Program-made: the position numbers and the translations under genes | The notes under the pieces: generated by a model | What the model saw: the letters and a program-made list of their open reading frames with translations, nothing else | Database searches by the model: none | Told to the model about the DNA's origin: nothing | Part shown: positions 1-64,000 of the stretch, one piece after another | Position numbering within the stretch: the stretch's first letter is position 1 | How the letters are laid out: each line of letters opens with the position of its first letter | Assembly (NCBI GenBank): GCA_051866635.1 | Contig: JBJDXJ010000052.1 | Location: 14,744-78,743 of the forward strand | DNA from: Clostridia bacterium | GTDB taxonomy: Bacteria; Bacillota; Clostridia; UMGS1883 | Direction: 5' to 3' | DNA: 64,000 bases

Positions 1-806
1 TCTCCGAAGAAGTCTCCGAAGAAGTAGCTGAAGAAGTTGCCGAAGAAACCGCATTCGAGGAAAATGCAACCGAAGAAGCGGTTGAAGATTCTACAGAAGC
101 AGAAAAGTATGTTTCTATTGAAAGCCTTATTGCAGAAATTAAATCACTTAAGTTAAAGAACAGGGTTTTATCCGTGATCTTGGCTGTTATTATTGCGGCA
201 CTGGTTATTTTTGCCGGTGCAAAGGCTTACATGAGTTATAACCCCTATAATCATATGGGATTTTATAACACATCAGGTATGACAATTGCCGATATGGCAA
301 GGATGAGTGGCATGACAGTTGAAGAGATTATTGAACAGTATCAGCTTCCCGATAATGTAAAAGAAAATACTTATTATGATGTAATCCAGTATCTTATGCC
401 CACATCTGTAGTTGTAGAAATGTACGGTATGGATTTTGAAACAGCTAAGGAAAGATTTATGTTTCCTGATGAAGTTACAGGAGAAACACTTTGGCTTGAT
501 GCAGAAGCTACAATTCCCCTTTCTGTATATATTGGTACAGGTGACACCCTTGCGAACTTCGTTAAGGAATACAACCTTCCCGAAACTGTAACAGAAGATA
601 CACTTTGGGGTGAAATCAGAGAACAGGTTCTTAAGTTTGAATATGAGAGAAGCATAGCTCCCGAAGGAGAAAACGAAGTTGAAGAAGTGAATGAAGTTAA
701 TCCCGAAGAAGTTTATGACGAACCTCAGGCAGAAGAAACACTTTCCGAAGAAGAATTAGCTGAAATAATGGCTTATCTTGAAAATGCAAGCGAAGTAACT
801 GAATAA
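1..806 (+). CDS. hypothetical membrane protein, 5' end outside window (acidic EEV-repeat N-terminus, one TM helix, acidic C-terminus)
   Basis: Frame is open from base 3 through the annotated GTG at 174. SEEVSEEVAEEV acidic repeats are followed by a hydrophobic helix (ILAVIIAALVIFAG). No family recognised. Confidence 0.5.
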   Translation, partial: SEEVSEEVAEEVAEETAFEENATEEAVEDSTEAEKYVSIESLIAEIKSLKLKNRVLSVILAVIIAALVIFAGAKAYMSYNPYNHMGFYNTSGMTIADMARMSGMTVEEIIEQYQLPDNVKENTYYDVIQYLMPTSVVVEMYGMDFETAKERFMFPDEVTGETLWLDAEATIPLSVYIGTGDTLANFVKEYNLPETVTEDTLWGEIREQVLKFEYERSIAPEGENEVEEVNEVNPEEVYDEPQAEETLSEEELAEIMAYLENASEVTE

Positions 807-820
807 TCAGATAACAAAAA

Positions 821-848
821 AAGAGTGAGAAATCACTCTTTTTTGTTG
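821..848 (+). terminator. rho-independent terminator
   Basis: Hairpin agagtga-gaaa-tcactct followed by a T-run. Confidence 0.6.
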
Positions 849-948
849 TTTTCTACCGAAAAATATATTATAATGAAAAAGACAGATAACAGAAGGCGTT
901 ACTGCTGTAATTACATAATATATGCGAAAATTGAAAGGTTGGGAAAAT

Positions 949-2061
949 ATGTACGATTATCTTGTGGTAGGTGCAGGGCTTTTTGGTTCTGTATTTGCAT
1001 ATGAGGCAAAGAAAAAGGGCCGGAAGGTTCTTGTTATTGATAAACGCAATCATATTGGAGGAAATATATACACCGAGGAAATCGAAGGTATTAATGTGCA
1101 TAAATACGGTGCACACATTTTCCATACAAGCGATAAAAATATTTGGGAATATGTTAATCAGTTTGCACAGTTTAACCGTTACACCAATGAGCCTGTTGCA
1201 AATTACAAAGGCGAAATGTATAATCTGCCCTTTAATATGAACACATTTTCAAAAATGTGGGGTATAAAGACGCCTCAAGAGGCAAAAGAAAAAATAGCAG
1301 AGCAGATTAAACAGGCAGGTATAACAGAACCTAAAAACCTTGAAGAACAGGCGATAAGCATGGTAGGTACAGATATTTATGAAAAACTTGTTAAGGGATA
1401 TACAGCAAAGCAATGGGGAAGAGATTGCAAAGACTTGCCCTCCTTTATAATAAAAAGGCTTCCTGTAAGATTTGTTTACGACAATAACTATTTTAATGAT
1501 TTGTATCAGGGCATACCCATAGGGGGATATACACAAATTGCAGAAAAAATGCTCGATGGCATAGAAGTAAGACTTAACGAAGACTTTTTTTCAAAAAAAG
1601 AAGAATATATGAACTGTGCGAAAAAGATACTTTTCACAGGTATGATAGATGAATTTTATGATTACTGTTACGGTCAGCTGGAATACAGGTCCTTGAAATT
1701 TGAAACGGAAGTGATAGACTTAGAAAACTATCAGGGCAATGCCGTGGTAAATTATACAGAGAAGGAAGTGCCTTTTACAAGGATTATTGAGCATAAACAC
1801 TTTGAATATATGTGTCATGGAGGAAAGAGTGTTCCCAAAACTGTTATAACAAGAGAATACCCTGCAACATGGAAAATAGGTGATGAACCCTATTATCCAA
1901 TGAATGATGAAAAAAACAACAGTCTTTATAAAAAGTACCTTGAAAAGTCAAAGCAGGAGGATAAAGTGATTTTTGGCGGAAGATTGGGAATGTACAAGTA
2001 TTTTGATATGCATAATGTAATAGCCGCGGCTTTGGAAACTGCAGGAAAGGAATTAAACTAA
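949..2061 (+). CDS. glf: UDP-galactopyranose mutase
   Basis: N-terminal FAD Rossmann motif YDYLVVGAGLFGSVFA. Conserved Glf blocks KRNHIGGN, YGAHIFHT and NYFNDLYQGIP. ATG at 949 lies downstream of an aaagg RBS. Confidence 0.9.
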   Translation: MYDYLVVGAGLFGSVFAYEAKKKGRKVLVIDKRNHIGGNIYTEEIEGINVHKYGAHIFHTSDKNIWEYVNQFAQFNRYTNEPVANYKGEMYNLPFNMNTFSKMWGIKTPQEAKEKIAEQIKQAGITEPKNLEEQAISMVGTDIYEKLVKGYTAKQWGRDCKDLPSFIIKRLPVRFVYDNNYFNDLYQGIPIGGYTQIAEKMLDGIEVRLNEDFFSKKEEYMNCAKKILFTGMIDEFYDYCYGQLEYRSLKFETEVIDLENYQGNAVVNYTEKEVPFTRIIEHKHFEYMCHGGKSVPKTVITREYPATWKIGDEPYYPMNDEKNNSLYKKYLEKSKQEDKVIFGGRLGMYKYFDMHNVIAAALETAGKELN

Positions 2062-2576
2062 ATAAAACGACAGATAAAGCACCCTACGATACTTCCTGTC
2101 AGGTCCGCAAGAAGGGCACAGACAAGGCAGTATCGTAATTTTTTTGCACGTGTTGCCGCAAAGTATATACTAAGGGTATAAAATGTTGTTTCGGTGCTTC
2201 CCATAATAACAGAGGCACATCTGCCTATATAGCTGTCGGGCGAATGAGTCCCGAGAATATTCTGAAAAAGTGCCATAGACCCTGAGCCTGAAACACAGCG
2301 CATTAGTGACAAGGGCAGTATTTCACGGGGAATATTTAAAATATTACATAAAGGTGAAAAAAATGAAGAAAAGGCTTCCAATGCTCCTGACGCAGAAAGA
2401 ATTTCAATTGCAACAACAAGTCCCGTAATTGGTGGCAATATGTCGATAGCACACCTTAAACCCTTTTTGCCGCCTTCTGTAAAAGCTGACCATATATCAG
2501 TCTTTTTTATAAAAGCAAACATCAGTATAATAACAATAAATATAGGAATAGTGTATGATGCTAAGTTTTTAATCAT
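2058..2576 (-). CDS. spmB: spore maturation protein B (nucleoside-recognition/Gate domain membrane protein)
   Basis: ~170-aa multi-TM protein directly downstream of, and overlapping, a SpmA-like gene. Matches the conserved spmA-spmB pair. Confidence 0.7.
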   Translation of the reverse strand: MIKNLASYTIPIFIVIILMFAFIKKTDIWSAFTEGGKKGLRCAIDILPPITGLVVAIEILSASGALEAFSSFFSPLCNILNIPREILPLSLMRCVSGSGSMALFQNILGTHSPDSYIGRCASVIMGSTETTFYTLSIYFAATRAKKLRYCLVCALLADLTGSIVGCFICRFI

Positions 2577-3127
2577 TTAAATATCCTCGCACATATTTTA
2601 GCAGATATGGTTCCTACCAAAAATGCACACATTGTTGTAATTAAGGTGGGAATAATTATATCTGAAGGCGTTTGAGAGCCGAACTGACCACGAAGTGCAA
2701 TTACAGATGAGGGGACAAGCTGAATGGATGCTGTGTTTATTACAATAAACATACACATGGCGTTACTTGCCCTGTTGGGATGTAGGTTAATTTTGTCAAG
2801 CTCGCTCATGGCTTCAAGCCCCAGTGGTGTTGCGGCATTGCCCATTCCAAGCATGTTTGCACTCATATTCATTGTTATTTTTTCGCGTATTTTTGCATTT
2901 TTTGAAATATTTCCAAACAAAAGGTTTATTAAAGGTGACAGTATTTTTGAAATTAACTCTGTTACACCGCTTCTTTGGGCAATTTCCATTATACCTGACC
3001 AAAAGCACATTATAGGCGTAAGCGTTATAATCAGTGTGAACGCTTTTTCCATACCGCAGTTCAGGTGTGAAACAACACTGTTGCCGTCTTGCGTAATGAG
3101 GCAATATACTATGCCTCCCACCATCAT
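2573..3127 (-). CDS. spmA: spore maturation protein A
   Basis: 184-aa membrane protein with nucleoside-transporter-like Gate domain motifs (GMGNAATPLGLEAM). Pairs with the spmB-like gene. Confidence 0.7.
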   Translation of the reverse strand: MMVGGIVYCLITQDGNSVVSHLNCGMEKAFTLIITLTPIMCFWSGIMEIAQRSGVTELISKILSPLINLLFGNISKNAKIREKITMNMSANMLGMGNAATPLGLEAMSELDKINLHPNRASNAMCMFIVINTASIQLVPSSVIALRGQFGSQTPSDIIIPTLITTMCAFLVGTISAKICARIFK

Positions 3128-3308
3128 AAGAAACCATACTACTGATAATATTGTAAAAACCTCCTCTTTATGAACAAATTGAAAACGAGTTGTGATATTT
3201 TGTAAAATTATGTTTATAAATTGTGAATTCAGTCGAAATTCCGTTGACTTTTAATGGTCCGAATGTTAATATTTATCATGAAAGAAGAATTAACAGGAGG
3301 TAAAAAGG

Positions 3309-3578
3309 ATGTCAAAGAAAGATACAACAAAATCAACAAGTGTTATGCGTAAGGTGGATCAGTTAGGTCGTGTTGTAATACCTAAGGAGTTACGTAAGAA
3401 TTTTGATATTAAAGATAATGAAGATTTCCTTGAAATATATGTTGAAGGCGACAAGATTATTCTTAAAAAGTATGCTCCGGGCTGTACTTTCTGTGGAAAA
3501 GAAGGAGACCTTTACGATTATAAGGATAAATTGGTTTGTGCTAACTGTATAAAAGAATTAAAAGATTCAGTTCTTTAA
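3309..3578 (+). CDS. abrB: AbrB/SpoVT-family transition-state regulator with C-terminal Cys4 zinc ribbon
   Basis: VMRKVDQLGRVVIPKELRKNFDIKDNEDFLEIYVEGDKIILKKY closely matches the AbrB N-terminal swapped-hairpin domain. C-terminus carries CTFCG...CANC. Confidence 0.8.
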   Translation: MSKKDTTKSTSVMRKVDQLGRVVIPKELRKNFDIKDNEDFLEIYVEGDKIILKKYAPGCTFCGKEGDLYDYKDKLVCANCIKELKDSVL

Positions 3579-3581
3579 AAA

Positions 3582-3608
3582 ATGGAGCGTAAAGCTCCAT
3601 TTTTTTGT
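3582..3608 (+). terminator. rho-independent terminator
   Basis: Hairpin atggagcgtaaagctccat followed by T7. Confidence 0.7.
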
Positions 3609-3680
3609 ATAAACCCTTGAAAAAAGCATAAGACAGTATTATAATTAAGGACAGTGATTATTTAGAAAAGGACTGTTTTC

Positions 3681-4763
3681 ATGAAGTATCAGAGAGTGTA
3701 TGCCCAGATTGATTTAGGTATAATCAGGCAGAACCTTATTACAATAAAAGAAAAAATAGGCAAAAAGCTTTTGGTTGTTATTAAAGCAAATGCTTATGGT
3801 CACGGTGCAGGCAGGGTTGCTGAAGCTGTAAAAGATATTGCAGATTATTTTGCGGTGGCAACTATTGAGGAAGCAATAAGCCTGCGTGAGAGAGGCTTAA
3901 CAAATCCTATACTTATTTTGGGCTACGTTTCCCCCGAATATTTCCCTGAATTGGTCAAATATGATATTGAACAAACCTTGTTCGATTACGAAAGTGCAGT
4001 TTTGCTATCTAAGGTGGGCGGCAAAGCTCATATTGCCGTTGATACGGGTATGGGAAGAATAGGTTTCGCTCCCAATGAAGAAAGTGTTGAAACAATTAAG
4101 AAGATTGCATCTCTTGAGGGTATCAATCTGGTGGGCATTTTTACACATTTTGCAACAGCGGACGAAACGGATAAATTCTTTTCAAATACCCAGTTTGAGA
4201 AATTCACAAACTTTGTCAAAATGCTTGAGGAAAATGGTGTTGTAATACCTATAAAGCACGTTTCAAACAGTGCGGCTATTGTTGATATGCCATCTTTTAG
4301 TCTTGATATGGTTCGTTCAGGTATTATCACATACGGGCTTAAGCCTTCAAAGGATGTAGGCGATATTGACATAAAGCCTGCGTTAAAGCTTAAAACCCAT
4401 GTTGTATATGTTAAAACCGTACCTAAAGGCACACCTGTAAGCTACGGCAGAACATACGTAACTGAAAGGGAAACGGTCATTGCCACCATCCCTGTGGGAT
4501 ATGCTGACGGGTATCCGAGAGCACTGTCAAATCGAGGAAGGGTTGTCATAAAGGGTCAGTATGCACCTATAATCGGTAGGGTTTGTATGGACCAGTTTAT
4601 GGTTGATGTTACACATATCCCAAATGTTCGGGTTGGCGATGAAGTAAGTCTGATTGACGAAATGATTACGGCGGAGGAAATCGCAGAATTAGAAGGTACA
4701 ATCAATTATGAAACCGTTTGCAAAATAAGTGACCGTGTCCCAAGAATATATATAAACGGGTGA
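3681..4763 (+). CDS. alr: alanine racemase
   Basis: PLP-lysine motif VVIKANAYGHG. Length and C-terminal beta domain are typical of Alr. Confidence 0.9.
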   Translation: MKYQRVYAQIDLGIIRQNLITIKEKIGKKLLVVIKANAYGHGAGRVAEAVKDIADYFAVATIEEAISLRERGLTNPILILGYVSPEYFPELVKYDIEQTLFDYESAVLLSKVGGKAHIAVDTGMGRIGFAPNEESVETIKKIASLEGINLVGIFTHFATADETDKFFSNTQFEKFTNFVKMLEENGVVIPIKHVSNSAAIVDMPSFSLDMVRSGIITYGLKPSKDVGDIDIKPALKLKTHVVYVKTVPKGTPVSYGRTYVTERETVIATIPVGYADGYPRALSNRGRVVIKGQYAPIIGRVCMDQFMVDVTHIPNVRVGDEVSLIDEMITAEEIAELEGTINYETVCKISDRVPRIYING

Positions 4764-4769
4764 ATAAAA

Positions 4770-4809
4770 TTACCGTATCTGTAAAAAAATAGATACGGTA
4801 ATTTTTTTA
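4770..4809 (+). terminator. rho-independent terminator
   Basis: Hairpin taccgtatctg-taaaaaaa-tagatacggta followed by a T-run. Confidence 0.7.
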
Positions 4810-4822
4810 TGGAGGTATACTT

Positions 4823-5356
4823 ATGGAAAATCTTAAAGGCAGTAAAACAGAAAAGAACCTTTTTGCCGCATTTGCCGGTGAAACACAGGCAAGGGTGAAA
4901 TATTCAATTTTTGCAAAAAAGGCAAAAGAAGAAGGATATGATGAAATTTCTGAAATTTTCAACTTGATTTCAAACAATGAATATGCACACGGAGAAATGT
5001 GGTTTAAATTTATTTGTAATGGTATCGGAGATACACTAAGTAACCTGAAAAGTGCCATGAGTGGCGAAAAATACGAATGGGAAGAAATGTATCCTGAATT
5101 TGCAAAGACAGCAAAAGAGGAGGGCTTTGATGAAATAGCAACCCTTTTTGAAAAAGTGGCAGATATAGAAAGCCTTCATCATAAGCGATTTGCCAGCCTT
5201 GCAGACAATCTGGAAAATGGAACAACTTTTTCCAAATCAGCAGACGTAATATGGGAATGTGAAAATTGCGGTCATATTCAGCAGGGCAAAAACGCACCTT
5301 CATTTTGTCCCGTGTGCGGATATCCACAAAGCAGCTTCAAAGAAAAGGTACAATAA
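4823..5356 (+). CDS. rbr: rubrerythrin
   Basis: Ferritin-like diiron domain (EYAHGEMW, E..H motifs) plus C-terminal rubredoxin-like CENCG...CPVCG. Confidence 0.9.
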   Translation: MENLKGSKTEKNLFAAFAGETQARVKYSIFAKKAKEEGYDEISEIFNLISNNEYAHGEMWFKFICNGIGDTLSNLKSAMSGEKYEWEEMYPEFAKTAKEEGFDEIATLFEKVADIESLHHKRFASLADNLENGTTFSKSADVIWECENCGHIQQGKNAPSFCPVCGYPQSSFKEKVQ

Positions 5357-5391
5357 GCGGCTTTTCTAAGCGTGTTGAAATGTCGACACGC

Positions 5392-5443
5392 GACCTCAAA
5401 GGCGGACTACGTCCTTCGGCACTTTGAGGTCTGTATTTTTTCT
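5392..5443 (+). terminator. rho-independent terminator (10-bp stem gacctcaaag/ctttgaggtc, T-run)
   Basis: Perfect inverted repeat followed by tgtatttttt immediately after rbr. Confidence 0.7.
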
Positions 5444-5472
5444 AATGAACAAAGTGACAATTTCTCGTGCAA

Positions 5473-5541
5473 GGGGCTAATAGCCCCCTAGAATTGCCAC
5501 TTTCGGCAGGGTAATCGTATTGCCCTGCCTATTTTATTTTG
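5473..5541 (+). other. orphan tandem hairpins + U-tract (second terminator or small RNA 3' end)
   Basis: ggggctaatagcccc and ggcagggtaat-cgt-attgccctgcc followed by tattttatttt. No flanking ORF. Confidence 0.4.
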
Positions 5542-5618
5542 GGGAGTCTTACTCACCAAACCCCTTGCGATTGAATAAAAATAGGTTTATCGACAGTCTG
5601 AGAAAAGTCGCTTACGTA

Positions 5619-5647
5619 TTGAAAGTTTTTTGAAAAAAGTATATAAT
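5619..5647 (+). promoter_or_regulatory. sigma-A-type promoter for gatCAB (TTGAAA-N17-TATAAT)
   Basis: Consensus-like -35/-10 hexamers with 17-nt spacing, ~30 nt upstream of gatC. Confidence 0.55.
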
Positions 5648-5678
5648 AAAGCAAAACAAAAGAAATGATGTGACTAAA

Positions 5679-5954
5679 ATGACAATTTCAGACTTGGATG
5701 TAAAAAAGATAGCAAATCTTGCAAAGCTTGAATTTAGTGAAGATGAGATTGAAAATATGAAAAAAGTATTTTCGGGAATGAAAGACCTTTTAAGCATTAT
5801 GGATGAAATAAATGTTAAAGATAGCTTACCTGACAGGGATTTTTGTGATTTAAGGGCTGATAAAGAAGAAAAATCCCTTCCTAAGAGCGATGTGCTTAAA
5901 AATGCACCTGAAAGTTCAGAAGGTTATTTTACTGTTCCGAGGATTGTGGGGTAG
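5679..5954 (+). CDS. gatC: Asp-tRNA(Asn)/Glu-tRNA(Gln) amidotransferase subunit C
   Basis: MTISDLDVKKIANLAKLEFSEDEIE is the GatC signature N-terminus. Immediately precedes gatA. Start could instead be the GTG at 5670. Confidence 0.85.
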   Translation: MTISDLDVKKIANLAKLEFSEDEIENMKKVFSGMKDLLSIMDEINVKDSLPDRDFCDLRADKEEKSLPKSDVLKNAPESSEGYFTVPRIVG

Positions 5955-5959
5955 GAGAG

Positions 5960-7387
5960 ATGGATTTTCAAATGACAATTGAAAATGTGCAAAAAATGCT
6001 TGACAAAAAGATTTTCTCCTGTGAGGAATTGGTTAAGCTTGTACTTAACAATATTTCATACTTAGCTTGTGCCACAGGTGCTTATATTACAGTTTGCCGT
6101 GAAAGTGCCATAAACGAGGCAAAACGGATTGATAAAGAGGGGCGAAATTATCCTCTTTCCGGGATACCTATTGCCGTGAAAGACAATATTTGCACAAAGG
6201 ATGTAATGACAACTGCCGGAAGTCAAATATTGAAAGGCTTTGTTCCCCCGTATGATGCTACCGTGGTGGAAAAATTAAAAATGCAAGGTGCAATCATTAT
6301 CGGAAAAACCAATATGGATGAATTCGGTATGGGTTCAACAGGTGAAAACAGTGCATATAAATCCACAGCAAACCCTGTTGATTATACATATGTTTCAGGC
6401 GGTTCCTCAAGCGGTAGTGCTGTGGCAGTAAAAAGCGGTCAGGCAATAGCAGCTTTGGGCAGTGACACAGGCGGCAGTATTCGACAACCTGCCTCCTTTT
6501 GCAATCTTTATGGGCTAAAGCCCACATATTCCCGTGTTTCAAGATACGGGCTTATTGCTTTTAGTTCAAGTCTTGACACCATCGGTCCAATCTGTCAAAG
6601 TGTAAAAGACTGTGCTGTTATGTTAAATGCCATTGCTGGGGCTGATAAAAGGGACATGACCTCATCGAAAAAAGAGGTTCCAGATTATACAAAAGCTCTT
6701 TCAATCGGGGTAAAAGGAATTAAAATAGGAGTTATAAAAGAGTTTTTTGAAAACATTGATGAAGATGTAAAAGAAGCCGTAAAAAAGGCAATTGATGACT
6801 ATAAATACCTTGGTGCGGAACTGGAAGAATGTTCTGCTGGTTCGTTAAAATATGCTTTGGGTGCATATTACATTTTATCTTCCGCCGAGGCGTCAAGCAA
6901 TCTTCAGCGGTATGACGGCGTGAGATTTGGAACACGGTCAAAAGAATACAATTCATTGGAAGAAATGTACGTAAAGAGCCGCAGTGAGGGCTTTGGTGAT
7001 GAAGTGAAGCGTAGAATTATGATAGGAACATTTGTGCTTACGGGGGATTATTATAACCTTTATTATAGAAAAGCCTTAGAGGCTGTGAAAATAATCAAGG
7101 CTGAATTTAATAAGCTTTTTGAAAAATTTGATGTTATAATAGCACCTTCAAGCCCTGTAAGAGTGCCAAAAAGGGGCGAAATTCGTGAGGCGTATGAGGA
7201 ATATAATTTAGACAAGTCTACAGTGGCGGTAAACTTAGCATCACTTCCGGCAATAAGTGTGCCCTGTGGCACAGATAAAAACAATATGCCTGTGGGTTTT
7301 CAGATTATTGGAAAGCCCTTTGATGAAGAAGGTATATTGAAAGTGGCATATAATTACGAAAAGCGTGGTGATTATATTGGAGCTTGA
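5960..7387 (+). CDS. gatA: Asp-tRNA(Asn)/Glu-tRNA(Gln) amidotransferase subunit A (amidase)
   Basis: Amidase signature GGSSSGSAVAV, GKTNMDEFGMGS and GSDTGGSIRQPA. Confidence 0.9.
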   Translation: MDFQMTIENVQKMLDKKIFSCEELVKLVLNNISYLACATGAYITVCRESAINEAKRIDKEGRNYPLSGIPIAVKDNICTKDVMTTAGSQILKGFVPPYDATVVEKLKMQGAIIIGKTNMDEFGMGSTGENSAYKSTANPVDYTYVSGGSSSGSAVAVKSGQAIAALGSDTGGSIRQPASFCNLYGLKPTYSRVSRYGLIAFSSSLDTIGPICQSVKDCAVMLNAIAGADKRDMTSSKKEVPDYTKALSIGVKGIKIGVIKEFFENIDEDVKEAVKKAIDDYKYLGAELEECSAGSLKYALGAYYILSSAEASSNLQRYDGVRFGTRSKEYNSLEEMYVKSRSEGFGDEVKRRIMIGTFVLTGDYYNLYYRKALEAVKIIKAEFNKLFEKFDVIIAPSSPVRVPKRGEIREAYEEYNLDKSTVAVNLASLPAISVPCGTDKNNMPVGFQIIGKPFDEEGILKVAYNYEKRGDYIGA

Positions 7388-8783
7388 AACAAAAATAGGA
7401 CTGGAAATACATGTAGAATTGTCAACTGAAACAAAAGCATTTTGTTCATGTAAATCAGCTTTCGGCGGGGAGGCAAACACACGGTGCTGTCCTGTCTGCA
7501 TGGGACTTCCGGGAGCGTTGCCCGTTTTAAATAAGGAACTTGTGAAAAATGCCATTAAAATGGGGATTGCAACAAATTGTACCATTAATAATGTGATAAA
7601 AAACGCCAGGAAAAATTATTTTTATCCTGACTTGCCAAAGGGGTATCAGATTTCACAAAATGATTTACCTGTTTGTGTTAACGGCTTTGTTATGGTTAGC
7701 GGAAGAAAAATCCGTATTAACCGCATACATATTGAAGAAGATGCAGGGAAACTTCTTCATTTTGGTGAAATAACAAAAATAGACTATAACCGTGCAGGAG
7801 TTCCCTTAATTGAAATTGTTACCGAGCCTGACATAAAAAACAGTGATGAAGCAAAGGAATTGCTGAAAAAAATAAAAAATTTGCTTTTGTATCTTGGTAT
7901 TTCGGATTGTAAGATGCAAGAAGGCAGTTTAAGATGTGATGTAAATGTTTCCGTGCGGGAAAAAGGGCAGAGGGAATATAATGAAAGATGCGAGATGAAA
8001 AACATAAACTCTTTTTCCGAGGTTATACGTTGCATTGAGTATGAAGAAGCACGTCAAAGAAGAATCATGCTTTCAGGCGGAAAGGTTTGTGCCGAAACAA
8101 GACGCTGGGACGGGGAAAATAATATCAGTGTGGTTTTACGAGATAAAGAAACTACAAAAGATTACAGGTATTTTCCTGAGCCTGATATACCATACATATA
8201 TATCGGGCAGGATTTTATTGATGAAATAAGAAAAAATATGCCCGAGCTTCCTGATGAAAAAGTAAAAACGTATGTAAAGGAATTTGGTTTATCAAAAACA
8301 GATAGCGAAAATATTGTAAAGATAAAAAACTTTACAGTTCTTTTGGAGGAAGCAGTGGAACTGGGGACAAGTGCTAAGGTTGTGGCAAATTGGCTTTTAG
8401 GCGAGATTTCAAAACTATTAAATAAAAGCGGTATGGATGCTGAAAAAATTCCTTTCAGCGGCAAGGATTTGGCTGATTTGCAGAGCCTGATTGATACGGG
8501 AAGGATAACGCAAACTATGGCGAAGGACATTGTTGAGGTTATGTTTAACACCGGCAGGACAATTGAAAATATTGTAAAGGGAAACAACTTTATAGTAATT
8601 GAAGATGAAAACGAGATAAGAAAACTTGCAGAAGACGTAATTACTTCAAACAAAAAGAGCGTGACAGATTACAAAAACGGCAAAAAGAACGCTTTTGGGT
8701 ATTTAATTGGGCAATGTATGAAAAAAAGCGGCAACCGTGCTGATGTGGGGATGATAAAGAAACTTTTGGAGGAACTGTTATGA
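7365..8783 (+). CDS. gatB: Asp-tRNA(Asn)/Glu-tRNA(Gln) amidotransferase subunit B
   Basis: GLEIHVEL N-terminal motif and GatB/YqeY C-terminal domain. Overlaps the gatA end. Confidence 0.9.
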   Translation: MVIILELETKIGLEIHVELSTETKAFCSCKSAFGGEANTRCCPVCMGLPGALPVLNKELVKNAIKMGIATNCTINNVIKNARKNYFYPDLPKGYQISQNDLPVCVNGFVMVSGRKIRINRIHIEEDAGKLLHFGEITKIDYNRAGVPLIEIVTEPDIKNSDEAKELLKKIKNLLLYLGISDCKMQEGSLRCDVNVSVREKGQREYNERCEMKNINSFSEVIRCIEYEEARQRRIMLSGGKVCAETRRWDGENNISVVLRDKETTKDYRYFPEPDIPYIYIGQDFIDEIRKNMPELPDEKVKTYVKEFGLSKTDSENIVKIKNFTVLLEEAVELGTSAKVVANWLLGEISKLLNKSGMDAEKIPFSGKDLADLQSLIDTGRITQTMAKDIVEVMFNTGRTIENIVKGNNFIVIEDENEIRKLAEDVITSNKKSVTDYKNGKKNAFGYLIGQCMKKSGNRADVGMIKKLLEELL

Positions 8784-9238
8784 TAAGGGTAATGTTTGTG
8801 TGCCACGGCAATATTTGCAGAAGCACAATGGCTGAGTTTTTATTCAGAGATTTTGTGGAAAAACAAGGGATGGGAGATAAATTCTGTATTGCTTCTTCCG
8901 CCACAAGCCGTGAGGAAATAGGTAACGGGGTTCACTATGGCACCGCACGGGTGCTGGACAGGCTTGGTATTGATTATTCAAAGAAACGAGCAGTTCAGCT
9001 TACAAAAGCTGATTTTGATAAATATGACTATTTTATAGGTATGGATGACGCAAATATACGGAATATGACAAGAATTTTAGGCACCGATGACAATGTTTAC
9101 AAATTTCTTGAGTTTGCAGGGGAAAGTGGGGATATTGCAGACCCATGGTATACGGGAAACTTTGAAGAAACATACCGCGATGTTGTAAAAGGTTGCAGGT
9201 CGTTTTTTGAATACTTAAAAAAGGAAAAGAAAATATAA
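8780..9238 (+). CDS. low-molecular-weight protein-tyrosine phosphatase
   Basis: P-loop VCHGNICRS (CX5R) at the N-terminus and a DPWY-type Asp loop. ~150 aa. Confidence 0.85.
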   Translation: MIRVMFVCHGNICRSTMAEFLFRDFVEKQGMGDKFCIASSATSREEIGNGVHYGTARVLDRLGIDYSKKRAVQLTKADFDKYDYFIGMDDANIRNMTRILGTDDNVYKFLEFAGESGDIADPWYTGNFEETYRDVVKGCRSFFEYLKKEKKI

Positions 9239-9379
9239 AAAATTCCTTAAATTGTGGCGTTTAAAAAAATTACATAAAAAACACAAGAAATTTTAATAAT
9301 TTTTGTTGATATTTTCTAAAAAAGATGTTATTATTATGTTATCAAATTTATGCCTTTAAGGCATGGGAGGAGAAAAGAT

Positions 9380-12300
9380 ATGAACAAATTATTCAAATCA
9401 GTAGTATCTTTGGTAACTGCTGCAACTATGAGCCTTTCTGTCGCGGCTTCAATGGCGGTTACTGCAGGTGCTGCAGAAGACAAGGGTGCAATTATGCCTA
9501 CTTACGAAAGCACAATTGCAGCTGTTGAAAAAGCTAACGATTATTACCAGTCAACGGTAGCTTATAACAAGCAGGAATATGGTATTCCAAACTGTTTCTG
9601 GGCAAAGGCTGCTTACGAAACAGGTAATATGGAAGCATATTACACAACAGGTATCGAAGCATATCGTGACTATGCTACAGCTTGGGCTATGGACTGTAAT
9701 TGGCAGGGTCATGGCTCTACAAATAAGTCTGCTTGGACATGGGGCTACAGCCAGACAATGAGTGGTAATGCAGCACTCTTCGGTGACTTCCAGATTTGTT
9801 TCCAGACTTATATTGATCTTTACAACATTGAAAAGAACGAATCAAAGGGTGCAGTTGTTGACAACTCAAAGATTGCAAGAGCAATCGAAGTAATGAGCGA
9901 AGAAATCTCCAGAAGCAATGACGATTTCTGGTGGTGGGCAGACTCTCTTTACATGGTTATGCCTGTTATGACAAAGCTCTACAAGGTTACCCAGGACGAA
10001 AAATACCTTGACGGTCTTTATAGATTCTGGAAGTATGCTAAGGAACTTATGTATGATGGTCCCGGCGGTATTCCTTCTGATGCGACAGGTTATACAACAT
10101 CAGCTAAGCTTACCAACGGTGCAAAATATTCAGATCCTGACAATTATGCGTACCTCTTCTTCCGTGATGCAGGTTATGTATATCCCTTAAAGCCTAACCC
10201 CGGTCATGAAAATGAAAAGAACTTCTGGGCACGTGGTGACGGTTGGGTATTTGCAGGTTTGGCAAAGGTACTCCAGGATATGCCTGATGATTACGAACAC
10301 TATAACGACTTCCTTCAGACATACCTTGAAATGGCTCCCGCTATCAAGGCTTGTATGAGAGTGGACGAAAATGGTTACGGTTTCTGGACACAGTCAATGC
10401 TCCAGGGTTATCCCACTTCCGCTTCTAACCCCAACGGTTATGAAACAAGTGGTACAGCATTCTTTACATACGGTTTCGCTTGGGGTATTAACTCCGGCGT
10501 ACTCGACAGAGATGAATACCTTGAAACAGCAGTTCGTGCTTGGAACTACCTTGCAAACATTGCTCTTCAGCCTGATGGTATGGTTGGTTATACACAGTAT
10601 ATCGGTTCTAACGCTGTTGAAGCTATGGGCCCCAGAAACAATCAGAACTTCGGTACAGGTGCTTACCTCCTTGCAGGTTGTGAAATGTCCCGTCTTGTTG
10701 GCGGTAGCCAGGGAGATATCTATCCCCAGCTCCAGAGAAAGATGGAAACATACATTGCATTCCGTGTAAACACACCTCACTACTATACAGGTGGTAAGAT
10801 TGGTCATATTGAAGAAACAGACCACAAGGTTGAAGTTTACCTTAAGGTAGATGACAACGGCAACAGAACAAGCATGATTCCTGCTCGTCTTATCGTTGAA
10901 ACATTCGGCGGCAACGTAGCATGGAATGAAGCTGCAAGAACAGTTACAGCTACGATCGGCGACAGAACAGTTGTATTTACTGTAGGCAGCAATGTTATCA
11001 CAGTTAACGGTGAAGCTATGACAGCTCCCACAGCTACTGAAATTGTAGGTGGCAGAACATTCGTTCCTCTCCGTGCACTTGCTGAATCTCTCGGCAAGAA
11101 GGTTTACTGGAGCCAGGGCGATTCTCCCGAAAACGGTCTTATCGTTATCGGTCATAAGGCAACACCTTTCTATTCTTGCGATACAAATCTTGTAGAAATG
11201 CTTAGAAATATGCTCGGCAAGCCCGAAACATATCCTACAAGACCTGCACAGAAGGTTAAGGATTTCGCTCCTAAGATTACTCCTGTTTCCGCAACTGCAA
11301 GAGGTACAAAGATTAACCTTACATCAGTTACATATTCTCAGGAACCTGAAGCTAATAACCCCGGCAGACACGTAATCGATAACACAACAGGTACTTACTG
11401 GGCTTCTAACGGTTCAGCAACAGCTGTTGTAGATCTTGGCTCAAACAAACCTGTAAGCAGTGTTGGTGTATTGTTCCGTGTTTATGATGACGACAGAACA
11501 ATTCCATTCTCTATTTATGTTTCCAACGATAATTCAAAATGGGAACTTGTGGGTGCTTCTGTTTCCGTAGCACGTTCCAATAAGCCTATTTACATGGATG
11601 CTAACAAGAGTGCAAGATATGTAAAGTTCCAGTTCGATGGTAACTCCATTTCAGGTTGGAACAGCGTTGATGCTATAGAAGTTTACGAAGGCGATGCTTC
11701 TTCCGTATCCGAAATAAAGAACGATACAACAACTAATACTGCAAATACAACTACAACTAACAAGGCTACAGGTACAAAGATTAATGTTTCAGCTTCTTCT
11801 GTAACATTCAGTCAGGAACCCGAAGCTAAAAACCCCGGCAAAAACGCATTCGATGGCAATGCAGCTACAGTATGGGCTTCTCAGAACGCTGCTAATGCAG
11901 TTATCGACCTTGGTAAGTCCACTCCTGTAAGCAGTGCAGGTGTTAAGTTCATGGTTTACGGAGACGACAGAACAATTCCTTTCTCTGTTGCAGTATCTGA
12001 TGACAAGGCAACATGGACGACTGTTTACACAGGTTCTTCCGTACCTTACGGTGCTGACTTCATTTATGTAACAGTTGGCAAGAATGCAAGATACGTTAAG
12101 TTTACGTTTGAAGGTAACACAGTATCAGGTTGGTCTTCTGTTGCAGAAATGGAAGTTTACACAGGTGATGTTACAGCGGCTGATACAGAAACAACTACTA
12201 CAACAGCAAATACTGTTGAAGGTAAGGTTGTAAACGCTGCTACAGGTTCAAAGGTTACACTTACAGCTAATATGCTTAAGGCTTCTGCTACTCCTGAAGC

Positions 12301-12643
12301 TGAAAACCATGCAGGCAACCTTATTGATGGCAACAAGCAGACAGTATGGGCTTCTCAGAACCAGTCTAACGTAGTTATTGACTTAGGCAGTAAGAAAACA
12401 CTTTCTTGCGTAGGCGTAGCTATGAAGATGTATGACGACACAAGAACAATTCCTTATGATATTGAAGTTTCTGTTGACGGCACAACATACACAAAGGTAT
12501 GGAGTGGCGACAGTGAACCTCAGACAGATACAACAAAGTATGTATCCTTCTCTGCAGATGCACAATACGTAAGAATTACTGCTTACGGCAACACTGTTTC
12601 CGGTTGGAACAGCGTAGCTGAAGTTGAAGTATACTCTAAGTAA
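9380..12643 (+). CDS. secreted GH88/GH105-family (unsaturated glucuronyl/rhamnogalacturonyl hydrolase-like) enzyme with copper-amine-oxidase-N-like beta-sandwich domain and three C-terminal F5/8 type C (discoidin/CBM32-like) modules
   Basis: Signal peptide MNKLFKSVVSLVTAATMSLSVAASMAVTAGA. (alpha/alpha)6 hydrolase motifs DFWWWADSLYMVMP and FWARGDGW. Domain VAWNEAARTVTATIGDRTVVFTVG...FVPLRALAESLG. Three ~135-aa repeats of the form ...QEPEA.NPG...WAS...VIDLG...RYVKF...SGW.SV.E.EVY. Confidence 0.75.
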   Translation: MNKLFKSVVSLVTAATMSLSVAASMAVTAGAAEDKGAIMPTYESTIAAVEKANDYYQSTVAYNKQEYGIPNCFWAKAAYETGNMEAYYTTGIEAYRDYATAWAMDCNWQGHGSTNKSAWTWGYSQTMSGNAALFGDFQICFQTYIDLYNIEKNESKGAVVDNSKIARAIEVMSEEISRSNDDFWWWADSLYMVMPVMTKLYKVTQDEKYLDGLYRFWKYAKELMYDGPGGIPSDATGYTTSAKLTNGAKYSDPDNYAYLFFRDAGYVYPLKPNPGHENEKNFWARGDGWVFAGLAKVLQDMPDDYEHYNDFLQTYLEMAPAIKACMRVDENGYGFWTQSMLQGYPTSASNPNGYETSGTAFFTYGFAWGINSGVLDRDEYLETAVRAWNYLANIALQPDGMVGYTQYIGSNAVEAMGPRNNQNFGTGAYLLAGCEMSRLVGGSQGDIYPQLQRKMETYIAFRVNTPHYYTGGKIGHIEETDHKVEVYLKVDDNGNRTSMIPARLIVETFGGNVAWNEAARTVTATIGDRTVVFTVGSNVITVNGEAMTAPTATEIVGGRTFVPLRALAESLGKKVYWSQGDSPENGLIVIGHKATPFYSCDTNLVEMLRNMLGKPETYPTRPAQKVKDFAPKITPVSATARGTKINLTSVTYSQEPEANNPGRHVIDNTTGTYWASNGSATAVVDLGSNKPVSSVGVLFRVYDDDRTIPFSIYVSNDNSKWELVGASVSVARSNKPIYMDANKSARYVKFQFDGNSISGWNSVDAIEVYEGDASSVSEIKNDTTTNTANTTTTNKATGTKINVSASSVTFSQEPEAKNPGKNAFDGNAATVWASQNAANAVIDLGKSTPVSSAGVKFMVYGDDRTIPFSVAVSDDKATWTTVYTGSSVPYGADFIYVTVGKNARYVKFTFEGNTVSGWSSVAEMEVYTGDVTAADTETTTTTANTVEGKVVNAATGSKVTLTANMLKASATPEAENHAGNLIDGNKQTVWASQNQSNVVIDLGSKKTLSCVGVAMKMYDDTRTIPYDIEVSVDGTTYTKVWSGDSEPQTDTTKYVSFSADAQYVRITAYGNTVSGWNSVAEVEVYSK
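11291..12640 (+). repeat. three tandem ~405-nt intragenic repeats (11291-11693, 11764-12166, 12239-12640) encoding discoidin-like modules separated by Thr-rich linkers
   Basis: Nucleotide- and protein-level periodicity inside the 9380-12643 CDS. Linkers are NDTTTNTANTTTTN and TAADTETTTTTANT. Confidence 0.8.
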
Positions 12644-12651
12644 GTTAAAAT

Positions 12652-12686
12652 TTGAGAGAGAGCCGTTTTAAACGGCTCTCTTTTGC
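12652..12686 (+). terminator. rho-independent terminator
   Basis: gagagagagccgtttt-aaacggctctctt hairpin followed by a T-run. Confidence 0.7.
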
Positions 12687-12759
12687 GTTGTCCGAAAATT
12701 TTGTTTATGCACGGTTCACGGTTAAATCATACGATTTCTTCCAAGCTTTATTATATCTC

Positions 12760-12787
12760 TTGAATTTTAAATAAAATGTGGTAAAAT
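12760..12787 (+). promoter_or_regulatory. promoter TTGAAT-N16-TGgTAAAAT (extended -10)
   Basis: Hexamers ~35 nt upstream of the 12820 start. Confidence 0.45.
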
Positions 12788-12819
12788 GGTAGCTGAAATT
12801 ATTTTTAGGAGTTATTTTT

Positions 12820-13767
12820 ATGCAGAGATATTTGTTTGTTCATTTTAAAGAAAAAACAACCCCCGACGGAGAGCAGGTTTACTTTGCCTTGTCAGAAGAC
12901 GGGTTTAAATGGGAAGAGGTTAACGGCGGAGAGCCTTTATTATGGGCATATTACGGAGATAAAGGCGTAAGGGACTTTACAATAACAAGATGCAACGGTA
13001 AATATTTTATTATAGCAACAGACCTTAGCCTGTCCTACGGAATGAGAAATCAGTACAACCATTCATGGAAAGAAATCAGTGAACATGGCAGTAAGTGCTT
13101 TTCTGCATGGGAAAGTGAAGATTTGGTTAACTGGAGCGAGCAAAAACTTGTGAAAATCGGCGATGAGCATTTCGGCTGTATGTGGGCACCTGACGTTATT
13201 TTCGACAGAAAAAAGGGTGACTATATCCTTCACTGGTCCTCCAGCCACGACTGTAACGGCTTTGGTGATAAGGGGATTTATTATTCCAGAACAAAGGATT
13301 TTGAAAACTTTACATACCCTGAGGTTTTGCACAGAAGTGAAGGTAGGGATATTATAGATTCTGCAATGTATGAGGAGAACGGGGTTTACTACATGTTTGT
13401 AAAGGACGGACACCCCACCACCATTGTTATGCTGAAATCTGATTCTCCTACAGGACCTTGGGAAAGGGTAGAGGCATTTGACGAAAGCATGAAAAAAATT
13501 GAGGTAGGCTTGTATGAAGCACCAACCGCGGTGAAGCTTGATTGTGGCAGATGGTGTCTCTTTTTGGATTATTACGGAAAGCCCGGAAAAGAACAGGGTT
13601 ACATACCCTTTGTGTCTGAGGATATTTCTTCCGGTGTTTTTGTAAGGGCAGATGAGGAGTTTAGTTTCCCTTACGGATTTAAGCACGGCACAATCATTGC
13701 AATAACTGATGAAGAATATGACAGAATTAAAAAACATGATTGGGAAAATGTCCCTGACAGAAGATAA
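12820..13767 (+). CDS. cytoplasmic glycoside hydrolase, 5-bladed beta-propeller superfamily (GH43-like; GH32/43/117/130 clan)
   Basis: No signal peptide. Motifs RDFTITR..GKYFIIATD, W.SEDLV.W, HFGCMWAPDVIF and GVYYMFVKDG resemble GH43-clan propeller blades. Exact family not resolved. Confidence 0.5.
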   Translation: MQRYLFVHFKEKTTPDGEQVYFALSEDGFKWEEVNGGEPLLWAYYGDKGVRDFTITRCNGKYFIIATDLSLSYGMRNQYNHSWKEISEHGSKCFSAWESEDLVNWSEQKLVKIGDEHFGCMWAPDVIFDRKKGDYILHWSSSHDCNGFGDKGIYYSRTKDFENFTYPEVLHRSEGRDIIDSAMYEENGVYYMFVKDGHPTTIVMLKSDSPTGPWERVEAFDESMKKIEVGLYEAPTAVKLDCGRWCLFLDYYGKPGKEQGYIPFVSEDISSGVFVRADEEFSFPYGFKHGTIIAITDEEYDRIKKHDWENVPDRR

Positions 13768-13785
13768 ACCATAAGGAGCAGATAA

Positions 13786-14499
13786 ATGAGACGAAAAGAA
13801 ATATCAGATGGAATTAAAGACGGTGTGCCTATAGCATTAGGGTACTTTTCTGTATCGGTAGCATTCGGGGTGTCAGCAGTACATTCAGGTGTGCCTGCAT
13901 GGGGTGCAACGCTTATATCCCTTACAAATCTGACAAGTGCCGGACAGAAAGCAGGCGTGGATGTTATGGCAATAGGCGGCAGTTTTCTGCTTTTGGTTCT
14001 TACCACATTAATTATAAATCTCAGGTATTTTCTGATGGGTATATCCGTGTCGCAGAAAGTTGAGAAAGACATGAGCTTAAAGAAAAGACTATTGGTGTCT
14101 TTTGGTATAACCGATGAAATATATGCTGTCAGCATGGCGAGAAAAACAAGTTTGTCATTCCCTTATATGGTTGGGTTGATTGTGCCGCCGATTATTGGGT
14201 GGACAAGCGGTACACTGGTAGGCTCTGTTGCAACAAATTTTATGCCTACAGTTTTAGCAGATGCCATGGGGATTGCATTGTACGGAATGTTTATAGCAGT
14301 TATCGTGCCTCCAAGTAAGGAAAATAGGAATGTTCTTGTTACCGTTGTCATGGCAATTTTGTTGAGTGTAATATTCACCTATGTACCTCTTTTGGAAAAG
14401 ATATCTTCAGGTTGGGCGGTAATTATTATAACTGTATTGGTAAGCAGTATTGCGGCAACATTATTCCCCGTGGAGGAGAGTGAAACAAATGAGCAGTAA
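13786..14499 (+). CDS. azlC: branched-chain amino acid permease AzlC family
   Basis: N-terminus GIKDGVPIALGYFSVSVAFGV is typical of AzlC. Multi-TM protein followed by an AzlD-like small membrane protein. Confidence 0.8.
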   Translation: MRRKEISDGIKDGVPIALGYFSVSVAFGVSAVHSGVPAWGATLISLTNLTSAGQKAGVDVMAIGGSFLLLVLTTLIINLRYFLMGISVSQKVEKDMSLKKRLLVSFGITDEIYAVSMARKTSLSFPYMVGLIVPPIIGWTSGTLVGSVATNFMPTVLADAMGIALYGMFIAVIVPPSKENRNVLVTVVMAILLSVIFTYVPLLEKISSGWAVIIITVLVSSIAATLFPVEESETNEQ

Positions 14500-14800
14500 G
14501 TATATTTTTATGGCTATTTTCGCAATGGCAATCACCACATATCTGATAAGAATGTTGCCTATGGCAATTTTCAGAAAGAAAATTGAAAACAAGTGGATAA
14601 AGTCATTTTTGTATTATGTACCTTATGCGGTTTTATCTGCCATGACTTTTCCTGCCGTGTTTACCAGTACAGGCAGTGTACTTGGTGCAAGTTTAGGCTG
14701 TGTTACAGCCATAGTTCTGGCATATTTCAATAAGGGCCTTTTAACTGTTGCAATCGGTGCGGCAGTTATGGCTTTCCTGGTTCAGATAATAGGGGGTTAA
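14489..14800 (+). CDS. azlD: branched-chain amino acid transport protein AzlD
   Basis: ~100-aa hydrophobic protein overlapping the azlC end. RBS ggaggagag lies upstream of ATG 14489. Confidence 0.7.
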   Translation: MSSKYIFMAIFAMAITTYLIRMLPMAIFRKKIENKWIKSFLYYVPYAVLSAMTFPAVFTSTGSVLGASLGCVTAIVLAYFNKGLLTVAIGAAVMAFLVQIIGG

Positions 14801-14801
14801 G

Positions 14802-15530
14802 ATGAAAATTTTAATTATACGTCATGCGGACCCTGACTATTCAATCGATTCACTTACGAAAAAGGGGTGGTTTGAGGCTGAATGTCTGTCCGAAAAGCTT
14901 GTAAACATGAAAATTGATGCCTTTTATACTTCAACATTAGGCAGGGCAAAGGATACGGCATCATGTACATTGAAAAAACTTGGCAGAGAACCTGACGGAG
15001 TTTTTGAATGGCTTAAGGAATTTCCACCTACAATAATCCGTCCCGATTGCGGCAAAAGTATTGCGTGGGACTGGCTCCCTTCAGATTGGACAAAGGTAGA
15101 TGAATTTTATAACAAAGACCAATGGGGCAAAGTTCCCGTTATGGCAGAGGGCAAAGTTTTAGAAGAATACAACCGTGTGGTGGAGGAATTTGATAAAATC
15201 ATTTCAAAGCACGGTTATATTCGTGAGGGTAACTACTACAGAGCTGAAAAGCCGAATGATGACACTTTGGCATTTTTTTGTCACTTTGGGTCGGGATGCG
15301 TACTCATAAGCCACCTTTTAGGTATTTCGCCCATGGTTTTGTGGCACGGACTTTGTGCCGCACCTTCTTCCGTTACAACTTTAACAACAGAGGAAAGGCG
15401 TAGAGGAATTGCATCTTTCAGAATGAACAGCTACGGCGATATTTCCCATTTATATGCAAAAGGGGAAGAACCTGCCTTTGCGGCAAGATTTTGCGAAATG
15501 TTCGATAATACAGATGAAAGACATGACTAA
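14802..15530 (+). CDS. histidine phosphatase family protein (phosphoglycerate mutase-like)
   Basis: N-terminal IIRHADP (RHG-type motif) ... TSTLGRAKDTA. Confidence 0.65.
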   Translation: MKILIIRHADPDYSIDSLTKKGWFEAECLSEKLVNMKIDAFYTSTLGRAKDTASCTLKKLGREPDGVFEWLKEFPPTIIRPDCGKSIAWDWLPSDWTKVDEFYNKDQWGKVPVMAEGKVLEEYNRVVEEFDKIISKHGYIREGNYYRAEKPNDDTLAFFCHFGSGCVLISHLLGISPMVLWHGLCAAPSSVTTLTTEERRRGIASFRMNSYGDISHLYAKGEEPAFAARFCEMFDNTDERHD

Positions 15531-15567
15531 AAAATGGTATAAATAAGATAAGCAGTTTTAAAATTAA

Positions 15568-15604
15568 AAGCCGTCTGTAGTCAACCTACAGACGGCTAAA
15601 TTTA
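15568..15604. terminator. bidirectional terminator hairpin
   Basis: agccgtctgtag-tcaac-ctacagacggct flanked by A/T runs, between convergent genes. Confidence 0.7.
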
Positions 15605-15664
15605 TGCCTTCTATCAATCTTTTCTATTTCCGATAATTCTGTCGGAAAAAAACAGGCGCATTAA

Positions 15665-15883
15665 TCAAATCGGAAATATTTGCCTCCGGTGCATCTGTAA
15701 TATTATAAAAGCAAAAGGGCAAGCAATATCGGGTGCTTCAATTGCACTGATGTGGGAGCGACTGACATGTGCCGGTGCGGCAAGTTTCTCTTGCGATAAA
15801 CCTCTCATTTTTCTAATGGTTGATATTGCAATACCCAATTGTATAAATCTATCACGGTTTTTAAAACTGACTACACCACTCAT
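15665..15883 (-). CDS. XRE-family helix-turn-helix protein (small)
   Basis: IRKMRGLSQEKLAAPAHVSRSHISAIE matches the HTH_XRE pattern. C-terminus is atypical. Confidence 0.5.
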   Translation of the reverse strand: MSGVVSFKNRDRFIQLGIAISTIRKMRGLSQEKLAAPAHVSRSHISAIEAPDIACPFAFIILQMHRRQIFPI

Positions 15884-15922
15884 TCCTGTTCACCTTCCTT
15901 TTACATGATATTATACTTTGTT

Positions 15923-16171
15923 TTAAATATTTATATCAAGTCCTTTAAAAAAGTCGTCGTAAGAACAATTGTAGATTTTCTTTAATTCAATAATAACACT
16001 TGCTCTGATATTAAGCTCGCCGGCTTCGTATTTTGCATAAGTGCTTCTTCCGATATCACAACCTCGTCGCTGAAGTTCGGCACAGAGTTTTTCTTGCGAT
16101 ATATCGTTGTCAAGTCTTAGTTTTCTTAAATTGTCACCCATATTACGATCACGTCGGATTTTCTGTTCCAT
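15923..16171 (-). CDS. XRE-family helix-turn-helix transcriptional regulator
   Basis: LRKLRLDNDISQEKLCAEL...STYAKYEAGE is a canonical XRE HTH. Confidence 0.7.
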   Translation of the reverse strand: MEQKIRRDRNMGDNLRKLRLDNDISQEKLCAELQRRGCDIGRSTYAKYEAGELNIRASVIIELKKIYNCSYDDFFKGLDINI

Positions 16172-16201
16172 ACATTACACCCCACATTTGCACAGTCTTT
16201 T

Positions 16202-16867
16202 TTAGTCAATCAAGCCATGGTCAAGCATGGAATAAGATTTTCCGTTGGCAACTATAATATGGTCAAGCAAGCCCACTTCTATTGTTGTAAGCATACCATA
16301 TATTCGTTTTGTTAAGGCTATGTCAGCCTGGGAAGGTGACAGCGTACCACCGGGATGATTATGTACTAAAATAACCTTTGATGCATTGTTTCGGAGAACA
16401 CATTCAGCAATCTTTCTTACGCTGACATTTGTTTTATCAACTGTGCCTTCTTCCACAATTTCAAAATTAATAAGTTTACGCTGAGCGTCAAGGCAGATTA
16501 TTCCAAAAATTTCAGTAGTGCGATTTCCGACTTTCTTAATTGCATATTCCCCTGCAACAGTTGTGTCGGGGATATATGGTATCCCTGTGGCGTGGCTTTG
16601 GGTATAATAATTCAAAAAGGACGGGAACATTTTTAAAAGAGCAACAGTGTTTTCTGTTAAGCCGAACTTAACAAGGTCTTCACGGTTGGCATCAAGTACA
16701 CCATGAAAACTGCCGAAGCGTTGTATAAGACTGTGTGCAAGAGCGTTGGTATCCTTTCTGGGAATAGTGAAATACAAAATCATTTCCAAGGCTTCATGAG
16801 GTTCAAAGCTGTCAATGCCTTCGTTGTAAAACCTTTCACGCATTCTTTGTCTGTGTCCTTCTGCCAT
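16202..16867 (-). CDS. radC: RadC-family JAB/MPN-domain protein (UPF0758) with N-terminal HhH domain
   Basis: JAMM motif HNHPGG...S..D. N-terminal MAEGHRQRMRERF...EALE is typical of RadC/YsxA. Confidence 0.85.
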   Translation of the reverse strand: MAEGHRQRMRERFYNEGIDSFEPHEALEMILYFTIPRKDTNALAHSLIQRFGSFHGVLDANREDLVKFGLTENTVALLKMFPSFLNYYTQSHATGIPYIPDTTVAGEYAIKKVGNRTTEIFGIICLDAQRKLINFEIVEEGTVDKTNVSVRKIAECVLRNNASKVILVHNHPGGTLSPSQADIALTKRIYGMLTTIEVGLLDHIIVANGKSYSMLDHGLID

Positions 16868-17029
16868 CTATATCTCTCCTCTGTTATACTGTATCTATTA
16901 TACAAAAAAATATAAATTACGTCAATGTTTTTGAAATTTATTGACTTTTAAGATGATAAATAATATGATTATTCCTGTATTATGCAACTTTTCTTAAATT
17001 TGGGAAGTATTATATATAGGTGATAAAAA

Positions 17030-17854
17030 ATGGTTAAACTTAAGAAAAAATATATTTTAGCTATATTTATAGCTGTTATAGCAATTGTAAGCGGAATTAT
17101 GATTTATGTTGGCAACAGTGCGGTGGGAATTACCCAATATGAAATATCAGATAAAAAAATACCCGAAAGTTTTTCAAACTTTCGTATTGCTCAGATTTCA
17201 GATTTGCACAACACTGACAATAACGAAAAAATAATAGGAAAGCTTAAAAGCGTGAAGCCTGACATAATAGTGATAACAGGTGACATGATTGATGCCAGAA
17301 ACACAAAGGTTTCTGTTGCTTTGGATTTTACTGAACGTGCTGTAAAAATCGCACCTGTATATTATGTGACAGGTAATCACGAAGCCAGAAGAATAACACA
17401 ATACAATTTTTTAAAGGAAGGTCTAATTGATTTGGGCGTTAGCGTTATGGAAAACACTGTAACGGAAATTGAAAAAAACGGTGAAAAAATTACACTGATA
17501 GGTTTACATGATACAGGTTTTGATTTTAATACAGGTATTGACTACTCCTTAAAGTCAGTGTTGCCTGATAATGAAAGCTACAAAATACTTCTTGCCCACA
17601 GACCTGAATACTTTGAAAAATACAAAGGTGTGGACCTTGTTTTTTCAGGTCATGCCCACGGAGGACAGGTAAGGCTACCATTTATAGGCGGGCTTTTTGC
17701 ACCGGGACAAGGAATTTTTCCAAAGTATGACGGTGGCGTTTACCAAGACGGTGACTTGACAATGGTTGTAAGTAGAGGCTTAGGAAACAGCCTTTTTCCA
17801 TTCAGGGTGAACAATAACCCTGAAATAGTTGTTGTAACATTAAAAAGGGGATGA
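17030..17854 (+). CDS. membrane-anchored metallophosphoesterase (calcineurin-like, YkuE-type)
   Basis: N-terminal TM helix followed by SDLH..., GDMID, GNHE and GHAHGGQ metallophosphatase motifs. Confidence 0.8.
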   Translation: MVKLKKKYILAIFIAVIAIVSGIMIYVGNSAVGITQYEISDKKIPESFSNFRIAQISDLHNTDNNEKIIGKLKSVKPDIIVITGDMIDARNTKVSVALDFTERAVKIAPVYYVTGNHEARRITQYNFLKEGLIDLGVSVMENTVTEIEKNGEKITLIGLHDTGFDFNTGIDYSLKSVLPDNESYKILLAHRPEYFEKYKGVDLVFSGHAHGGQVRLPFIGGLFAPGQGIFPKYDGGVYQDGDLTMVVSRGLGNSLFPFRVNNNPEIVVVTLKRG

Positions 17855-17859
17855 AGTAA

Positions 17860-18444
17860 ATGAGAAAATTATTATTGATTTTTATGTGCCTTGTGCTTTC
17901 AGGCTGTGGTAAAAATGTAGCCATTATAGGAGGAAGTGACGGACCCACAAGTATTTATATTTCCGATAATGAAAATACAGATATAACTCCTGTAAAAATG
18001 ATAAAGGTTGACGGAAGTCTGTATTATGAAAGCGGCAAGGTCAGCAATTTAACCGCCCGTTGCGGTACAATGGACGGAAATCTTACAAAAACCGTAGGCG
18101 AATTTGAAATACCGAAAAATGACAATGAATGTAATTTTGAAGGCTCCACAGGTTATCAAAATGTAACAGACACCACAAAAGAATTACCAATAGATGATAC
18201 TTGGGTAGTTTTCAAAAAAATTGTTGATGATGAAATGGATTTTAGTCAATATACCTATTGTGTAAAAGTTAAGGGCAGACACCCAAATGCCGCTTGTGAT
18301 AGCGAATATATTGTGCTTTCAAAGGATTTGGATATAACATTTCAAAAGATTGAAAAGCATTTGTTTTCATCCTTGTTAAGTGACAGTTTAGATGTTTATC
18401 TTATACCTGTACTTGATGAAGAAGACAGTTCTGTTATTGAATAA
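17860..18444 (+). CDS. hypothetical lipoprotein
   Basis: Signal peptide with lipobox LVLSGC. No recognisable domain. Confidence 0.5.
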   Translation: MRKLLLIFMCLVLSGCGKNVAIIGGSDGPTSIYISDNENTDITPVKMIKVDGSLYYESGKVSNLTARCGTMDGNLTKTVGEFEIPKNDNECNFEGSTGYQNVTDTTKELPIDDTWVVFKKIVDDEMDFSQYTYCVKVKGRHPNAACDSEYIVLSKDLDITFQKIEKHLFSSLLSDSLDVYLIPVLDEEDSSVIE

Positions 18445-19489
18445 TTCCGCCGCCCACAACAATGTCACCATCATATAAAACTACTGACTGACCTTTTGTT
18501 ATGGCACGCTGAGGCGTATCAAATACCACCTTTATTGTATCTTCGTCAAGCTGTGTTACAGTGGCAAATTGTTCTTTATGGCGATAACGGACTTTAGCTT
18601 TAACACGCATAGGTTCATTTATTTTGTCTACGGAAACAAGATTGATGTTTTTTGCAATAAGCGTATCTGTAAAAAGGTCATCATTTGAGCCTAATATAAC
18701 TTTGTTTTCTTCTATGTCCACCTTTACTACATATAAAGGGGCAGAGTAGGCAATACCTAAACCTTTCCTTTGACCTACTGTGTAACGGATTATGCCCTTA
18801 TGCTTGCCTAAAACTTCACCGCCCACTGTTACAAAATCTCCCGGAGGGTATTTCTTTTTCTGTGTGCGTTCGATAAAATCATAATACATTTCGTTCTTTA
18901 CAAAGCAAATATCCTGGCTGTCTCCTTTGTCTGCATTGACAAAGCCTGCTTCTTCAGCGAGCATCCTTGTTTCCTCCTTTGTCATAGAACCTAAAGGAAA
19001 GATTGCACGGGAGAGCTGTTTTTGTGTAAGTGAATAAAGAACGTAGCTTTGGTCCTTGGAGTCATCAAGGGCCTTTTTTAATATAAATCTGCCGTTTTCT
19101 TCGTTCTTTTCAATACGTGCATAATGTCCCGTTGCAACTTTGTCACAACCCATTTTTTCCCCTTCATTAAATAACCTTTCAAATTTCATGTAACGGTTAC
19201 AGTCGACACAAGGATTGGGGGTCATTCCGTTTTCATATGCATAAATAAACTTGTCTATTACATTTTCCTGAAAGCCTTGTGCAAAATCTTTCACGAAATA
19301 GGGTATTGACAAGCTGTCTGCAACGCTTTGTGCATCTTCAATATCTTTCTTAGTACAGCATGCAGGCTCGCTGTCACCGTCAAAAAGCTTCATAGTTATG
19401 CCAAGGCAATCATAGCCTTTCTTTTTCATTAAAAGAGCAACAACAGAGGAATCAACGCCGCCACTCATTGCTATAAGCACTTTAGTCAT
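18434..19489 (-). CDS. mnmA: tRNA 2-thiouridine(34) synthase
   Basis: PP-loop SGGVDSSV. Conserved MnmA Cys residues. Length 351 aa. Confidence 0.9.
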   Translation of the reverse strand: MTKVLIAMSGGVDSSVVALLMKKKGYDCLGITMKLFDGDSEPACCTKKDIEDAQSVADSLSIPYFVKDFAQGFQENVIDKFIYAYENGMTPNPCVDCNRYMKFERLFNEGEKMGCDKVATGHYARIEKNEENGRFILKKALDDSKDQSYVLYSLTQKQLSRAIFPLGSMTKEETRMLAEEAGFVNADKGDSQDICFVKNEMYYDFIERTQKKKYPPGDFVTVGGEVLGKHKGIIRYTVGQRKGLGIAYSAPLYVVKVDIEENKVILGSNDDLFTDTLIAKNINLVSVDKINEPMRVKAKVRYRHKEQFATVTQLDEDTIKVVFDTPQRAITKGQSVVLYDGDIVVGGGIIQ

Positions 19490-19493
19490 ATCT

Positions 19494-20504
19494 CTATCTC
19501 CTCACATCTCCACGTGCAGTTACTATGCGGTAGCCGACACTTTCTACACGTTTTTCAAGGCAAATACGGCACTCTGCCGCTTCGTCACCTGTACAGATTT
19601 TGTTTTCATATAAAGCATAGAGCTTTCTTACCCGCAGGGGAGAAAGGTTCGGCATTACAACATTTGCCCCTGCCTTTAAGCCTAATTCCCGCCCTTGGGG
19701 ATGTATTGTGCCAAGGGCTGTTGTGGCAGGGATAAGTGCATAGGGGAATAGTAACCTTAGTATTGCAACCATACGCAGTGTTAATTCCAGCTTTCCGCTT
19801 TCATACTCTGCAAAGGGAGTTTCTTTATGTGTTATATAAGGACCTATGCCTATCATATCGGGAGAAAGGTCCTGTAAAAATCTTAAATCCGAAACTAAGT
19901 TTTCGGTAGTCTGGAAAGGTGAACCCACCATAAAACCGCTTCCTACCTGATATCCTATATCCTTTAAGTCATACAAACAGCGTTTTCTTACATCAAGGCT
20001 CATTTCTTTTGGGTGAAGTTTGCCGTAATGACATTCATCCGCTGTTTCATGACGGAGTAAATAACGATTTGCCCCTGCGTTGAAGTAGGCTTTGTAGCTT
20101 TCTTTACTCTTTTCACCGATTGACAGAGTTATTGCACATTCGGGATACTTTTCACGGATGGCAGAAACTATTTCACATATTTTATCATCTGTAAAAAAGT
20201 TATCTTCGCCGCCCTGAAGCACAAAAGTTCTGAAGCCTAAGGAGTAACCTTCTTTTGAGCATTCAAGTATTTCTTCTTTTGTCAGGCGGTAACGAATTGC
20301 ATTTTTATTGCCTGCACGTATTCCACAGTAATAGCAGTTGTTTTTACAGTAGTTTGTAAATTCAATAAGTCCGCGGATGTAAACGTCGGTGCCGTAATGT
20401 TCTCTGCGGATATTATCTGCTTGTAAAAACAGCTCACTGTCGTATTTATCTGTATTTATTAAGTTTATTAATTCATCATTTGTAAGGTTTTTAATATTAA
20501 TCAC
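19494..20504 (-). CDS. hydE: radical SAM protein, [FeFe]-hydrogenase maturase HydE-like (BioB/HydE family)
   Basis: CKNNCYYCGIRAGN (CX3CX2C) followed by RYRLTKEEILE and LQGGED, resembling HydE more than BioB. Assignment is by motif only. Confidence 0.55.
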   Translation of the reverse strand: MINIKNLTNDELINLINTDKYDSELFLQADNIRREHYGTDVYIRGLIEFTNYCKNNCYYCGIRAGNKNAIRYRLTKEEILECSKEGYSLGFRTFVLQGGEDNFFTDDKICEIVSAIREKYPECAITLSIGEKSKESYKAYFNAGANRYLLRHETADECHYGKLHPKEMSLDVRKRCLYDLKDIGYQVGSGFMVGSPFQTTENLVSDLRFLQDLSPDMIGIGPYITHKETPFAEYESGKLELTLRMVAILRLLFPYALIPATTALGTIHPQGRELGLKAGANVVMPNLSPLRVRKLYALYENKICTGDEAAECRICLEKRVESVGYRIVTARGDVRR

Positions 20505-21267
20505 TGTTATTTCTCCTTATAGAAATTCCAACCCTGTCTGCGTTTGGGAAAGTTTTTCTGTATTGTGTGGGGGTAACACCCTCATGTTTTTTGAAAATTT
20601 TGAAAAACGCCTTACTGTCTGTAAAGCCACACTGCCTTGCAACCTCGTCTATTGGAAGGTGGGAACAGAGTAATATCTGTTTGGCACTTGCAATGCGGCA
20701 GAAGGTAATATAGCTTTTTGCACTTTTGCCTGTTTTGTCCCTGACTTTTGCCGAAATGTAGTCAGGGCTGTAGCCAAACTCACGGGCAATAGAAGTAACA
20801 TTAATGTTTTCTGAAAAGTGCTTTTCAATCCATTTACAAATCTCGCTTCCTAACAAAAGGTGAGGGTTGTTATTTCCTGAAATTTCGTTCTGTATTCCAT
20901 GTATAAGAAGTGTTGTGGCACAATCGGCATCAGAGCCTTTTATATATGCGAAATGAAACACCTGTCTGAAAAGCTGAATAGCCTGAGTGGAATTATCTAA
21001 ATGATAAATAAGGGGGATGGAGATTTCTTCGTCTGTCAAAAAATGCACCCAGTAAAATTCCACCTTTTCTTCGCTTTCACGCCACCCGTAATGGAGGCGG
21101 TTTGCCGGGAGGAAAACAAGGTCATTTTCCTTTACTGTGAGCTTTTCATCTTCAAAAGACAGGTACATTGTACCCTTACGCATTAATATAAGCTCGTTAA
21201 AACGCATAACCCGTCTCATGTGTATGAAATTTTTCTCAAACTGAAATTTGCCGCATTCATCAAACAT
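20497..21267 (-). CDS. AraC-family transcriptional regulator (cupin sensor + C-terminal HTH)
   Basis: C-terminal AraC HTH (ITFCRIASAKQILL...GFTDSKAFFKIFKK). Start trimmed to the ATG at 21267, which has an aaggtgg RBS. The ORF-track start at 21438 runs into the divergent promoter region. Confidence 0.75.
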   Translation of the reverse strand: MFDECGKFQFEKNFIHMRRVMRFNELILMRKGTMYLSFEDEKLTVKENDLVFLPANRLHYGWRESEEKVEFYWVHFLTDEEISIPLIYHLDNSTQAIQLFRQVFHFAYIKGSDADCATTLLIHGIQNEISGNNNPHLLLGSEICKWIEKHFSENINVTSIAREFGYSPDYISAKVRDKTGKSAKSYITFCRIASAKQILLCSHLPIDEVARQCGFTDSKAFFKIFKKHEGVTPTQYRKTFPNADRVGISIRRNNSD

Positions 21268-21384
21268 TATCACGGATTTTGCCACCTTTATCACGGAAAT
21301 ATGGATTGCACTATTACATAATTGAGTGTAATCTATAAGTAGTTTAACATATTTGATAATATAAGTAAAGGAGAAAATGAAAAA

Positions 21385-24060
21385 ATGAAAAAACGGATTT
21401 TGGCACTTGCTGCGGCAGGCATTATCCTGTGCGGTCAATTTACTGCATACGCCAAAGATTATGCAAATTGCTCCTTATCTGTTGAAAACGGGGAAGCAAA
21501 AGCATCTTTTCACGTTGAAAGTGATGAAGAAAATCTTATGGCATCAATTATTGTAAAGGATGATGAAAATAACATCAAATCAATTGAAACAGAAGTATTT
21601 GACGGAAAAGACAAAACAGATTTTTCAATTAAAACAGTTATTCCGTCTGAGAAAGGATTAAGCATAAAAACTATGCTGTGGAACAAGTTTATGAACCCTT
21701 TAATATACGGTAAAACAATTGTGTACGAGAACAATCCTTCAAAAGGTTTTGTTGACATGAACAATGTAACATTAAACGACGGTATGTTTAAAACAAGTCA
21801 AGATTTGGGTCTTGATTATGTACTTAGCATGGACGTTGACAGACTTCTTGCTCCAAGTTTTGAAATGGCGGGCTTACCTACACCAAACGGTAAAGTGCGT
21901 TACGGCGGATGGGAAAAGAAAGGTGCAAGTAACTGGGGCTGGTCGGCTGACACATTTACATTGGCAGGTCATACTTTAGGTCACTGGATGAGTGCGGCAT
22001 CCGTTATGTACGCCTCAACCAAAGATGAAGAAGTTAAATCCCGGCTTGATTATGCCGTTTCACAGCTTGGATATATACAGGAAACCACAAAAAGCGGATA
22101 TATAGGCGGCTGCAATGAAGAATGTTTTACAAAGCTTTTCAGCGGAAATACAAGTTCATGGGCAAATAATTACTGGGTGCCATGGTACGGCATACATAAA
22201 ATTTATCAGGGACTTATTGATGCTTACGAATATACAGGAAATTATGAGGCATTAAATGTTTGCACTAACTTTGCCGACTGGGCTATGGATGGCTTAAATA
22301 AGCTGACAGACAGCCAAGTTCAGACGATGTTAAATGTGGAATACGGTGGCATGAATGACGTTTTTGCCCGTCTTTACAAATTGACAGGCAGAAAAGAATA
22401 TTTAACTACTGCAAGGCGTTTTACACATGATAACATATTAAACCCCTTAATTAACGAACAGGACGCACTTTCAGGCTTACATGCAAATACACAGATACCC
22501 AAAATTATAGGTGCGGCTGAAATTTTTGAAAATGACAGTGTAACCTATCAGAATTACGGTAAAGCCGCAAAGTTTTTCTGGGACAGAGTTGTAAACACAC
22601 GTTCTTATGTAATAGGCGGTAACAGCGTTTCAGAACATTTCGAGGCAATAGGTCTTGAATCACTTCATCACAAAACTGCGGAAAGCTGTAATACATATAA
22701 TATGTTAAAGCTGACAGAGCATCTTTATAATTGGGAACATAAATCCGAATACATGGACTTTTATGAAAAAGCTCTCTACAACCACATTTTAGGTTCACAG
22801 GACCCTGAAACGGGAAATAAAATGTACTTTGTGTCACTTCTGCAGGGTCATTACCGTATTTACGGAACAATGCATGATTCTTTCTGGTGCTGTACAGGTA
22901 CAGGTATGGAAAACCCGGGCAGATATTCAAAGTGTATCTACTATAAAGATAATAACGATTTGTATATTAACCTTTATATTCCTTCAACTGTTACATGGGA
23001 GGAAAAGAATCTTACACTTACTCAAGAGACTAGCTATCCTTACGAGGACAAAATTCGTATTACAATAGCTGACGGAGAAGCTGATGCCACACTTAAATTC
23101 CGTGTTCCCTCTTGGGCAAAGACAGGTGCAACTGCTACATATAATGGTGAAGTTTATACAAAGAACAGTGCAGGATACCTTGAAATTACAAACAGCTTTA
23201 AAAAGGGTGATGTAATCGAGCTTACAATACCTATGGAGCTTGAAATTTATAATTCAAGAACGGCTAATCAGGTTGCATTTACATACGGTCCTGTTGTTCT
23301 TGCGGCACCCTTGGGAACAGAAAACTTTCCAAATGATACTGTTGAAAAGGAAACAGGCTTAGATACCACAACTACAGATGTCCCGTTTATCGTTTATGAA
23401 GGTGACAACATAAATGAGCTTATAGAAATGGTTGAGAGTGAAGGTCTTACATTTAAACTTAAGGGCGAATATATGTCAGAAGGGGAAGATGTTTTGTTAA
23501 AGCCCTTCTACGAAATACACCACCAGTTCCATAATGTTTACTGGAACATGAACATGGCGGGGGATTTGTTCTTAAAGAGACTTAACAATGTGACAATCGA
23601 TCAGGTACAGCCTGACGGTCAGCAGGACGAATTAGGTCATAACCTTGAAACTAATTCTACGGGCACAGGACATAACGGCTCCTTCTCATCGGGCGGCAAT
23701 AACTATATGTGGCGTGATGCATGGGGCAGTAGCGACAGTTATTTCTCTTATATGTTAGGTGTTGACAAGGATATAAAGAATTATCTCTGCGTTGCTTACT
23801 GGGGAAGCGATGGTCCTTTCAATAAGAATGGAAAAACTTATACACGTGATTTCTCCATCTATGTTGACGGCGTGAAAATTGCAACACAGGTAATTAATAA
23901 CAATAAGCCGGGTAGTCCCTATTATTGTTATTATGAAATCCCTAAGGAATTGACAAAGGATAAAGAAGCTGTGACTGTAAAGTGGCAGGTTAACGGCGAA
24001 AGCAGTTGTGCAGGCGGTGTTCTGGAAGCACGCATAGTTTCCGAAATTATAGAACAGTAA
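21385..24060 (+). CDS. secreted DUF1680-family glycoside hydrolase (GH127/GH146-like beta-L-arabinofuranosidase family)
   Basis: Signal peptide MKKRILALAAAGIILCGQFTAYA. Conserved HTLGHW, EYGGMND and Cys-rich FWCCTGTGMEN block, as in the GH127 Zn/Cys active site. Extra N- and C-terminal beta-sandwich domains. Confidence 0.7.
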   Translation: MKKRILALAAAGIILCGQFTAYAKDYANCSLSVENGEAKASFHVESDEENLMASIIVKDDENNIKSIETEVFDGKDKTDFSIKTVIPSEKGLSIKTMLWNKFMNPLIYGKTIVYENNPSKGFVDMNNVTLNDGMFKTSQDLGLDYVLSMDVDRLLAPSFEMAGLPTPNGKVRYGGWEKKGASNWGWSADTFTLAGHTLGHWMSAASVMYASTKDEEVKSRLDYAVSQLGYIQETTKSGYIGGCNEECFTKLFSGNTSSWANNYWVPWYGIHKIYQGLIDAYEYTGNYEALNVCTNFADWAMDGLNKLTDSQVQTMLNVEYGGMNDVFARLYKLTGRKEYLTTARRFTHDNILNPLINEQDALSGLHANTQIPKIIGAAEIFENDSVTYQNYGKAAKFFWDRVVNTRSYVIGGNSVSEHFEAIGLESLHHKTAESCNTYNMLKLTEHLYNWEHKSEYMDFYEKALYNHILGSQDPETGNKMYFVSLLQGHYRIYGTMHDSFWCCTGTGMENPGRYSKCIYYKDNNDLYINLYIPSTVTWEEKNLTLTQETSYPYEDKIRITIADGEADATLKFRVPSWAKTGATATYNGEVYTKNSAGYLEITNSFKKGDVIELTIPMELEIYNSRTANQVAFTYGPVVLAAPLGTENFPNDTVEKETGLDTTTTDVPFIVYEGDNINELIEMVESEGLTFKLKGEYMSEGEDVLLKPFYEIHHQFHNVYWNMNMAGDLFLKRLNNVTIDQVQPDGQQDELGHNLETNSTGTGHNGSFSSGGNNYMWRDAWGSSDSYFSYMLGVDKDIKNYLCVAYWGSDGPFNKNGKTYTRDFSIYVDGVKIATQVINNNKPGSPYYCYYEIPKELTKDKEAVTVKWQVNGESSCAGGVLEARIVSEIIEQ

Positions 24061-24100
24061 AAAACAGGGGGCGTTGTATTTAAAACGTCCCCTGTTTTTT
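24061..24100. terminator. bidirectional terminator
   Basis: aaaacaggggacgtttt...aaaacgtcccctgttttttt perfect hairpin between convergent genes. Confidence 0.75.
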
Positions 24101-24274
24101 TCAAACAAACTGATTTCTTTCCTCGTTATAACTGTAGCCGATTAAAGAAAGTTTTTTTGTTATTTCATCCATATCCATCTCCAAATCCTCGCAAAGGGCG
24201 TTAAGGGATGGATAGAAGTCACGTAGTTTTGTGTTTATTACACTTAAAAGTATAACAGGGTCATTTGGAAGCAT
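24101..24274 (-). CDS. DUF4250-family small protein (57 aa)
   Basis: Not in the ORF track because it is under 60 aa. Translation MLPNDPVILLSVINTKLRDFYPSLNALCEDLEMDMDEITKKLSLIGYSYNEERNQFV, preceded by an aaggaga RBS. Confidence 0.65.
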   Translation of the reverse strand: MLPNDPVILLSVINTKLRDFYPSLNALCEDLEMDMDEITKKLSLIGYSYNEERNQFV

Positions 24275-24292
24275 TATATTTCTCCTTTGTGT

Positions 24293-25117
24293 TTATCTTA
24301 AAGATTTCAAAAGTGCAATTTCTTTTGCATATCCGTCAATTTCGTTTGGGGTTTCAAGGTAGAAGGGAAGAACCTTTAACTGCGGGTGGTTTATAATTCT
24401 TGCAATGGCATCAATGCCAAGACTTCCTTCGCCGATTTTTTCGTGACGGTCTTTGTGGGACTCAAAAACATTTTTGGAATCATTTAAGTGAATTGCCTTA
24501 AGCTTGTCTATGCCTATGATGCGGTCAAATTCCTCCAAGACACCGTCAAGATTATTTACAATGTCATATCCTGCATCGTAAACATGACAGGTGTCAAGGC
24601 ATACACATAACTTTTCGTTAAGGTTTGTTTTATCAATAATCTCTTTTAACTCTTCAAAACGACTGCCCACTTCACTGCCTTTTCCTGCCATTGTTTCAAG
24701 CAAAACTGTTGTTTTCATGTCAGGAAACAGTATGCTGTTTAAAAGAGAAGTAATCTGCTCAATGCCCGTTTCAATGCCTTGTCCTACGTGACTTCCGGGA
24801 TGAAAATTATACATTGCACCGGGGGTATATTCAAGACGCTTTAAATCGTCCTCCATTGTAATGTGTGCAAACTCACGGATTTTTTCATCTGCGGAACATG
24901 CATTTAATGTATAGGGTGCATGGGCGAGAATTGGTCCGAAACCGTCTTTTGATTTTTCGTTAAATTCAGCGATATCGTCAAAATCTAAATCTTTGGCTTT
25001 TCCGCCACGGGGGTTACGTGTAAAAAATTGAAAGGTGTTGCCTCCTATGGATAAGGCTTCATCATACATATGGGTATAGCCCTTAGAAGCCGAAAGATGT
25101 GCACCTATTTTAAACAT
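24293..25117 (-). CDS. nfo: deoxyribonuclease IV (AP endonuclease, Nfo family)
   Basis: TIM-barrel AP endonuclease 2 motifs [12 protein letters not shown] and DTCH. Confidence 0.85.
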
Positions 25118-25204
25118 GCTTAATCACTCCTTGCAATTATAGTTTTAATCTGTTACAATAAGTATAACACAAAATTAAAATATTGCAACGAAAAGAGTTT
25201 TATT

Positions 25205-26497
25205 ATGGGAAAGAAAGTTGGATTTCTTGCACTTGGGTGCAAGGTTAATCAATATGAAGTTGATGCGTATACGGCAATGTTTAAAGAAGCAGGATTTGAA
25301 ATTGCTTCTTTTGACGATGTGTGCGATATATATGTTATAAATACATGTTCTGTTACAAATCTTGGTGACAGAAAAAGCAGACAGATGATAAGAAGGGCAA
25401 AGGCAAAAAATCCCTGTGCAATTGTTGTCGCCACAGGTTGCTATGCACAGGTCAGCTATAATGAGGTTTCTGAAATGGAAGAGGTTGACCTTTGTATAGG
25501 GACAAGCCTTCGCTCAAAGATTGTGGAGCTTACAGAGAAAGCCTTAAACGGGGAAGATGTAAATGCCTATGTTGACATTATGAAGGTCAGAGGGTTTGAA
25601 GAACTGGAATGTGAAAGCGTAACAGAAAGAACAAGGGCAAACATAAAAATACAGGACGGATGCGATAACTTCTGCTCATACTGCATTGTGCCTTATGCAC
25701 GTGGCCCGGTAAGGTCAAGAAAACTTGAAAGTATCATAAAAGAGGCACAAAGAATTGCAGATTTAGGCTTTAAAGAAGTTGTGCTTACAGGTATCAGCGT
25801 TGCAAGTTACGGCAAAGATACTAAGGAATGTAAACTTATTGATGTTATTGAAAAGGTTTGCGAAATTGACAAAATTGAAAGAGTGAGACTGTCGTCAATT
25901 GACCCTGTTGCTTTTAGTGATGACTTTATTGAAAGACTGTCAAAACAACCTAAGGTATGCGACCATTTTCACATTTCCCTTCAAAGCGGCAGTGATGAAG
26001 TGTTAAAAAATATGAACCGTAAGTACAAAACGGCAGAATACCTTGATATGCTAAACCGCATAAGGGCAAAAATGCCTTATGTAGGCATAACCACTGACAT
26101 TATAGAAGGCTTCCCGGAGGAAACGGAAGAAAATTTTGAAGAAACAAAATCTTTTGCACGAAAAGCAGGCTTTTCAAAGATACATGTGTTCCCTTATTCC
26201 GAGCGTCGTGGCACAGCGGCGGCACAGATGCCCCAAATACCGATGCCCTTGCGTGAAAGAAGGGCGAAGGAACTGGGCTTAATCGGGGAAGAATTAAAGT
26301 GCAATTATGAAAAGAGCTTTGTTGGCAAAAAAGTGGAAGTCCTTTTTGAGCAGACTAAAAAAGGTTACACGGAAGGGTTAACTAAAAATTATCTGAGGGT
26401 GTTTGTGGAAGAAAACGAAACACTTCACAATAATTGTGCAACTGTTGAAATTTTAAACTATGATGGCGGAAAGCTTTACGGAAGGGTTGTTAAATGA
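25205..26497 (+). CDS. mtaB: tRNA t6A37 methylthiotransferase (MiaB-like, MtaB)
   Basis: N-terminal MTTase domain (LGCKVNQYE...INTCSVT). Radical SAM CDNFCSYC. C-terminal TRAM domain. 430 aa. Confidence 0.8.
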   Translation: MGKKVGFLALGCKVNQYEVDAYTAMFKEAGFEIASFDDVCDIYVINTCSVTNLGDRKSRQMIRRAKAKNPCAIVVATGCYAQVSYNEVSEMEEVDLCIGTSLRSKIVELTEKALNGEDVNAYVDIMKVRGFEELECESVTERTRANIKIQDGCDNFCSYCIVPYARGPVRSRKLESIIKEAQRIADLGFKEVVLTGISVASYGKDTKECKLIDVIEKVCEIDKIERVRLSSIDPVAFSDDFIERLSKQPKVCDHFHISLQSGSDEVLKNMNRKYKTAEYLDMLNRIRAKMPYVGITTDIIEGFPEETEENFEETKSFARKAGFSKIHVFPYSERRGTAAAQMPQIPMPLRERRAKELGLIGEELKCNYEKSFVGKKVEVLFEQTKKGYTEGLTKNYLRVFVEENETLHNNCATVEILNYDGGKLYGRVVK

Positions 26498-27804
26498 AAA
26501 ATCTATCATATTCAAGAATAATAGCAATAGGCTTTTTTGTGATGATACTTATAGGCACTATGCTTTTAATGCTTCCCATATCATCACAAAGTGGCAGTTG
26601 GACAGGTTTTTCGGAAGCCTTCTTTACTGCGGTGAGTGCACAGTGTGTTACGGGGCTGGTAATTGTTAATACTGCAACACATTGGTCACTTTTCGGTCAA
26701 TTGGTGATTTTGTTTCTAATCCAGACGGGCGGATTGGGTTTTATATCCATAAGCGTATACCTGTCCATTATGATGAAAAGAAAGCTAAGTTTGCATCAAC
26801 GAGGACTTTTTCAGGAAAGCATGAACACCCTTGAGATGTCGGGAATAACACATTTGACAAAAAGGATAATGATAGGCGTGTTCAGTTTTGAACTTATGGG
26901 TGCAATACTTTTGTTGCCAACCTTTTTAAAAAGCTTTTCTGTTCCAAAAGCATTGTATTACAGCGTTTTTCATTCAATATCGGCATTTTGCAATGCGGGA
27001 TTTTCCACTTTGGATGGAAATTTGATTAATATGCACGATAATATATTCTTCTGCGTTGTAATAATGCTCCTTGTAACTATAGGCGGTTTGGGATTTATAG
27101 TGTGGGATGATTTGTATGTAAATAAACTGCATTTTGCCAGTTGGCGTTTGCACACCAAAATAGTTGTTTTAATGACAGTTGCAATAACTTTATCGGGTGC
27201 GGTGCTTTTGTTTATTACAGAGAGGGGAACTGTCCTTGAAAGTATGACTTGGGGCGAAAAAATAACTGCATCATTTTTCGGTGCGGTGACTGCCAGAACG
27301 GCAGGGTTTAACACAATTGATGTTGCATCATTAAGTGATGGCGGTAAATTAATCACAATGGTTATTATGTTTATCGGCGGAAGCCCCGGCAGCACGGCAG
27401 GCGGTATAAAGACAACAACCTTTCTGGTAATTCTTGTTTTTATACTGTCGAACTTTAAAAGGACACAACCAAATATTTTCGGCAGAAGGCTTGAAGATGA
27501 TTCTGTAAGAAAGGCTACAACGGTATTTGCAACAAATCTTTCCCTTGTTATAATTGCAAGTGTTGTGCTTTGTAGTATTACAAATATAAATCTGACGGAC
27601 ACGCTGTTTGAAACGGTATCTGCCATAAGTACTGTGGGTATGAGCAGTGCAGGTACCGAAAACTATGGCAGAATTGGTGCATATGTTATAGCCATCCTGA
27701 TGTATTTGGGGAGAGTTGGCAGTATGACATTTGCGGTATCGTTCTTTGAAAAAAAGAAAAAAGTTGCAATAGGCTATTTGCCTGAAAGGATTGCGATAGG
27801 TTAA
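26494..27804 (+). CDS. ktrB: Ktr/Trk-type potassium uptake membrane subunit
   Basis: Repeated selectivity-filter-like TGGLGFI and GGSPGSTAGGIKTTT segments, typical of TrkH/KtrB. Confidence 0.85.
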   Translation: MKNLSYSRIIAIGFFVMILIGTMLLMLPISSQSGSWTGFSEAFFTAVSAQCVTGLVIVNTATHWSLFGQLVILFLIQTGGLGFISISVYLSIMMKRKLSLHQRGLFQESMNTLEMSGITHLTKRIMIGVFSFELMGAILLLPTFLKSFSVPKALYYSVFHSISAFCNAGFSTLDGNLINMHDNIFFCVVIMLLVTIGGLGFIVWDDLYVNKLHFASWRLHTKIVVLMTVAITLSGAVLLFITERGTVLESMTWGEKITASFFGAVTARTAGFNTIDVASLSDGGKLITMVIMFIGGSPGSTAGGIKTTTFLVILVFILSNFKRTQPNIFGRRLEDDSVRKATTVFATNLSLVIIASVVLCSITNINLTDTLFETVSAISTVGMSSAGTENYGRIGAYVIAILMYLGRVGSMTFAVSFFEKKKKVAIGYLPERIAIG

Positions 27805-27816
27805 GGAGGAAAAACA

Positions 27817-28476
27817 ATGAAAAATAAAAATGTATTGGTCATAGGCATGGGCAGATTCGGTCAACATCTTTGCAAAAAGCTCTATGAGCTTAATAACGAA
27901 ATAATGGCAATTGATATAGACGAACCTGCTCTTGATAACGTGAGCGAATATGTTGCCACAGCACGTATTGCGGACTGCACAAACCCCGAAGTTTTATCAA
28001 GCATCGGTGTGACGGATTTTGACATATGCATTGTGTGCATAGGAAATAATTTTCAAAACAGTCTGGAAATTACAAGCCAGCTTAAGGACATGGGTGCAAA
28101 ATATGTTATAAGCAAAGCAAATCGTGATATACAGGCAAAGTTCCTTCTTCGTAACGGTGCCGATGAAGTCATTTATCCCAACCGTGACATGGCAGAAAAA
28201 TTGGCAAGAAGGATAAGCATAAACCATATTTTTGACTATATTGAATTAACGGGCGAATACGGAATATATGAAATCCCTGCTCTTGATGAATGGGTTGGGA
28301 AAAGCATTAAAGAATCAAACATACGTGCCAATTACCACGTTAATGTTATCGGGACTAAAGTTATGGAAAAAACAAATGTTATGCCCATGGCAGATTACGT
28401 AATAAGTAAAGACGAGCATCTTATAGTTGTGGCATCACAAAAGGAAATTGACAAGATTGTAAAGAAAATACGTTGA
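27817..28476 (+). CDS. ktrA: Ktr/Trk potassium uptake NAD-binding regulatory subunit
   Basis: Rossmann motif VLVIGMGRFGQHL (RCK_N) + RCK_C domain. 219 aa. Confidence 0.85.
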   Translation: MKNKNVLVIGMGRFGQHLCKKLYELNNEIMAIDIDEPALDNVSEYVATARIADCTNPEVLSSIGVTDFDICIVCIGNNFQNSLEITSQLKDMGAKYVISKANRDIQAKFLLRNGADEVIYPNRDMAEKLARRISINHIFDYIELTGEYGIYEIPALDEWVGKSIKESNIRANYHVNVIGTKVMEKTNVMPMADYVISKDEHLIVVASQKEIDKIVKKIR

Positions 28477-28559
28477 TACATCATTAGGTAAAATTCTATA
28501 AACAATAGGTTTTTTCGGAAAAATTATAGGACTAAGACTAAAAAAATGTAAAAATTATA

Positions 28560-28588
28560 TTGACAAATTATCTCTTTTGTAGTAGAAT
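28560..28588 (+). promoter_or_regulatory. sigma-A promoter TTGACA-N17-TAGAAT upstream of yceD-rpmF
   Basis: Consensus -35 plus a near-consensus -10. Confidence 0.6.
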
Positions 28589-28629
28589 TGAACTCGCTGA
28601 AAATGCCCATAGGTGGCAGAGGTGATAAC

Positions 28630-29136
28630 ATGAAAATAAATATTGCAAGTGTCATCAACTGTGACGGCGCAAAGCTTGATATTGAAAAGGAGTTCCCCAT
28701 AGGCTCTTTTGAGTTTGCAGGGAATGAGTATTCCTTTGAAAAACCTGTGAAAGTTACAGGTGAAATCAGAAATATCGGCAGTGCGTTGAGGATTATCCTC
28801 AATGTTTGGGGTGAGTACACGGCTTTTTGTGATCGTTGCGGCTGTGATGTAACAAAATCTGTTGCTAGTGCAACAGAGGAGGACATTACAGAAGGCAATG
28901 ATGATTTTGACGAAGAGATGTTTTCAATCGTAGGACATACGTTAGATATTTCCGGTGCGGTTGAATCTTTAGTGTACAGTAGTCTTCCTATGCGTAATCT
29001 GTGCAGTGACGATTGTAAGGGTTTATGCCCTAAATGCGGTACAGATTTAAACAAATCAGAATGTAATTGCGATACGACAAGGTATGACCCTCGTTTCGCT
29101 ATTTTCAGAAAATTAGCAGGAAATGGTGAGGTGTGA
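28630..29136 (+). CDS. yceD: YceD/DUF177 family protein (23S rRNA accumulation protein)
   Basis: Conserved position immediately upstream of rpmF. C-terminal CDRC...CPKCG...CNC metal-binding motif. Start set to the ATG at 28630 with a gaggtga RBS. The ORF-track start lies inside the promoter -10. Confidence 0.75.
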   Translation: MKINIASVINCDGAKLDIEKEFPIGSFEFAGNEYSFEKPVKVTGEIRNIGSALRIILNVWGEYTAFCDRCGCDVTKSVASATEEDITEGNDDFDEEMFSIVGHTLDISGAVESLVYSSLPMRNLCSDDCKGLCPKCGTDLNKSECNCDTTRYDPRFAIFRKLAGNGEV

Positions 29137-29139
29137 AAA

Positions 29140-29319
29140 ATGGCAGTTCCTAAGCACAGAACTTCTAAAATGAAGAAGCGTCAGAGAAGAGCAAACTGGA
29201 AGCTTCTTATTCCCGGCATGGTAAAGTGCTCTCATTGCGGCGAGTATACAAAGCCCCACATGGTATGTAAGGCTTGCGGTTACTATGACGGTAAGGAAAT
29301 CGTAAAGGTAGAAGCGTAA
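29140..29319 (+). CDS. rpmF: 50S ribosomal protein L32 (59 aa)
   Basis: Absent from the ORF track (<60 aa). Translation [59 protein letters not shown]. Confidence 0.9.
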
Positions 29320-29384
29320 GAGACGCATTGATGAGCAGAATCTTCTGATTCTGCTCTCCTTATTTCCTTTGTATTAATTATATC

Positions 29385-29461
29385 TGTCGATATAGCTCAG
29401 CAGGATAGAGCGACCGCCTCCTAAGCGGTAGGTCGGAGGTTCGAATCCTCTTATCGACGCC
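29385..29461 (+). tRNA. tRNA-Arg (anticodon CCU)
   Basis: Cloverleaf folded by hand: acceptor GTCGATA/TATCGAC, D-stem GCTC/GAGC, anticodon stem ACCGC/GCGGT with loop CTCCTAA, T-stem GGAGG/CCTCT with TTCGAAT loop, encoded CCA. Confidence 0.85.
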
Positions 29462-29462
29462 A

Positions 29463-29494
29463 GAAAAAACGACTTGTTTCGACAAGTCGTTTTT
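29463..29494. terminator. terminator hairpin after the tRNA
   Basis: aaaaaacgacttgt-ttcg-acaagtcgtttttt. Confidence 0.75.
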
Positions 29495-29499
29495 TCATC

Positions 29500-29700
29500 G
29501 ATATAAATTCCTGAAGGAATTTGCTATATATACTTCATATGCGATATATCTTCGATTCGATATGTTGCCTTATGGCAACGAGTAGAGGAATTTATATCAT
29601 ATCGCAACAAAGCGAAGTGGAGTTATATCGAATTTGCGAAGCAAATATATTGCACGAGCGAGAGCGAGTATATCGCTAATTAAATTAGATATCTCTATGG
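29500..29700. repeat. cluster of short inverted/direct repeats with ATATCG / GCGAAG cores
   Basis: aaattcctgaaggaattt palindrome. Also gcgatatatcttcgattcgatatg, ttgccttatggcaa, atatcgcaacaaagcgaag, atatcgaatttgcgaagca and gcgagagcgagtatatcgc. Confidence 0.5.
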
Positions 29701-29797
29701 TTTTGTTTTGTATTATTTATTAAGAAAGGATTTTTGTAATGAATAGTAAATTTTTTCAATTTAACGTTTTCAAGGTGGGATATTTCACTAAAACATA

Positions 29798-29826
29798 TTG
29801 CAAACTACGTTATAGTGTGGTATAAT
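29798..29826 (+). promoter_or_regulatory. promoter TTGCAA-N17-TGgTATAAT (extended -10)
   Basis: Near-consensus hexamers ~150 nt upstream of the GNAT start codon. Confidence 0.55.
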
Positions 29827-29974
29827 TTAGCACGAAAGTCATCGGAGGACAGTACACCGTAGTGTAGGGGAGCAAATTCAGTTTGCGGCCGCCTGTCGGA
29901 TAAGATGTCGAGTGAGCTCGGTTATTACTTTTAGTAACAGCCGGGTATTTTTATTTTTTAGGGGGATTTATTAT

Positions 29975-30514
29975 ATGAAAAACACAAAGGTTGCTCTTAT
30001 GCCGCTGACGGCGGACGACCGTGAACAGTTCATTCTTGACAACCAGGAAGCATTTAGGTTCGGAGCACTTGAGGAGTTTGGCAAACGTGATGACCATTTG
30101 GATCTTGATGGGGAAATTATTTCTCGAAAAACTATTGAGGAGAGTATTGACTCCGAGGATGCTGAAACATATCGCATTATGCTTGACGGCGAAAAGGTTG
30201 GCGGTGTGATCCTTAAAATTGATAACAAAACACATCACAACCATCTTGATATTCTCTTTGTTTCCCCAAAGGTACACAGCAAAGGTATAGGCTACAAAGC
30301 ATGGCAGGCGGTAGAAGAGATGCACCCTGAAACCAAAATTTGGGAGACCTGTACACCTTATTTTGAAAAACGGAATATACATTTTTATGTGAACAAGTTA
30401 GGCTTTCATATTGTGGAATTTTTCTGTGAATATAATACTGACAATAACTGCCCGGAAGAAAAGCCCTCAGACGGACCTGATGAAATGTTTAGATTTATAA
30501 AAGTAATGAAGTAG
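29975..30514 (+). CDS. GNAT-family N-acetyltransferase
   Basis: Acetyl-CoA-binding segment ILFVSPKVHSKGIGYKAWQAV. Start set to the ATG at 29975 with an aggggga RBS. The ORF-track GTG start at 29912 would read through a terminator-like hairpin. Confidence 0.7.
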   Translation: MKNTKVALMPLTADDREQFILDNQEAFRFGALEEFGKRDDHLDLDGEIISRKTIEESIDSEDAETYRIMLDGEKVGGVILKIDNKTHHNHLDILFVSPKVHSKGIGYKAWQAVEEMHPETKIWETCTPYFEKRNIHFYVNKLGFHIVEFFCEYNTDNNCPEEKPSDGPDEMFRFIKVMK

Positions 30515-30600
30515 GCAGAATTGAGCCTGACTGTATGCGGTCAAATATACGCTTTTTCATTTCCTCCTTGGTTAGATCCTTCCGGTCGAGAGAGCCAACA
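30506..30600. pseudogene. ~90-bp duplicated fragment of the pdaA-like gene (copy of 30893-30990, ~92% identity)
   Basis: attgagcctgactgtatgcggtcaaa[t/a]atacgctttttcatttcctcct... is present twice. The fragment supplies the GNAT TAG stop. The annotated 30495-30773 minus-strand ORF is an artefact spanning it. Confidence 0.7.
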
Positions 30601-30735
30601 TTCGACACAAAAGTCTTTACAGTGTTTACATAAGTCACGAAGTTTTTGAAATTCGCGAAATAGCTGACATTCAGCTTGATGAAAATGGTATAAAATGAAA
30701 GATGTTCATCAGTCAGCAAAGTTGATAGCTTCTCC

Positions 30736-31494
30736 TCAAGGGGAAGCCTTGTACTGCCGCCCTGTATGGTCAATTGAGTAGTTTTCTTTGTAAATTAAAT
30801 CAGAAACACGTACAAATTCATACCCTTCATCTTTAAGAGATTGAAGTATTCCCGGAAGGGCAGAAGCAGTCTGCTTTGTACCGTTATGGAAAAGTAGGAT
30901 TGAGCCTGACTGTATGCGGTCAAAAATACGCTTTTTCATTTCCTCCTCTGTTAAATCCTTCCAGTCGAGAGAGTCAACATCCCATTGTATGCAAAAACGC
31001 CCTGTTTCTTTTGCGGCTAAAATTGAATTATTTGTATAATCCCCTGATGGTGCACGCATTATATTCGGGCGAAAACCTAAAACAGATTCAATTACGCTGT
31101 CGCATTTATCCATGTCTGATATAATTTCATCCTTTGAAAGTGTAGAATACAGTGTATGATTATAGCTGTGCGAGCCTATTTCGTGACCGTTTGAATGAAG
31201 TTTTTTTAAGGCTTCGGGGAAACGTTCTGCCCAATCACCTGTTACAAAGAAGGTGGCAGGACAGCTGTATGCACACAGTACATTTATAATTTGGTCAATG
31301 TCGTCATCATTCCATGCACTGTCAAAGGTGACGGCTATTTTTTTATCCTGTCTTTCTACAGAGTAGATAGGCAGTTCCTTGCTTTTTACACTTGTTTCAA
31401 CACTTTTGAACAGCTTTGGTACACAGGCAGATGATACCAGAATGGCGGCTAAAAGAAGAAAAATAGTGTGTTTTGTAATTACAAAGATTTTCAT
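30736..31494 (-). CDS. pdaA: polysaccharide deacetylase (NodB domain; PdaA-like N-acetylmuramic acid deacetylase)
   Basis: N-terminal signal/TM. NodB motifs TFDSAWNDD and HSYNH. Immediately downstream of cwlD. Confidence 0.7.
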   Translation of the reverse strand: MKIFVITKHTIFLLLAAILVSSACVPKLFKSVETSVKSKELPIYSVERQDKKIAVTFDSAWNDDDIDQIINVLCAYSCPATFFVTGDWAERFPEALKKLHSNGHEIGSHSYNHTLYSTLSKDEIISDMDKCDSVIESVLGFRPNIMRAPSGDYTNNSILAAKETGRFCIQWDVDSLDWKDLTEEEMKKRIFDRIQSGSILLFHNGTKQTASALPGILQSLKDEGYEFVRVSDLIYKENYSIDHTGRQYKASP

Positions 31495-32228
31495 GATTGC
31501 CCCTCACTTTTTGCACTGTCAATTTTTTCAAAGTCTTCAATATTTTTATAATATGCCACTATCCCGTCACATATTGCACTTGCAATCCGTGATTGATAAA
31601 TGTCATCGCATAAAAGTTTTTCTTCCTCGGCATTTGAAAGAAATCCGCATTCTACAATAATGGCAGGAATTGTTGAGTTTTTCATAAGATAGAGAGAATT
31701 ATCAGCCTTTTTGATTTGCCGTGATTGGTTTTGTGGGTCTATGGAAGTCATTTCATCCATTATTAACTGTGCTAAAAGTGTGGACTGAATAAATTTATCA
31801 GAATACAGAACTTCCGCACCACGGTACTTTGACTGGTGAAACTTATTTATATGTATGCTTATAAACATATCTGCCTGCGTGTTTTTCATTATAGAAAGCC
31901 TTTTTTCCATGTCGGCTTTTTTCTTTTTATCAAGACCGTCTTCGCCCTCACGTGTCATAATTACCTTGTAGCCACGCTCTGTAAGCTCTTGTTCAAGTTT
32001 TTTTGAAATACTTAAATTAAGACTGCTTTCAACTGTTCCCGATTTACTGACTGCACCGCCATCAGGCGTGCCGTGCCCGGGATCGATAATTATACATTTG
32101 TAGTTTTCATGATTAAAACTCATGGCAGGTACATCACTGTGCATAAAAGACATTGCAATAATAAGAATAATCAGTCCTATACCTAAAAAAAGTATTCCAC
32201 GTCGAATAACTAATATCAAAATTTCCAC
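31491..32228 (-). CDS. cwlD: N-acetylmuramoyl-L-alanine amidase, germination-specific CwlD type
   Basis: Amidase_3 motifs IIDPGHG and DMFISIHIN. ~240 aa with an N-terminal TM helix. Paired with the pda gene. Confidence 0.75.
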   Translation of the reverse strand: MEILILVIRRGILFLGIGLIILIIAMSFMHSDVPAMSFNHENYKCIIIDPGHGTPDGGAVSKSGTVESSLNLSISKKLEQELTERGYKVIMTREGEDGLDKKKKADMEKRLSIMKNTQADMFISIHINKFHQSKYRGAEVLYSDKFIQSTLLAQLIMDEMTSIDPQNQSRQIKKADNSLYLMKNSTIPAIIVECGFLSNAEEEKLLCDDIYQSRIASAICDGIVAYYKNIEDFEKIDSAKSEGQS

Positions 32229-32349
32229 CTCGTTTATACACTGTATGAAAGCCTTACGGGAAAAATGACTTTACACTCTTGTAATATAGAAGAAAATTCT
32301 GCATATAATTAAATAAAGCCATGCTTTGTACATAAAGGAGTGTTTATGA

Positions 32350-32952
32350 ATGGAGAATAATTTTATAAGTCTACAGGGTGTAGTTGAAGGTGATGTTGAA
32401 TACAGCCATAATGTTCAGGAAGAAGAATTTTATAAATTCATGCTGAATGTATCCCGTCTTTCAGGGGTTATAGATTCACTTCCAATAACAATTTCAAAGA
32501 AGTTACTTTCGGAGAACGCAATAAAAAGCGGTGACAATATTTCTGTAACGGGGCAGCTACGAAGCTATAACAAATATTCTGATAACCGTACAAGACTTAT
32601 ACTTACAGCCTTTGCCAAAACAATAGACGAAGAAAAGAATGAAGAAGAAAATCCCAATAATGTGGTTTTAAACGGATATGTCTGCAAGACACCTACCTAC
32701 AGAAAAACTCCCTTCGGGCGTGAAATCACCGATGTAATTATTGCAGTTAACCGTGCATTTAACCGTTCAGACTACATTCCGACTATTTGTTGGGGAAAAA
32801 ACGCACTTTTCTGCCGTGATTTGCCGGTGGGAACAAATGTGCTTATAAAAGGAAGACTTCAATCCCGTGAATACACAAAACGCAACGGCGATGAGTATTC
32901 CATAAGGACGGCATACGAAGTATCTGTGGGAGAAATTGAAGAAATTTCATGA
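32350..32952 (+). CDS. tandem OB-fold, SSB-like protein
   Basis: Two internally similar halves, each with an SSB-like pattern (N.V.L.G.V...G..V...G.L.S..Y). No acidic C-terminal tail. Confidence 0.4.
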   Translation: MENNFISLQGVVEGDVEYSHNVQEEEFYKFMLNVSRLSGVIDSLPITISKKLLSENAIKSGDNISVTGQLRSYNKYSDNRTRLILTAFAKTIDEEKNEEENPNNVVLNGYVCKTPTYRKTPFGREITDVIIAVNRAFNRSDYIPTICWGKNALFCRDLPVGTNVLIKGRLQSREYTKRNGDEYSIRTAYEVSVGEIEEIS

Positions 32953-33016
32953 TTATAGTTGCAAGTTTGTTAAAAATATAGTATAATCACCTAAGAGAAA
33001 CTCAGTGAGGTGTGCT

Positions 33017-33433
33017 ATGAGAATTATAGGACTTGACTACGGCGAAGCAAGAATAGGGGTTGCGGTGAGCGATATTCTTGAAACAATTGCAAATCCCCTT
33101 GATACAATAAGCGAGAAAGACCGTGAAAAACAGCTTGAAAAGGTTATAAAGGTTATTGAACGTGAAGGGGTAGAAAAAATAGTTGTAGGTCTTCCTAAAC
33201 GTATGGACGGAACTTTGGGACACAGAGCTGAGTACACAAAGGAATTTGCCGAGGAGCTAAGCTTAAGATGCAATCTTCCTCTTATTATGTGGGATGAAAG
33301 GCTGTCATCTTCAGAAGCTCACAAAGTCCTTGACCAAGGTGGTGTAGGCGGAAAAAAGCGAAAGACCAAGGTTGATAAGATTGCTGCGGTTTTGATTTTG
33401 CAGACTTATCTTGACAGCCAAATGAGAATATGA
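33017..33433 (+). CDS. ruvX: Holliday-junction-resolvase-like pre-16S rRNA nuclease YqgF/RuvX
   Basis: MRIIGLDYGEARIGVAVSD N-terminus is the YqgF signature. Confidence 0.85.
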   Translation: MRIIGLDYGEARIGVAVSDILETIANPLDTISEKDREKQLEKVIKVIEREGVEKIVVGLPKRMDGTLGHRAEYTKEFAEELSLRCNLPLIMWDERLSSSEAHKVLDQGGVGGKKRKTKVDKIAAVLILQTYLDSQMRI

Positions 33434-33448
33434 AAGGATGTATTTAAA

Positions 33449-33706
33449 ATGGAAAACAATAAGGATGAAATACTTGACGCTATGGAAGATTTTGACGTGC
33501 TTGACGAAATCGAATTTGAAGGAGCAACTTATTTTGCCATGACACCTATTGAAGGGAAAGAGGCTGAGGGCGAAGTATTTATTATGAAACTTGTTGATAT
33601 TGACGGTGCAGAAATGCTTGAATCTGTTGAAGACGATGAATTGTTTGACAAGGTTTACAATATTTTCAAAGAAAATAATGCTGACGAATTTGACTTTTTA
33701 GATTGA
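33449..33706 (+). CDS. DUF1292 family protein
   Basis: Acidic ~85-aa protein with the FEGATYFAMTPIEG motif, at the conserved position downstream of yqgF. Confidence 0.7.
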   Translation: MENNKDEILDAMEDFDVLDEIEFEGATYFAMTPIEGKEAEGEVFIMKLVDIDGAEMLESVEDDELFDKVYNIFKENNADEFDFLD

Positions 33707-33731
33707 TTTTTTTGTTGTTATAGGTTATAAT
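33703..33731 (+). promoter_or_regulatory. promoter TTGATT-N17-TATAAT
   Basis: Drives the ~235-nt leader before the 33973 CDS. Confidence 0.5.
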
Positions 33732-33737
33732 AAAAGA

Positions 33738-33972
33738 GAAGTAGAAAATAGCGAAATACATTGCTCTGCGGTGTGCGTATATATCGGGGCACTATTTGAA
33801 CCAACACATTTTTTTAGGGAGAATGACCTCGGATCGCTGCGTGTAAGCTCTCCCTCGCTTTGCGACGAAGAGAGAAACCCATAACCGGTTCGGAATTCAC
33901 CCACCTGCTTTGCAGGTTTCAAATAAGCTTCATTTACGGCATTGTGGGGCACTTTTTATAGGAGGAGTTATC
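33738..33972 (+). ncRNA. candidate structured 5' leader / cis-regulatory RNA (family unassigned)
   Basis: 230 nt of non-coding sequence with several stems: agggagaa...ctctccct, ctctccctcgc/gcgacgaagagag, acctgctttgcaggt, and ggggcac repeated at both ends. No ORF. Confidence 0.3.
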
Positions 33973-34395
33973 ATGAGTAAGATTATATGCAATAAGTGCG
34001 GCGAAAAGATTAAAATTAACTCTGTTTTTTTGGAAACGGTGGGTTGTGAAAATTGCGGCAACCGTATTGATTTTTCGACTCTTGATGCTCTCAGCGGTGT
34101 GAGACAGGCTCTTATGTTAGGTGTATCAATTTTTCTTGGAATAGTGGGGCTTGTTTTTATGATTGCAAATGATATCAGCTTCAGCCAACTTCCGGCTGTT
34201 TTTGCAGATTTAAGTGCCGGGGCGGCAGGTATGCTTTTAATTTTCCTTTGCATAGTTGTACTTTTGGTAGGTCAACTGGAGAAGATGATTGGATGCCGTG
34301 TTTATGAAGATTGGCGTAAAAGGGAAGAAGAGCTTGAAAAAATTGCAGAAAAAAAGCGTGCTGAGGATGCAGCACGTGAGGCGGAAGAAAAGTAA
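33973..34395 (+). CDS. zinc-ribbon membrane protein (CxxC...CxxC, two TM helices, charged coiled C-terminus)
   Basis: ATG at 33973 with a ggagga RBS. CNKCG...CENCG motif and two hydrophobic helices. Confidence 0.55.
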   Translation: MSKIICNKCGEKIKINSVFLETVGCENCGNRIDFSTLDALSGVRQALMLGVSIFLGIVGLVFMIANDISFSQLPAVFADLSAGAAGMLLIFLCIVVLLVGQLEKMIGCRVYEDWRKREEELEKIAEKKRAEDAAREAEEK

Positions 34396-34534
34396 TACAT
34401 AAAAAGAATTAAGCAGTGTGTCTAAATAGGCACCCTCTAAAAGGAATAAAGGCCAATGTCATTAAATTAATGAGCGTTTAAATAAAGATGTACTATCTCA
34501 ATTTATGGGTTTAAAGCTATAGAGGGGGACAGAA

Positions 34535-35620
34535 ATGAAAAAACATATTTTTAGAACTGTGATGATATTGGTTTTATTATGCATATGTATGTGCATATAC
34601 TATTATTTTGATGTTATGGATACATATGTTGTAGCCACTGACATATATCTTGAAAGCAAGCCTGTGTGCAGAAATATCATTTATTTAACGGACACTTCTT
34701 GCTATAAAATTTACAACAGTGCTCTTTACAAGGATGATAAATTTATCACAGCTTTGAATAAGGACAGTTGTGGCATATTGAAAGATAAGCTTGGGCTGTA
34801 TGTTTCCTACGGTGAAAGATTATACAAAATAAATGAGTATAACGGAGAAAGAGAAGTATTCTTTGATAAAATTTACCCCTTGTTTATGGATGAATCATAT
34901 ATTTTTGCAATTTCTTCAGAAAATGCTGATTTTTTAAAAATAGATCGTAAGAATAAGTCTTTAGAAAATATTACTGAAATTTTTTCTGTTGAAAATAATA
35001 CCCCTGTAGCTTTAAAAACGCATGATGGCTACTCTTATGTGTTTTTAAGTGATAATGGTAATTCAACAGTAACTTCTGTTATAAACTCGCAGGGTACGGT
35101 GTTATTCACGGATAGAAATCAGCAATTGTCTGAAAATACGGTATTGTATTATGACGAAAATAAAGCCATATATACCGATATAGATAGGGTACATATCAAG
35201 GTATTTGATTTCGAGACCCAAAAAACAAAGCAATTTGAAATCAAAGAAGGTTATTGTTACAGACCGGGAAGAACTTTTGTTCACAACAATCTCATTTATT
35301 TTGCTTTGGAGAAGTATACACCCTCTACAAAAAGAACAGAACGTTATCATGACAATGATATTATCTGCATGTTTAATGTTGATATGTTGACAAGTGAAAT
35401 TGTTTTTGAAACGCCCGACCATATCGTTGGATTTGACACGAGCTTAGCATGGACATATGATGGATTTCACAAAATAGAAAAAGTGAATTATTTAAAAAAT
35501 AGAGTACTAAATAGGGAATTCATTAAAAATAGATTTGAAAGTATTGAATTTCATACTCAGAACGGGCATGTGATAGTCACAAATCCTATGTCAAATGAAA
35601 TAGTATCAATTTTCAAGTAA
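34535..35620 (+). CDS. hypothetical membrane-anchored protein with Tyr/Asn-rich beta-rich ectodomain (DUF5050-like?)
   Basis: N-terminal TM MILVLLCICMCIYYYF. Noticeably AT-rich coding sequence. No confident family. Confidence 0.4.
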   Translation: MKKHIFRTVMILVLLCICMCIYYYFDVMDTYVVATDIYLESKPVCRNIIYLTDTSCYKIYNSALYKDDKFITALNKDSCGILKDKLGLYVSYGERLYKINEYNGEREVFFDKIYPLFMDESYIFAISSENADFLKIDRKNKSLENITEIFSVENNTPVALKTHDGYSYVFLSDNGNSTVTSVINSQGTVLFTDRNQQLSENTVLYYDENKAIYTDIDRVHIKVFDFETQKTKQFEIKEGYCYRPGRTFVHNNLIYFALEKYTPSTKRTERYHDNDIICMFNVDMLTSEIVFETPDHIVGFDTSLAWTYDGFHKIEKVNYLKNRVLNREFIKNRFESIEFHTQNGHVIVTNPMSNEIVSIFK

Positions 35621-35696
35621 GAATGTCCCCATCTGCAAGTTGTTTATACAAATTTTTCAATCTGTCATTTGCTATGCCAAATTTTAAAACAGTAAC

Positions 35697-35736
35697 GAAA
35701 AAGAGTTTGAAATCTTTAAGACTTCAAACTCTTTTA
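35697..35736. terminator. bidirectional terminator
   Basis: aaaagagtttgaaatctt-taag-acttcaaactctttt long inverted repeat between convergent genes. Confidence 0.75.
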
Positions 35737-35795
35737 TCGTTTTACACATTTCAATACCTTTTTAAACTTAACGAAATTGGCAGAAAGACTACTTT

Positions 35796-36782
35796 TTATT
35801 GTAATAAATCCTTTTTTGTAAGGAATTTGCCGGTTCCTCTTGCCACGGAGGAAATTGGGTCCTCAGAAATATTGACCTTTATGCCCGTAGCGGAAGAAAT
35901 GAGCTTATCAAAGCCGTAAAGCATACTACCGCCGCCCGTTAAAGTAATGCCTGAATCGGAAATATCACCTGCAAGCTCGGGAGGAGTTTTTTCCAAAACA
36001 TCACGTATTGCTTCGATAATGGCACTGACAGGTTCATTTAAAGCCTCCATAATTTCTTCAGATGAAACAAGCATACTTTGAGGCAAACCTGAAACAAGGC
36101 TTCTGCCTTTTATTTCGGTTGTAAGAGACTGGGGCCTTTCAGAAACGCATCCGATTTCCTTTTTTACAGATTCTGCGGTTTTTTCACCGATAATAATGGC
36201 AAACTTCTTTCGTACATACTTAATTATGGCATCGTCAAAACGGTCACCCGCAATTTTAAGTGAACTTGAAGATACAATACCGTTCATTGATATAACGGCA
36301 ATATCAGTTACACCGCCGCCTATGTTTATAACCATGCGACCCGAAGGACGTGAAATGTCAATGCCTTCACCGATTGCTGCGGCGATGGGGGAGGTGACAA
36401 TATGAACCTTTCCCGCACCGCTACGCATAAGTGCATCCTGTACGGCTCTCTTTTCAACCTCGGTTGCACCGCCGGGAACGGAAACGACAACTCTGGGCTT
36501 TATAATGTTTTTTGAACAAACCTTTTTTATAAACACAGAAAGCATTTCTTCTGTTGCTTTATAGTCAGCAATAACACCGTCACGCATGGGACGAACGGCA
36601 ACAATACCGACAGGTGTTCTGCCAAGCATTGTTTCGGATGCCTGACCTACGGCATGTATTTTTTTACTTGAACGGTAAATTGTAACTATAGACGGTTCTC
36701 GCAGGACGATACCTTTTTTGGTGGAAATAAGTACACTTGATGTTCCCAAATCAATACCGATTTCGTGAACATGGTTAAACAT
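35796..36782 (-). CDS. mreB: rod-shape-determining actin homolog MreB/Mbl family
   Basis: IGIDLGTSSVLIST N-terminus and actin-fold phosphate motifs. No mreC/mreD adjacent. Confidence 0.85.
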   Translation of the reverse strand: MFNHVHEIGIDLGTSSVLISTKKGIVLREPSIVTIYRSSKKIHAVGQASETMLGRTPVGIVAVRPMRDGVIADYKATEEMLSVFIKKVCSKNIIKPRVVVSVPGGATEVEKRAVQDALMRSGAGKVHIVTSPIAAAIGEGIDISRPSGRMVINIGGGVTDIAVISMNGIVSSSSLKIAGDRFDDAIIKYVRKKFAIIIGEKTAESVKKEIGCVSERPQSLTTEIKGRSLVSGLPQSMLVSSEEIMEALNEPVSAIIEAIRDVLEKTPPELAGDISDSGITLTGGGSMLYGFDKLISSATGIKVNISEDPISSVARGTGKFLTKKDLLQ

Positions 36783-36976
36783 ATTCTATCACCGTCCTTT
36801 TTATAAGATTTAGTCCTTAATAAATTTATAATATCAAAAAAATGCCAATAAATCAATGCCTTTTTTACATTATAGGAAAGAAATACTGTACAATTGTCAA
36901 TAATGGGTGACACTTTGTTCTATATTTTGCACCACTTGACAAAATATTATGTTTAGTGTAATATGTAAAAGAATAT

Positions 36977-38278
36977 TTGTATGTAAAGGATTTGATAGTT
37001 TTTATGGACAGTAACAGTAGCCTATGGATTGTACTTATTATTCTCATAGCAATATCTGCATATTTTTCTGCAAGTGAAACAGCATTCACTTCTTACAACC
37101 GTGCAAAAATGAAAAATCATGCACAAAACGGCAATAAGAAGGCAACTATATCATTGAAGTTATCTGATAACTTTGACAAACTTATATCAACACTTCTTAT
37201 AGGCAATAATATTGTTAATATTTCAGCGTCTACCATATCAACACTTGTTTTTGCAAACATTATTGATGACCCTGCTCTTTCAGCAACTGTTTCTACAGTT
37301 TTTATGACGCTTACGGTACTTATTTTCGGCGAAATCACTCCAAAATCTGTGGCAAAGCAGGCACCTGAAGCAGTTGCTATGTTTTCAGCCTCGGTTTTAA
37401 ATGCACTGAACATAATACTTTCTCCTTTAAGCTTTGTGTTTATTCATTGGCAAAAGTTAATAACCAAGATATTCAAGCTTGGCGAAGGTGATGTAATTAC
37501 CGAAGATGAGCTTCTTACAATTGTTGACGAAGCACAACAGGATGGCGGTATCAACAGTCAGGAAAGTGAGCTTATAAAGAACGCTATTGAGTTTAATGAT
37601 ATAGAAGTTGACGAAGTGCTTACGCCGCGTGTTGACGTTGTTGCCATTGACGTTGAGTGGGATAAGGAAAAAATAGCGGAAGTTTTTGATGAATCGGGGT
37701 TTTCAAGGCTTCCCGTGTATCAGGACACTATAGACAATATAATAGGCGTGTTGAATCACCGTGACTTTGTAACAGAGGAAAAGAACGAAATATTCAGAAT
37801 TGAAAACGCAATCAAACCCGTTAAGTTTATATTCTCAACTATGAAAATTTCAAAGCTTTTGAGATTACTGCAAAAAACACAATCTCACCTTGTTGTTGTA
37901 ACCGACGAATACGGCGGCACGGAAGGTATAGTAACTCTTGAAGATATAATTGAAGCATTAGTCGGTGAAATCTGGGATGAATATGACAATGTTTCAACAG
38001 AAGAATTTGAAAAAATTTCAGATAACGTATACAAAGTTAACGGTTCTGCATCTTTGGAGGACATGTTTGAGTTTTTCTCTATAGCCTTTGACGAAGAAGA
38101 AAATGACGATATTAATACTGTAGGCGGTTTTGTTACGGCACAGCTTGAAAAAATCCCGGATGTGGGTGATAGCTTTGAGTACGAACATTTAAAATTCACT
38201 GTAACATCTACCGATTCAGCCAGAGTTTTAAGCGTACTTGTAAAAGTTGGCGAACGGGAAAAGAAGGATGAAAATTAG
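36977..38278 (+). CDS. hemolysin-family CNNM/DUF21 + CBS pair + CorC_HlyC transporter-associated protein
   Basis: N-terminal 4-TM DUF21, tandem CBS and C-terminal CorC/HlyC domain. Start could be the ATG at 37004. Confidence 0.8.
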   Translation: MYVKDLIVFMDSNSSLWIVLIILIAISAYFSASETAFTSYNRAKMKNHAQNGNKKATISLKLSDNFDKLISTLLIGNNIVNISASTISTLVFANIIDDPALSATVSTVFMTLTVLIFGEITPKSVAKQAPEAVAMFSASVLNALNIILSPLSFVFIHWQKLITKIFKLGEGDVITEDELLTIVDEAQQDGGINSQESELIKNAIEFNDIEVDEVLTPRVDVVAIDVEWDKEKIAEVFDESGFSRLPVYQDTIDNIIGVLNHRDFVTEEKNEIFRIENAIKPVKFIFSTMKISKLLRLLQKTQSHLVVVTDEYGGTEGIVTLEDIIEALVGEIWDEYDNVSTEEFEKISDNVYKVNGSASLEDMFEFFSIAFDEEENDDINTVGGFVTAQLEKIPDVGDSFEYEHLKFTVTSTDSARVLSVLVKVGEREKKDEN

Positions 38279-38394
38279 TATAAATACAGAAAAGCGGCTT
38301 TCGGGTCGCTTTTTCTGATATAATAAAAAAATGTATTGATTTTTTATTATATTTATATTAAAATACACTAGATAGGTTTTACGACCACGAAAGG

Positions 38395-39597
38395 ATGATG
38401 ACAATGTACGTATCTAAGAAATTTTCTTCAATCAGCCCTTCCGCAACATTGGCTATTGACTCCAAGTTCAAGGCAATGAAGGCGGTAGGTATGGATGTTG
38501 TAGGTTTTGGTGCAGGAGAACCTGATTTTCCCACACCTCGTCATATTAAGGATGCAGCAATCCATGCTATTGAAAATAATATGACAACATACACACCCGC
38601 TTCCGGTACAGTTGATGTCAAGAAGGCTATATGCGAAAAGTTTCTGCGTGAGAACGGTTTGGAATACAATGTTGAGAACATTGTTGTATCCAACGGTGCA
38701 AAACATTCTTTAAACAATGCATTAGGCACAGTTCTTAATCCCGGCGACGAAGTTATTATACCTGCTCCATGTTGGGTAAGCTATCCCGAAATGGTTCTTC
38801 TTGCAGACGGTGTTCCCGTAATAGTTAATTCCACTGAAGAAGAGGGCTTCCTTCCTTCTCTGGAAAAAATTGAAAAAGCTATAACAGATAAAACGAGAGC
38901 TATTATCATAAACAATCCTTCTAACCCCACAGGTATGTGCTATCCTGAAGATGTTCTTCGTAAGATTGCAGATATCTGCGTTAAGAATAATATTTATATT
39001 ATCGCTGATGAAATTTACGAAAGCCTCGTTTATGACGGAAAAAAGAATTTTTCCATTGCAACAATAAGTGAAGAAGTTAAGGATATAACAATCGTTGTTA
39101 ACGGCGTTTCCAAGACTTATGCAATGACGGGATGGAGAATCGGTTACACAGCTTCCAATGCAAAGCTTGCAAAGATTATGGGCAATGTTCAGTCTCATGC
39201 AACATCTAACCCCAACTCTATAGCACAGTTTGCAACTGTTGCCGCACTTACAGGTACACAGGAACCTGTTGGAGAAATGAAGAGTGCATTTGAAGAACGC
39301 AGAAACCATATGGTTGAAAGAATGAACAGTATTGACGGTGTAAGTTGTATTATGCCAGACGGTGCTTTTTATGTTATGATGAACATTTCAAAGATTATCG
39401 GCAAGAAGATTGACGGCGTAGAAATTACAGGCAGTGATGTTTTTGCTGAAAAGTTCCTTGAAGTTGAAAAGGTTGCAGTAGTTCCCGGTAAGAGCTTCGG
39501 AACAGATATACACGTAAGATGGAGCTATGCTACAAGTATGGAAAATATAGACAAGGGTCTTGACAGACTTCAGTCTTTTATTTCAAAGCTTAACTAA
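38395..39597 (+). CDS. aspartate aminotransferase (class I/II PLP aminotransferase)
   Basis: INNPSNPTGMCY and SKTYAMTGWRIGY (PLP Lys) motifs. Start may be the ATG at 38404. Confidence 0.85.
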   Translation: MMTMYVSKKFSSISPSATLAIDSKFKAMKAVGMDVVGFGAGEPDFPTPRHIKDAAIHAIENNMTTYTPASGTVDVKKAICEKFLRENGLEYNVENIVVSNGAKHSLNNALGTVLNPGDEVIIPAPCWVSYPEMVLLADGVPVIVNSTEEEGFLPSLEKIEKAITDKTRAIIINNPSNPTGMCYPEDVLRKIADICVKNNIYIIADEIYESLVYDGKKNFSIATISEEVKDITIVVNGVSKTYAMTGWRIGYTASNAKLAKIMGNVQSHATSNPNSIAQFATVAALTGTQEPVGEMKSAFEERRNHMVERMNSIDGVSCIMPDGAFYVMMNISKIIGKKIDGVEITGSDVFAEKFLEVEKVAVVPGKSFGTDIHVRWSYATSMENIDKGLDRLQSFISKLN

Positions 39598-39621
39598 CAT
39601 ATAAAAGAAAGGGAGAGAAAA

Positions 39622-40422
39622 ATGAAATTAGGTGTCATAGGTGCAGGTAACATGTCTTCTGCTATTTTGCAAGGAGTTATTAAAGCAGGTGCCTTTAAAG
39701 TAGAAGATATATATGTAAGTGAAATTTTAGAAGATAAATTAGAGAAAGCCGCAAATTGGGGTGTTCATACAACGACATCTGCCCGTGAAGTTGTTGAAAA
39801 AAGCGATTACATTATGTTTGGTGTAAAGCCTAATGTGATCCTTAAGGTTATGGATGAAGTTAAAGACCTTGTTGCTGACAAAGTTGTTATTTCCATTGCG
39901 GCAGGCATAAGTGTTGAAAGCATGAAAAACGTACTTGGCAATGCGGCAAAAGTTGTAAGAACTATGCCCAATGTACCTGCCCTTGTAGGCGAAGGCATGA
40001 CAGCGGTATGTAAGACTAATGATGTAAGCGGACAGGAAATGCAGGTTGTGCTTGATATTTTCAATTCCATCGGCAAAACAGCCGTTTTACCTGAAACACT
40101 TATTAATACTGCTACAGCTACAAATGGTAGCGGACCGGCGTATGTGTTTATGATGATTGAAGCTATGGCAGATGCTGCAGTGCTTCACGGTATCCCTCGT
40201 GATACTGCATATCTTCTTGTTTCACAGACCATCTTAGGTGCCGCAAAACTTGCACAGGAAACAGGCACTCATCCGGGTCAGTTGAAGGATATGGTTTGTT
40301 CACCCGGTGGTACAGCTATTGAAGCGGTATATCAGCTTGAGCTGGACGGTTTCAGAGCATCTCTTATCAACGCTATTGACCGCTGTGTAAAGAAAGCTAA
40401 CAGTATGGGTGAAAAGAAGTAA
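39622..40422 (+). CDS. proC: pyrroline-5-carboxylate reductase
   Basis: MKLGVIGAGNMSSAI Rossmann fold and P5CR C-terminal dimerisation domain. Confidence 0.85.
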   Translation: MKLGVIGAGNMSSAILQGVIKAGAFKVEDIYVSEILEDKLEKAANWGVHTTTSAREVVEKSDYIMFGVKPNVILKVMDEVKDLVADKVVISIAAGISVESMKNVLGNAAKVVRTMPNVPALVGEGMTAVCKTNDVSGQEMQVVLDIFNSIGKTAVLPETLINTATATNGSGPAYVFMMIEAMADAAVLHGIPRDTAYLLVSQTILGAAKLAQETGTHPGQLKDMVCSPGGTAIEAVYQLELDGFRASLINAIDRCVKKANSMGEKK

Positions 40423-40493
40423 TAAGGAACAAGCATTCATAAATCCCCCTTTTTAATCATAGATTTAACTATGGATTAAACGGGGGGATTTTT

Positions 40494-41036
40494 TTGCGGA
40501 TAACTGATGCAAGACGGGATAGAAATTCAATTCTTTTAATTTTGGCATTTGTGTTTACAACGGGAGTGGTGTTGGGTTCGGTTGCTTTTCTTTGTATGGA
40601 TAAAGACATTTTAAATGCGATAAATGTGGGGATAAACACAAATTTTCACGACACTGATTTTATGACGACATATAAAGAGAGCTTCATGGTGGAAATTCTT
40701 TGGGCAGGACTGGCTTTTTTGATTGGACAGATTGGTTTTTTAGTGCCTTTATCATCATCGGTGTTGGCAGTACGTGGTTTTGTGCTAGGGTTTACGGTTT
40801 CCTTTGTTTTTGCCACGAGCGATAATTGTTTTAAAATACTTCTTAAAACCATCGTTCCCCAGTGTCTTTTTGGAATACCGCTGTTGACTTTTATTACCGT
40901 TTTTAACATTTTATGTTTTTTGGAAAATAAAAGAGGAAAAAGTACATACTGGAGCTGTGTTTGGCTAAGTGCTGTTACTTTTTTCGGGGCGGCACTTGTC
41001 GCCCTTGCCCAGACGGCAGCAACAAGGTTTTTATAA
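40494..41036 (+). CDS. spoIIM: stage II sporulation protein M-like (DUF95) membrane protein
   Basis: ~180-aa protein with 4-5 TM helices, at the conserved position upstream of xerD. Start codon uncertain: TTG at 40494 overlaps the upstream terminator. Confidence 0.45.
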   Translation: MRITDARRDRNSILLILAFVFTTGVVLGSVAFLCMDKDILNAINVGINTNFHDTDFMTTYKESFMVEILWAGLAFLIGQIGFLVPLSSSVLAVRGFVLGFTVSFVFATSDNCFKILLKTIVPQCLFGIPLLTFITVFNILCFLENKRGKSTYWSCVWLSAVTFFGAALVALAQTAATRFL

Positions 41037-41130
41037 AAAATAAATAAAATGAAAAGCTTAATTTTTGTTATTTTGCCGATGTACTTTTTTAATTGTTTGG
41101 TGTAGAATTACTAAGTAGGAGGTGACAGAA

Positions 41131-42009
41131 GTGAAAGCATTTTTAAAGGAATATGAAAGCTTTTTAAAAGAAACATTGTCTGAGAATACAGTCTCTTCGT
41201 ATATGGGAGATATTTACAAATTTACAAGTGAAATGAATCTTAAAAAACCAAAAGAACTTTCTAAAGTTACAAAAACACAGCTTGAAGAATATATCATTCT
41301 TTTAAAAAGTCGTGGCAATGCCTATTCTTCAATATCAAGGACGATAGCTTCTCTTAAAAAATTTTATGGCTATTGCGTGGATAGAGGGATTGTTCACGAT
41401 AATATTGCCTTTAATATGGAAACACCAAAACAAAAAAGGAAGCTTCCGGACACGTTGTCTATGGGGGATGTTGAAAAGCTTCTGAACTCACCTAAGGGAG
41501 ACAGTGTAAAAGGTATGCGTGATAAGGCAATGCTTGAGGTTATGTATGCAACAGGTGCCAGAGTCAGCGAACTGATAAGCCTTAAGGTAAGCGATGTCAG
41601 CTTGAAAAACGAAATGGTAATGCTGTCTTCAGGAAAAAATCACAGATTTGTTCCGATAGGAAAGATTGCATCAAATGCTGTTGTTGATTATTTGCGTTTC
41701 TCCCGAAAAGAAATTCATCATTCAAATGAAAGCGATGTTCTGTTTCTGAACTTTTACGGTAACCCTCTTACAAGACAGGGGTTCTGGAAAATTGTGAAAT
41801 ATTATATAAATAAATCAGGTATAAAAGGAAACATTACTCCACAAACCTTAAGGCACAGTTTTGCACTTCACCTTCTGACAAACGGAGCTGATATGGATTC
41901 TGTCTCAGAAATGCTCGGATACAGTGACAGTACATCAGCTAAGATTTATATTGAGGTTATGAATAACAAAATTAAAGAGGTGTATCGTAAAGCACACCCA
42001 AGGGCATAA
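41131..42009 (+). CDS. xerD: site-specific tyrosine recombinase XerD/XerC family
   Basis: Phage-integrase SAM-like N-terminal domain and catalytic R...HSFA.HLL..G.D...LGYSD...IY C-terminus. GTG 41131 is 9 nt after the AGGAGG RBS. Confidence 0.8.
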   Translation: MKAFLKEYESFLKETLSENTVSSYMGDIYKFTSEMNLKKPKELSKVTKTQLEEYIILLKSRGNAYSSISRTIASLKKFYGYCVDRGIVHDNIAFNMETPKQKRKLPDTLSMGDVEKLLNSPKGDSVKGMRDKAMLEVMYATGARVSELISLKVSDVSLKNEMVMLSSGKNHRFVPIGKIASNAVVDYLRFSRKEIHHSNESDVLFLNFYGNPLTRQGFWKIVKYYINKSGIKGNITPQTLRHSFALHLLTNGADMDSVSEMLGYSDSTSAKIYIEVMNNKIKEVYRKAHPRA

Positions 42010-42098
42010 AATCCGCACTGTTGCGGATTTTTTGTATTTTGTAGACATATGGGATTAAGTGTGATACAATATACACAGTACATTTCAAGGAGATAGTT

Positions 42099-43307
42099 AT
42101 GCGTACAATTTTACATTGTGATTGTAATTCTTTTTTTGCATCAGTGGAAAGTATGTACAATCCCGAGTTAAAAAATATACCTATGGCTGTGGGCGGCAGT
42201 GAAGAAAGCCGTAAAGGTATCATACTGGCGAAAAACGAAGCCGCAAAGAAATACGGCGTAGTTACGGCAGAGACTATATGGTCTGCCAAGAAAAAATGCC
42301 CTCAGCTTGTGGTGGTTAGCCCACATTACGACAGATATGTTGCCGTTTCCGAAAAGGTTAATGAAATATATAAAGAATACAGCGAGTTTGTAGAGCCTTT
42401 TGGCATTGATGAATCATGGATTGATGTAACTGATGTAAAGGAGCTTTTCGGCGATGGAAAAACAATAGCAGATACTATACGAAAAAGGGTACGGGAAGAA
42501 ATTGGCATAACTGTTTCTGTGGGGGTAAGCTTTACAAAGTCTTTCGCAAAATTAGGCAGTGACTATAAAAAGCCCGATGCCACCACTGTTATAGATCGTG
42601 ATGATGTTGAAACAATTGTATACCCGCAGAATTTAAACTGCCTTCTTTTTGCAGGGGAGAAAATATGTGCAGAATTTAATAAGTACGGTATTGTAACGAT
42701 AGGTGATCTTGCACGGTGCGATAAAAGTTTTATCGAAAAGCACTTTGGTAAAAACGGGATGCTTTTGTATAATTATGCAAAGGGAAACGATGAAGATAAG
42801 GTACATAGTGTATACGACAAGGAAGAAATAAAATCCGTTGGCAATTCCTACACTTTTCCATATGATTTGACAGATAAAGATGATATAAGTCATGCTTTTA
42901 CATGGCTTAGCGATGTTGTTTCAGGCAGAATGAGGAAATTGAAAGTAAGATGCAGTGTGGTTGGTATTACAATTAAGGATGAAAACTTTAAAACCATAAA
43001 TAGACAGATGACAATTTCCAATCCCACAAATCACAGAAAGGATTTGAAAAAGTATGCTATGGACTTATTTTTAGAGGTGTGGAAAGGCAATAACGGGATA
43101 AGGCTTTTGGGAATAACAGGGTCTAATTTAATCCGTGATGGGGAAGAACAAACGTCACTTTTTAGCTTTGGCGAAGATGAAAAGAAAGAAAAACTTGAGA
43201 CAGCTATTGATTCGATACGTGAAAAATTCGGTACAAATGCTGTGAAAATAGCATCAAGTGACAAATTTAACTCAAAATATGCTTCCGATGATAAAGAAAA
43301 CAACTAA
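42099..43307 (+). CDS. dinB: DNA polymerase IV (Y-family)
   Basis: HCDCNSFFASVE N-terminus (catalytic Asp/Asp). Length ~400 aa. Confidence 0.85.
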   Translation: MRTILHCDCNSFFASVESMYNPELKNIPMAVGGSEESRKGIILAKNEAAKKYGVVTAETIWSAKKKCPQLVVVSPHYDRYVAVSEKVNEIYKEYSEFVEPFGIDESWIDVTDVKELFGDGKTIADTIRKRVREEIGITVSVGVSFTKSFAKLGSDYKKPDATTVIDRDDVETIVYPQNLNCLLFAGEKICAEFNKYGIVTIGDLARCDKSFIEKHFGKNGMLLYNYAKGNDEDKVHSVYDKEEIKSVGNSYTFPYDLTDKDDISHAFTWLSDVVSGRMRKLKVRCSVVGITIKDENFKTINRQMTISNPTNHRKDLKKYAMDLFLEVWKGNNGIRLLGITGSNLIRDGEEQTSLFSFGEDEKKEKLETAIDSIREKFGTNAVKIASSDKFNSKYASDDKENN

Positions 43308-43323
43308 ACTTAGTGGATTGCTA

Positions 43324-43353
43324 TTGACATAAAACACCTATTTTTGATAAAAT
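43324..43353 (+). promoter_or_regulatory. promoter TTGACA-N17/18-(A)TAAAAT upstream of the pur genes
   Basis: Consensus -35 hexamer. The 82-nt gap is too short for a purine riboswitch. Confidence 0.5.
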
Positions 43354-43388
43354 AAGATGAATATTTTTAAAAGAAATGAGGACTTGGT

Positions 43389-43892
43389 ATGAAGACTCCT
43401 AAAGTAGCCCTTATAATGGGTAGCGACTCTGACTTTGAAGCAGTTAAGCCTTGTATAAAAAGACTTAAAAGTTTCGGCATTGAAACAGTTGTGCGTGTTT
43501 TATCAGCACACAGAACACCTGAGGAATCTAAAGAATTTGCTACAAATGCAGAGGCAAACGGTTTTGACTGCATTATTGCGGCGGCAGGAAAGGCTGCACA
43601 TCTTCCCGGTGTGCTTGCGGCATTTACAACGCTTCCGGTAATAGGTATTCCGATTAAGTCCTCCACTATGGACGGGATGGATTCTTTATTTTCAATCGTT
43701 CAGATGCCTCCGGGAATTCCCGTGGCAACAGTTGCAATTAACGGTAGCGATAATGCCGCTATACTTGCGTGCCAAATTCTTTCTCTCCGATATGAAGAAT
43801 TAGGCGAGAAATTAAAGGAATTAAAAGTCCAAATGCGTGCAAAGGTTCTGGAAAAGGATGCAAAAATTCAGGCTCTTGCCGATGAGATATAA
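43389..43892 (+). CDS. purE: N5-carboxyaminoimidazole ribonucleotide mutase
   Basis: VALIMGSDSD...GIPIKSS PurE motifs. Confidence 0.9.
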   Translation: MKTPKVALIMGSDSDFEAVKPCIKRLKSFGIETVVRVLSAHRTPEESKEFATNAEANGFDCIIAAAGKAAHLPGVLAAFTTLPVIGIPIKSSTMDGMDSLFSIVQMPPGIPVATVAINGSDNAAILACQILSLRYEELGEKLKELKVQMRAKVLEKDAKIQALADEI

Positions 43893-43910
43893 AAGAGAGG
43901 AAAGATTAAG

Positions 43911-44942
43911 ATGAGTGAAAGTTATAAGAATGCCGGCGTTGACGTTGAAGCCGGTTATGAAGCTGTCAGATTGATGAAGGCTGATGTTAAGAAAACATTT
44001 ATTGATGGTGTTATGGGCGATATAGGTGGTTTTGGCGGATTGTTCTCCCTTAACAAGGATGAATATGAAGAACCTGTTTTGGTGTCCGGTACAGACGGTG
44101 TAGGAACAAAGCTTCGCCTTGCTTTTATTGCTGACAAGCACGACACTGTTGGTATTGATGCTGTTGCAATGTGCGTTAATGACGTTGTATGTAGCGGTGC
44201 TAAGCCTCTTTTCTTCCTTGACTATGTTGCAGTAGGTAAAAATGTGCCCGAAAAGGTTGCAACAATTGTAAAGGGTGTAGCTGACGGCTGTGTTCAGGCA
44301 GGCTGTGCTCTTGTAGGCGGTGAAACTGCGGAAATGCCCGGTTTTTACCCTGTTGATGAATATGACATTGCAGGCTTTACTGTAGGTATTGTTGACAAAA
44401 AGAAGATTATCGACGGCAGTAAGCTCACTGAAGGTGATGCACTTATAGGCATTGCATCTTCAGGTGTTCATTCAAACGGTTTTTCTCTTGTAAGAAAGGT
44501 TTTTGATATAACAGAGGGCAACGAAAAACTCAATGAATATGTTGATTCTTTAGGCGATACACTTCTTAACACACTGCTTACACCTACAAAGATTTACGTT
44601 AAGAGTGCGTTGAAACTTATTGAAGAATGTGATGTAAAGGCAATTTCTCACATTACAGGCGGTGGCTTCTATGAAAACATTCCCAGGATGTTAACAGGTG
44701 GCTTTAAGGCAGTTATAAAGAAGGACTCCTTTGAAATTCTTCCTATATTCAAGCTTTTACAGGAAACAGGAAATATCCCCGAAAGAGATATGTTCAACAC
44801 ATTTAACATGGGTATCGGTATGATTGCCGCTGTTTCTAAAGAAGACGCACAAAAGGCTGTTGATGTTCTTACTGCCATGGGCGAAAAGGCATACATCATA
44901 GGAGAAGTTAAAAAAGGCGAAAACGGAGTAGAACTTATATGA
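43911..44942 (+). CDS. purM: phosphoribosylformylglycinamidine cyclo-ligase (AIR synthase)
   Basis: [12 protein letters not shown]-terminus and AIRS/AIRS_C domains. Confidence 0.9.
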
Positions 44943-45529
44943 AAAGAATAGGTGTACTTGTATCAGGCGGTGGTACAAATCTCCAGGCGATTATTGACGC
45001 TTGTGAAAACGGCACTATTAAATCCGGAAAGGTTGTTACCGTTGTTTCAAATAAAAAGGATGTATACGCCTTAGAAAGGGCAAAAAATGCGGGCATTGAG
45101 GGCGTGGTTATAGAAAAGAAATCCTTTGATTCTTTAGCTGAATTTGATAAGGCTCTGTGCGACCACATGAAATCAAGGAATGTTGACCTTATTGTTATGG
45201 CAGGCTTTTTATGCATAGTAGGGGATAAGTTTATAGGGGAGTTTGAAAACAGAATTATAAACATTCATCCTTCACTTATTCCTTCTTTCTGCGGTGCAGG
45301 CTTTTACGGATTAAAGGTTCATGAAGCGGCATTAAACTACGGTGTAAAGGTGTCAGGTGCCACTGTACACTATGTAACAGGCGTTGTTGACGGTGGTAAG
45401 ATTATTAAGCAAAAGGCTGTATATGTTCAAGAGGGTGATACCCCCGAAACACTTCAGAAACGTATTATGGAAGAAGCAGAGTGGAAAATTCTTCCCGAGG
45501 CAATTGAAGAAATTTGTGCATCAATATAA
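44939..45529 (+). CDS. purN: phosphoribosylglycinamide formyltransferase
   Basis: [20 protein letters not shown] and NIHPSLIP motifs. Confidence 0.9.
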
Positions 45530-45546
45530 AAGAAAGGACAGTTGAA

Positions 45547-46251
45547 ATGATACTTTCAGAAGAACTTAAAAATAATTCGTACCCGGGACGAGGTATTGTA
45601 ATAGGTAAAAGTGCATGCGGTAAGTATGCGGTTACGGCATATTTTATAATGGGCAGAAGCGAAAACAGCAGAAACAGGGTTTTTGTAGAAGATGGAGAAG
45701 GCATAAGAACAGAAGCCTTTGACCCTTCCAAGCTTACAGACCCACATTTGATTATTTATGCTCCTGTAAGGGTTTTGGGCAACAAAACCATAGTGACAAA
45801 CGGTGACCAGACTGATACAATCTATGAACTTATGGATCAGCAGTTGACATTTGAACAGGCACTTCGTACACGTGAATTTGAAGATGATGCCCCCAACTAC
45901 ACACCAAGAATTTCAGGCATATTAAAAGTGGAAAACGGAAATTACAGCTATGCAATGAGTATTCTTAAAAGTAATAACGGCAACCCAAAGTCATGCCAAA
46001 GATTTACATTCTCTTATAAAAATCCCGTAAACGGTGAAGGTCACTTTATTCACACATATATGGGCGACGGAAGTCCCCTTCCTTCTTTTAAGGGCGAGCC
46101 TAAGGATGTTGTTATAAATGAGGACATTGACTCTTTTACAAACACAATCTGGAATTCTTTAAACGAAGAAAATAAGGTGTCTCTCTTTGTGCGTTACATA
46201 AATATTAACGACGGAACATATGAAACACGTATTATAAACAAAAATAAGTAA
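45547..46251 (+). CDS. purO: IMP cyclohydrolase, archaeal PurO type
   Basis: YPGRGIVIGKS...RSENSRNR, TNGDQTDTI and YTPRISGIL blocks parallel the PurO family. Sits between purN and the AICARFT gene. Confidence 0.65.
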   Translation: MILSEELKNNSYPGRGIVIGKSACGKYAVTAYFIMGRSENSRNRVFVEDGEGIRTEAFDPSKLTDPHLIIYAPVRVLGNKTIVTNGDQTDTIYELMDQQLTFEQALRTREFEDDAPNYTPRISGILKVENGNYSYAMSILKSNNGNPKSCQRFTFSYKNPVNGEGHFIHTYMGDGSPLPSFKGEPKDVVINEDIDSFTNTIWNSLNEENKVSLFVRYININDGTYETRIINKNK

Positions 46252-46262
46252 GGAGAAAGAAC

Positions 46263-47435
46263 ATGAATTCTATGCAGTTAAAATACGGTTGTAACCCCAA
46301 CCAGACGCCTTCTCGCGTTTATGTTGAAAACGGCGAGCTTCCCATTGAAGTTTTAAACGGTAACCCCGGTTATATAAATCTTCTTGACGCTTTTAACGGC
46401 TGGCAGCTTGTAAGAGAGCTTAAGAAGGCAACCGGACTTCCTGCGGCTACAAGCTTTAAGCACGTTTCCCCTGCAGGTGCGGCTGTTGGTGAGCCTCTTT
46501 CCGACACATTGAAAAAGATTTACTTCGTGGAAGATAAAGAGCTTTCACCATTGGCATGTGCATACGCACGAGCAAGAGGTGCTGACAGAATGAGTTCCTT
46601 TGGTGATTTTGTTGCACTCAGCGATGTATGTGATGTGCCCACAGCTATGCTTTTAAAGCCTGAAGTAAGTGACGGTATTATTGCCCCCGGTTATGAACCT
46701 GAAGCACTTGAGATTTTAAAAAGCAAAAGAAGAGGAACATACAATATTATTAAAATTGATGAAAACTACAAGCCTGACCCTATTGAACGCAAGCAGGTGT
46801 TCGGTGTTACATTTGAACAGGGCAGAAACGAGCTTGACATAAACGCTGATATGCTTACAGAAGTTGTCACAGAGAATAAAGAAATTCCGGATAGTGCAAA
46901 GCGTGACCTACTTATTGCACTTATTACACTTAAGTATACACAGTCCAACTCCGTTTGCTATGCGAAGGACGGACAGGCTATAGGTATCGGTGCAGGTCAG
47001 CAAAGTAGAATTCACTGTACACGTCTTGCCGGCAGTAAAGCTGACAACTGGTGGCTTCGTCAGTCTCCCCGGGTTCTTAATCTTAAGTTTTTGGAAACAG
47101 TTGGTAAACCTGACAGAGACAACGCCATTGACGTATATATGTCCGATGATTATATGGATGTTTTAGCTGACGGTGTATGGGAAAACATTTTTGCAGAAAA
47201 GCCCCCTGTTTTCACACGTGAGGAAAAGAGAGCATGGCTTGATAAGAATACTAATGTTGCACTGGGTTCCGATGCGTTCTTCCCCTTTGGTGACAACATT
47301 GAAAGAGCTTATAAGAGTGGTGTTAAATATATTGCACAGCCCGGCGGAAGTAAGCGTGACGATATAGTTATTGAAACATGCAATCGTTTCGGTATTGCAA
47401 TGTGTATGACACATAACAGATTGTTCCATCATTGA
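46263..47435 (+). CDS. purH: AICAR transformylase (PurH C-terminal formyltransferase domain only)
   Basis: 390 aa, corresponding to the AICARFT domain and lacking the N-terminal MGS-like IMPCH domain. Confidence 0.75.
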   Translation: MNSMQLKYGCNPNQTPSRVYVENGELPIEVLNGNPGYINLLDAFNGWQLVRELKKATGLPAATSFKHVSPAGAAVGEPLSDTLKKIYFVEDKELSPLACAYARARGADRMSSFGDFVALSDVCDVPTAMLLKPEVSDGIIAPGYEPEALEILKSKRRGTYNIIKIDENYKPDPIERKQVFGVTFEQGRNELDINADMLTEVVTENKEIPDSAKRDLLIALITLKYTQSNSVCYAKDGQAIGIGAGQQSRIHCTRLAGSKADNWWLRQSPRVLNLKFLETVGKPDRDNAIDVYMSDDYMDVLADGVWENIFAEKPPVFTREEKRAWLDKNTNVALGSDAFFPFGDNIERAYKSGVKYIAQPGGSKRDDIVIETCNRFGIAMCMTHNRLFHH

Positions 47436-47450
47436 TTTTGGAGGTACGCA

Positions 47451-48716
47451 ATGAAAGTTTTAGTTGTAGGTGGCGGCGGACGAGAACATACAATTGTATG
47501 GAAGCTTTCCCAAAGCCCTAAGGTTGATAAAATCTACTGTGCCCCGGGCAATGCAGGAATTGCTTCTTTGGCACAATGTGTTCCGATAAAAGCTACAGAT
47601 GTTGACAAAATGGTTGATTTTGCGGCAGAAAATAAAATAGATATGGTAATGGTTGCACCTGACGACCCCCTTGTTCTCGGTATGGTTGATGCTATGGAGG
47701 AAAAGGGTATAAGAGCCTTCGGTCCCAAGAAAAATGCGGCTATTATCGAAGGAAGTAAGGTTTTCTCCAAGGACCTTATGAAAAAGTACAACATTCCCAC
47801 AGCAAAGTACGAAGTATTTGACAATGCGGAAGAAGCAATTAAATACCTTCAAACCGCACCTATCCCTACAGTTATCAAGGCTGAAGGTCTGGCACTGGGT
47901 AAGGGTGTTATTATTGCAAATACATTAGAAGAAGCTGAAAAAGCCGTCCACGATATGATGGAAGACAAGGTTTTCGGTAACGCCGGTAGCCGAATTGTCA
48001 TCGAAGAGTTTTTGACAGGTCCCGAAGTTTCCGTTCTTGCTTTTACAGACGGTAAAACAATTAAGCCCATGGTTTCAGCTCAGGACCATAAGCGTGCTTA
48101 TGACAATGATCAGGGCTTGAATACAGGCGGTATGGGAACTTTTTCTCCCTCAAGGATTTATGACGAAAAAATGGCTGAGGAATGTATGAATAACATCTTC
48201 CTTCCTACAATGGATGCCATGAACAAAGAGGGCAGAACCTTCAAGGGTGTTTTGTATTTCGGACTTATGGCAACAAAAGACGGTGTAAAGGTTATTGAAT
48301 ATAACTGCCGTTTCGGCGACCCGGAAACACAGGTTGTTCTTCCTCGTCTTGAAAGTGACTTGTATGAAATTTTTGACGCAATCATTGACGAAAGACTTTC
48401 GGAAATTGACATAAAGTGGCGTGATGGCGGTGCTGTGTGCGTTGTTTGTGCAAGTGGCGGTTACCCTGTTAAATATGACTCAGGCTTTGAAATTACAGGA
48501 ATTTCTGATGCAGAAGCATTGGGCGATATTACAGTTTTCCATGCAGGCACAAAAATGCAGGACGGTAAGCTGGTTACGGCAGGCGGCAGAGTTTTAGGTG
48601 TTACAGCTGTTGCAGACAGCCTTGACAATGCCATTGTAAAAGCATACGAGGGTGTTAAGAAAATACATTTCGATAAAATGCATTACAGAAATGATATTGG
48701 TATAAAAAAGTATTGA
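47451..48716 (+). CDS. purD: phosphoribosylamine--glycine ligase
   Basis: MKVLVVGGGGREH N-terminus and ATP-grasp fold. Confidence 0.9.
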   Translation: MKVLVVGGGGREHTIVWKLSQSPKVDKIYCAPGNAGIASLAQCVPIKATDVDKMVDFAAENKIDMVMVAPDDPLVLGMVDAMEEKGIRAFGPKKNAAIIEGSKVFSKDLMKKYNIPTAKYEVFDNAEEAIKYLQTAPIPTVIKAEGLALGKGVIIANTLEEAEKAVHDMMEDKVFGNAGSRIVIEEFLTGPEVSVLAFTDGKTIKPMVSAQDHKRAYDNDQGLNTGGMGTFSPSRIYDEKMAEECMNNIFLPTMDAMNKEGRTFKGVLYFGLMATKDGVKVIEYNCRFGDPETQVVLPRLESDLYEIFDAIIDERLSEIDIKWRDGGAVCVVCASGGYPVKYDSGFEITGISDAEALGDITVFHAGTKMQDGKLVTAGGRVLGVTAVADSLDNAIVKAYEGVKKIHFDKMHYRNDIGIKKY

Positions 48717-48717
48717 T

Positions 48718-49851
48718 ATGAACAAGAATACACAAAATAAAATTTCATTTTTCCTTTCCGTTCTGGAAGAAAGGTTTCAGAACGGAGAGGAATATTTCCT
48801 CGGTATTGATATAAGCTTTAAATCAGGTACAAAGTCATTCCCTGCAAAGGCTGTAAAAGAAGGGGATAGCTTCATATTTATTCACAATGCACAAAAAAGT
48901 GATTTCAGTTGGAGTTTGATACCTAAGGCGGCTGAAAACTATGACTCTATGCACCTTGTTTACAAAGAACGTGGTACAAATGCAGTTATAGATGCCAACG
49001 ACAGAAATGTTACTTTAAAATATGAGGATTCTGCCAAGGAAGAAGAGGAGGTTACCTCAACTGTCAAAAATAGTCGTAATTATCTCATAAAACCACCTAA
49101 GGCAAATGTGCTTTTAAAGGAAATAGGCATTATGGGCGAAAACGGGAAAATCAAGAACGATATGGTCAGAAAGTATAACCAGATTGACCATTTTGTTGAA
49201 TTAATCTCTGACCATTTAAAGCGTCTTGAGGGCAAGGTAGAGGTACTGGATTGTGCTTGCGGAAAAAGCTATCTTTCTTTTGCTTTAAATTACTATCTTA
49301 AAGATGTATTAAAGAAAGAATGTCACGTTACAGGTGTTGACTATTCGGATATAGTAATTAACGCTTCAAAAAAGAGTGCTGAAAACATGGGCTATTCAAA
49401 TATGACATTTGTTAAGGCAGATTTAACCGATTATAAGGTTACAACGCCTCCCGACGTTGTAATAAGCCTTCATGCCTGCGACATTGCAACCGATATGGCC
49501 ATTGCGGCAGGTATAAATAACGGTGCGAAGGCTATTTTTGCAGTTCCCTGTTGCCATAAAGAGCTTTTGGGTCAGTTCTCTTACAGTGAATTTGCCCCCC
49601 TTTTAAAGCACGGCATATTCAAAGCGAGAATGGCTGATTTGTTAACTGACAGCCTAAGATGCCTTTTGTTGGAGGCAAGCGGATATACCGTTACTGCCCA
49701 GGAGTATATTTCCCCTGTTGAAACACCGAAAAACCTTTTGATAAAGGCATTCCGTGATGGAAAAAGGCAAAAGGAAGCCAGGGAAGAATATTTCAGGTTA
49801 AAAGAAATATTATCCGTTACCCCAAAACTTGAAACACTTATAAAATTATAA
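48718..49851 (+). CDS. uncharacterised class I SAM-dependent methyltransferase
   Basis: SAM motif I VLDCACGKSYLS. Further conserved blocks HACDIATD and VPCCH. Confidence 0.55.
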   Translation: MNKNTQNKISFFLSVLEERFQNGEEYFLGIDISFKSGTKSFPAKAVKEGDSFIFIHNAQKSDFSWSLIPKAAENYDSMHLVYKERGTNAVIDANDRNVTLKYEDSAKEEEEVTSTVKNSRNYLIKPPKANVLLKEIGIMGENGKIKNDMVRKYNQIDHFVELISDHLKRLEGKVEVLDCACGKSYLSFALNYYLKDVLKKECHVTGVDYSDIVINASKKSAENMGYSNMTFVKADLTDYKVTTPPDVVISLHACDIATDMAIAAGINNGAKAIFAVPCCHKELLGQFSYSEFAPLLKHGIFKARMADLLTDSLRCLLLEASGYTVTAQEYISPVETPKNLLIKAFRDGKRQKEAREEYFRLKEILSVTPKLETLIKL

Positions 49852-49863
49852 GAGGTAATAAGT

Positions 49864-50406
49864 ATGAAACTGATGTTTGCGTCGGACATACACGGAAGTG
49901 AATATTACTTGGAAAAGCTCGCTTGTAAATACAACGAGCTTTCTTTCGATAAAATGATACTTTTAGGGGATATTCTTTATCATGGACCAAGGAATGATTT
50001 ACCCGAGGGGTATAATCCTAAAGGTGTAATTTCTATTCTTAACGAAATGAGCAGTGAAATACTTTCTGTCAGAGGTAACTGCGAAGCAGAAGTTGACCAG
50101 ATGGTTCTGGATTTTTCCTGCATGAGTGACAGTTTAATTATGTATGATAAAGGCAAAATGTTCTTTATTACTCATGGTCACTTGTTTAACACTAAAAATC
50201 CCCCAAAATTGAAATCAGGTGATATTCTAATCCACGGACACACTCACATACAGACTGTTGAAAAGTTCAATGATAATCTGTATATAAATCCGGGAAGTGT
50301 ATCTATCCCTAAAGAGAATAATCCGCCATCATTTATGATTTATGAGGATGGGTTGTTTACCATATATGATTTTGATATGAATGTTTTAAACAAAGTATCA
50401 ATATAA
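49864..50406 (+). CDS. YfcE-family metallophosphoesterase
   Basis: MKLMFASDIHGS, GDILYHG, GNCE and GHTH motifs. Confidence 0.8.
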   Translation: MKLMFASDIHGSEYYLEKLACKYNELSFDKMILLGDILYHGPRNDLPEGYNPKGVISILNEMSSEILSVRGNCEAEVDQMVLDFSCMSDSLIMYDKGKMFFITHGHLFNTKNPPKLKSGDILIHGHTHIQTVEKFNDNLYINPGSVSIPKENNPPSFMIYEDGLFTIYDFDMNVLNKVSI

Positions 50407-50428
50407 ATGCAGTGGAGCAGCAAAAAAT

Positions 50429-52309
50429 ATGAGAAAGCTGTTTGATAAAGTTCTTGATGTTATTTCGTTCGGGTTATATACCAGACCCTTAGCATCATTT
50501 TCAATAGTATTTTTTATATTTTCTGTTATGAGGTTGTATGTTTCTGTACAACCTCTGTTTGTATGTGCATTTTTATTAGGTATGTTATTGATCACCTTAA
50601 ATTTACGTGGTAAGATCGATAATTTTATTACGGTTTTTATATTCATAGCCGCATTATTAAGTATTTGCATATCTAATAAATCTGTATTAAATACACAAAG
50701 TGTAATGGAAACTTTCCATTTTACTCATGTACGTGTGGAAGGAAGGATAAGCTCTGTTCCCGATGTAAGCGAAAGAAGAACCACGTTTTACGTAAATGCA
50801 GATAATATTTACTCTGACAGTGGTAAAAGCGGCGAAAACATTAAAGTTTATGTAATTGCAAAAGAAAACTATTTTAAATATGGTGATGAAATAGTTTTTA
50901 ACGGCTACTTAACTAAAACAGCCGAAACAGTATATTATCTTGCAAAAGGTGCCCCCTTAAAAGCTAATAACGTTACGGTATTAAGAGTGAACCGTGGGAA
51001 ATTTCCTTTCAATATCATTGCAAATTTAAAGAACAACGCACTTGAAGTAAGTGATAAAATTTTAAGCGATGAAGGTAAAATGCTTTTTAAAGCAATTGCT
51101 TTAGGAGATAAAACAGGCTTTTCCGAAGAATTTTCCGATAAGCTGACAAAGGCGGGAATATCTCACATTGCCTGTGTGTCAGGATTACATGTTTCTTTGG
51201 TGGGTATGGGCGTGTATATGCTGTTAAAAAGGAAAAAGTATTTAGCTTTCTTGTTATCCGTTGGAAGTGTAGTTTTGTTTACCGTCATTACCGGTGCGGC
51301 ACCATCTACTGTACGTGCCGCAATAATGTTTACGGTTTACATTTTTTCAAAGGTAAGCATGAGACAAAACGACAGCTTCACGACACTTAGTCTTTCGGCT
51401 ATGATTTTAATTGCAATAAATCCGTATGTAATTTATGATTGGGGTTTTGTACTTTCGTTTTTGAGCGTTCTGGGGATAGAGGTTTTTTATAATGATTTAC
51501 ATAATGCACTAAAATTTTTACCGGGATATTTTGGCGAATCAATAGCTGTAACACTATCGGCTCAGATAATGACTTTCCCTGCAATTACAATAATATTTGG
51601 TAGGATTTCAGCTTATTCAGTTCTCTCGAATATAGTTATTTCGGCTATATTTACAACTGTTCTCTATTTATGCATAATCTTTGTTTTCGTGTCGAACATA
51701 CCCGGTGTAAACATACTGTTTTCATCCCTGTGCAACCTTTTTCTTGATGCAGTATGTGCAATTGCAAACCTTTTTTGTGATATGCCCTATAGTTATATCG
51801 GGATTAACAGCTTTAACATAACGGAAGTTGTCTGTTATTACGCCCTTATAGTCATTTATGTTTTCAAAAAGAAAATGTGTGATGTTTTGTTCTATTTAGC
51901 TATGGCTTTGTGTGCAATTGTGTTATGTGTAAATTTCTATAATAAGACCCTTGCAGATAAACGCTATGATGTAGGCGAAAATTCATATATTGTTTTATCA
52001 AATGAAACATCCTTCTTAGTTTGTAATGATGATTTGAAATATGTAAAAGACGATATTTTGCAGTGGGGAAGAGAATTTGATGTTGACTTTATTATTACAG
52101 TAAACAATGTAAACGGTCTGGAAAATGAGCTTAAGGCACTGCAAAAACTGGTTTGTGCGGAAAAAGTGTATATTAATGAGATTTATACTACTTCTGATTT
52201 TCTGCGTTTTTCAGAAAGAGAAAATATTAAAGTTGAGGAATATCCTGAAAACAGAAGTATAGAAGATGTTATTGCATTTGCCGCAAAAGACAAGGATATG
52301 CAATCGTAG
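50429..52309 (+). CDS. comEC: ComEC/Rec2-family membrane protein (DUF4131 + competence domain; metallo-beta-lactamase motif not evident)
   Basis: ComEC motif GISHIACVSGLHV. Multi-TM. C-terminal ~150 aa lacks the HxHxDH motif. Confidence 0.7.
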   Translation: MRKLFDKVLDVISFGLYTRPLASFSIVFFIFSVMRLYVSVQPLFVCAFLLGMLLITLNLRGKIDNFITVFIFIAALLSICISNKSVLNTQSVMETFHFTHVRVEGRISSVPDVSERRTTFYVNADNIYSDSGKSGENIKVYVIAKENYFKYGDEIVFNGYLTKTAETVYYLAKGAPLKANNVTVLRVNRGKFPFNIIANLKNNALEVSDKILSDEGKMLFKAIALGDKTGFSEEFSDKLTKAGISHIACVSGLHVSLVGMGVYMLLKRKKYLAFLLSVGSVVLFTVITGAAPSTVRAAIMFTVYIFSKVSMRQNDSFTTLSLSAMILIAINPYVIYDWGFVLSFLSVLGIEVFYNDLHNALKFLPGYFGESIAVTLSAQIMTFPAITIIFGRISAYSVLSNIVISAIFTTVLYLCIIFVFVSNIPGVNILFSSLCNLFLDAVCAIANLFCDMPYSYIGINSFNITEVVCYYALIVIYVFKKKMCDVLFYLAMALCAIVLCVNFYNKTLADKRYDVGENSYIVLSNETSFLVCNDDLKYVKDDILQWGREFDVDFIITVNNVNGLENELKALQKLVCAEKVYINEIYTTSDFLRFSERENIKVEEYPENRSIEDVIAFAAKDKDMQS

Positions 52310-52403
52310 ATGTATAAAGCGTTTTAGCACATTGAACACCTTGACTTTGGTATATAAAAATGATATAATTAATAAACTAAATATATCCGATAGGGGCGAT
52401 TTA

Positions 52404-53699
52404 ATGTTTTTGGAAGGACAAGGTGTGAATGATTTAAATCATTTCACAATTGGCGGATGCGACAGCGTAGAGCTTTGCGAAAAATACGGAACTCCGCTTT
52501 ATGTTATAGATGAAAATGTAGTGAGAAATCACTGTAAATTATATAAAAACTCTGTTGATGAATATTATAACGGCAAAGGCCTTGTGTTTTTTGCATCAAA
52601 GGCTCTCTGTAATAAAGAGATAATTCGCACTGTAAAAAGCGAAGGCTTAGGCTGTGATGCTGTATCTTCAGGTGAGTTGTACACGGCTCTTTGTGCAGGG
52701 ATGGAGCCTGAAAAAATATGCTTACACGGTAACAACAAAACAGAAGAAGAATTAAGATTTGCCATAAGTAATTTGGTTGGAAGAATTGTTGTTGACAACA
52801 TTTCCGAATTGGAGAAAATTAATCGTATTGCAGAGGAATTTGAAGTTAAACAGAAGGTTTTATTCAGAATTAAACCCGGTATTGATGCACATACACATAA
52901 CTTTATAATGACAGGTCAGATTGATTCAAAGTTTGGTTTCGCATTGGAAACAGGCGAGGCAAAGGATGCTGTTCTTAAGGCTATGACATACGAAAACCTT
53001 CAGGTAGGCGGTGTTCACTGCCATATAGGCTCACAGATTTTTGAGGCTGAACCTTTTAAGGAAGCGGCAAAATTAATGGTGAATTTCATGGCGGATATTA
53101 AGGACGAAACAGGTTATGAAATGACCGAATTAAATCTTGGCGGAGGTTTCGGTGTAACATATACAGAAAAAGACGATCCTATAGAGTTTAACAAGTATAT
53201 CGAAGAAATCAGCGTTATTGTAAAAAATGAATGTGAAAAACGAAATTTATGTTTACCTTTCATAATGATGGAACCGGGAAGAAGCATTGTTGCTACTGCC
53301 GGTGTAACATTATACACCGTAGGTGCCATAAAAGACATACCCAATATCCGCAGATACGTGTCTGTAGACGGTGGTATGTGTGATAACCCCAGATATATAC
53401 TCTACCAGGCTGAATATACTGCCCTTGTGGCAAATAAAGCCGGTGACGAAAAGACCGTTGCGGTAACTTTAGCAGGAAAATGCTGTGAATCAGGGGACCT
53501 TTTAGGCGAGAATATGAGAATTCAGCCCGTTGAAATAGGGGATAATATTGCAGTTCTTACAACAGGTGCATATAATTATTCCATGAGCTCCAATTACAAC
53601 AGAATTTGCCGTCCTCCTGTTGTAATGGTAAAAGACGGCGTTGACAGAATAGCTGTAAAAAGAGAAACTTTTGAGGATTTGATAAGAAATGACATATAA
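52404..53699 (+). CDS. lysA: diaminopimelate decarboxylase
   Basis: Fold-III PLP decarboxylase with GGG, EPGR and CESGD motifs. Start set to ATG 52404, since the ORF-track start lies inside comEC. Confidence 0.85.
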   Translation: MFLEGQGVNDLNHFTIGGCDSVELCEKYGTPLYVIDENVVRNHCKLYKNSVDEYYNGKGLVFFASKALCNKEIIRTVKSEGLGCDAVSSGELYTALCAGMEPEKICLHGNNKTEEELRFAISNLVGRIVVDNISELEKINRIAEEFEVKQKVLFRIKPGIDAHTHNFIMTGQIDSKFGFALETGEAKDAVLKAMTYENLQVGGVHCHIGSQIFEAEPFKEAAKLMVNFMADIKDETGYEMTELNLGGGFGVTYTEKDDPIEFNKYIEEISVIVKNECEKRNLCLPFIMMEPGRSIVATAGVTLYTVGAIKDIPNIRRYVSVDGGMCDNPRYILYQAEYTALVANKAGDEKTVAVTLAGKCCESGDLLGENMRIQPVEIGDNIAVLTTGAYNYSMSSNYNRICRPPVVMVKDGVDRIAVKRETFEDLIRNDI

Positions 53700-54330
53700 C
53701 ATTATTAGTTTACTTCAAAACTTTATAGTTCTGTTTACTGCAATAACCGTGCATGAATATTCACATGGTTTGGTTGCTTATAAATTAGGGGATCCAACTG
53801 CAAAGTCGATGGGTAGATTAACACTTAATCCTATGGCACATCTTGACCCACTAGGTGCAATTATGATGGTTTTCTGCCGCTTTGGCTGGGCAAAACCCGT
53901 TCCTGTAAATCCTTATTATTTTAAGGACCCAAAACGTGATATGGTCCTAGTTTCTTTTGCAGGACCTTTGTCTAATCTGTTATTGGCTTTTTGTGTGGCA
54001 ACAGTTTTTCCTTTTGCAATCAAACTGATACCCGGTGGAGATGTCACCGATTTTTTGCTGGATTTATTAATAGCGTGTATGCAACTGAATATATCTTTTG
54101 CAGTATTTAACCTTATTCCGTTTCCACCACTTGATGGCAGTAAAATTTTGTTTGCAGTTTTGCCTAACCATGTTTATAATAAGTTTTTAACTTATGAAAG
54201 ATATGGTATGATAGTTCTTCTTTTACTTTCTTTTACAGGTATTTTAGGCAGAATTTTAAATACTGTAATTCTCCCCATATGGAATTTGTATGTTAACTGG
54301 ATTAATTTCCTGTTATCGATTATAGCATAA
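53689..54330 (+). CDS. site-2 protease family M50 membrane metallopeptidase
   Basis: HEYSHG zinc motif in a TM helix and a second LDG motif. Confidence 0.75.
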   Translation: MTYNIISLLQNFIVLFTAITVHEYSHGLVAYKLGDPTAKSMGRLTLNPMAHLDPLGAIMMVFCRFGWAKPVPVNPYYFKDPKRDMVLVSFAGPLSNLLLAFCVATVFPFAIKLIPGGDVTDFLLDLLIACMQLNISFAVFNLIPFPPLDGSKILFAVLPNHVYNKFLTYERYGMIVLLLLSFTGILGRILNTVILPIWNLYVNWINFLLSIIA

Positions 54331-54341
54331 GGAGTATTTCC

Positions 54342-55091
54342 ATGAGCGATGTTTCCTTTAAGACAGCGGTTTTTGAAGGGCCGTTGGATTTATTGTTGCA
54401 TCTTATTTCAAAAAATAAGGTCAGCATATACGATATTCCCATTTCGGAGATTACAGATCAATATTTTGAATATCTTCAGGAATGTGAAGCTATGGATATG
54501 GAACTTTCAAGCGAGTTTGCCGTTATGGCATCCCAATTGTTGTACATTAAATCTAAGCTTCTGCTTCCTGTTCACGATGAAGAAGAGGAAGACCCCAGAG
54601 CAGAGCTTGTTGACAGACTTGAAGAGTATAAGCGTTATAAGGAGATTTCAAAACAGCTTGACGTTATGCAGCATGCAATGGATGACAGTGTGTTTAAATC
54701 TCCCGAAAACTTAGATATTCCTAAAGTTGTAATTGAAAATAAGACAATGAAGCCTGATTTATTATACGCTTCTTTTTTGATGATTATGGAGCGTAATCTG
54801 GCAAAGAAACCTCTTTCACCAAAGAATTTCAGCGGTGTAATCGGAAAAAAGAGGGTTTCTATTCCTCATCAGTCAAGATATGTAATGCATCTTTTGAAAT
54901 CAAAAAAGGAAGTATTATTTGAAGAAATCTTTGACTCGATGACTTCTAGAGGTGAAATGGTGGCAACTTTTATGGCTATACTAGAATTAATAAGGGATAG
55001 TCACATGGTTGCACTTGAGGAAAATGGCAAAATTATTTGTCAAAGGTGTGATGATTTCGATGGATATGAATCAAGTGGTTCAGACGATTGA
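54342..55091 (+). CDS. scpA: segregation and condensation protein A
   Basis: FEGPLDLLLHLI kleisin N-terminus. Confidence 0.9.
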   Translation: MSDVSFKTAVFEGPLDLLLHLISKNKVSIYDIPISEITDQYFEYLQECEAMDMELSSEFAVMASQLLYIKSKLLLPVHDEEEEDPRAELVDRLEEYKRYKEISKQLDVMQHAMDDSVFKSPENLDIPKVVIENKTMKPDLLYASFLMIMERNLAKKPLSPKNFSGVIGKKRVSIPHQSRYVMHLLKSKKEVLFEEIFDSMTSRGEMVATFMAILELIRDSHMVALEENGKIICQRCDDFDGYESSGSDD

Positions 55092-55611
55092 GGCAATACT
55101 TTTTGCTATTGGCGATGCTGTTGAAATTTCCGATATAGCATCAAGCCTTGGGATAAGCGAAGAGGAGGTTAAAGAAGGAGGCAAAATACTTTCCGAAAAG
55201 TATGTAAATACACAGTCGGGAATAAGGCTTATTGAAATTGCAGACTGTTACCAGCTTTCTTCTAATCCTGCCTGTTATGAACATATAAAAAAGGTAAGTC
55301 AGATCAAAAAGCAATCCGGACTTTCCTCGGCGGCGATAGAAACGCTGTCAATTATTGCGTACAATCAGCCTGTAACTAAAGGAACTGTGGAATTTATACG
55401 TGGTGTTGATTCTACTTATTCTGTAAACAAGCTGATTGAAAGAGGTCTTATTGATGAACTTGGGCGTGCTGAAACACCGGGAAGACCTATTTTGTATGGC
55501 ACAACGCTGGAATTTTTAAGAACCTTCGGACTAAAAACACTTGAGGATTTGCCACCACTTCCGGAAAAGGGAGCAGAGGAGACAGCTTCAAGCGAGGAGG
55601 AAGCAAATTGA
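55051..55611 (+). CDS. scpB: segregation and condensation protein B
   Basis: VQTIEAILFA...winged helix. Exact start is ambiguous among the Met codons at 55051, 55060 and 55066. Confidence 0.8.
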   Translation: MISMDMNQVVQTIEAILFAIGDAVEISDIASSLGISEEEVKEGGKILSEKYVNTQSGIRLIEIADCYQLSSNPACYEHIKKVSQIKKQSGLSSAAIETLSIIAYNQPVTKGTVEFIRGVDSTYSVNKLIERGLIDELGRAETPGRPILYGTTLEFLRTFGLKTLEDLPPLPEKGAEETASSEEEAN

Positions 55612-56189
55612 ACCTTATTATTATCTTAGGTATATTATTTGCAATTCTTATTCTGATTTTATGTATTCGTGTTGGTATAGGTGTGAAATATGACAACGGC
55701 ATTTTTATGATTGTAAAAATAGCTGTATTTAAGTATGAATTTAAGTTTAACCGTAAGGTAAAAAAGCTGTCGCAGAAAAATTTTAGGGACTCAGATGCGA
55801 AAAAAACTATAGATAAAAGCATTGTAGGTGTTGATTTTATCTTAGACCTTTTGGGGGATTTCAGGAAATTTGTAAGGAAAAGGGTAAGCCTTGAGGATTT
55901 TCAGTTAAATATTACTTTCGGCACTGCTGAAGCATCTTCAACGGCAGTTTCCGCCGGTGCTCTGTGGGCAATTTCCTATAATCTTTTAGGGCTAATTGAT
56001 AAACTTGTTTTGGTTAAAAAACCTAAAGTTGACATTAAGCCCGTGTTCAATGAAGCAACCTGGAATATGAGCGTGAGTGGTATAGTAACATCTCGCCTTG
56101 CACATATTATAACGGTAGCTATTGTTTTTGCAATTAAATATTTTAATTATAAAAAGAATAAAAATAAATCAAGGAGGACAAACAAATGA
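55608..56189 (+). CDS. DUF2953-family protein (YtfI-like, sporulation-associated)
   Basis: N-terminal TM. Conserved position upstream of ytfJ/gerW. Confidence 0.5.
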   Translation: MNLIIILGILFAILILILCIRVGIGVKYDNGIFMIVKIAVFKYEFKFNRKVKKLSQKNFRDSDAKKTIDKSIVGVDFILDLLGDFRKFVRKRVSLEDFQLNITFGTAEASSTAVSAGALWAISYNLLGLIDKLVLVKKPKVDIKPVFNEATWNMSVSGIVTSRLAHIITVAIVFAIKYFNYKKNKNKSRRTNK

Positions 56190-56581
56190 GTACACATCCT
56201 ATCAATGAGCTTATGACGGACGTTATGGGCAACTTAAAGTCAATGGTTGACGTAAATACAATCGTTGGCAACCCCGTTGAAACACCTGACGGAACAACAA
56301 TCATTCCCGTTTCTAAGGTTGGTTTTGGTTTTGCCGCAGGCGGAAGTGATTTCGGAACAACAGCTAACGGTGCATCCACTTGTGCCAACTTTGGCGGAGG
56401 TAGCGGTGCCGGTGTATCTATTGCACCTATGGGATTTCTTGTGGTAACAAAGGACCAGATTAGAATGATTCCAGTAAATTCATCAAATTCTGCGGTTGAT
56501 AAGTTGGTTGACTATATTCCCACTGCAATCAACAAGGTTAATAACATCATTGAAAAGCATAAGGAATCAAAAGAAGACTAA
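56186..56581 (+). CDS. ytfJ: GerW/YtfJ-family sporulation protein
   Basis: IIPVSKVGFGFAAGG...PMGFLVV matches the GerW family. ~130 aa. Confidence 0.75.
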   Translation: MSTHPINELMTDVMGNLKSMVDVNTIVGNPVETPDGTTIIPVSKVGFGFAAGGSDFGTTANGASTCANFGGGSGAGVSIAPMGFLVVTKDQIRMIPVNSSNSAVDKLVDYIPTAINKVNNIIEKHKESKED

Positions 56582-56750
56582 GGTTTATACCAAACAGGAG
56601 TAATAAAAAAAATTACTCCTGTTTTTGTATTTATTCGTAAATTTTTGTTGAAATGGAAATCTGTTTGTGGTATACTATATCATGGTGTAAATCTTGGATT
56701 TCTTCATAAAATTACTTGCCTTTCATACATTGTTAAAGGACGGTGATTTT

Positions 56751-57863
56751 GTGAAACGATTATTATTTACATTGATGTTTTTATTCCTGTTCTTTACTGA
56801 AGTTGCTTATGCACAAAACGTGGAGATTTCAGCAAAAAGTGCAGTGGTGATAGACTCGGGATCAGGGCGTGTCCTTTTTGAAAAGGATGCATACATACCC
56901 CTTCCCATGGCAAGCACCACTAAAATAATGACCGGTCTTTTAGCTGTTGAAATGCTGAATTTGAATGATATTGTAACTGTAAGTGCCCATGCTTCAGGTA
57001 CCGAAGGCTCATCTGTGTGGCTTGAAACAGGCGAACATATATCTTCTTATGATTTGCTTTACGGTTTAATGTTATCAAGCGGTAACGATGCCGCTGTTGC
57101 TTTGGCAGAACATATAGCCGGAAGTGTTGATGCATTTACTGTTTTGATGAATAAACGTGCAAAGGAAATAGGTGCAAATAACACAAATTTCACAAACCCA
57201 CACGGTTTACCTGATGATAATCACTATACAACAGCTTATGATTTGGCTAGGATAAGTCGCATTGCAATGAATAATAAGACCTTTCGTGAAGTTGTATCTA
57301 CAAAAAATAAGACTATTTCATGGGAAAATTCACAGTGGAACAGAAGTTTGACAAACCACAACAAGCTCTTAAAAATGTATGATTATGCAATCGGAATAAA
57401 AACCGGGTATACAAAGAAAGCAGGACGGTGTTTAGCCTCTGCCGCAAAAAAGGACGGGAGGGAGCTTATTATAGTAACTTTGTCAGACCCTGACGATTGG
57501 AACGACCATATTCGTTTATACAATTACTGCTTCGACACATATTTACCCTATACATTGTGTAAAAAAGGTGAAAATGTACTTTGTTATAAGCCCAAATCAA
57601 AAGGTGCTGAAAGTATTGATATAACATATGGCGAAGATTATGTGGCAAGCCTTTCTGAAGAGGAAGAGAAGAATATAACGCGTAAACTGAAATTGAATAT
57701 TACATTTCCCGTATCTCCTAATCAAAAGGTGGGGGAGTGTGAACTTTATTATTATAACGAAAAAATCGGCAGTGTAAGTCTTTTGGCGAAAAATGAATCC
57801 TATCCTGACAGAGGACTGCCCGATATTATAAAACAATTGATGAAGGGAATTATACTGCAGTGA
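56751..57863 (+). CDS. dacB: D-alanyl-D-alanine carboxypeptidase (serine-type, PBP5/DacB-like)
   Basis: Signal peptide. SxxK (MASTTK), SGN and KTG motifs. Start set to GTG 56751 with an aagga RBS. Confidence 0.8.
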   Translation: MKRLLFTLMFLFLFFTEVAYAQNVEISAKSAVVIDSGSGRVLFEKDAYIPLPMASTTKIMTGLLAVEMLNLNDIVTVSAHASGTEGSSVWLETGEHISSYDLLYGLMLSSGNDAAVALAEHIAGSVDAFTVLMNKRAKEIGANNTNFTNPHGLPDDNHYTTAYDLARISRIAMNNKTFREVVSTKNKTISWENSQWNRSLTNHNKLLKMYDYAIGIKTGYTKKAGRCLASAAKKDGRELIIVTLSDPDDWNDHIRLYNYCFDTYLPYTLCKKGENVLCYKPKSKGAESIDITYGEDYVASLSEEEEKNITRKLKLNITFPVSPNQKVGECELYYYNEKIGSVSLLAKNESYPDRGLPDIIKQLMKGIILQ

Positions 57864-58582
57864 GATTACAGAAATATATGGCAATGTGTGCCGTTGCATC
57901 ACGGCGTGCCAGTGAAGAAATTATTAAAAGCGGTAGGGTAAAAGTTAACGGTGAAGTCATTGATTACATGGGCTATGAAGTTGATGAAGACAGTGATATC
58001 GTAGAAGTTGACGGAATTGTAATTAAGCCCGAAGCTAAGAAGTTCTACATCCTTTTAAATAAACCAAAGGGCTACGTTACAACAGTAAGCGATGAATTTG
58101 ACCGTCCTACTGTTATGGAACTGGTTAAGGATGTACACGCCAGAATTTATCCCGTAGGCAGACTTGACTATGACACGGCAGGACTGCTTATTATGACAAA
58201 CGACGGAGATTTTGCAAATACTCTTACACATCCCAGTCATAATGTAAACAAAGGCTATATTGCCAAAATCAACAAAATGCCCGATAAAGAAGCACTTGAT
58301 ACTTTAAAAAAAGGCGTTTTGCTTGACGGCAAGCTTACAGCACCTGCAAAGGTTGAAATATTAAAGCCAACAAAATTCAATTGTGAAATAAAAGTTACTA
58401 TCCACGAAGGCAGAAACCGTCAGGTAAGACGAATGTTTGAAGCTATCGGTGCAGAAGTTACTTCTCTTAAACGAATTTCTGTAGGAAATGTAACTTTAGG
58501 CAATCTTCCAGAAGGAAAATGGCGACATTTAAACGATGCAGAACGCCAAAGGTTAATGGGAAGAGGTTCAAAAAGAAAATAA
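57860..58582 (+). CDS. rluB: 23S rRNA pseudouridine synthase (RsuA/RluB family)
   Basis: S4 domain followed by the GRLDYDTAGLL catalytic motif. Confidence 0.85.
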   Translation: MRLQKYMAMCAVASRRASEEIIKSGRVKVNGEVIDYMGYEVDEDSDIVEVDGIVIKPEAKKFYILLNKPKGYVTTVSDEFDRPTVMELVKDVHARIYPVGRLDYDTAGLLIMTNDGDFANTLTHPSHNVNKGYIAKINKMPDKEALDTLKKGVLLDGKLTAPAKVEILKPTKFNCEIKVTIHEGRNRQVRRMFEAIGAEVTSLKRISVGNVTLGNLPEGKWRHLNDAERQRLMGRGSKRK

Positions 58583-58617
58583 ATTTTATAATATAAAATT
58601 TTCAGGAGGTATAAACA

Positions 58618-60111
58618 ATGAGCATGGATGAAAAGCTCGATATGCGTAATCGCACTAAGGCAAATATTGCTTTGGGCGGTGGTGCAGAAAAGCAAAATAA
58701 AGTTAAAAGTTCAGGTAAAATGCTTGCCGGCGAAAGAGTAACAGCTCTTTTTGACGAAGGCAGTTTTATTGAACTTGATGCATTTGTTTCTGCTCGAAAT
58801 AACTTTACTGCAGCAGACGGTGTTGTCACGGGTTACGGAACTGTAGACGGCAGATTGACTTTTGCCTACGCACAGGACCCTACAGTAATCGGTGGTTGTA
58901 TCGGTGAAATGAACGCAAAAAAGATTTGCAAAGTATATGATATGGCTTCAAAAATGGGTGCACCTGTTGTTGGCATTTTAGATTCTAACGGTGCGAGATT
59001 GGAAGAAGGTGTTTTGGCACAGGCGGCTGTGGGAGAAATCATGTCTTGTGTGGCACGTGTGTCAGGTATTGTTCCCAACATAAGCGTTGTTTTAGGCACC
59101 TGTGCAGGTTCTTCTGCAATAATTGCCGAAATGAGCGATTTTGTTATTATGAGTGAAAAAGAAGGGGCAGAACTTTTTGTTAATTCACCTTCCGTTGTCA
59201 CTGCATCTACAAACAAAAAGTATGAAGCAAACGCAAAGGCAAATGCTTTTGTTTCAGGCAATATTCACTTTACAGGTAAAGATGATGCCATGTGTTTGGA
59301 AGTATGTAAGCTTCTTTTAAGCTATCTTCCCTCAAACAACCTTTGCGATGCTCCTGAATTTGACTGTTCTGACGATTTGAACAGGGTTTGTGAACCCTTC
59401 GTGGATGTTGACGGTGAATATGATGTGAGAAGCCTTATTGCCAACATCGCAGATGATGGTGCTTTTATGGAAAGTCAGGCAAATTACGCAAAAGGAGCTG
59501 TTACAGGCTTTATTCGCCTTAATGGCACTACTGTAGGGGTTGTGGCAAATCAGGGAAATGAAGAGGGTGCACAGCTTTCAGGACAGGCTATTGAAAAAAT
59601 GGCAAGGTTTGTTCGCTTCTGTGACTCATTCAACATCGGTATTCTTACATTTACTGATGTTGAAGGCTTCAAAGTAAGTGCCGACGAAGAAAACTGGGGA
59701 TTGGCAAGAAAGAGTGCAAGACTTCTTTATGCCTTTACTGAAGCGACAGTTCCTAAGGTTAATGTAATTGTAAAGAAGGCTTACGGCGGTGCTTATGTCG
59801 CAATGAATTCCAAGCAGACAGGTGCTGATATTGTTTTGGCTTATCCCACAGCACTTATTGCCGCAATTGCACCTTTGGCAGGCGTTGGTGTACTTTATTC
59901 TGAAAGACTTCATGCAGGCGAGAGCAGAGATGCTTTGGTCGAAGAATATAAGGATACTGTTGCATCACCTTATAATGCGGCAAAGATGGGCTTTGTTGAT
60001 GATATTATTATTCCTTCCGAGACCCGTCCCAGAGTTATAGCAGCATTTGAAATGCTCAGAAGTAAGCGTGTAAACGCTCCTTCAAGAAAGCATGATAATA
60101 TGCCGCTTTGA
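58618..60111 (+). CDS. mmdA: acyl-CoA carboxyltransferase (methylmalonyl-CoA decarboxylase alpha / propionyl-CoA carboxylase beta family)
   Basis: Carboxyl_trans domain with tandem crotonase-like halves. ~500 aa. Confidence 0.8.
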   Translation: MSMDEKLDMRNRTKANIALGGGAEKQNKVKSSGKMLAGERVTALFDEGSFIELDAFVSARNNFTAADGVVTGYGTVDGRLTFAYAQDPTVIGGCIGEMNAKKICKVYDMASKMGAPVVGILDSNGARLEEGVLAQAAVGEIMSCVARVSGIVPNISVVLGTCAGSSAIIAEMSDFVIMSEKEGAELFVNSPSVVTASTNKKYEANAKANAFVSGNIHFTGKDDAMCLEVCKLLLSYLPSNNLCDAPEFDCSDDLNRVCEPFVDVDGEYDVRSLIANIADDGAFMESQANYAKGAVTGFIRLNGTTVGVVANQGNEEGAQLSGQAIEKMARFVRFCDSFNIGILTFTDVEGFKVSADEENWGLARKSARLLYAFTEATVPKVNVIVKKAYGGAYVAMNSKQTGADIVLAYPTALIAAIAPLAGVGVLYSERLHAGESRDALVEEYKDTVASPYNAAKMGFVDDIIIPSETRPRVIAAFEMLRSKRVNAPSRKHDNMPL

Positions 60112-60126
60112 TAAAGGAGTGTTGGT

Positions 60127-60492
60127 ATGAACATATATGATCTTACTACTCCCGGTGAAATAATCGCTTATGGCGTCGTTGTAACAATTCAGGGTATTTT
60201 GGTTGTATTCCTTATCCTTATACTCATTATGCTTGTTATATACGCTATGGGATTATTGTCAGGAAATAAGAAGTCTGAAAAGAAATCTCAAGCTCCTGCC
60301 ACTAAAGTCGAGGCTGAAGTAAATACGGTTGAGGAAACAGTGGATGAGAGTGAACTTATCGCAGTTATTACAGCTGCTGTTGCCGCTTGTATGGGTACAA
60401 GCAGTGCAAGTGTAAATATCAAAAGCTATAAAAAGGTTTCTTCCGCTTGGAGCAATGCCGCAAAGCGTGAAGTTCTTGATAACAAATTTTAA
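60127..60492 (+). CDS. Na+-pump decarboxylase small membrane subunit (OadG/MmdD-like)
   Basis: Single N-terminal TM + Ala-rich linker. Position between the CT and BCCP genes. Confidence 0.6.
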   Translation: MNIYDLTTPGEIIAYGVVVTIQGILVVFLILILIMLVIYAMGLLSGNKKSEKKSQAPATKVEAEVNTVEETVDESELIAVITAAVAACMGTSSASVNIKSYKKVSSAWSNAAKREVLDNKF

Positions 60493-60507
60493 GGAGGTAC
60501 ATATCAG

Positions 60508-60867
60508 ATGAGAAAATTTATTATAAACGTAAACGGTAATTCATATGAAGTTGAGGTTGAAGAAGTAGGTGCTACTGCCTCTGCTCCTGTTCAGGTTGCT
60601 ACAACAGCTTCTGCTCCTATTTCTGCACCTAAGAAGGCAGCTGCTCCCTCAGGTAGCGGTGAACCTGTAAAGGCTCCTATGCCAGGTACAATTCTTGACG
60701 TTAAGGTTCAGAACGGTGCAAAGGTAAATGCAGGTGACGTTCTTGTTGTATTGGAAGCTATGAAGATGGAAAATGATATTAAGGCACCCAAAGCAGGTAC
60801 AGTTACTGTTGTTACTTCTAAGGGCTCCAGCGTTAATACAGGTGACGTTTTAGTTACCATTGCCTGA
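60508..60867 (+). CDS. biotin carboxyl carrier protein (biotinyl domain)
   Basis: EAMKMEN biotinyl-lysine motif. Ala/Pro-rich linker. Confidence 0.85.
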
Positions 60868-60882
60868 TTTTATTGACGCAGA

Positions 60883-62163
60883 TTGGAGTGTGAACAAAAA
60901 ATGTTCGATATGTTAGTTGACGGTTTAGGCAGTTTTGCCATGAAAACCGGTATTGCTGACATCGCCTCAAATTTCCTTTGGGATGGAGCAAAGACTCTTG
61001 TTATGATTGTTATTGCATGTGTACTTTTTTACTTTGCAATAGTTAAGAAATATGAACCGCTTTTGCTTTTGCCCATTGCCTTTGGTATGCTTATTGCTAA
61101 CCTTCCTTTAGGCGGTGTTATGCATCCTGAATACTTTATCGACCCTGAATATCTTATAAACGGTAAAGATTTGAATTTTGGTCTGATATTACATGAAGGC
61201 GGTCTTCTGGACCTTTTATACTTAGGTGTTAAGCTGGGCATTTATCCGCCACTTATATTCCTTGGCATAGGTTGTATGACTGACTTTGGTCCTCTTATTT
61301 CCAACCCTAAAAGCATTATTTTAGGTGCGGCGGCACAGCTTGGCGTATTCATTACTTTCTTCTGTGCTGTTCTGTTAGGTGCCTTCGGTATAGCAGGTTT
61401 CGGTTCTGACGGAAATGTGGCTACAATCTTCAAGGAAGCCGCATCTATCGGTATTATCGGTGGTGCTGACGGTCCTACGGCAATTTTCGTAACAAAGACA
61501 TTGGCTCCTTCGCTTTTGTCGGCAATTGCCATTGCGGCATACAGCTACATGGCACTTATTCCCATGATTCAGCCGCCTATTATGAAGCTTCTTACAACAA
61601 AGAAGGAAAGACAGATTGTTATGGAACAGTTAAGACCCGTAACAAAGACGGAAAAGATTATTTTCCCCATTGCCGTTACTCTTATAGTTGTACTTTTGGT
61701 TCCCGATGCGGCAAGTTTGGTGGGTATGCTTATGCTTGGTAATCTGATTAAAGAATCAGGCGTTGCTGAAAGACTTTGTAAAACTGCACAAAATGAGCTC
61801 ATGAATATTGTTACAATTTTCCTTGGTATTACAGTTGGTGCTACTGCAAAGGCCGATACATTCCTTACAGGCAAAACAGTATTTATTATCCTTCTCGGTC
61901 TTGTTGCGTTCTCTATCAGTACAGCAGGCGGATTGCTTCTTGCAAAGCTTATGAGTAAGCTTACAGGCGGTAAGATTAACCCGCTTATCGGTAGTGCCGG
62001 TGTTAGTGCAGTGCCTATGGCGGCAAGAATGAGCCAGCAGGTTGGTCAGGAAGAAAACCCCGCAAACTTCTTGCTTATGCATGCTATGGGCCCCAATGTT
62101 GCAGGTGTTATCGGCAGTGCCGTTGCGGCAGGTGTATTCCTTGCAAACTTTACAGGTATTTAA
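60883..62163 (+). CDS. oadB: Na+-translocating decarboxylase beta subunit (OadB/MmdB/GcdB family)
   Basis: Polytopic membrane protein with OadB-like conserved blocks (GADGPTAIF, LLMHAMGPNVAGVIGSAVAAG). Confidence 0.8.
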   Translation: MECEQKMFDMLVDGLGSFAMKTGIADIASNFLWDGAKTLVMIVIACVLFYFAIVKKYEPLLLLPIAFGMLIANLPLGGVMHPEYFIDPEYLINGKDLNFGLILHEGGLLDLLYLGVKLGIYPPLIFLGIGCMTDFGPLISNPKSIILGAAAQLGVFITFFCAVLLGAFGIAGFGSDGNVATIFKEAASIGIIGGADGPTAIFVTKTLAPSLLSAIAIAAYSYMALIPMIQPPIMKLLTTKKERQIVMEQLRPVTKTEKIIFPIAVTLIVVLLVPDAASLVGMLMLGNLIKESGVAERLCKTAQNELMNIVTIFLGITVGATAKADTFLTGKTVFIILLGLVAFSISTAGGLLLAKLMSKLTGGKINPLIGSAGVSAVPMAARMSQQVGQEENPANFLLMHAMGPNVAGVIGSAVAAGVFLANFTGI

Positions 62164-62182
62164 TAAAGGGAGGTAAATTACA

Positions 62183-63574
62183 ATGGTTAAAATAACAGAA
62201 ACGGTCCTCCGTGATGCTCACCAGTCACTTATTGCTACAAGAATGACAACAGATGAGATCCTGGGTATAGTGGAAAAACTTGACCAAATTGGTTATAATT
62301 CATTAGAAGCGTGGGGAGGAGCTACTTTTGACGCTTGTCTTCGTTTCCTTAATGAAGACCCTTGGGAAAGACTCAGAAAGATTAAAGATAAAGCTAAAAA
62401 TACACCCCTTCAGATGCTTTTCCGCGGTCAGAATATTTTAGGCTACCGCCATTACGCGGATGATGTGGTTGAATATTTTGTACAGAAGTCCATTGCTAAC
62501 GGTATTGATATTCTCCGTATTTTCGATGCATTAAACGATGTAAGAAATTTAAAAACAGCTATTAATGCCGCAATTAAGGAAAAAGGTCATGTACAGGCGG
62601 CAATCAGTTATACATTGAGCGATTTCCATACAAATGAATCATTCATTACTCTTGCTAAACAGCTTGAAGATATGGGTGCAAGCAGTGTTTGTATTAAGGA
62701 TATGGCAGGTCTTTTGACACCGTATGTTGCATACGATCTTGTTTCAGGTATGAAAAAGGCTGTCAAAATTCCCATTCAGCTTCATACACATTACACAAGC
62801 GGTTTAGCTTCTATGACATATCTTAAGGCTATCGAAGCAGGTGTTGATGTTGTTGACTGTGCTATGAGTCCCATGGCTTTAGGTACAAGCCAGCCGCCTA
62901 CAGAATCACTTGTTGCCGCACTTAAAGGTACACAGTACGATACAGGTTATGACCTTAACAAGCTTTCTGAAATTGCAGATTATTTCCGTCCTCTTCGTGA
63001 AGAATATATTAAGAGTGGTCTTCTTAACCCCAAGGCTCTTAGCGTAGATGCAAATACTTTGAAATATCAGGTTCCCGGCGGTATGCTTTCAAACCTTATT
63101 TCTCAGCTTAAACAGCAGGGTAAGGAAGATAAGTACGAAGAAGTGCTTAGGGAAGTTCCCAGAGTAAGAGAAGATGCCGGTTTCCCGCCACTTGTAACAC
63201 CTACAAGCCAGATTGTTGGTACACAGGCTGTTCTTAATGTTATTATGGGCGAAAGATATAAGATGGTAACTAAGGAATTCAAGGCAATGATTAGAGGGGA
63301 ATACGGACAGACTCCTGCCCCTGTAAGTGAAGAATTCAAAAAGAAGATAGTAGGGGATGAGAAGATTATTACTTGCCGTCCTGCTGACTTAATTCCCAAT
63401 GAATTGGATAAGTTCAGAAGCGAAATTGCTGAATATGCAGAACAGGAAGAAGATGTGCTTTCATATGCACTCTTTGACCAGGTTGCAATCAAGTTCTTCA
63501 AATACCGTCAGGGTCAGAAGTATAAGATTGACCCAAATCTTGCAAATACTGAAGAAAAAACACATCCGATATGA
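62183..63574 (+). CDS. oxaloacetate decarboxylase alpha / transcarboxylase 5S-type carboxyltransferase (no fused biotin domain)
   Basis: ITETVLRDAHQSL (HMGL-like TIM barrel) N-terminus. 463 aa. Stops before a biotinyl domain. Confidence 0.8.
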   Translation: MVKITETVLRDAHQSLIATRMTTDEILGIVEKLDQIGYNSLEAWGGATFDACLRFLNEDPWERLRKIKDKAKNTPLQMLFRGQNILGYRHYADDVVEYFVQKSIANGIDILRIFDALNDVRNLKTAINAAIKEKGHVQAAISYTLSDFHTNESFITLAKQLEDMGASSVCIKDMAGLLTPYVAYDLVSGMKKAVKIPIQLHTHYTSGLASMTYLKAIEAGVDVVDCAMSPMALGTSQPPTESLVAALKGTQYDTGYDLNKLSEIADYFRPLREEYIKSGLLNPKALSVDANTLKYQVPGGMLSNLISQLKQQGKEDKYEEVLREVPRVREDAGFPPLVTPTSQIVGTQAVLNVIMGERYKMVTKEFKAMIRGEYGQTPAPVSEEFKKKIVGDEKIITCRPADLIPNELDKFRSEIAEYAEQEEDVLSYALFDQVAIKFFKYRQGQKYKIDPNLANTEEKTHPI

Positions 63575-63639
63575 TTTTAAAATTAAAGAAATGCCCGATA
63601 AATTTTTATCGGGCAACTTTGTTTACAAAGAGGAAAGAA

Positions 63640-64000
63640 CATGCTCAATATAGATGAAAGAATAATAGAATTATCTAAAGAAGTAGAGAGAGAAATAGCT
63701 CCCAAATTTCGTGAAATAGATGAAATTGCTCAGTATAATCAGGAAAAAGTTCTGAATGCTTTTATAAAAAACAGGGTCAGTGACTCTCATTTTAATCATA
63801 CCACAGGTTACGGTTATAATGACATCGGCAGGGAAGTTATTGACAAAATTTATGCCGATACTTTCGGCACGGAGGATGCATTGGTTCGTCACAATATTGT
63901 AAACGGTACACATGCACTTTCGATCGCCCTTTTCGCTGTTTTAAGACCAGGTGATACTTTGCTTGCTGTAACAGGTAAGCCTTATGACACACTTGAAGAA
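63640..64000 (+). CDS. PLP-dependent Cys/Met-metabolism-family enzyme (methionine gamma-lyase/YnbB-like), 3' end outside window
   Basis: ATG at 63640 after a terminator hairpin. N-terminal sequence resembles the YnbB 'aluminium resistance' family. Confidence 0.5.

What the first reader, a model, noticed from the sequence alone, without database searches (positions are those of the whole stretch)
9349..24060. Carbohydrate-active gene block: GH88/105-like enzyme with 3x discoidin/CBM32 repeats, GH43-clan propeller, AraC regulator and secreted DUF1680 (GH127/146-like) enzyme
A 1087-aa secreted protein combines an (alpha/alpha)6 unsaturated-glycuronyl-hydrolase-like domain (FWARGDGW), a copper-amine-oxidase-N-like domain and three tandem F5/8 type C modules. 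A cytoplasmic GH43-clan protein follows. 8 kb downstream, an AraC regulator is divergently transcribed from a secreted DUF1680 enzyme carrying the Cys-rich FWCCTGTGMEN block characteristic of GH127 beta-L-arabinofuranosidases. Together with azlCD and a phosphatase in between, this looks like a plant-glycan locus, for pectin/rhamnogalacturonan or arabinogalactan/extensin side chains. A GH88/105 domain combined with triple CBM32 is an unusual architecture.
Basis: partly seen in the sequence, partly recalled or inferred. Interest (0 to 1): 0.5.

Follow-up and report, generated by a model that had tools for sequence, protein, structure and literature searches.

The report
Scattered plant-glycan enzymes, not a locus
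Three real plant-sugar-degrading enzyme genes of an uncultured herbivore-gut Clostridia bacterium sit among housekeeping genes rather than in one locus, and the large secreted one belongs to a widespread, unstudied group of enzymes that probably strip uronic-acid caps from plant arabinogalactans.

Summary

- **Large protein.** Gene 9380-12643 encodes a secreted 1087-aa protein. It has a GH88/GH105-fold barrel, a copper-amine-oxidase-N-like domain and three CBM32 modules.
- **GH43-related protein.** 12820-13767 encodes a cytoplasmic five-bladed propeller.
- **AraC and DUF1680.** AraC (20497-21273, minus strand) is divergent from a secreted DUF1680 enzyme with intact Cys/Glu residues. This enzyme is GH146 (BT0349-like), not GH127.
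- **Not a locus.** GH105 ends in a terminator. azlCD, radC, mnmA and hydE lie between the enzyme genes. In related genomes GH105, GH43-rel and AraC are each present or absent independently.
- **Not unusual.** The barrel + CuAO_N1 + CBM32 architecture occurs in 46 of the best 120 homolog clusters. Full-length 1087-1107-aa orthologs occur in at least three ruminant or human-gut MAGs.
- **Likely role.** The barrel is GH105-type and keeps the YteR D143 equivalent. Its nearest clade (PDB 5NOA/4Q88) sits beside, or is fused to, GH145, GH154 and GH43_24 enzymes of arabinogalactan-protein loci. I infer extracellular removal of unsaturated glucuronate caps.
- **Main rival.** 5NOA is titled "polysaccharide lyase" (PL27), so a rhamnose-glucuronate lyase remains possible.

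Interest is modest.

The parts
9306..9334 (+). Promoter-like site of the GH105-type gene (TTGATA, 17 nt, TG-TATTAT)
   Evidence: Found by the consensus scan. The whole stretch from here to the ribosome-binding site is nearly identical in the orthologous loci L014, L015 and L017.
9380..12643 (+). Secreted 1087-aa modular enzyme: signal peptide, (alpha/alpha)6 GH105-type barrel, Cu_amine_oxidN1-like beta domain, and three CBM32 modules joined by Thr-rich linkers
   Evidence: Pfam. AF2 model with pLDDT 86. Sequence and fold matches to the PDB. Full-length orthologs are 64-71% identical.
9500..10705 (+). Catalytic (alpha/alpha)6 barrel, residues about 41-442; D188 in WWADSLYM aligns with the catalytic D143 of YteR
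10058..10153 (+). Insertion of about 28-32 residues (GPGGIPSD...DNYAY, residues 227-258), specific to the Clostridia clade
   Evidence: Present in the window, its ortholog, and in secreted and cytoplasmic paralogs. Absent from 5NOA, P0098, P0108, P0119, P0068 and 4CE7. Modelled with pLDDT of about 97-98.
10745..11218 (+). Beta-rich domain containing the Cu_amine_oxidN1 match, followed by a helix (residues about 456-613)
   Evidence: Pfam PF07833, E 3.3e-25. Confident strands at residues 459-591 and a helix at 599-613. The same module occurs in LRR/SLH surface proteins of related MAGs.
11297..11695 (+). CBM32 module 1 (residues 640-772)
   Evidence: F5_F8_type_C. Best PDB match is YeCBM32, a polygalacturonate binder. 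It keeps the Arg in DDRT and the Trp in SGWNS.
11765..12166 (+). CBM32 module 2 (residues 796-929)
   Evidence: F5_F8_type_C. 56% identical to module 1 and 49% to module 3, so these are old duplications. It keeps DDRT and SGWSS.
12218..12640 (+). CBM32 module 3 (residues 947-1087)
12649..12689 (+). Intrinsic-terminator-like hairpin directly after the GH105 stop codon, followed by UUUUG
   Evidence: Folding energy -21.3 kcal/mol, z -4.53, and none of 200 shuffles folds as well.
12820..13767 (+). Cytoplasmic 315-aa GH43-related five-bladed propeller (PF22847-type), a separate transcription unit
   Evidence: Own promoter-like site at 12760-12787 and AGGAG ribosome-binding site. Pfam GH43 at 36.7 bits. 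NCBIfam alpha-arabinofuranosidase BAD_1527 at 140 bits, below the 500-bit cut-off. Homologs are 67-86% identical and lie next to GH36, GH42, GH29 and GH51 genes. Best PDB TM-scores are 0.5-0.6 at 12-18% identity.
13786..20504 (.). Intervening genes that are not part of any glycan system: azlC, azlD, histidine phosphatase, two XRE HTH genes (-), radC (-), YaeI-like phosphoesterase, lipoprotein, mnmA (-), hydE (-)
   Evidence: Pfam and NCBIfam. Gene calls in the identical contig L012. HydE scores 565.7 bits against a cut-off of 254.6.
20497..21273 (-). AraC-family regulator (cupin/AraC_binding plus HTH_18), divergent from GH146
   Evidence: Pfam. The gene start is taken from calls in L012 and L048. 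Present beside GH146 in L048 and absent in L013.
21274..21384 (.). 111-bp divergent intergenic region between AraC and GH146
   Evidence: Sequence read. Partly conserved with L048.
21385..24060 (+). Secreted 891-aa GH146-type beta-L-arabinofuranosidase candidate: signal peptide, N-terminal module of about 90 aa, (alpha/alpha)6 catalytic domain, two beta-sandwich domains, and a C-terminal jelly roll (DUF6805)
   Evidence: Pfam. 5OPJ (BT0349) at E 4e-126 over residues 116-763. Candidate acid/base E417, and Zn/nucleophile set E433, C435, C502, C503 (PMC10850190). A 100% identical protein, P0241, comes from a Clostridia MAG.

Best explanation
The region holds three independent plant-glycan enzyme genes embedded in a conserved housekeeping stretch of an uncultured gut Clostridia genome.

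**The 1087-aa protein.**
- It is exported. This is inferred from its signal peptide.
- Its (alpha/alpha)6 domain is a GH105-type exo-unsaturated-uronyl hydrolase. The fold and the catalytic Asp are shown; the activity is inferred.
- It would hydrate the C4=C5 double bond of a 4,5-unsaturated uronate at a non-reducing end, which releases that sugar.
- The most likely substrate is the unsaturated glucuronate cap left on the beta-1,6-galactan side chains of type II arabinogalactan / arabinogalactan-protein. That cap forms after a rhamnose-glucuronate lyase (GH145, PL42 or PL27) or a glucuronate dehydratase (GH154) has acted.
- A Gram-positive cell has no periplasm, and the cap stays attached to the polymer, so this step must happen outside the cell.
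- The three CBM32 modules are of the uronate-terminus-binding type found in AlyQ and YeCBM32. They would hold the enzyme on such ends.

**The other two enzymes.**
- The neighbouring cytoplasmic GH43-related propeller probably trims imported arabino- or galacto-oligosaccharides.
- The GH146 enzyme is a Zn/Cys beta-L-arabinofuranosidase of the BT0349 type, probably controlled by the adjacent AraC regulator.

The three genes are not co-transcribed, and across genomes they are not inherited together.
For: **Fold and catalytic residue.**
- PF07470 at E 2.4e-54.
- The catalytic D143 of YteR aligns with D188, which is at least 90% conserved in 70 homologs.
- The FWARGDGW, ETSGTAF and NFGxGA motifs are shared with the proven GH105 enzyme 4CE7.

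**Link to arabinogalactan-protein.** The closest clade (5NOA/4Q88) is 42-46% identical to the window. Members that are 66-79% identical to 5NOA show these contexts:
- P0119 is fused to GH145; its C-terminal half matches 5MUK (BT3686) at 7e-146.
- P0068 is fused to a GH43_24 exo-beta-1,3-galactanase, matching 6EUG at 2e-106.
- The gene lies directly beside GH145 in 3 of 4 Bacteroidota loci.
- It lies directly beside a GH154 glucuronate dehydratase in a SusC-SusD-GH154-PF07470 mini-locus.

**Published precedents.**
- GH154 dehydratases pair with GH88/GH105 hydrolases (PMC12269599).
- A GH105 next to a GH145 removes the unsaturated product from arabinogalactan-protein (PMC8406133).

**CBM32 modules.** All three keep the equivalents of AlyQ R248 and W303. 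AlyQ's CBM32 binds cleaved but not intact alginate (PMC5651945). The best structural match is the complex with unsaturated mannuronate.

**No operon or locus.**

**GH146 assignment and catalytic residues.**, and PMC10850190.
Against: - The PDB entry 5NOA is titled 'Polysaccharide Lyase BACCELL_00875'. PMC8377490 lists BACCELL_00875 as a PL27 rhamnose-glucuronate lyase. If that is correct, the nearest characterised relative is a lyase, not a hydrolase.
- No lyase or dehydratase gene was found in the window or in the roughly 0.6 Mb of related Clostridia loci that were fetched. The enzyme that would make the substrate is therefore unidentified.
- In the Clostridia the gene is an orphan among housekeeping genes. 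The arabinogalactan-protein link thus rests on relatives that are only 42-46% identical.
- A PL11 rhamnogalacturonan lyase carrying the same CBM32 type lies about 6 kb from a single-CBM32 paralog in two rabbit-gut MAGs. This hints at pectin instead.
- A clade-specific insertion of about 28-32 residues could change specificity.
Confidence: 0.45

Rival explanations
1. The barrel is a PL27-type L-rhamnose-alpha-1,4-D-glucuronate lyase. It would be a secreted first-step enzyme that removes the rhamnose caps of arabinogalactan-protein side chains by beta-elimination. The CBM32 modules would bind the uronate ends it creates, as in the alginate lyase AlyQ.
For: - The closest solved structure, 5NOA (42% identity, TM 0.91), is titled 'Polysaccharide Lyase BACCELL_00875'. 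BACCELL_00875 is one of three characterised PL27 enzymes (PMC8377490).
- No second entry with that title appeared among the top (alpha/alpha)6 matches.
- Extracellular location with several CBMs is typical of polymer-active lyases. All the best CBM32 matches come from lyases or pectate binders.
- Giant paralogs carry CBM96 and Laminin_G_3 modules.
- Tyr residues conserved in the window and in the 5NOA clade (Y266, Y404) are Phe or Trp in the hydrolase 4CE7.
Against: - The molecule name of 5NOA is 'Family 88 glycosyl hydrolase'.
- PMC8377490 describes PL27 as an N-terminal beta-sandwich plus an (alpha/alpha)6 barrel. 5NOA (381 aa) and the window domain lack the beta-sandwich.
- RefSeq names the PL27 protein BT0263 'Six-hairpin glycosidase' (PMC10434189). 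It names all 5NOA-like proteins 'glycoside hydrolase family 88 protein'.
- The mini-locus SusC-SusD-GH154 dehydratase-PF07470 makes sense with a hydrolase, not with a second enzyme that also makes unsaturated glucuronate.
- The GH105 catalytic Asp and the -1 subsite motifs are fully kept.
Confidence: 0.25
2. The enzyme is an extracellular unsaturated rhamnogalacturonyl or galacturonyl hydrolase for pectin. It would remove the unsaturated galacturonate left on rhamnogalacturonan-I or homogalacturonan fragments by PL11, PL4 or PL1 lyases.
For: - GH105 is best known for this activity, as in YteR.
- CBM32 module 1 best matches the polygalacturonate-binding YeCBM32.
- A PL11 lyase with CBM32 modules about 48% identical to the window's lies about 6 kb from a single-CBM32 paralog in L002 and L038.
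- The host habitat, the herbivore gut, is pectin-rich.
Against: - The domain is only 19-23% identical to YteR-type enzymes. It is 30-32% identical to the beta-glucuronyl-type enzyme 4CE7 and 42-46% to the clade linked to arabinogalactan-protein.
- Housekeeping genes separate the PL11 gene from the paralog.
- No pectin lyase, esterase or GH28 gene lies near the window gene.
Confidence: 0.2
3. The finding as written: one co-regulated plant-glycan utilisation locus spanning 9349-24060. The AraC regulator would control GH105, GH43-rel and GH146 together.
For: - The three CAZyme genes lie within 15 kb.
- AraC and GH105 co-occur in the window and in L048, and both are missing in L013.
- The GH43-rel domain family (PF22847) also occurs in the Bacteroidota arabinogalactan-protein loci that hold the 5NOA-like gene. 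It shows 27% identity over the full length, E 1e-19.
Against: - A terminator follows GH105.
- Each gene has its own promoter-like site.
- Eleven unrelated genes on both strands lie in between.
- The genes are gained and lost independently across three genomes.
- The only motif shared by the GH105 and GH146 upstream regions is an AT-rich 14-mer that is not conserved in L048.
- The window has no transporter gene.
Confidence: 0.07

Closest known systems
PDB 5NOA (Bacteroides cellulosilyticus; entry title 'Polysaccharide Lyase BACCELL_00875', molecule 'Family 88 glycosyl hydrolase') and PDB 4Q88 (Bacteroides vulgatus)
   Same: - All conserved motifs are shared, including LFGDxQxCFQTY, WWADxLYM and FWARGDGW.
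   Different: - These are single-domain lipoproteins of about 360-380 aa, encoded in Bacteroidota polysaccharide utilisation loci.
- The window protein is a 1087-aa secreted modular protein of a Gram-positive bacterium. It has an insertion of about 28-32 residues, a CuAO_N1 domain and three CBM32 modules, and it is not in a locus.
- Whether 5NOA is a lyase or a hydrolase could not be settled here.
GH105 unsaturated beta-glucuronyl hydrolase of Nonlabens ulvanivorans (PDB 4CE7), and the GH105 enzymes next to GH145 in Bacteroides arabinogalactan-protein loci (BACPLE_00337, PMC8406133)
   Same: - The proposed chemistry is the same: hydration of a 4,5-unsaturated uronate cap.
   Different: - The N-terminal half of the barrel is divergent.
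- The substrate of 4CE7 is ulvan.
- These enzymes carry no CBMs and are periplasmic or act on oligosaccharides.
YteR / YesR, the GH105 unsaturated rhamnogalacturonyl hydrolases of Bacillus subtilis
   Same: Fold and catalytic Asp are shared: YteR D143 aligns with window D188.
   Different: - Identity is only 19-23%.
- They are cytoplasmic and single-domain.
- They act on alpha-linked unsaturated galacturonate from rhamnogalacturonan-I.
AlyQ (PL7 alginate lyase with a CBM32) and YeCBM32
   Same: - The CBM32 subtype is the same, with the carboxylate-binding Arg and the conserved Trp.
- In AlyQ the module binds lyase-generated ends (PMC5651945).
   Different: - In the window the modules are attached to a GH105-type barrel rather than a PL7 domain.
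- There are three tandem copies, 42-56% identical to each other.
BT0349, the GH146 beta-L-arabinofuranosidase of Bacteroides thetaiotaomicron (PDB 5OPJ)
   Same: - The match is E 4e-126 over catalytic, beta-sandwich and C-terminal regions.
[quoted passage not shown]
   Different: - The window protein has an extra N-terminal module of about 90 aa and a Sec signal peptide.
- It is paired with an AraC regulator rather than lying in a rhamnogalacturonan-I locus.

Membership tests
GH105 | (alpha/alpha)6 barrel homologous to YteR and 4CE7 | tested here: met
   [not shown]
GH105 | Catalytic aspartate equivalent to YteR D143 | tested here: met
   YQMWLD143GLYM aligns with FWWWAD188SLYM. D188 is at least 90% conserved in 70 homologs.
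GH105 | Hydrolysis of a 4,5-unsaturated uronate by hydration of the double bond | not testable with these tools
   This needs an enzyme assay.
GH88 | Closer to unsaturated glucuronyl hydrolases (UGL; 1VD5, 3WIW) than to GH105 enzymes | tested here: not met
   [not shown]
PL27 | Homology to a characterised PL27 enzyme (BT0263, BACCELL_00875, BACFIN_07013) | tested here: inconclusive
   5NOA carries the title 'Polysaccharide Lyase BACCELL_00875'. Its molecule name, the published PL27 domain description (PMC8377490), the RefSeq name of BT0263 (PMC10434189) and the gene context all point the other way. The primary paper is not held.
PL27 | [quoted passage not shown] | tested here: not met
   The barrel starts directly after the signal peptide, with helices from residue 42. 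5NOA also lacks such a domain.
PL27 | Catalytic tyrosine base | not tested
   The residue number is not available to me. Several invariant Tyr residues exist (Y79, Y98, Y209, Y225, Y404).
CBM32 (uronate-binding subtype) | F5/8 type C beta-sandwich with the equivalents of AlyQ R248 and W303 | tested here: met
   [not shown]
GH146 | Closer to BT0349 and Bll3HypBA1 than to GH127 | tested here: met
   E-values are 4e-126 and 4.5e-77, against 3e-12 for HypBA1.
GH146 | Zn site of Cys3-Glu with a cysteine nucleophile and a glutamate acid/base | tested here: met
   E433-x-C435 and C502-C503 align with the ExC and CC motifs of the BT0349 and 8K7X chains. PMC10850190 numbers these E723, C725, C804 and C805 in Bll3HypBA1. 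E417 lies 16 residues before E433, as E322 and E338 do in HypBA1; the HypBA1 numbers are recalled from memory (PMC10850190).
GH127 | Best family assignment for the DUF1680 protein | tested here: not met
   The Pfam model PF07944 covers both families. The GH127 structures are about 110 orders of magnitude weaker in E-value than the GH146 structures.
GH43 (clan GH-F) | Five-bladed beta-propeller with the Asp/Asp/Glu catalytic triad | tested here: inconclusive
   Pfam GH43 scores 36.7 bits against a cut-off of 32.2. The model has a propeller fold, but the best TM-scores are only 0.5-0.6 at 12-18% identity. Invariant acidic residues exist (D16, D52, D68, D125, E185, E186, E233) but were not mapped onto a structure.
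Polysaccharide utilisation locus / operon | Co-transcription, or conserved co-occurrence of the member genes | tested here: not met
   There is a terminator and there are separate promoter-like sites. Intervening housekeeping genes lie on both strands. Presence and absence are independent in L013, L015 and L048.

The most novel reading that the evidence does not exclude
The Clostridia-specific branch is marked by an insertion of about 28-32 residues. Each genome carries secreted CBM32-bearing, giant multi-module and cytoplasmic paralogs. This branch may be a functionally distinct group within the GH105/PL27 fold. One possibility is a polymer-active extracellular enzyme that both eliminates the rhamnose cap and removes the resulting unsaturated glucuronate. 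Another is a new specificity for uronate-capped plant glycans in herbivore guts. Either could explain why no separate lyase or dehydratase was found in the fetched flanks of these genes.
Probability: 0.12. Interest if true: 0.55.

Novelty: new variant of a known kind. Interest (0 to 1): 0.3.

Why it matters
Rhamnose-glucuronate caps block exo-enzymes from arabinogalactan-proteins such as gum arabic. How they are removed is known only for Bacteroides and a fungus.

A secreted, CBM32-targeted GH105/PL27-fold enzyme is conserved, and present in several paralogs per genome, in uncultured Clostridia from ruminant, rabbit and human guts. This would be the first indication of how Gram-positive gut bacteria deal with such caps on the polymer itself.

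The work also exposes an unresolved ambiguity. It is unclear whether the 5NOA-like clade consists of hydrolases or lyases, and this affects automatic CAZyme annotation of thousands of proteins.

Otherwise the region is ordinary.

Tried and rejected
1. **Finding out what PDB 5NOA is.**
   - Full-text searches for 5NOA, 4Q88, BACCELL_00875 and PL27 found only PMC8377490.
   - The primary papers PMC5555188, PMC5441751 and PMC6217937 are not held.
   - I tested whether the PF10022 gene of locus L005 was the real PL27. It is not. It matches glucuronate dehydratases of GH154 (PMC12269599).
2. **A shared AraC operator upstream of GH105, GH43-rel and GH146.** The only match is an AT-rich 14-mer with one mismatch, and it is not conserved in L048. 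I rejected it as chance.
3. **Horizontal transfer of the GH105 gene.** Its GC content is 0.43 against 0.385 for the window. However, its GC3 is 0.356, like the neighbouring genes. The excess therefore reflects amino-acid composition.
4. **Lyase, dehydratase or GH145 genes near Clostridia homologs.**
   - tblastn with GH145, GH154 and PL11 queries over all fetched loci found only PL11, in L002 and L038.
   - The Pfam family census of 102 neighbour proteins showed mostly housekeeping families plus a recurrent GH2. It lists only the 25 commonest families, so single lyase genes could have been missed.
5. **The GH43-rel protein as the partner of GH105.** Its homologs are not adjacent to GH105 elsewhere.
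6. **The GH43 part of the fusion protein P0068.** It is a GH43_24 enzyme and is unrelated to the window's GH43-rel protein.

Full report
**1. What is there**

The window is about 38% GC. It comes from an uncultured Clostridia genome.
- The 891-aa DUF1680 protein is 100% identical to a protein of a 'Clostridia bacterium' MAG (P0241).
- A Logan contig, L012, carries the same genes.

*The 1087-aa protein, 9380-12643 (+).*
- A GGGAGGAG ribosome-binding site precedes the ATG at 9380.
- It has a signal peptide.
- Pfam domains, in 1097-aa ORF numbering:
  - PF07470 (Glyco_hydro_88), E 2.4e-54, residues 72-449
  - Cu_amine_oxidN1, E 3.3e-25, residues 505-590
  - three F5/8-type-C (CBM32) stretches
- An AF2 model built on 70 homologs has pLDDT 86. 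It shows an all-helical barrel at residues 42-441, a confident beta domain at 459-613, and three beta-sandwiches joined by disordered Thr-rich linkers.
- The three CBM32 modules are 42-56% identical to one another. They are old duplications, not an assembly artefact.

*The other genes.*
- 12820-13767 (+) encodes a 315-aa protein with no signal peptide and a marginal GH43 match.
- AraC lies at 20497-21273 (-).
- The DUF1680 enzyme lies at 21385-24060 (+), 111 bp from AraC and divergent to it.

**2. It is not a locus**

*Separate transcription units.*
- A hairpin lies directly after the GH105 stop codon and is followed by UUUUG. It folds at -21.3 kcal/mol, z -4.5, and no shuffle does as well.
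- GH105 and GH43-rel each have their own promoter-like site and ribosome-binding site.

*Unrelated genes in between.* Between GH43-rel and AraC lie the following, on both strands:
- azlC and azlD
- a histidine phosphatase
- two XRE-type HTH genes
- radC
- a YaeI-like phosphoesterase
- a lipoprotein
- mnmA
- hydE, at 565.7 bits against a cut-off of 254.6

*The rest of the window is housekeeping*. It includes glf, alr, gatA, gatB, a low-molecular-weight phosphatase, trkHA, mreB, the purine operon, comEC and oxaloacetate decarboxylase. There is no sugar transporter, lyase or further CAZyme.

*Related genomes keep the synteny but vary the CAZyme genes*.

| Genome | GH105 | GH43-rel | AraC | GH146 |
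|---|---|---|---|---|
| Window | yes | yes | yes | yes |
| L015/L048 (GCA_045546275.1) | yes | no | yes | yes |
| L013 (GCA_054271515.1) | no | yes (plus an esterase) | no | yes |

Homologs of GH43-rel elsewhere sit next to GH36, GH42, GH29 and GH51 genes, not next to GH105. Single-CBM32 homologs of the big protein are orphans among housekeeping genes. A search for an operator shared by the three upstream regions found only a non-conserved AT-rich 14-mer.

**3. The architecture is common**

- Of the best 120 homolog clusters of the catalytic domain, 46 combine PF07470, Cu_amine_oxidN1 and CBM32. Most are about 745 aa with one CBM32, and all come from uncultured Clostridia or Oscillospiraceae.
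- Catalytic-domain matches of 79-82% identity occur in seven species-representative MAGs from goat, water buffalo and roe deer guts and other metagenomes.
- Four loci from three MAGs (RGIG1927, RGIG3131, GCA_045546275.1) carry a complete 1087-1107-aa ORF that is 64-71% identical overall. Seven of the eight loci in that identity band share gatA-gatB-phosphatase upstream; L016, a short contig, keeps only the phosphatase.
- The same three-CBM32 architecture was confirmed by Pfam for L015.
- These genomes hold three or four paralogs each:
  - giant secreted proteins of 1478-1971 aa with Laminin_G_3, Big_4 and CBM96 modules and a C-terminal PF07470 domain
  - cytoplasmic forms of about 400 aa
  - one degenerate copy in which the catalytic Asp is replaced by Ser
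- The window protein itself is missing from the protein collection. The probable reason is that assemblies break in the CBM32 repeats: L012 starts inside the gene.

**4. What the barrel is**

*Sequence matches to solved structures*.

| Structure | E-value | Identity to the window |
|---|---|---|
| 5NOA | 2e-92 | 42% |
| 4Q88 | 9e-76 | about 39% |
| 4CE7, a GH105 unsaturated beta-glucuronyl hydrolase of ulvan breakdown | 6e-37 | 30% |
| YteR | 1e-9 | not computed from sequence (19-23% in the structure alignments) |

No GH88 chain appears among these hits.

*Catalytic residue.* The catalytic Asp of YteR (D143) aligns with D188 in WWADSLYM. D188 is at least 90% conserved in 70 homologs.

The domain is therefore GH105-type rather than GH88.

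All Clostridia members share an insertion of about 28-32 residues (227-258). The Bacteroidota clade and 4CE7 lack it.

**5. Which substrate**

The nearest clade is tightly linked to arabinogalactan-protein breakdown. Its Bacteroidota members are 66-79% identical to 5NOA and 44-48% identical to the window.
- P0119 is fused to a GH145 domain, which matches 5MUK (BT3686) at 7e-146.
- P0068 is fused to a GH43_24 exo-beta-1,3-galactanase, which matches 6EUG at 2e-106.
- Four Bacteroidota loci were inspected.
  - In three the gene lies directly beside a GH145 (BNR_4) gene. These loci also hold SusCD, GH2, GH16, GH43, GH51, GH30 and GH154.
  - In the fourth it lies directly after a GH154 gene in a SusC-SusD-GH154-PF07470 mini-locus.

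Two published results explain this context.
- GH154 enzymes are beta-glucuronate dehydratases that prime glucuronate ends for GH88/GH105 hydrolases and co-localise with them (PMC12269599).
- In Bacteroides plebeius, the GH105 next to a GH145 removes the unsaturated product that the GH145 lyase makes from arabinogalactan-protein (PMC8406133).

The three CBM32 modules belong to the uronate-binding subtype.
- All three modules keep the equivalents of AlyQ R248 and W303.
- AlyQ's module binds cleaved but not intact alginate (PMC5651945).

**6. The unresolved point**

The Foldseek library gives the title of 5NOA as 'Polysaccharide Lyase BACCELL_00875'. PMC8377490 lists BACCELL_00875 among the three characterised PL27 rhamnose-glucuronate lyases. 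Taken at face value, the closest characterised relative is a lyase.

Five observations argue against this.
- The molecule name of 5NOA is 'Family 88 glycosyl hydrolase'.
- PMC8377490 describes PL27 as a beta-sandwich plus a barrel. The 381-aa chain of 5NOA lacks the beta-sandwich.
- RefSeq calls BT0263 'Six-hairpin glycosidase'. All 5NOA-like proteins are called 'glycoside hydrolase family 88 protein'.
- The gene context described above fits a hydrolase.
- The GH105 catalytic Asp and the -1 subsite motifs are fully retained.

The primary paper is not held. My rough estimates are:
- hydrolase activity on any unsaturated uronate, about 0.6;
- the specific reading of unsaturated-glucuronate caps on arabinogalactan-protein, about 0.45;
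- lyase, about 0.25.

A pectin role remains possible. A PL11 lyase with the same CBM32 type lies about 6 kb from a paralog in two rabbit-gut MAGs.

**7. The other two enzymes**

*The DUF1680 protein is GH146.*
- It matches BT0349 (5OPJ) at 4e-126 over residues 116-763, and Bll3HypBA1 at 4.5e-77. GH127 HypBA1 reaches only 3e-12.
- The ExC (E433, C435) and CC (C502, C503) motifs and E417 align with the Zn Cys3-Glu site and the acid/base residue (PMC10850190).
- It keeps the Trp aligned with BT0349 W162. It also keeps a C-terminal jelly roll (DUF6805), which in BT0349 covers the active site and suggests oligosaccharide substrates (PMC10850190).
- Close homologs (73-86% identity) have the same length. 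Paenibacillus homologs lack the N-terminal module of about 90 aa.

*GH43-rel.*
- It belongs to a well-conserved family of about 310-317 aa, 67-86% identical across Lachnospiraceae and related groups.
- Precomputed Pfam hits place it in PF22847. My own Pfam scan listed only the marginal GH43 match, with GH32N just below its cut-off.
- NCBIfam's nearest model is the alpha-arabinofuranosidase BAD_1527, at 140 bits and below its cut-off.
- The AF2 model (pLDDT 87.5) has no close solved relative. The best TM-scores are 0.5-0.6, to GH43, GH159 and GH62 structures.
- It aligns end to end, at 27% identity and E 1e-19, with the N-terminal propeller of two-propeller proteins found in the same Bacteroidota arabinogalactan-protein loci. 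This is a weak thematic link.

**8. Verdict**

The 'block' is not a locus. The two family assignments need refining: GH105-type rather than GH88, and GH146 rather than GH127. The architecture is a common but uncharacterised Clostridial variant.

Novelty: a new variant of a known kind. Interest: modest, 0.3.

Noticed in passing
window 9335-9379; L014, L015 and L017 just upstream of position 10001: A 15-nt palindrome, ATGCC-TTTAA-GGCAT, lies between the promoter-like site and the ribosome-binding site of the GH105 gene. Its stem is conserved in the orthologous loci while the loop varies (TTAAA, TAAAA). It could be a 5'-UTR hairpin or an operator.
   Followed up: partly
L015 9378-9854 (also L014 and L017); absent from window 9239-9379: Orthologous loci carry an Lrp/AsnC-family regulator gene between the phosphatase gene and GH105 (AsnC_trans_reg at 3.5e-17 for L015). 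The window has only a 141-bp intergenic region there.
   Followed up: partly
L022 6179-13252; similar layouts in L023-L028 and L031: A giant secreted paralog of 1689 aa (Laminin_G_3, Big_4, a stretch of about 500 aa without any Pfam match, and a C-terminal PF07470 domain) is followed by a HAD hydrolase. Then comes a 400-aa cytoplasmic PF07470 paralog. In the 1478-aa L034 protein, residues 1-1090 have no Pfam match at all.
   Followed up: partly
L029 9998-11398 and L030 9998-11398: This 467-aa paralog has degenerate active-site motifs. The catalytic Asp is replaced by Ser (FWHMASSLYM), RD becomes TD, and FWARGDGW becomes FSAMDNGL. It may be a pseudo-enzyme or a binding protein.
   Followed up: no
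L036 6069-8396, L039 7494-9821, L033 1123-3471, L035 976-3324, L042 2898-5276: A GH2 gene of about 780 aa (with DUF4982 and the GH2 C5 domain) recurs upstream of the Clostridia PF07470 paralogs and is often directly adjacent. A LacZ-type GH2 also flanks the gene in the Bacteroidota loci.
   Followed up: partly
L049 8730-11116 and L050 2369-4755: A minimal Bacteroidota locus consists of SusC, SusD, a GH154-type glucuronate dehydratase and a 5NOA-like PF07470 gene. The last two are only 24 bp apart. It looks like a two-enzyme device for removing terminal glucuronate (PMC12269599).
   Followed up: partly
window 10001-12000: GC is 0.44 against about 0.38 nearby, and the GC skew is near zero inside the GH105 gene. 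GC3 is 0.356, like the neighbouring genes, so the cause is amino-acid composition rather than foreign origin.
   Followed up: yes
window 17860-18444; L048 4412-7020; L013 7085-7813: The slot between the phosphoesterase gene and mnmA is variable. The window has a 194-aa lipoprotein with no family match. L048 has a Big_14 protein plus an SLH-serpin. L013 has a 242-aa protein with no family match.
   Followed up: no
window 15665-16171 (-): Two small XRE-type HTH genes lie upstream of radC on the minus strand. They are absent from L013 and L048.
   Followed up: no
window 33910-35620: Two adjacent ORFs of 161 and 361 aa have no significant Pfam family. ORFs 174-806 and 40494-41036 also have none.
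   Followed up: no
window 41122-43307: A tyrosine recombinase (XerC/D-like) gene lies next to a DinB/ImpB-family polymerase gene, just upstream of the purine biosynthesis operon at 43389-48716. A tRNA-Arg(CCT) gene is at 29386-29462.
   Followed up: no
L012 1-1259: The Logan contig of the same organism begins inside the GH105 gene. The best database hit, P0001, is a 'partial' protein. The CBM32 repeats appear to break short-read assemblies, so proteins with this architecture are under-represented or truncated in protein collections.
   Followed up: partly

Follow-up and report, generated by a model that had tools for sequence, protein, structure and literature searches.

A decayed recombination scar between tRNA-Arg and a sporulation deacetylase gene of a Clostridia bacterium, and related gene-tail duplications in other genomes

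The segment that separates a GNAT acetyltransferase gene from a sporulation polysaccharide deacetylase gene in a 64-kb stretch of Clostridia bacterium DNA (the window, 64,000 nt) is a decayed recombination scar of an ordinary kind. The first-pass annotation was wrong in its claim that deacetylase sequence supplies the GNAT stop codon. The 1.27 kb from tRNA-Arg to the stop of the PdaB-like gene are probably a patchwork of relics at a point where two variable regions meet. Relatives show the less decayed state: a recurrent, gene-specific insertion layout that places variable surface-protein, toxin/immunity and other genes beside the sporulation gene with no visible recombinase.

Features between tRNA-Arg and the deacetylase gene

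The features of the interval are listed in Table 1. The direct repeat reported previously was confirmed: positions 30517-30601 and 30896-30980 aligned without gaps over 85 nt with 78/85 identical positions (92%, blastn E=1.8e-28), the second of them lying inside the deacetylase gene, and the 64-kb window contains no other repeat of this kind. Judged by the alignment and its translation, the 85-nt copy is what remains of a second deacetylase gene tail, truncated and decaying. It is cut short on its 3' side; in VDSLDW, a motif that is conserved otherwise, it has the changes D174G and W178R; and its left boundary is that found in 16 other genomes.

Table 1 Features of the tRNA-Arg to cwlD interval in the window
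Feature	Position	Strand	Basis
tRNA-Arg(CCU)	29386..29462	+	ARAGORN; Rfam tRNA, 70 bits
Terminator hairpin 3' of the tRNA, 15-bp perfect stem, then T run	29463..29496	+	Repeat search
"Repeat-rich spacer", copy of a conserved ~200-nt non-coding element	29498..29700	+	Homology to sequence after the pdaB stop
Promoter of the GNAT unit, TTGCAA-17-TGnTATAAT	29798..29826	+	Promoter scan, 10/12 matches, extended -10
Conserved GNAT leader RNA	29837..29959	+	31-sequence alignment, covariation
GNAT N-acetyltransferase, 179 aa, native TAG at 30512-30514	29975..30514	+	Pfam PF00583
Stub of the GNAT terminator hairpin (GCAGAA) and illegitimate junction	30515..30520	+	Comparison with L082
Relic of the duplicated/displaced deacetylase tail, residues 172-200	30517..30601	-	Repeat alignment, translation
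Relic, junction-proximal end of the conserved promoter module, AAAGACTTTTGTGTCGA/ATGTTGG	30602..30622	-	Motif search, alignments
Internal pseudogene fragment of a cargo gene	30624..30722	+	blastn, tblastn, alignment
Conserved ~30 nt after the deacetylase stop, GGAGAAGCTATCAnCTTTGCTGACTGATG	30707..30735	-	Common to L004 and L006
Intact sporulation polysaccharide deacetylase gene, best score PdaB-like	30736..31494	-	Pfam Polysacc_deac_1, E=5e-32
cwlD	31491..32228	-	Adjoins the deacetylase gene

Beside the tail copy (85 nt), the window retains ~20 nt of the promoter module and a mid-gene stretch of ~95 nt of a cargo gene as remnants of the full layout of the relatives. The cargo relic, which carries a stop codon, is related to residues ~345-381 of a 495-aa Listeria-Bacteroides-repeat surface protein encoded behind the L004 deacetylase gene; the match is 86% over 58 nt by blastn and 65% over 37 aa (E=1e-7) by tblastn. 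Repeat, junction and relics together bear out the view of this segment as a recombination scar. The ORF at 30495-30773, already suspected to be an artefact, is chimeric and has no Pfam match; it consists of the out-of-frame pda tail, the antisense cargo relic, the in-frame fragment and the antisense end of the GNAT gene.

The label "pdaA-like" had to be changed. The deacetylase scored 125 bits with the NCBIfam PdaA model TIGR02884 (cut-off 298) and 218.7 bits with the PdaB model TIGR02764 (cut-off 237.4). Since PdaB is the best-scoring family, though also below its cut-off, and PdaA is far under its own, we refer to the protein as PdaB-like.

Two ~90% identical copies, one of them within a coding region, would also be expected of a DGR-like template/variable repeat pair. 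We rejected this candidate and give next to no credence to it or to any other programmed variation of the deacetylase: the mismatches are mixed (T/C, A/G, G/A, A/C, T/A) and not adenine-specific, no RT-sized ORF is among those listed for 27.5-33.5 kb, and the repeated segment codes for the part of the enzyme with the highest conservation.

On the other side of the GNAT gene, ARAGORN and Rfam agreed on the tRNA-Arg(CCU) upstream of the islet. It aligned without mismatch to the tRNA-Arg of two relatives (L166 and L167), and homology stopped at the tRNA 3' end. These relatives have ...trkH-trkA-yceD-rpmF-tRNA-Arg in common; they and the window diverge right 3' of the tRNA, the terminator hairpin in the window differs in sequence from the post-tRNA hairpins of both, and one of the two carries a resolvase gene ~600 bp downstream of the tRNA. 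The idea of a tRNA hotspot therefore holds insofar as the post-tRNA DNA is variable among relatives. It does not hold in the sense of a classical tRNA-targeted island, since the window contained no partial tRNA repeat (the 25-nt 3' end was found once in 64 kb, with up to 3 mismatches allowed) and no tyrosine- or serine-recombinase signature by motif regex, which is a weak test. A 19-nt AT-rich repeat (29363-81 and 29702-20) was judged to be due to chance. Of the ORFs that lie between the tRNA and the pda gene, only that of the GNAT matches a Pfam family; the others are short or overlapping.

The "repeat-rich spacer" contains CGATATA three times in its 5' half and TATATCG three to four times in its 3' half. 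Homologues were found directly 3' of the pdaB stop in L033, L011, L020 and L051, ~150 nt after it in L049 and, in L033, also after the stop of the duplicated fragment. On the strength of these homologies, we conclude that the spacer is a conserved ~200-nt element whose usual place is after the pdaB stop codon. In the window, its orientation is opposite to that of the deacetylase gene; its folding gives z=-3.06, and it has neither an Rfam match nor a second copy within the window.

The window assembly is a metagenome-assembled genome (MAG), contigs of the Logan assembly from the same sample break inside the tRNA (29422), at 29842 and at 30756, and the adjacency of rpmF-tRNA-Arg to the GNAT-pda region was seen in no relative. 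All this could point to an assembly chimera, either a misjoin of these two regions or a false duplication of pda sequence. We consider this quite improbable: the GNAT gene, the fragment, the relic and the pda stop (29842-30756) are contiguous in an independently assembled Logan contig (L001, 915 bp, 100% identical), which thus contains the junctions and the 85-nt repeat, and MAGs from many different studies and assemblers likewise have fragment duplications. Only for the link 29422-29842 (420 nt with the tRNA 3' half, terminator, spacer and promoter) does the support come from the window assembly alone. The 915-bp contig was also the sole match in an exact-protein search with the GNAT; the same search with the deacetylase and the long YceD ORF of the window found no match on record.

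The GNAT gene and its stop codon

The GNAT gene (Acetyltransf_1, E=5e-10) and, in front of it, a sigma-70-like promoter and a structured leader were found as the first-pass annotation had described them. The unit is an independent module in which the ORF is preceded by a local promoter and by a structured leader with terminator that is specific to the family; at other GNAT loci, the -10 box differs and its distance to the leader is unchanged. Homologues are abundant (7,989 among 8,000 candidates scored, with identities of mostly 72-79%). The AF2 model (pLDDT 84) has a GNAT fold, for which the best PDB matches in Foldseek were small-amine and polyamine acetyltransferases with 13-18% identity, a generic similarity that allows no substrate call; searches of the NCBIfam and PDB sequences gave no match.

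The closest relative of the GNAT, L082 (93% amino acid identity), lies in an unrelated context and has ATGAAnTAGGCAGnA in common with the window. The common sequence TAGGCAGnA comprises the stop codon and the next 5-6 nt. Furthermore, ~40 GNAT homologues from other contexts end at the same position or within a few residues of it, most of them with "...MK*". Because L082 and these homologues end alike, we conclude that the TAG is the GNAT's own stop codon. The copy of the pda sequence therefore does not begin at this TAG, and the GNAT 3' end is not built from it; the 7-mer AAGTAGG is present at both repeat sites but 4 nt out of register. Downstream of the stop, L082 continues as TAG GCAGGAGCTTTTTAGCCCCTGCC, whereas the window reads TAG GCAGAA/TTGAGCC. 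The junction, at ~30519/30520 and with microhomology of at most ~4 nt, severs the terminator hairpin of the GNAT gene. This illegitimate join fused the tail copy to the 3' end of the GNAT unit; the terminator hairpin was lost and the stop codon was kept.

It had been proposed that insertion of the GNAT gene, or deletion of a pda paralogue, at a tRNA-Arg hotspot created the duplication, with the pda copy providing the GNAT stop. The repeat does abut the GNAT gene, the 7-mer occurs at both sites, and the DNA behind tRNA-Arg varies among relatives, one of which has a resolvase. Nevertheless, we regard this origin as highly improbable. The duplication is neither a by-product of GNAT insertion nor the remnant of a deleted paralogue: the same tail, boundary and promoter module occur in 16 related genomes without a GNAT gene at this locus. 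Moreover, the stop and the following bases are common to GNAT homologues elsewhere, no tRNA-fragment repeat was found, and the remainder of the fragment (codons 201 to end) was not found upstream of the GNAT gene, beyond the cassette. A full second paralogue beside the deacetylase gene was present in none of 80 loci, and a tandem paralogue was rejected as well. Comparison of the GNAT with mobile DNA, which had been suggested as a check, gave plasmid matches of at most 59% and two viral contigs at 59%, and this is not evidence of mobility.

Duplicated deacetylase gene tails in related genomes

Of 55 related loci whose downstream flank was 3 kb or longer, 15 had a second copy of the deacetylase tail (L004, L006, L020, L021, L027, L033, L038, L039, L041, L047, L048, L053, L068, L072 and L076); with L049, this makes 16 related genomes. 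The second copy sits 0.7-5 kb past the intact gene, spans the region from the WDVDSLDW motif to the stop and is 77-100% identical to the resident copy at the amino acid level. In the complete layout, found in related Oscillospiraceae/Acutalibacteraceae genomes, the intact gene is followed by one or more variable genes on the opposite strand, a ~75-nt conserved promoter module and the second tail copy. The module fires into the cargo genes, joins the tail at one invariant junction, ACTTTTGTATCTAAT/GTTGAC, and occurs essentially nowhere else. This left boundary and the adjoining motif are identical in the 16 genomes and the window (17 genomes, several genera), and the right-hand end of the duplicated block ranges from stop-29 to stop+211. 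The cargo is variable and consists of one or a few genes, mostly for surface, lipo- or membrane proteins, with a single gene in inserts of 0.7-1.6 kb. L033 has two successive cassettes, parted by repeats of tail plus element.

The synteny rpmF-tRNA-Arg ... cwlD-pda proposed for comparison was absent in the relatives, in which the deacetylase gene is followed by the variable region and then by nadA-nifU-nifS-cysK. An empty site is seen in L003, where nadA lies directly behind the deacetylase gene; the neighbour of nadA in L006 is the fragment and not the intact gene. A mirror case exists as well: in L029 and L075, a second copy of codons 1 to ~62 precedes the intact gene, the junction is conserved here too, and in L075 a barnase/barstar-like pair lies between the 5' fragment and the intact gene. 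This is the outcome expected from single-crossover integration of a 5'-terminal fragment.

Resident copies and fragments differ at 280 synonymous and 39 other sites; in L041, the 70 codons compared contain 25 nucleotide differences and no amino acid change at all. The differences are thus overwhelmingly synonymous, which indicates that both copies diverged as functional coding sequence. Synonymous sites between species are saturated: when we followed whether the resident or the fragment tail tracks the 5' part of the gene, the identities were saturated at ~78% and the correlations were negative, so that the comparison singles out neither copy as the native one. No excess 3'-end similarity was found among the three occupied loci of the window's genus.

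Our best guess, and a tentative one, is that cassettes with a terminal piece of the gene integrated by recombinase-free, Campbell-type homologous recombination. Circular or linear cassette DNA carrying a terminal deacetylase piece would integrate by RecA-type recombination, either through a Campbell-type single crossover or through an equivalent double crossover in which the right-hand arm is the tail copy. Both routes would leave an intact gene and one terminal fragment, and each cassette transfer would re-mix the fragment with a functional allele. Campbell-type insertion-duplication is a laboratory tool (suicide plasmids with a terminal gene fragment) and is familiar from the integration of plasmids and translocatable units. 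It predicts both observed layouts, intact gene plus 3' fragment and 5' fragment plus intact gene, as well as tandem arrays, and makes a dedicated recombinase unnecessary. To our knowledge, no natural, recurrent, gene-specific cassette family spreading in this manner has been described; such spread is what we propose here. If true, this would be a simple, overlooked route by which accessory genes spread among related bacteria, and it would account for some of the "gene-fragment" pseudogenes in annotations. Homologous recombination over 240 bp at 71-95% identity is inefficient, which counts against this proposal.

The further claim that the tail duplication and its 5' mirror mark a recombinase-free mobile cassette family, with a conserved promoter and a terminal piece of a sporulation gene as homology arm, is rather doubtful. 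If true, the cassette could enter any genome with a deacetylase gene by means of RecA, whatever lies downstream, and would never inactivate the gene; through repeated transfers, the "pseudogene" arm would retain the look of functional coding sequence.

The main competitor is site-specific integration of the kind known for phage 21 and e14 in icd of E. coli, where an intact gene is accompanied by a displaced 3' fragment with mostly synonymous differences. Applied here, the core would lie in the WDVDSLDW codons, the recombinase would be encoded elsewhere, and the native tail would have been displaced by an element that brings a surrogate deacetylase 3' end; the small cassettes would be non-autonomous or decayed elements. 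The likeness is considerable: the target gene stays intact through an alternative 3' end, the other 3' end is left beyond the insert, and the two copies differ chiefly at synonymous sites, the classic signature. In addition, 17 genomes from different genera have the junction without variation, and the three occupied loci of the window's genus have one tail type (KASP*) and post-stop sequence, while their fragments have other tails. We nevertheless consider this origin rather unlikely. In 80 loci, scanned with 8 kb on either side where available, and in the 64-kb window, motif regex detected neither a tyrosine- nor a serine-recombinase signature, and the cargo ORFs contained no recombinase domains. 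The inserts are 0.7-5 kb long with one to a few cargo genes, those of 0.7-1.6 kb with one. A promoter module and not an att arm adjoins the fragment, a 5'-end mirror exists, and in other genera the tail types are mixed between resident and fragment positions. With respect to a crossover core, the invariant left junction is equally explicable by descent, and the right end is variable.

Homologous integration and site-specific integration were not the only arrangements compared. An integron cassette array was rejected, as no tyrosine recombinase signature was found and the cassettes carry their own promoter. tRNA islands and tycheposon-like arrays also have a variable islet beside a tRNA and cargo arrays parted by partial-gene repeats, but here the repeated partial gene is the deacetylase gene and not a tRNA gene, and there is neither a tRNA-fragment repeat nor a tyrosine recombinase signature. 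As to the homologous mechanism, which we infer, neither an excised circle nor an empty/occupied pair within one species was seen. The invariant junction also fits a site-specific recombinase acting in trans, which counts against homologous integration.

The leader RNA of the GNAT gene

The leader consists of helices P1 (29840-43/29904-07), P2 (29848-52/29893-97) and P3 (29853-57/29862-66, loop CGUA), a variable hairpin (29872-86), P5 (29909-12/29917-20, loop UGAG) and a terminator (29916-29946) followed by a U run to 29959. The 3' strand of P5 (29917-20) falls within the 5' strand of the terminator (29916-28), and the two structures are mutually exclusive. In an alignment of 31 sequences, 97.5% of cells were paired and 11 of 21 pairs had compensatory changes. 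None of 500 shuffles matched the observed covariation, and slid controls reached 25-39%. P5 itself covaries (CGAG/CUCG to CCAAG/CUUGG), and RNAalifold concurred on P1, P2 and the terminator.

The leader precedes nearly every locus of a GNAT homologue examined, and the covariance model built for it (R1) gave matches only directly upstream of GNAT homologues; this exclusivity is partly a matter of ascertainment, because the loci were collected through the GNAT. The window leader had no match in Rfam 15 at E<=10, nor did six other leaders at E<=5-10, and a literature search with leader strings and GNAT-associated motifs returned nothing relevant.

From the covarying structure, the leader is most likely to be regarded as a candidate ON riboswitch. 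If the aptamer folded together with P5, the terminator would be deprived of its 5' strand and transcription could read through, so that the acetyltransferase would be made when the predicted ligand is present. Alternatively, the leader may bind a protein or another factor instead of a small-molecule ligand. In either case, it is a strongly covarying cis-regulatory RNA that belongs specifically to one GNAT family, which is very abundant in gut Clostridia. As a concrete orphan-riboswitch candidate, it offers the opportunity to search for the ligand and the enzyme substrate together.

Some members of the Gd4v/guanidine-IV (mepA) riboswitch family control GNAT genes (PMC9788692). Like Gd4v, the window leader is a leader from gut Firmicutes that would act on a GNAT gene by means of a Rho-independent terminator and would probably switch it ON in response to a small amine-like compound. 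The two differ in sequence and in architecture, which in the window leader is P1-internal loop GGAG/GGAUWA-P2-P3(CGUA)-P5, and no Rfam family, including any guanidine-IV model that Rfam holds, matched the leader at E<=10. Identity with Gd4v was rejected, since the invariant CCGGAGG of the leader is missing from all Gd4v supplementary alignments (PMC9788692). The likeness extends to the proteins: the solved GNAT of L. curiae (8osp; PMC9788692) was among the fold matches of the window GNAT, with a TM score of 0.70 and 14% identity.

Copy A and the GNAT stop codon

The first-pass annotation had reported a direct repeat beside the GNAT acetyltransferase gene, which proved to be real: positions 30517-30601 (copy A) and 30896-30980 (copy B) align without gaps over 85 nt with 78 of 85 identities (blastn E = 1.8e-28), and the 64-kb window contains no other such repeat. 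Copy B lies inside a deacetylase coding region and corresponds to residues 172-200. In NCBIfam this deacetylase scored highest with PdaB (218.7 bits; cut-off 237.4), far above PdaA (125 bits), so we call the gene PdaB-like on the basis of these profile scores. Copy A, translated from the minus strand, reads NVGSLDRKDLTKEEMKKRIFDRIQSGSIL. The two copies differ in eight codons, five synonymously and three by replacement, and two of the three replacements in copy A fall in the otherwise conserved VDSLDW motif (D to G, W to R). Therefore, copy A is a decaying pseudogene piece. The overlapping minus-strand ORF is an artefact, as had been suspected, and the interpretation of the region as a recombination scar was borne out.

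A 915-bp Logan contig, from an independent assembly of run SRR30616850, is 100% identical to 29842-30756, and thus the layout from the GNAT/fragment junction up to the deacetylase stop is not the artefact of a single assembler. The contigs of this run that match the window stop at 29422 (inside the tRNA), 29842 (start of the GNAT leader) and 30756 (20 nt into the deacetylase tail); these end points fit either sequence common to several genomes or strain variation located exactly at module boundaries.

The proposal that the deacetylase copy begins at the GNAT stop codon and supplies it was contradicted by GNAT genes in other contexts. The closest homologue (L082, 93% amino acid identity), whose 3' neighbor is an unrelated AAA/shikimate-kinase-like gene, ends in ...ATGAAATAG GCAGGAGCTTTTTAGCCCCTGCC, and the window gene in ...ATGAAGTAG GCAGAA|TTGAGCC. 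Since the same stop and following nucleotides occur in L082, the TAG stop and the first 5-6 nt of a terminator hairpin are GNAT-lineage sequence; deacetylase-derived sequence begins at about 30520. In about 40 more homologues from varied contexts, the protein stops at this position or no more than a few residues from it, mostly in ...MK-stop. The 7-mer AAGTAGG shared by both copies is 4 nt out of register between them and reflects chance or, at most, microhomology close by; at the join itself, microhomology amounts to at most about 4 nt (AGGA/AGAA). No remainder of the fragment, from codon 201 onwards, was found on the far side of the GNAT unit. The GNAT gene therefore did not simply insert into the fragment, and the join is one end of a deletion or rearrangement.

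Features of the window and of related loci (positions are those of the window unless a locus is named)
Feature	Position	Strand	Remark
trkH, trkA, yceD (168-aa form), rpmF	rpmF 29140-29319		in that order
tRNA-Arg(CCU)	29386-29462
Perfect terminator hairpin	29463-29496		after tRNA-Arg
"Repeat-rich" DNA, about 200 nt	29498-29700	+	between tRNA terminator and GNAT promoter
Promoter of GNAT unit	29798-29826		leader next
Structured leader with terminator	29837-29959	+	also L025 5379-5480 and 80 of L082-L165
GNAT	29975-30514	+
Tail copy, cut after codon 200	30601-30517	-	then GNAT join
Last ~20 nt of promoter module	30622-30602
Internal cargo-gene piece with stop codon	30722-30624		related to L004 surface-protein gene
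Post-stop block, ~30 nt	30735-30707	-	GGAGAAGCTATCAGCTTTGCTGACTGATG; common to L004 (8760-8790) and L006 (2451-2480)
Polysaccharide deacetylase	30736-31494	-	convergent with GNAT
cwlD	31491-32228	-	convergent with GNAT
SSB-like gene, ruvX			beyond cwlD
~200-nt element	L033 8758-8943, 10421-10612
~200-nt element	L011 1016-1126; L020 2407-2515
~200-nt element	L051 from 1844; L049 1883-1945
~200-nt element	L084 11118-11215	-	another context
Cassette array	L033 8001-11960
5' mirror copies	L029 6737-6934; L075 6528-6725		intact genes from 8001
Resolvase-family serine recombinase gene	L167 8442-9116	-

Tail duplications at the deacetylase gene

The duplication had been attributed to insertion of the GNAT gene, which is wrong, since the same tail duplication recurs at related deacetylase loci. 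We fetched 80 loci encoding deacetylase relatives, 7 of them from the genus of the window (74-78% amino acid identity) and the remainder 42-51% identical, mostly from Acutalibacteraceae/Oscillospiraceae MAGs. Of the 80, 16 carried their own tail a second time, on the same strand as the intact gene and 0.7-5 kb downstream of it; among the 55 loci with 3 kb or more of sequence beyond the gene, 15 did so. All these copies, that of the window included, have one and the same starting point of homology, (A)TGTTGAC of the WDVDSLDW codons, and are preceded by the same non-coding sequence, ...CATTATACCATATTAATGCAAAATGCACAAGCCnTTATTAAAATATTACTTTTGTATCTAAT|. Read on the opposite strand, this promoter module offers a good promoter (TTGTGC, 17 nt, TGGTATAAT) that faces the intervening gene(s) and points away from the tail copy, and the module was found only at tail-copy junctions, save for one weak match in L074. 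The intervening genes vary by genome and are almost always on the opposite strand; among their products are lipoproteins, zinc-ribbon membrane proteins, Listeria-Bacteroides-repeat proteins, proteins with a copper-amine-oxidase N-terminal domain, and a HATPase/DUF4325 protein.

One locus (L033) is an array of gene, cassette 1, tail copy, cassette 2 and short tail copy. One of its two cassettes encodes a zinc-ribbon membrane protein and the other a lipoprotein, but their promoter module is the same. Repeats of the tail together with a ~200-nt element separate the two, and the last repeat is internally deleted. Among the loci from the window's genus, L003 has nadA directly after the deacetylase gene and thus represents the empty site, L006 has one cassette with the fragment adjoining nadA, and the other loci hold 2-6 kb of differing cargo. 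L029 and L075 show the mirror image: some 1.2 kb upstream, each has an additional copy of codons 1 to about 62 of its intact gene, with a common junction, AAAAAGGTACAAAATAATATATGRTAAAGCCTGTATA. The inserted genes of L075, which lie on the opposite strand, form a barnase/barstar-like toxin-immunity pair.

The window copy is a ruin of this recurrent layout, with relics in the table; the cargo piece matches the L004 surface protein with 86% identity over 58 nt and 65% over 37 amino acids (residues ~345-381 of 495). The window feature itself is ordinary decay, and a recurrent duplicative cassette site without a visible recombinase at a sporulation gene may be of more interest than this scar. The three fragment-bearing loci of the genus share the C-terminal tail ...KASP-stop and the post-stop block; the fragments themselves and the fragment-free loci end otherwise (KTDN, QFAN, QFAK, QFSN).

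Resident and fragment copies within a genome were 71-95% identical at the DNA level, with 280 synonymous differences versus 39 others. In L041 the 70 codons compared differed at 25 positions, with no amino acid change (full homology block: 237 nt, 27 mismatches). Under neutral drift after in-place duplication, we estimate that about 40-60% of the differences would be replacements. The near-exclusively synonymous differences therefore indicate that both copies diverged while functional, which in turn implies that one copy came recently from another, related genome. We infer that the architecture probably arose through Campbell-type homologous integration or an equivalent double crossover. DNA carrying a terminal gene fragment would integrate by a single crossover, which yields exactly these two layouts, an intact gene followed by a 3' fragment or preceded by a 5' fragment. 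If the repeats on either side then recombined, the cassette would be excised as a transferable circle with the same junction. In a double crossover the tail copy would be the right-hand arm with the same outcome, and such transfer would explain the unchanged inherited junction and the repeatedly refreshed fragment. The invariant junction fits equally the main rival explanation, site-specific recombination by an enzyme acting in trans, as for phage 21/e14 in icd; synonymous sites are saturated between the sampled species, and no empty and occupied site of one and the same species was seen among the loci. Our motif scan found a tyrosine- or serine-recombinase signature in none of the 80 loci nor in the window.

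The spacer and the tRNA flank

One copy of a conserved ~200-nt non-coding element (CGATATA three times, then TATATCG three to four times, and small hairpins) makes up the spacer; it has a stable fold (z = -3.06) and no Rfam family match. In other genera it lies directly past the deacetylase stop (L033, L011, L020, L051) or about 150 nt past it (L049), and in L033 also past the fragment's stop. Because it usually stands between the deacetylase stop codon and the terminator, it looks like a 3'-UTR element. The window copy is inverted relative to the deacetylase gene and placed after the tRNA-Arg terminator; the usual position of the element suggests that the spacer is part of the deacetylase-side hotspot rather than of the tRNA.

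A tRNA hotspot had also been proposed, and in part this holds. Two relatives (L166 and L167; YceD 80-82% identical) carry radical-SAM, trkH, trkA, yceD and rpmF genes and an identical tRNA-Arg, and these two loci and the window all diverge right after the tRNA, so the flank is variable. The tRNA is followed by a heparinase-like gene in L166 and, about 600 bp on, by the resolvase gene in L167, which suggests that mobile DNA uses this flank in the genus. The window has no partial tRNA repeat and, by motif scan, no recombinase signature. The order rpmF-tRNA-Arg beside cwlD-deacetylase, suggested for synteny comparison, was present in none of the relatives; we take the two variable regions to have been joined by a larger rearrangement in the window's lineage. 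It is less likely that the assembler joined the two sides, although independent Logan coverage is absent for 29422-29842. Upstream, the longest yceD ORF (28588-29136) encodes 182 amino acids from a TTG start; database homologues have 168, one of them being 100% identical, which puts the probable start at 28630.

The GNAT family and its leader RNA

Gut and rumen metagenomes are very rich in members of the GNAT family (at least 7,989 matches among 8,000 candidates scored, mostly 72-79% identical), which occur in many different contexts. Plasmid and phage copies are distant, at 59% identity or less. The protein had no NCBIfam match and no PDB sequence match; its AF2 model (pLDDT 84) has a standard GNAT fold, and the nearest fold matches of this model are polyamine and small-amine acetyltransferases (13-18% identity).

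A covariance model of the leader (R1) matched directly upstream of the GNAT gene in 80 of 84 GNAT-homologue loci, some 5'-truncated, as well as in the window and L025; the other loci, 1.08 Mb in all, gave no match. The leader has three architectures, to all of which belong P1 (CAYC/GRUG), an internal loop (GGAG/RGAUWA), P2, P3 with a CGUA loop, an optional extra hairpin, and P5 (CGAG-UGMG-CUCG), whose 3' strand doubles as the 5' strand of a Rho-independent terminator. Covariation was strong: among 31 non-redundant sequences, 97.5% of cells were paired and 11 of 21 pairs had compensatory changes; 0 of 500 shuffles reached the observed value, and slid controls gave 25-39% pairing. The leader matches no Rfam 15 family. 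The GNAT-associated guanidine-IV variant (Gd4v) was rejected as its identity, the motif being distinct.

Most likely, the leader is an ON riboswitch: the folded aptamer and P5 would block terminator formation, so that a ligand, probably amine-like, would induce the acetyltransferase. Alternatively, the leader may bind a protein. As a candidate orphan riboswitch, this uncatalogued RNA may be of more interest than the window's scar. In 12 loci (L100, L105, L115, L129, L137, L143, L145, L149, L152, L153, L157 and L159) the 5' half of the leader (P1-P3) is swapped for unrelated sequence, two or three distinct replacements recur, and only GGAUUAGGUGUC, P5 and the terminator are kept; such leaders may have been broken internally by rearrangement, or they may represent another way of regulating the gene.

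Follow-up and report, generated by a model that had tools for sequence, protein, structure and literature searches.

Results

A repeat cluster downstream of a tRNA gene is a full-length copy of a hairpin-array family

The cluster of short repeats that lies downstream of tRNA-Arg(CCT) in the window (the whole 64-kb stretch of Clostridia DNA analysed here) belongs, as a single full-length copy, to a conserved family of modular, structured elements of about 175–180 nt. A covariance model, R1, built from 37 non-redundant other members with the window sequence left out, matched positions 29497–29678 of the plus strand over its entire length (model positions 1–177 of 177; 141.6 bits, E 7.7e-34), and scored 46 bits on the minus strand of the same copy. 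No second copy was found when the 64-kb window was scanned with R1, and R1 matched nothing in the control loci, which amount to 808 kb and come from 80 related species; nor did we find a copy at the same locus or nearby in those 80 species. Both strands of the window element fold better than shuffled sequences (z = -3.4 and -3.1).

The genes in this part of the window are, in order, a radical-SAM gene, trkH, trkA, yceD (28630–29136), rpmF (29140–29319) and tRNA-Arg(CCT). Between the tRNA gene and the element is a perfect hairpin, H0, which is the bidirectional intrinsic terminator of tRNA-Arg(CCT). The element is followed by an AT-rich stretch, a strong promoter (29798–29826), a structured leader that ends in a terminator, and a gene encoding a GNAT acetyltransferase (29975–30514). 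The closest genomes are metagenome-assembled genomes of uncultured Oscillospiraceae/Clostridia from the ruminant gut, with YceD proteins that are 78–86% identical. Comparison with relatives, a check proposed in the first-pass annotation of this DNA, revealed that the 3′ flank of tRNA-Arg is indeed variable: four genus-level relatives carry unrelated DNA right from the tRNA end, and this DNA includes defence and mobile-type cargo. Exact look-ups of flanking proteins indicated that short-read contigs of the same strain break at 29422 and resume at 29842.

The first-pass annotation had described a dense cluster of ATATCG/CGATAT hexamers with direct and inverted repeats between 29500 and 29700. 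All six strings that it quoted occur in the window (at 29505, 29565, 29599, 29625, 29658 and 29541), and the cluster is real: the hexamer occurs six times within 29499–29675 (177 nt) versus 40 times in the other 63.8 kb, with an expectation of 0.11 in 182 nt (Poisson P = 2.8e-9; ~1e-6 when corrected for the number of such segments). No other 200-nt segment of the 64 kb is as dense in ATATCG/CGATAT, and the motif is well above its background frequency. The order of the hexamers had been missed: three CGATAT (29499, 29542 and 29558) are followed by three ATATCG (29599, 29625 and 29670). The inverted repeats were also correctly recognised; they include a perfect 13-nt pair (29500–29512/29586–29598) and an 8-bp palindrome (29505–29522), as well as others. 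GCGAAG (29612 and 29636) and GCGAG (29658 and 29664), which had been listed as repeat units, are present, but as arms or loops of hairpins rather than as independent units. The boundaries also require adjustment, since the element extends from 29497 to 29678 with H0 before it, and 29680–29700 is flanking sequence.

As had been proposed, the region is non-coding. Its sole ORF (29521–29679; 52 codons) has no plausible start context and overlaps the conserved non-coding family; we rejected a coding reading of this ORF because it lies within that family. We also agree that the cluster is not a CRISPR array. CRISPR arrays consist of direct repeats of 23–50 nt and unique spacers of similar length; here, the repeated unit is 6–7 nt long and occurs in two orientations, with hairpins of 10–20 nt between. 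Resemblances to CodY, Spo0A, NrdR and ArgR boxes were weighed and dropped once the family architecture was clear.

The features of the window copy are given in Table 1. Six of its hexamers are exact and two are degenerate (CTATAT at 29524 and ATATTG at 29647), and the degenerate hexamer b is common to the nearest relatives, L088 and L102. The array itself is close to that of L088; the H0 hairpins and flanks of the two copies are unrelated. The central segment S1″ is an alternative partner for S1.

Table 1 Features of the hairpin-array element and of the sequence immediately upstream (positions in the window)
Feature	Position	Strand	Basis and remarks
tRNA-Arg(CCT)	29386..29462	+	ARAGORN; Rfam tRNA model, 70.4 bits; upstream neighbour, outside the element
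H0, perfect 15-bp hairpin with A-run and T-run	29463..29496	.	Inverted-repeat search; ends 2 nt before the first hexamer
Hairpin-array element, full length	29497..29678	+	Model R1; only copy in 64 kb
Hexamer a, CGATAT; its GATAT is also part of S1	29499..29504	+	Sequence; R1 alignment
Hairpin L1: S1 (AAATTCCT), loop GA, S1′ (AGGAATTT)	29505..29522	+	Inverted repeat; family covariation
Degenerate hexamer b, CTATAT, and weak hairpin L2 (ATA-CTTCA-TAT)	29524..29540	+	R1 alignment
Hexamer c, CGATAT; hairpin L3 (ATC-TTC-GAT); T; hexamer d, CGATAT	29542..29563	+	R1 alignment; family pairing
Hairpin L4, GTTGCC-TTAT-GGCAAC	29564..29579	+	R1 alignment; family pairing
S1″ (AGGAATTTATATC), central; perfect 13-nt complement of 29500–29512	29586..29598	+	Inverted repeat; family pairing
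Hexamer d′, ATATCG; hairpin R1 (AAC...GTT, purine-rich interior); hexamer c′, ATATCG	29599..29630	+	R1-model alignment
Hairpin R2, ATTTGC-GAA-GCAAAT (holds GCGAAGC); degenerate hexamer b′, ATATTG	29632..29652	+	R1-model alignment
Hairpin R3, AC-GA-GC-GAGA-GC-GA-GT (gcgagagcgag in the first-pass annotation); hexamer a′, ATATCG	29654..29675	+	R1-model alignment

The family has a fixed plan with eight covarying hairpins

Viral contigs searched for the 13-nt arms, with a gap allowed between them, yielded the homologues L087 and L088, and the hexamer-array pattern yielded a further one (L090 = L096). We then scanned metagenome contigs with the pattern CGATAT..CGATAT..CGATATGATANAAAT, which returned at least 120 stretches. 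The family is carried by rumen and gut metagenome contigs and by phage contigs, in at least 120 copies. We extracted at least 131 distinct instances; among the matches listed, 62 have exactly 4+4 hexamers and 14 have 4+5, and there is unit expansion in one copy (L114) and a short form in two (L126 and L265). Since the gathering pattern demanded hexamers, the invariance of the hexamers is overstated.

The family plan opens with the variable hairpin H0. The 5′ half then has four units, each of X-CGATAT and a short hairpin, and is followed by a linker. The first of these hairpins is, family-wide, S1/S1′ (AAATYCC..GGRATTT). The centre is S1″ (AGGRATTTATATC), the complement of the first hexamer together with S1. 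Four inversely oriented units of ATATCG-X′ and a short hairpin make up the 3′ half. Sequence is conserved in the hexamers and the centre, and the hairpin stems are conserved in pairing only. Loops are T-rich in the 5′ half and of GAA/AAA type in the 3′ half, so that the two halves are inverse images of one another; the GAGC-loop-GCGA motif of hairpin R3 is common in the family.

Pairing of the stems is maintained despite changes in their sequence. For the 105 strong matches listed, 95.4% of 6027 cells in the R1 alignment are standard pairs and 936 cells have changes on both sides, versus 279 ± 21 in shuffles, with the caveat that an alignment fitted to the covariance model and a family gathered via its hexamers both inflate the apparent regularity. 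When the partners were slid as a control, pairing dropped to 20–50%. An independent MAFFT/RNAalifold run recovered the same hairpins, and additionally predicted nested pairing of the 5′ with the 3′ hexamers. We conclude that the hairpin structure is under selection. Each element has one type of base beside its hexamers (G-, T- or A-type), and this base is complementary between the halves in every register; hence, the nested ‘rod’ from RNAalifold has no specific support.

S1 appears to have two partners across the family. Among the matches listed, the variable pair of S1/S1′ is CG in 56 and UA in 39, and the S1/S1″ helix is 96.7% paired, with a variable pair that is CG in 58, UA in 44 and unpaired in one. 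Thus, S1 covaries with both S1′ and S1″, and two mutually exclusive helices have both been kept, which suggests a conformational switch.

Rfam searches gave only chance-level matches for the window region at E ≤ 1, and only a tRNA match for 20 array-bearing loci at the gathering threshold. A blastn search of 29463–29975 in ‘distant’ mode against 50,697 phage and 72,556 plasmid records gave no match to the array; the lone plasmid match belongs to the GNAT leader. We found no description of a hairpin-array element of this kind in the searchable literature, the coverage of which is incomplete. The family is apparently undescribed.

Copies are dispersed among unrelated genomic contexts

Members of the family are dispersed. 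Some genomes have several copies, related phages differ in whether they carry the element, and the contexts of the copies are unrelated. Copies are found at gene 3′ ends, inside operons and after tRNAs, in hosts with a GC content of 34–52%. An ordinary 11.6-kb chromosomal contig (L098) has six copies, at its convergent junctions, and the Ga0256405 contigs have at least 12 copies at 92–95% identity; between organisms, similarity is limited to the array itself. The element is present in only three of 80 phages related to L087. Two of these three carry it between the scaffold and major-head genes, and the third elsewhere, including a copy truncated to the 5′ half. About 85% of the copies listed are solo, with no linked protein gene of the kind described below.

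For the 57 listed copies with usable flanks, an upstream gene that ends at the element is co-oriented with it in 38 cases and opposed in seven, and the gene junctions of listed copies, as judged from crude gene calls, are convergent in 22 cases versus divergent in four. Co-orientation with transcription was seen for all copies linked to a PF05635 gene, and for the copies in phages (L217, L227 and L265) and in a tRNA operon (L214). With replication direction estimated from GC skew, the two strands were represented 20 versus 10 times (p = 0.1).

A strong hairpin of variable sequence ends 1–4 nt before the first CGATAT in 63 of 93 listed copies, with a canonical terminator attached to only about 10–20% of those listed. 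Direct repeats of 12–27 nt flank six of 89 listed copies, versus two of 445 controls; their length and position are not fixed, and no fixed target-site duplication was found in the 89 copies. Placement right after a tRNA, or after a tRNA 3′ fragment plus terminator, recurs in the family. Four copies with the CGATAT/ATATCG (type-1) tag follow a tRNA or a tRNA fragment, namely those in the window, L088, L126 and L214.

Array hexamers change with the clade of the neighbouring PF05635 protein

In 17–18 loci ascertained by the array pattern, a gene for a ~115-aa PF05635 protein starts 13–20 nt after the last hexamer and is always co-oriented with the array. PF05635 is the Pfam family of Avd-like ‘23S rRNA IVS proteins’, which are four-helix bundles. 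A search that started from the protein gave the same association: four homologues of the type-1 protein led to eight loci, and an array is located immediately upstream in 8/8. In these loci, the array usually follows immediately on the stop codon of an rlmCD-like methyltransferase gene; because the type-1 protein-linked loci mostly share this one syntenic context, they are not independent events.

A PF05635 gene in another locus (L104), 48% identical to the type-1 protein, is preceded by an array of the same design with TGATGT/ACATCA tags in place of CGATAT/ATATCG. Starting from three homologues of the L104 protein, we reached seven loci; these add three genomic contexts to that of L104, making four, and every one carries the second tag type. 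The type-2 arrays in those contexts follow tRNA-Arg(CCG), or tRNA 3′ fragments plus a terminator; those in L309 and L312 follow tRNA 3′ fragments. We counted both hexamer types in the 260 nt upstream of PF05635 genes. For type-1 genes (n = 21, the loci with enough upstream sequence), there was a mean of 7.5 CGATAT/ATATCG and 0.14 TGATGY/RCATCA, versus 0.13 and 7.6, respectively, for type-2 genes (n = 8 loci). In the 21 type-1 loci, the array stops 13–20 nt short of the PF05635 gene. Genes of these two PF05635 clades thus follow hexamers of different types; for a third clade (L121), no array of this design lies upstream.

In two loci (L151 and L122), arrays are found on both sides of the PF05635 ORF. 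Some PF05635 homologues are called as proteins of 133–195 aa rather than ~115 aa; their starts may have been placed inside the array. The nearest solved structure is 2RLD, an uncharacterised protein deposited with five chains. PF05635 proteins resemble the Avd protein of DGRs (PMC10053308), and an Avd pentamer grips an RNA stem-loop via flipped-out bases (bioRxiv 10.1101/2023.10.23.563531). Among the genes that flank PF05635-linked arrays in nine loci, there is no reverse transcriptase, and we recognised no template or variable repeat.

A tblastn search with the type-1 protein detected no PF05635 gene in the 64-kb window, where the gene downstream of the array encodes the GNAT acetyltransferase. 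The window copy is thus a solo copy. As a solo, slightly degenerate copy behind a strong terminator, it is most likely passive and is probably decaying slowly.

Discussion

We consider the following explanation to be about evenly poised between right and wrong: the element is a dispersed structured repeat that serves as the cognate hairpin platform of a PF05635 protein, the copy in the window being solo and slightly decayed. The element would act as a folded single strand, most likely RNA, because operon-internal copies are always co-oriented with transcription and the array forms the 5′ leader of the protein gene. The folded strand would offer its tagged stem-loops for binding by oligomeric PF05635 protein, much as the stem-loop of DGR RNA is bound by an Avd pentamer. 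Copies that are solo, including that in the window, would be derivatives of complete ones, in the way that REP/BIME or MITE copies relate to a master locus, and they may still bind the PF05635 protein in trans or stabilise 3′ ends. Membership of the family, its architecture, covariation and dispersal, and the pairing of tag with protein clade are borne out by the data; we infer the binding of the folded strand by PF05635 protein, RNA as the active form, and the derivation of solo from complete copies.

Some features of the element fit this explanation less well. The hairpins of the matches listed contain 33 G-U pairs and 41 A-C mismatches. Such a lack of G-U excess is unusual in an RNA under selection on a single strand, and it argues for constraint at the DNA level or on two strands. 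GNA triloops and mini-hairpins of the GCGAAGC type are typical of DNA, and their presence in the element argues in the same direction. The type-1 protein is not notably basic, with a net charge of about +2 by rough estimate from its sequence. Lastly, solo copies are the majority and no PF05635 gene was detected in the window, so the protein may be cargo rather than a partner.

By analogy, the element would work most like a REP/BIME with a dedicated gene, and like the RNA that Avd grapples. The REP/BIME (REPIN)-RAYT systems are likewise made of interspersed extragenic palindromic units clustered in inverse orientations; like the arrays, of which this window has a single copy, they are multi-copy and lie at 3′ ends and convergent junctions, with a short conserved tag 0–2 nt 5′ of each hairpin foot, and with many solo copies plus a ‘master’ locus that has a dedicated gene flanked by the repeats. 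However, REPs have a GTAG/GTGG tetranucleotide 0–2 nt 5′ of a hairpin with a GC-rich basal stem of 7–20 bp, and are found mainly in Proteobacteria (PMC6006769), whereas the arrays are found in Clostridia and phages and their tag is ATATCG plus 1 nt (or ACATCA). Array stems are 3–8 bp long, often AT-rich and different from unit to unit, unlike the single palindrome of each REP family, and the eight units have a fixed order around a conserved centre. The gene linked to the arrays encodes a four-helix bundle, and that linked to REPs a Y1 HUH nuclease (RAYT/TnpA_REP); there is no Y1 transposase among ~50 neighbouring proteins scanned. In DGRs, a PF05635-like, pentameric four-helix-bundle protein is encoded beside the non-coding RNA whose stem-loop it binds, an arrangement that the arrays would share. 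The two differ in that the inspected PF05635-linked array loci have no reverse transcriptase or template/variable repeat, in that there are eight tagged hairpins rather than one, in that the array lies upstream of the protein gene, and in that most array copies are solo and dispersed.

Other known systems share fewer features with the arrays. The BOX elements of Streptococcus pneumoniae and MITEs such as Correia, RUP and ERIC are also modular, intergenic and multi-copy, with a variable number of units and strong predicted structure, but we found no sequence similarity to them, and the arrays have no terminal inverted repeats accompanied by a fixed target duplication. Sequence conservation extends over the BOX modules but is limited to the tags and the centre in the arrays. 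Intervening sequences with a PF05635 ORF are known from the 23S rRNA genes of Leptospira, Coxiella and others. They share with the arrays a PF05635 gene inside or beside an inserted non-coding segment whose distant parts are complementary in inverted orientation (Pfam description; PMC10053308); the intervening sequence is, however, a single long stem rather than a series of tagged hairpins, and the array lies outside rRNA and precedes the ORF rather than enclosing it (except in L151 and L122). Integron attC sites are recombination sites that fold as single strands, as the arrays may also do, and lie at gene 3′ ends; like the arrays, they have short conserved terminal motifs that pair and a variable paired interior. 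In contrast to the arrays, which have other motifs and eight hairpins and are mostly solo, attC sites have RYYYAAC/GTTRRRY motifs on one bulged stem and belong to ordered cassettes; no integron integrase is present among the neighbouring genes examined. A type III toxin-antitoxin was also considered and rejected. In ToxI, tandem direct repeats that are nearly identical precede the gene for an endoribonuclease toxin, whereas the array units differ in sequence and are inverted between halves, and the downstream gene, if any, encodes a PF05635 protein.

The alternative explanations differ in how they account for the spread of copies and for the link to the protein. The element could be a selfish, non-autonomous mobile element of the REP/BIME or MITE kind that forms single-stranded DNA hairpins and is moved by an HUH/Y1 or other transposase, with the PF05635 gene as a passenger or a favoured insertion site. 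We regard this as unlikely, if far from negligible. It would explain the near-identical multiple copies within a genome, their presence or absence among related phages and their enrichment at 3′ ends and at convergent junctions (22 convergent versus four divergent among listed copies); a tag 5′ of the hairpin foot is the design of REPs and of IS200/IS605 ends (PMC6006769), and the absence of a G-U excess and the direct repeats around six of 89 listed copies, versus two of 445 controls, are consistent with it. However, no transposase is recurrently adjacent, and the flanking repeats are rare and variable in length and distance, unlike a fixed target-site duplication. Moreover, eight different stems are kept paired at homologous positions in AT-rich and GC-rich hosts, which is more than a transposase that recognises only the ends would require, and mobility of this kind does not predict that the hexamer type switches with the PF05635 clade. 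The same switch is left unexplained if the element is an RNA module that needs no protein and sits between cistrons or at the ends of transcripts, where it would stop exonucleases, stabilise mRNA or act as an insulator, for both convergent transcripts, much as REP does in E. coli operons. Copies do lie at 3′ ends and between convergent genes, adjoining hairpins and bidirectional terminators, and there are intercistronic copies in phage late operons and in a tRNA operon; in addition, the pseudo-dyad symmetry means that each incoming transcript meets the same order of units, and strictly Watson-Crick stems fit the use of both strands as RNA. Nevertheless, a barrier needs neither invariant hexamers nor a 19-nt centre conserved across hosts of 34–52% GC, the conserved competing helices S1/S1′ and S1/S1″ would be left unexplained, and a canonical terminator is attached to only about 10–20% of listed copies. 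We consider such a module improbable.

Two further possibilities had been raised in the first-pass annotation. One, an array of binding sites for a DNA-binding protein, anticipated part of what we observe, in that the hexamers resemble recognition tags and covary with the clade of the adjacent PF05635 protein. Each tag is coupled to a hairpin with a covarying stem, though, which points to a folded single strand (RNA or single-stranded DNA) rather than a duplex operator, and stem covariation between hexamers would be unexpected for duplex sites. Control of a neighbouring promoter, that of the GNAT leader or of the tRNA, by a transcription factor bound to duplex DNA is very unlikely: one hexamer does occur six times in two orientations within 180 bp, ~120 bp upstream of the 29798–29826 promoter, but neighbouring genes differ in nearly every copy, which speaks against a local operator of the GNAT gene, the element is absent from relatives that have this tRNA, and the spacing of the hexamers is irregular (~17–25 nt in other copies and 16–45 nt in the window) and not helically phased. 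The other, a degenerate att site or scar of an integrative element that used tRNA-Arg, we find hardly credible. The variable hotspot 3′ of tRNA-Arg in the four genus-level relatives is compatible with it, as are the arrays after tRNA 3′ fragments in L088, L309 and L312. Yet the window contains no second tRNA 3′ end (the 3′ 25-mer of the tRNA is unique in the window at up to three mismatches), and there is no integrase among the downstream genes, which are housekeeping genes, nor any recombinase among ten neighbouring genes scanned (nine of them downstream). The same element also occurs after many protein-coding genes and within structural and late operons of phages, 97% of listed copies are away from tRNAs, and the internal organisation is that of a conserved family rather than of decayed arm sites.

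Interspersed structured repeats have been well studied in Proteobacteria (REP/RAYT) and in streptococci (BOX). To our knowledge, they have hardly been studied in the uncultured Clostridia that dominate the rumen and gut, where the hairpin-array family is abundant (at least 120 contigs), extends to phage genomes and is currently unannotated. It may help to explain breaks in assemblies near its copies. The strict pairing of hexamer type with PF05635 clade provides a testable handle on the specificity of the protein. PF05635 proteins are numerous, with at least 7,900 matches in public data for each of two queries, and we know of no role for them outside DGRs.

Tentatively, and with somewhat less than even confidence, we propose that the arrays and PF05635 proteins constitute a previously unrecognised two-component system in which each protein clade recognises its own tagged stem-loops (CGAUAU/AUAUCG for type 1 and UGAUGU/ACAUCA for type 2), with solo arrays as binding platforms in trans or as footprints of protein-assisted spread. 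There is a substantial chance that the pairing of protein and array is a new system. If the two-component reading is true, it would provide the first function outside DGRs for the very large ‘23S rRNA IVS protein/four helix bundle protein’ family, and the arrays would be a new type of interspersed repeat, coupled to a protein and carried by Clostridia of the rumen and gut as well as by their phages.

Genomic context of the window array

In the same-strain short-read assembly (sample SRR30616850), sequence flanking the window array is 100% identical to the window. One contig ends in the tRNA-Arg(CCT) gene and the next resumes in the leader of the downstream GNAT gene; the array region is therefore absent from that assembly. 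In three related species, tRNA-Arg(CCT) is followed by a conserved stretch of ~250 nt that is different from the window array, has a terminator of its own and contains GCTATCGTTTCAAA twice as a tandem direct repeat. Unrelated cargo lies beyond it (AAA_15/TOPRIM defence-like genes, ImmA/HTH, AraC), and the stretch has the appearance of a conserved terminus of an integrative island.

The GNAT leader, which follows a strong promoter, is ~120 nt long and ends in a terminator hairpin and T-run. About 90 nt of it are kept in Selenomonas ruminantium plasmid pSRC2, in an intergenic region that carries no annotation, with the conserved pattern GTCATCGGAGGACAGTA..CCGTAG..GGCCGCCTGTCGGATAAG.TGTCG.GTGAGC.CGG and, as in the window, a terminator 3′ of the conserved stretch. 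The leader had no match in Rfam at E ≤ 1. It is a candidate for an undescribed riboswitch or attenuator.

Association of arrays with PF05635 genes

The order rlmCD-like gene, array, PF05635 (Avd-like four-helix-bundle) gene is kept across several species (L297, L300, L303, L304 and L122), and the genes beyond PF05635 vary among these loci. The rlmCD-like gene encodes TRAM and tRNA_U5-meth_tr domains, and in L300, L303 and L304 the array starts 0–4 nt past its stop codon.

A second clade of PF05635 lies downstream of a second array type in every case (L104, L306, L309 and L312). Type-2 arrays share the type-1 architecture, with the 5′ arm S1, its local and alternative partners S1′ and S1′′, and about 4+4 tagged hairpins, but carry TGATGT/ACATCA tags instead. 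They sit 3′ of tRNA-Arg(CCG), or of tRNA 3′ fragments and a terminator. Upstream of a third-clade PF05635 gene (L121, start near 767) we found no hairpin array; a simple tandem repeat, GCGGAAT x4, is in its place.

Direct repeats and plasticity of array copies

Long direct repeats bracket array copies in L087, L153, L124 and L213 (18 nt in the first, then 18, 13 and about 27 nt). The L087 repeat includes the 5′ arm of H0, the hairpin just upstream of the array, as if H0 of this copy were built partly from target sequence. On the same phage contig, two weak matches to the covariance model of the family lie around the point where an uncharacterised 468-aa ORF meets the portal gene, and may be degenerate array copies. 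Other copies carry a tandem triplication, an insertion or a truncation, or lack internal hairpins. We conclude that the array element is plastic.

Coordinates of features at the window locus and in comparison loci
Feature	Sequence	Position	Strand	Detail
End of short-read contig L002	window	29422		inside tRNA
Start of short-read contig L006	window	29842		in GNAT leader
Promoter and leader	window	29798-29960		TTGCAA-17-TG-TATAAT; just upstream of GNAT gene
Stretch 3′ of tRNA-Arg(CCT)	L007	6836-7050
Stretch 3′ of tRNA-Arg(CCT)	L009	6835-7045
Stretch 3′ of tRNA-Arg(CCT)	L010/L001	4325-4540
Type-2 array	L104	10895-11130	-
Type-2 array	L306	1225-1450
Type-2 array	L309	1235-1440
Type-2 array	L312	1225-1450
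GCGGAAT x4	L121	about 660-700	-	about 70-100 nt upstream of PF05635 start
Bracketing direct repeat	L087	4322-4339 and 4528-4545		18 nt
Weak model match	L087	1373-1494	-	49.6 bits
Weak model match	L087	1500-1661	-	41.2 bits
Copy with tandem triplication	L114	1236-1440		unit ATATCGtgttgaacgaagtgaaac
Copy with insertion	L227	2177-2462		130 nt, within hairpin R1
Short form	L126	373-486		without hairpins L2-L4
Truncated copy	L265	591-761		truncated 3′ of centre
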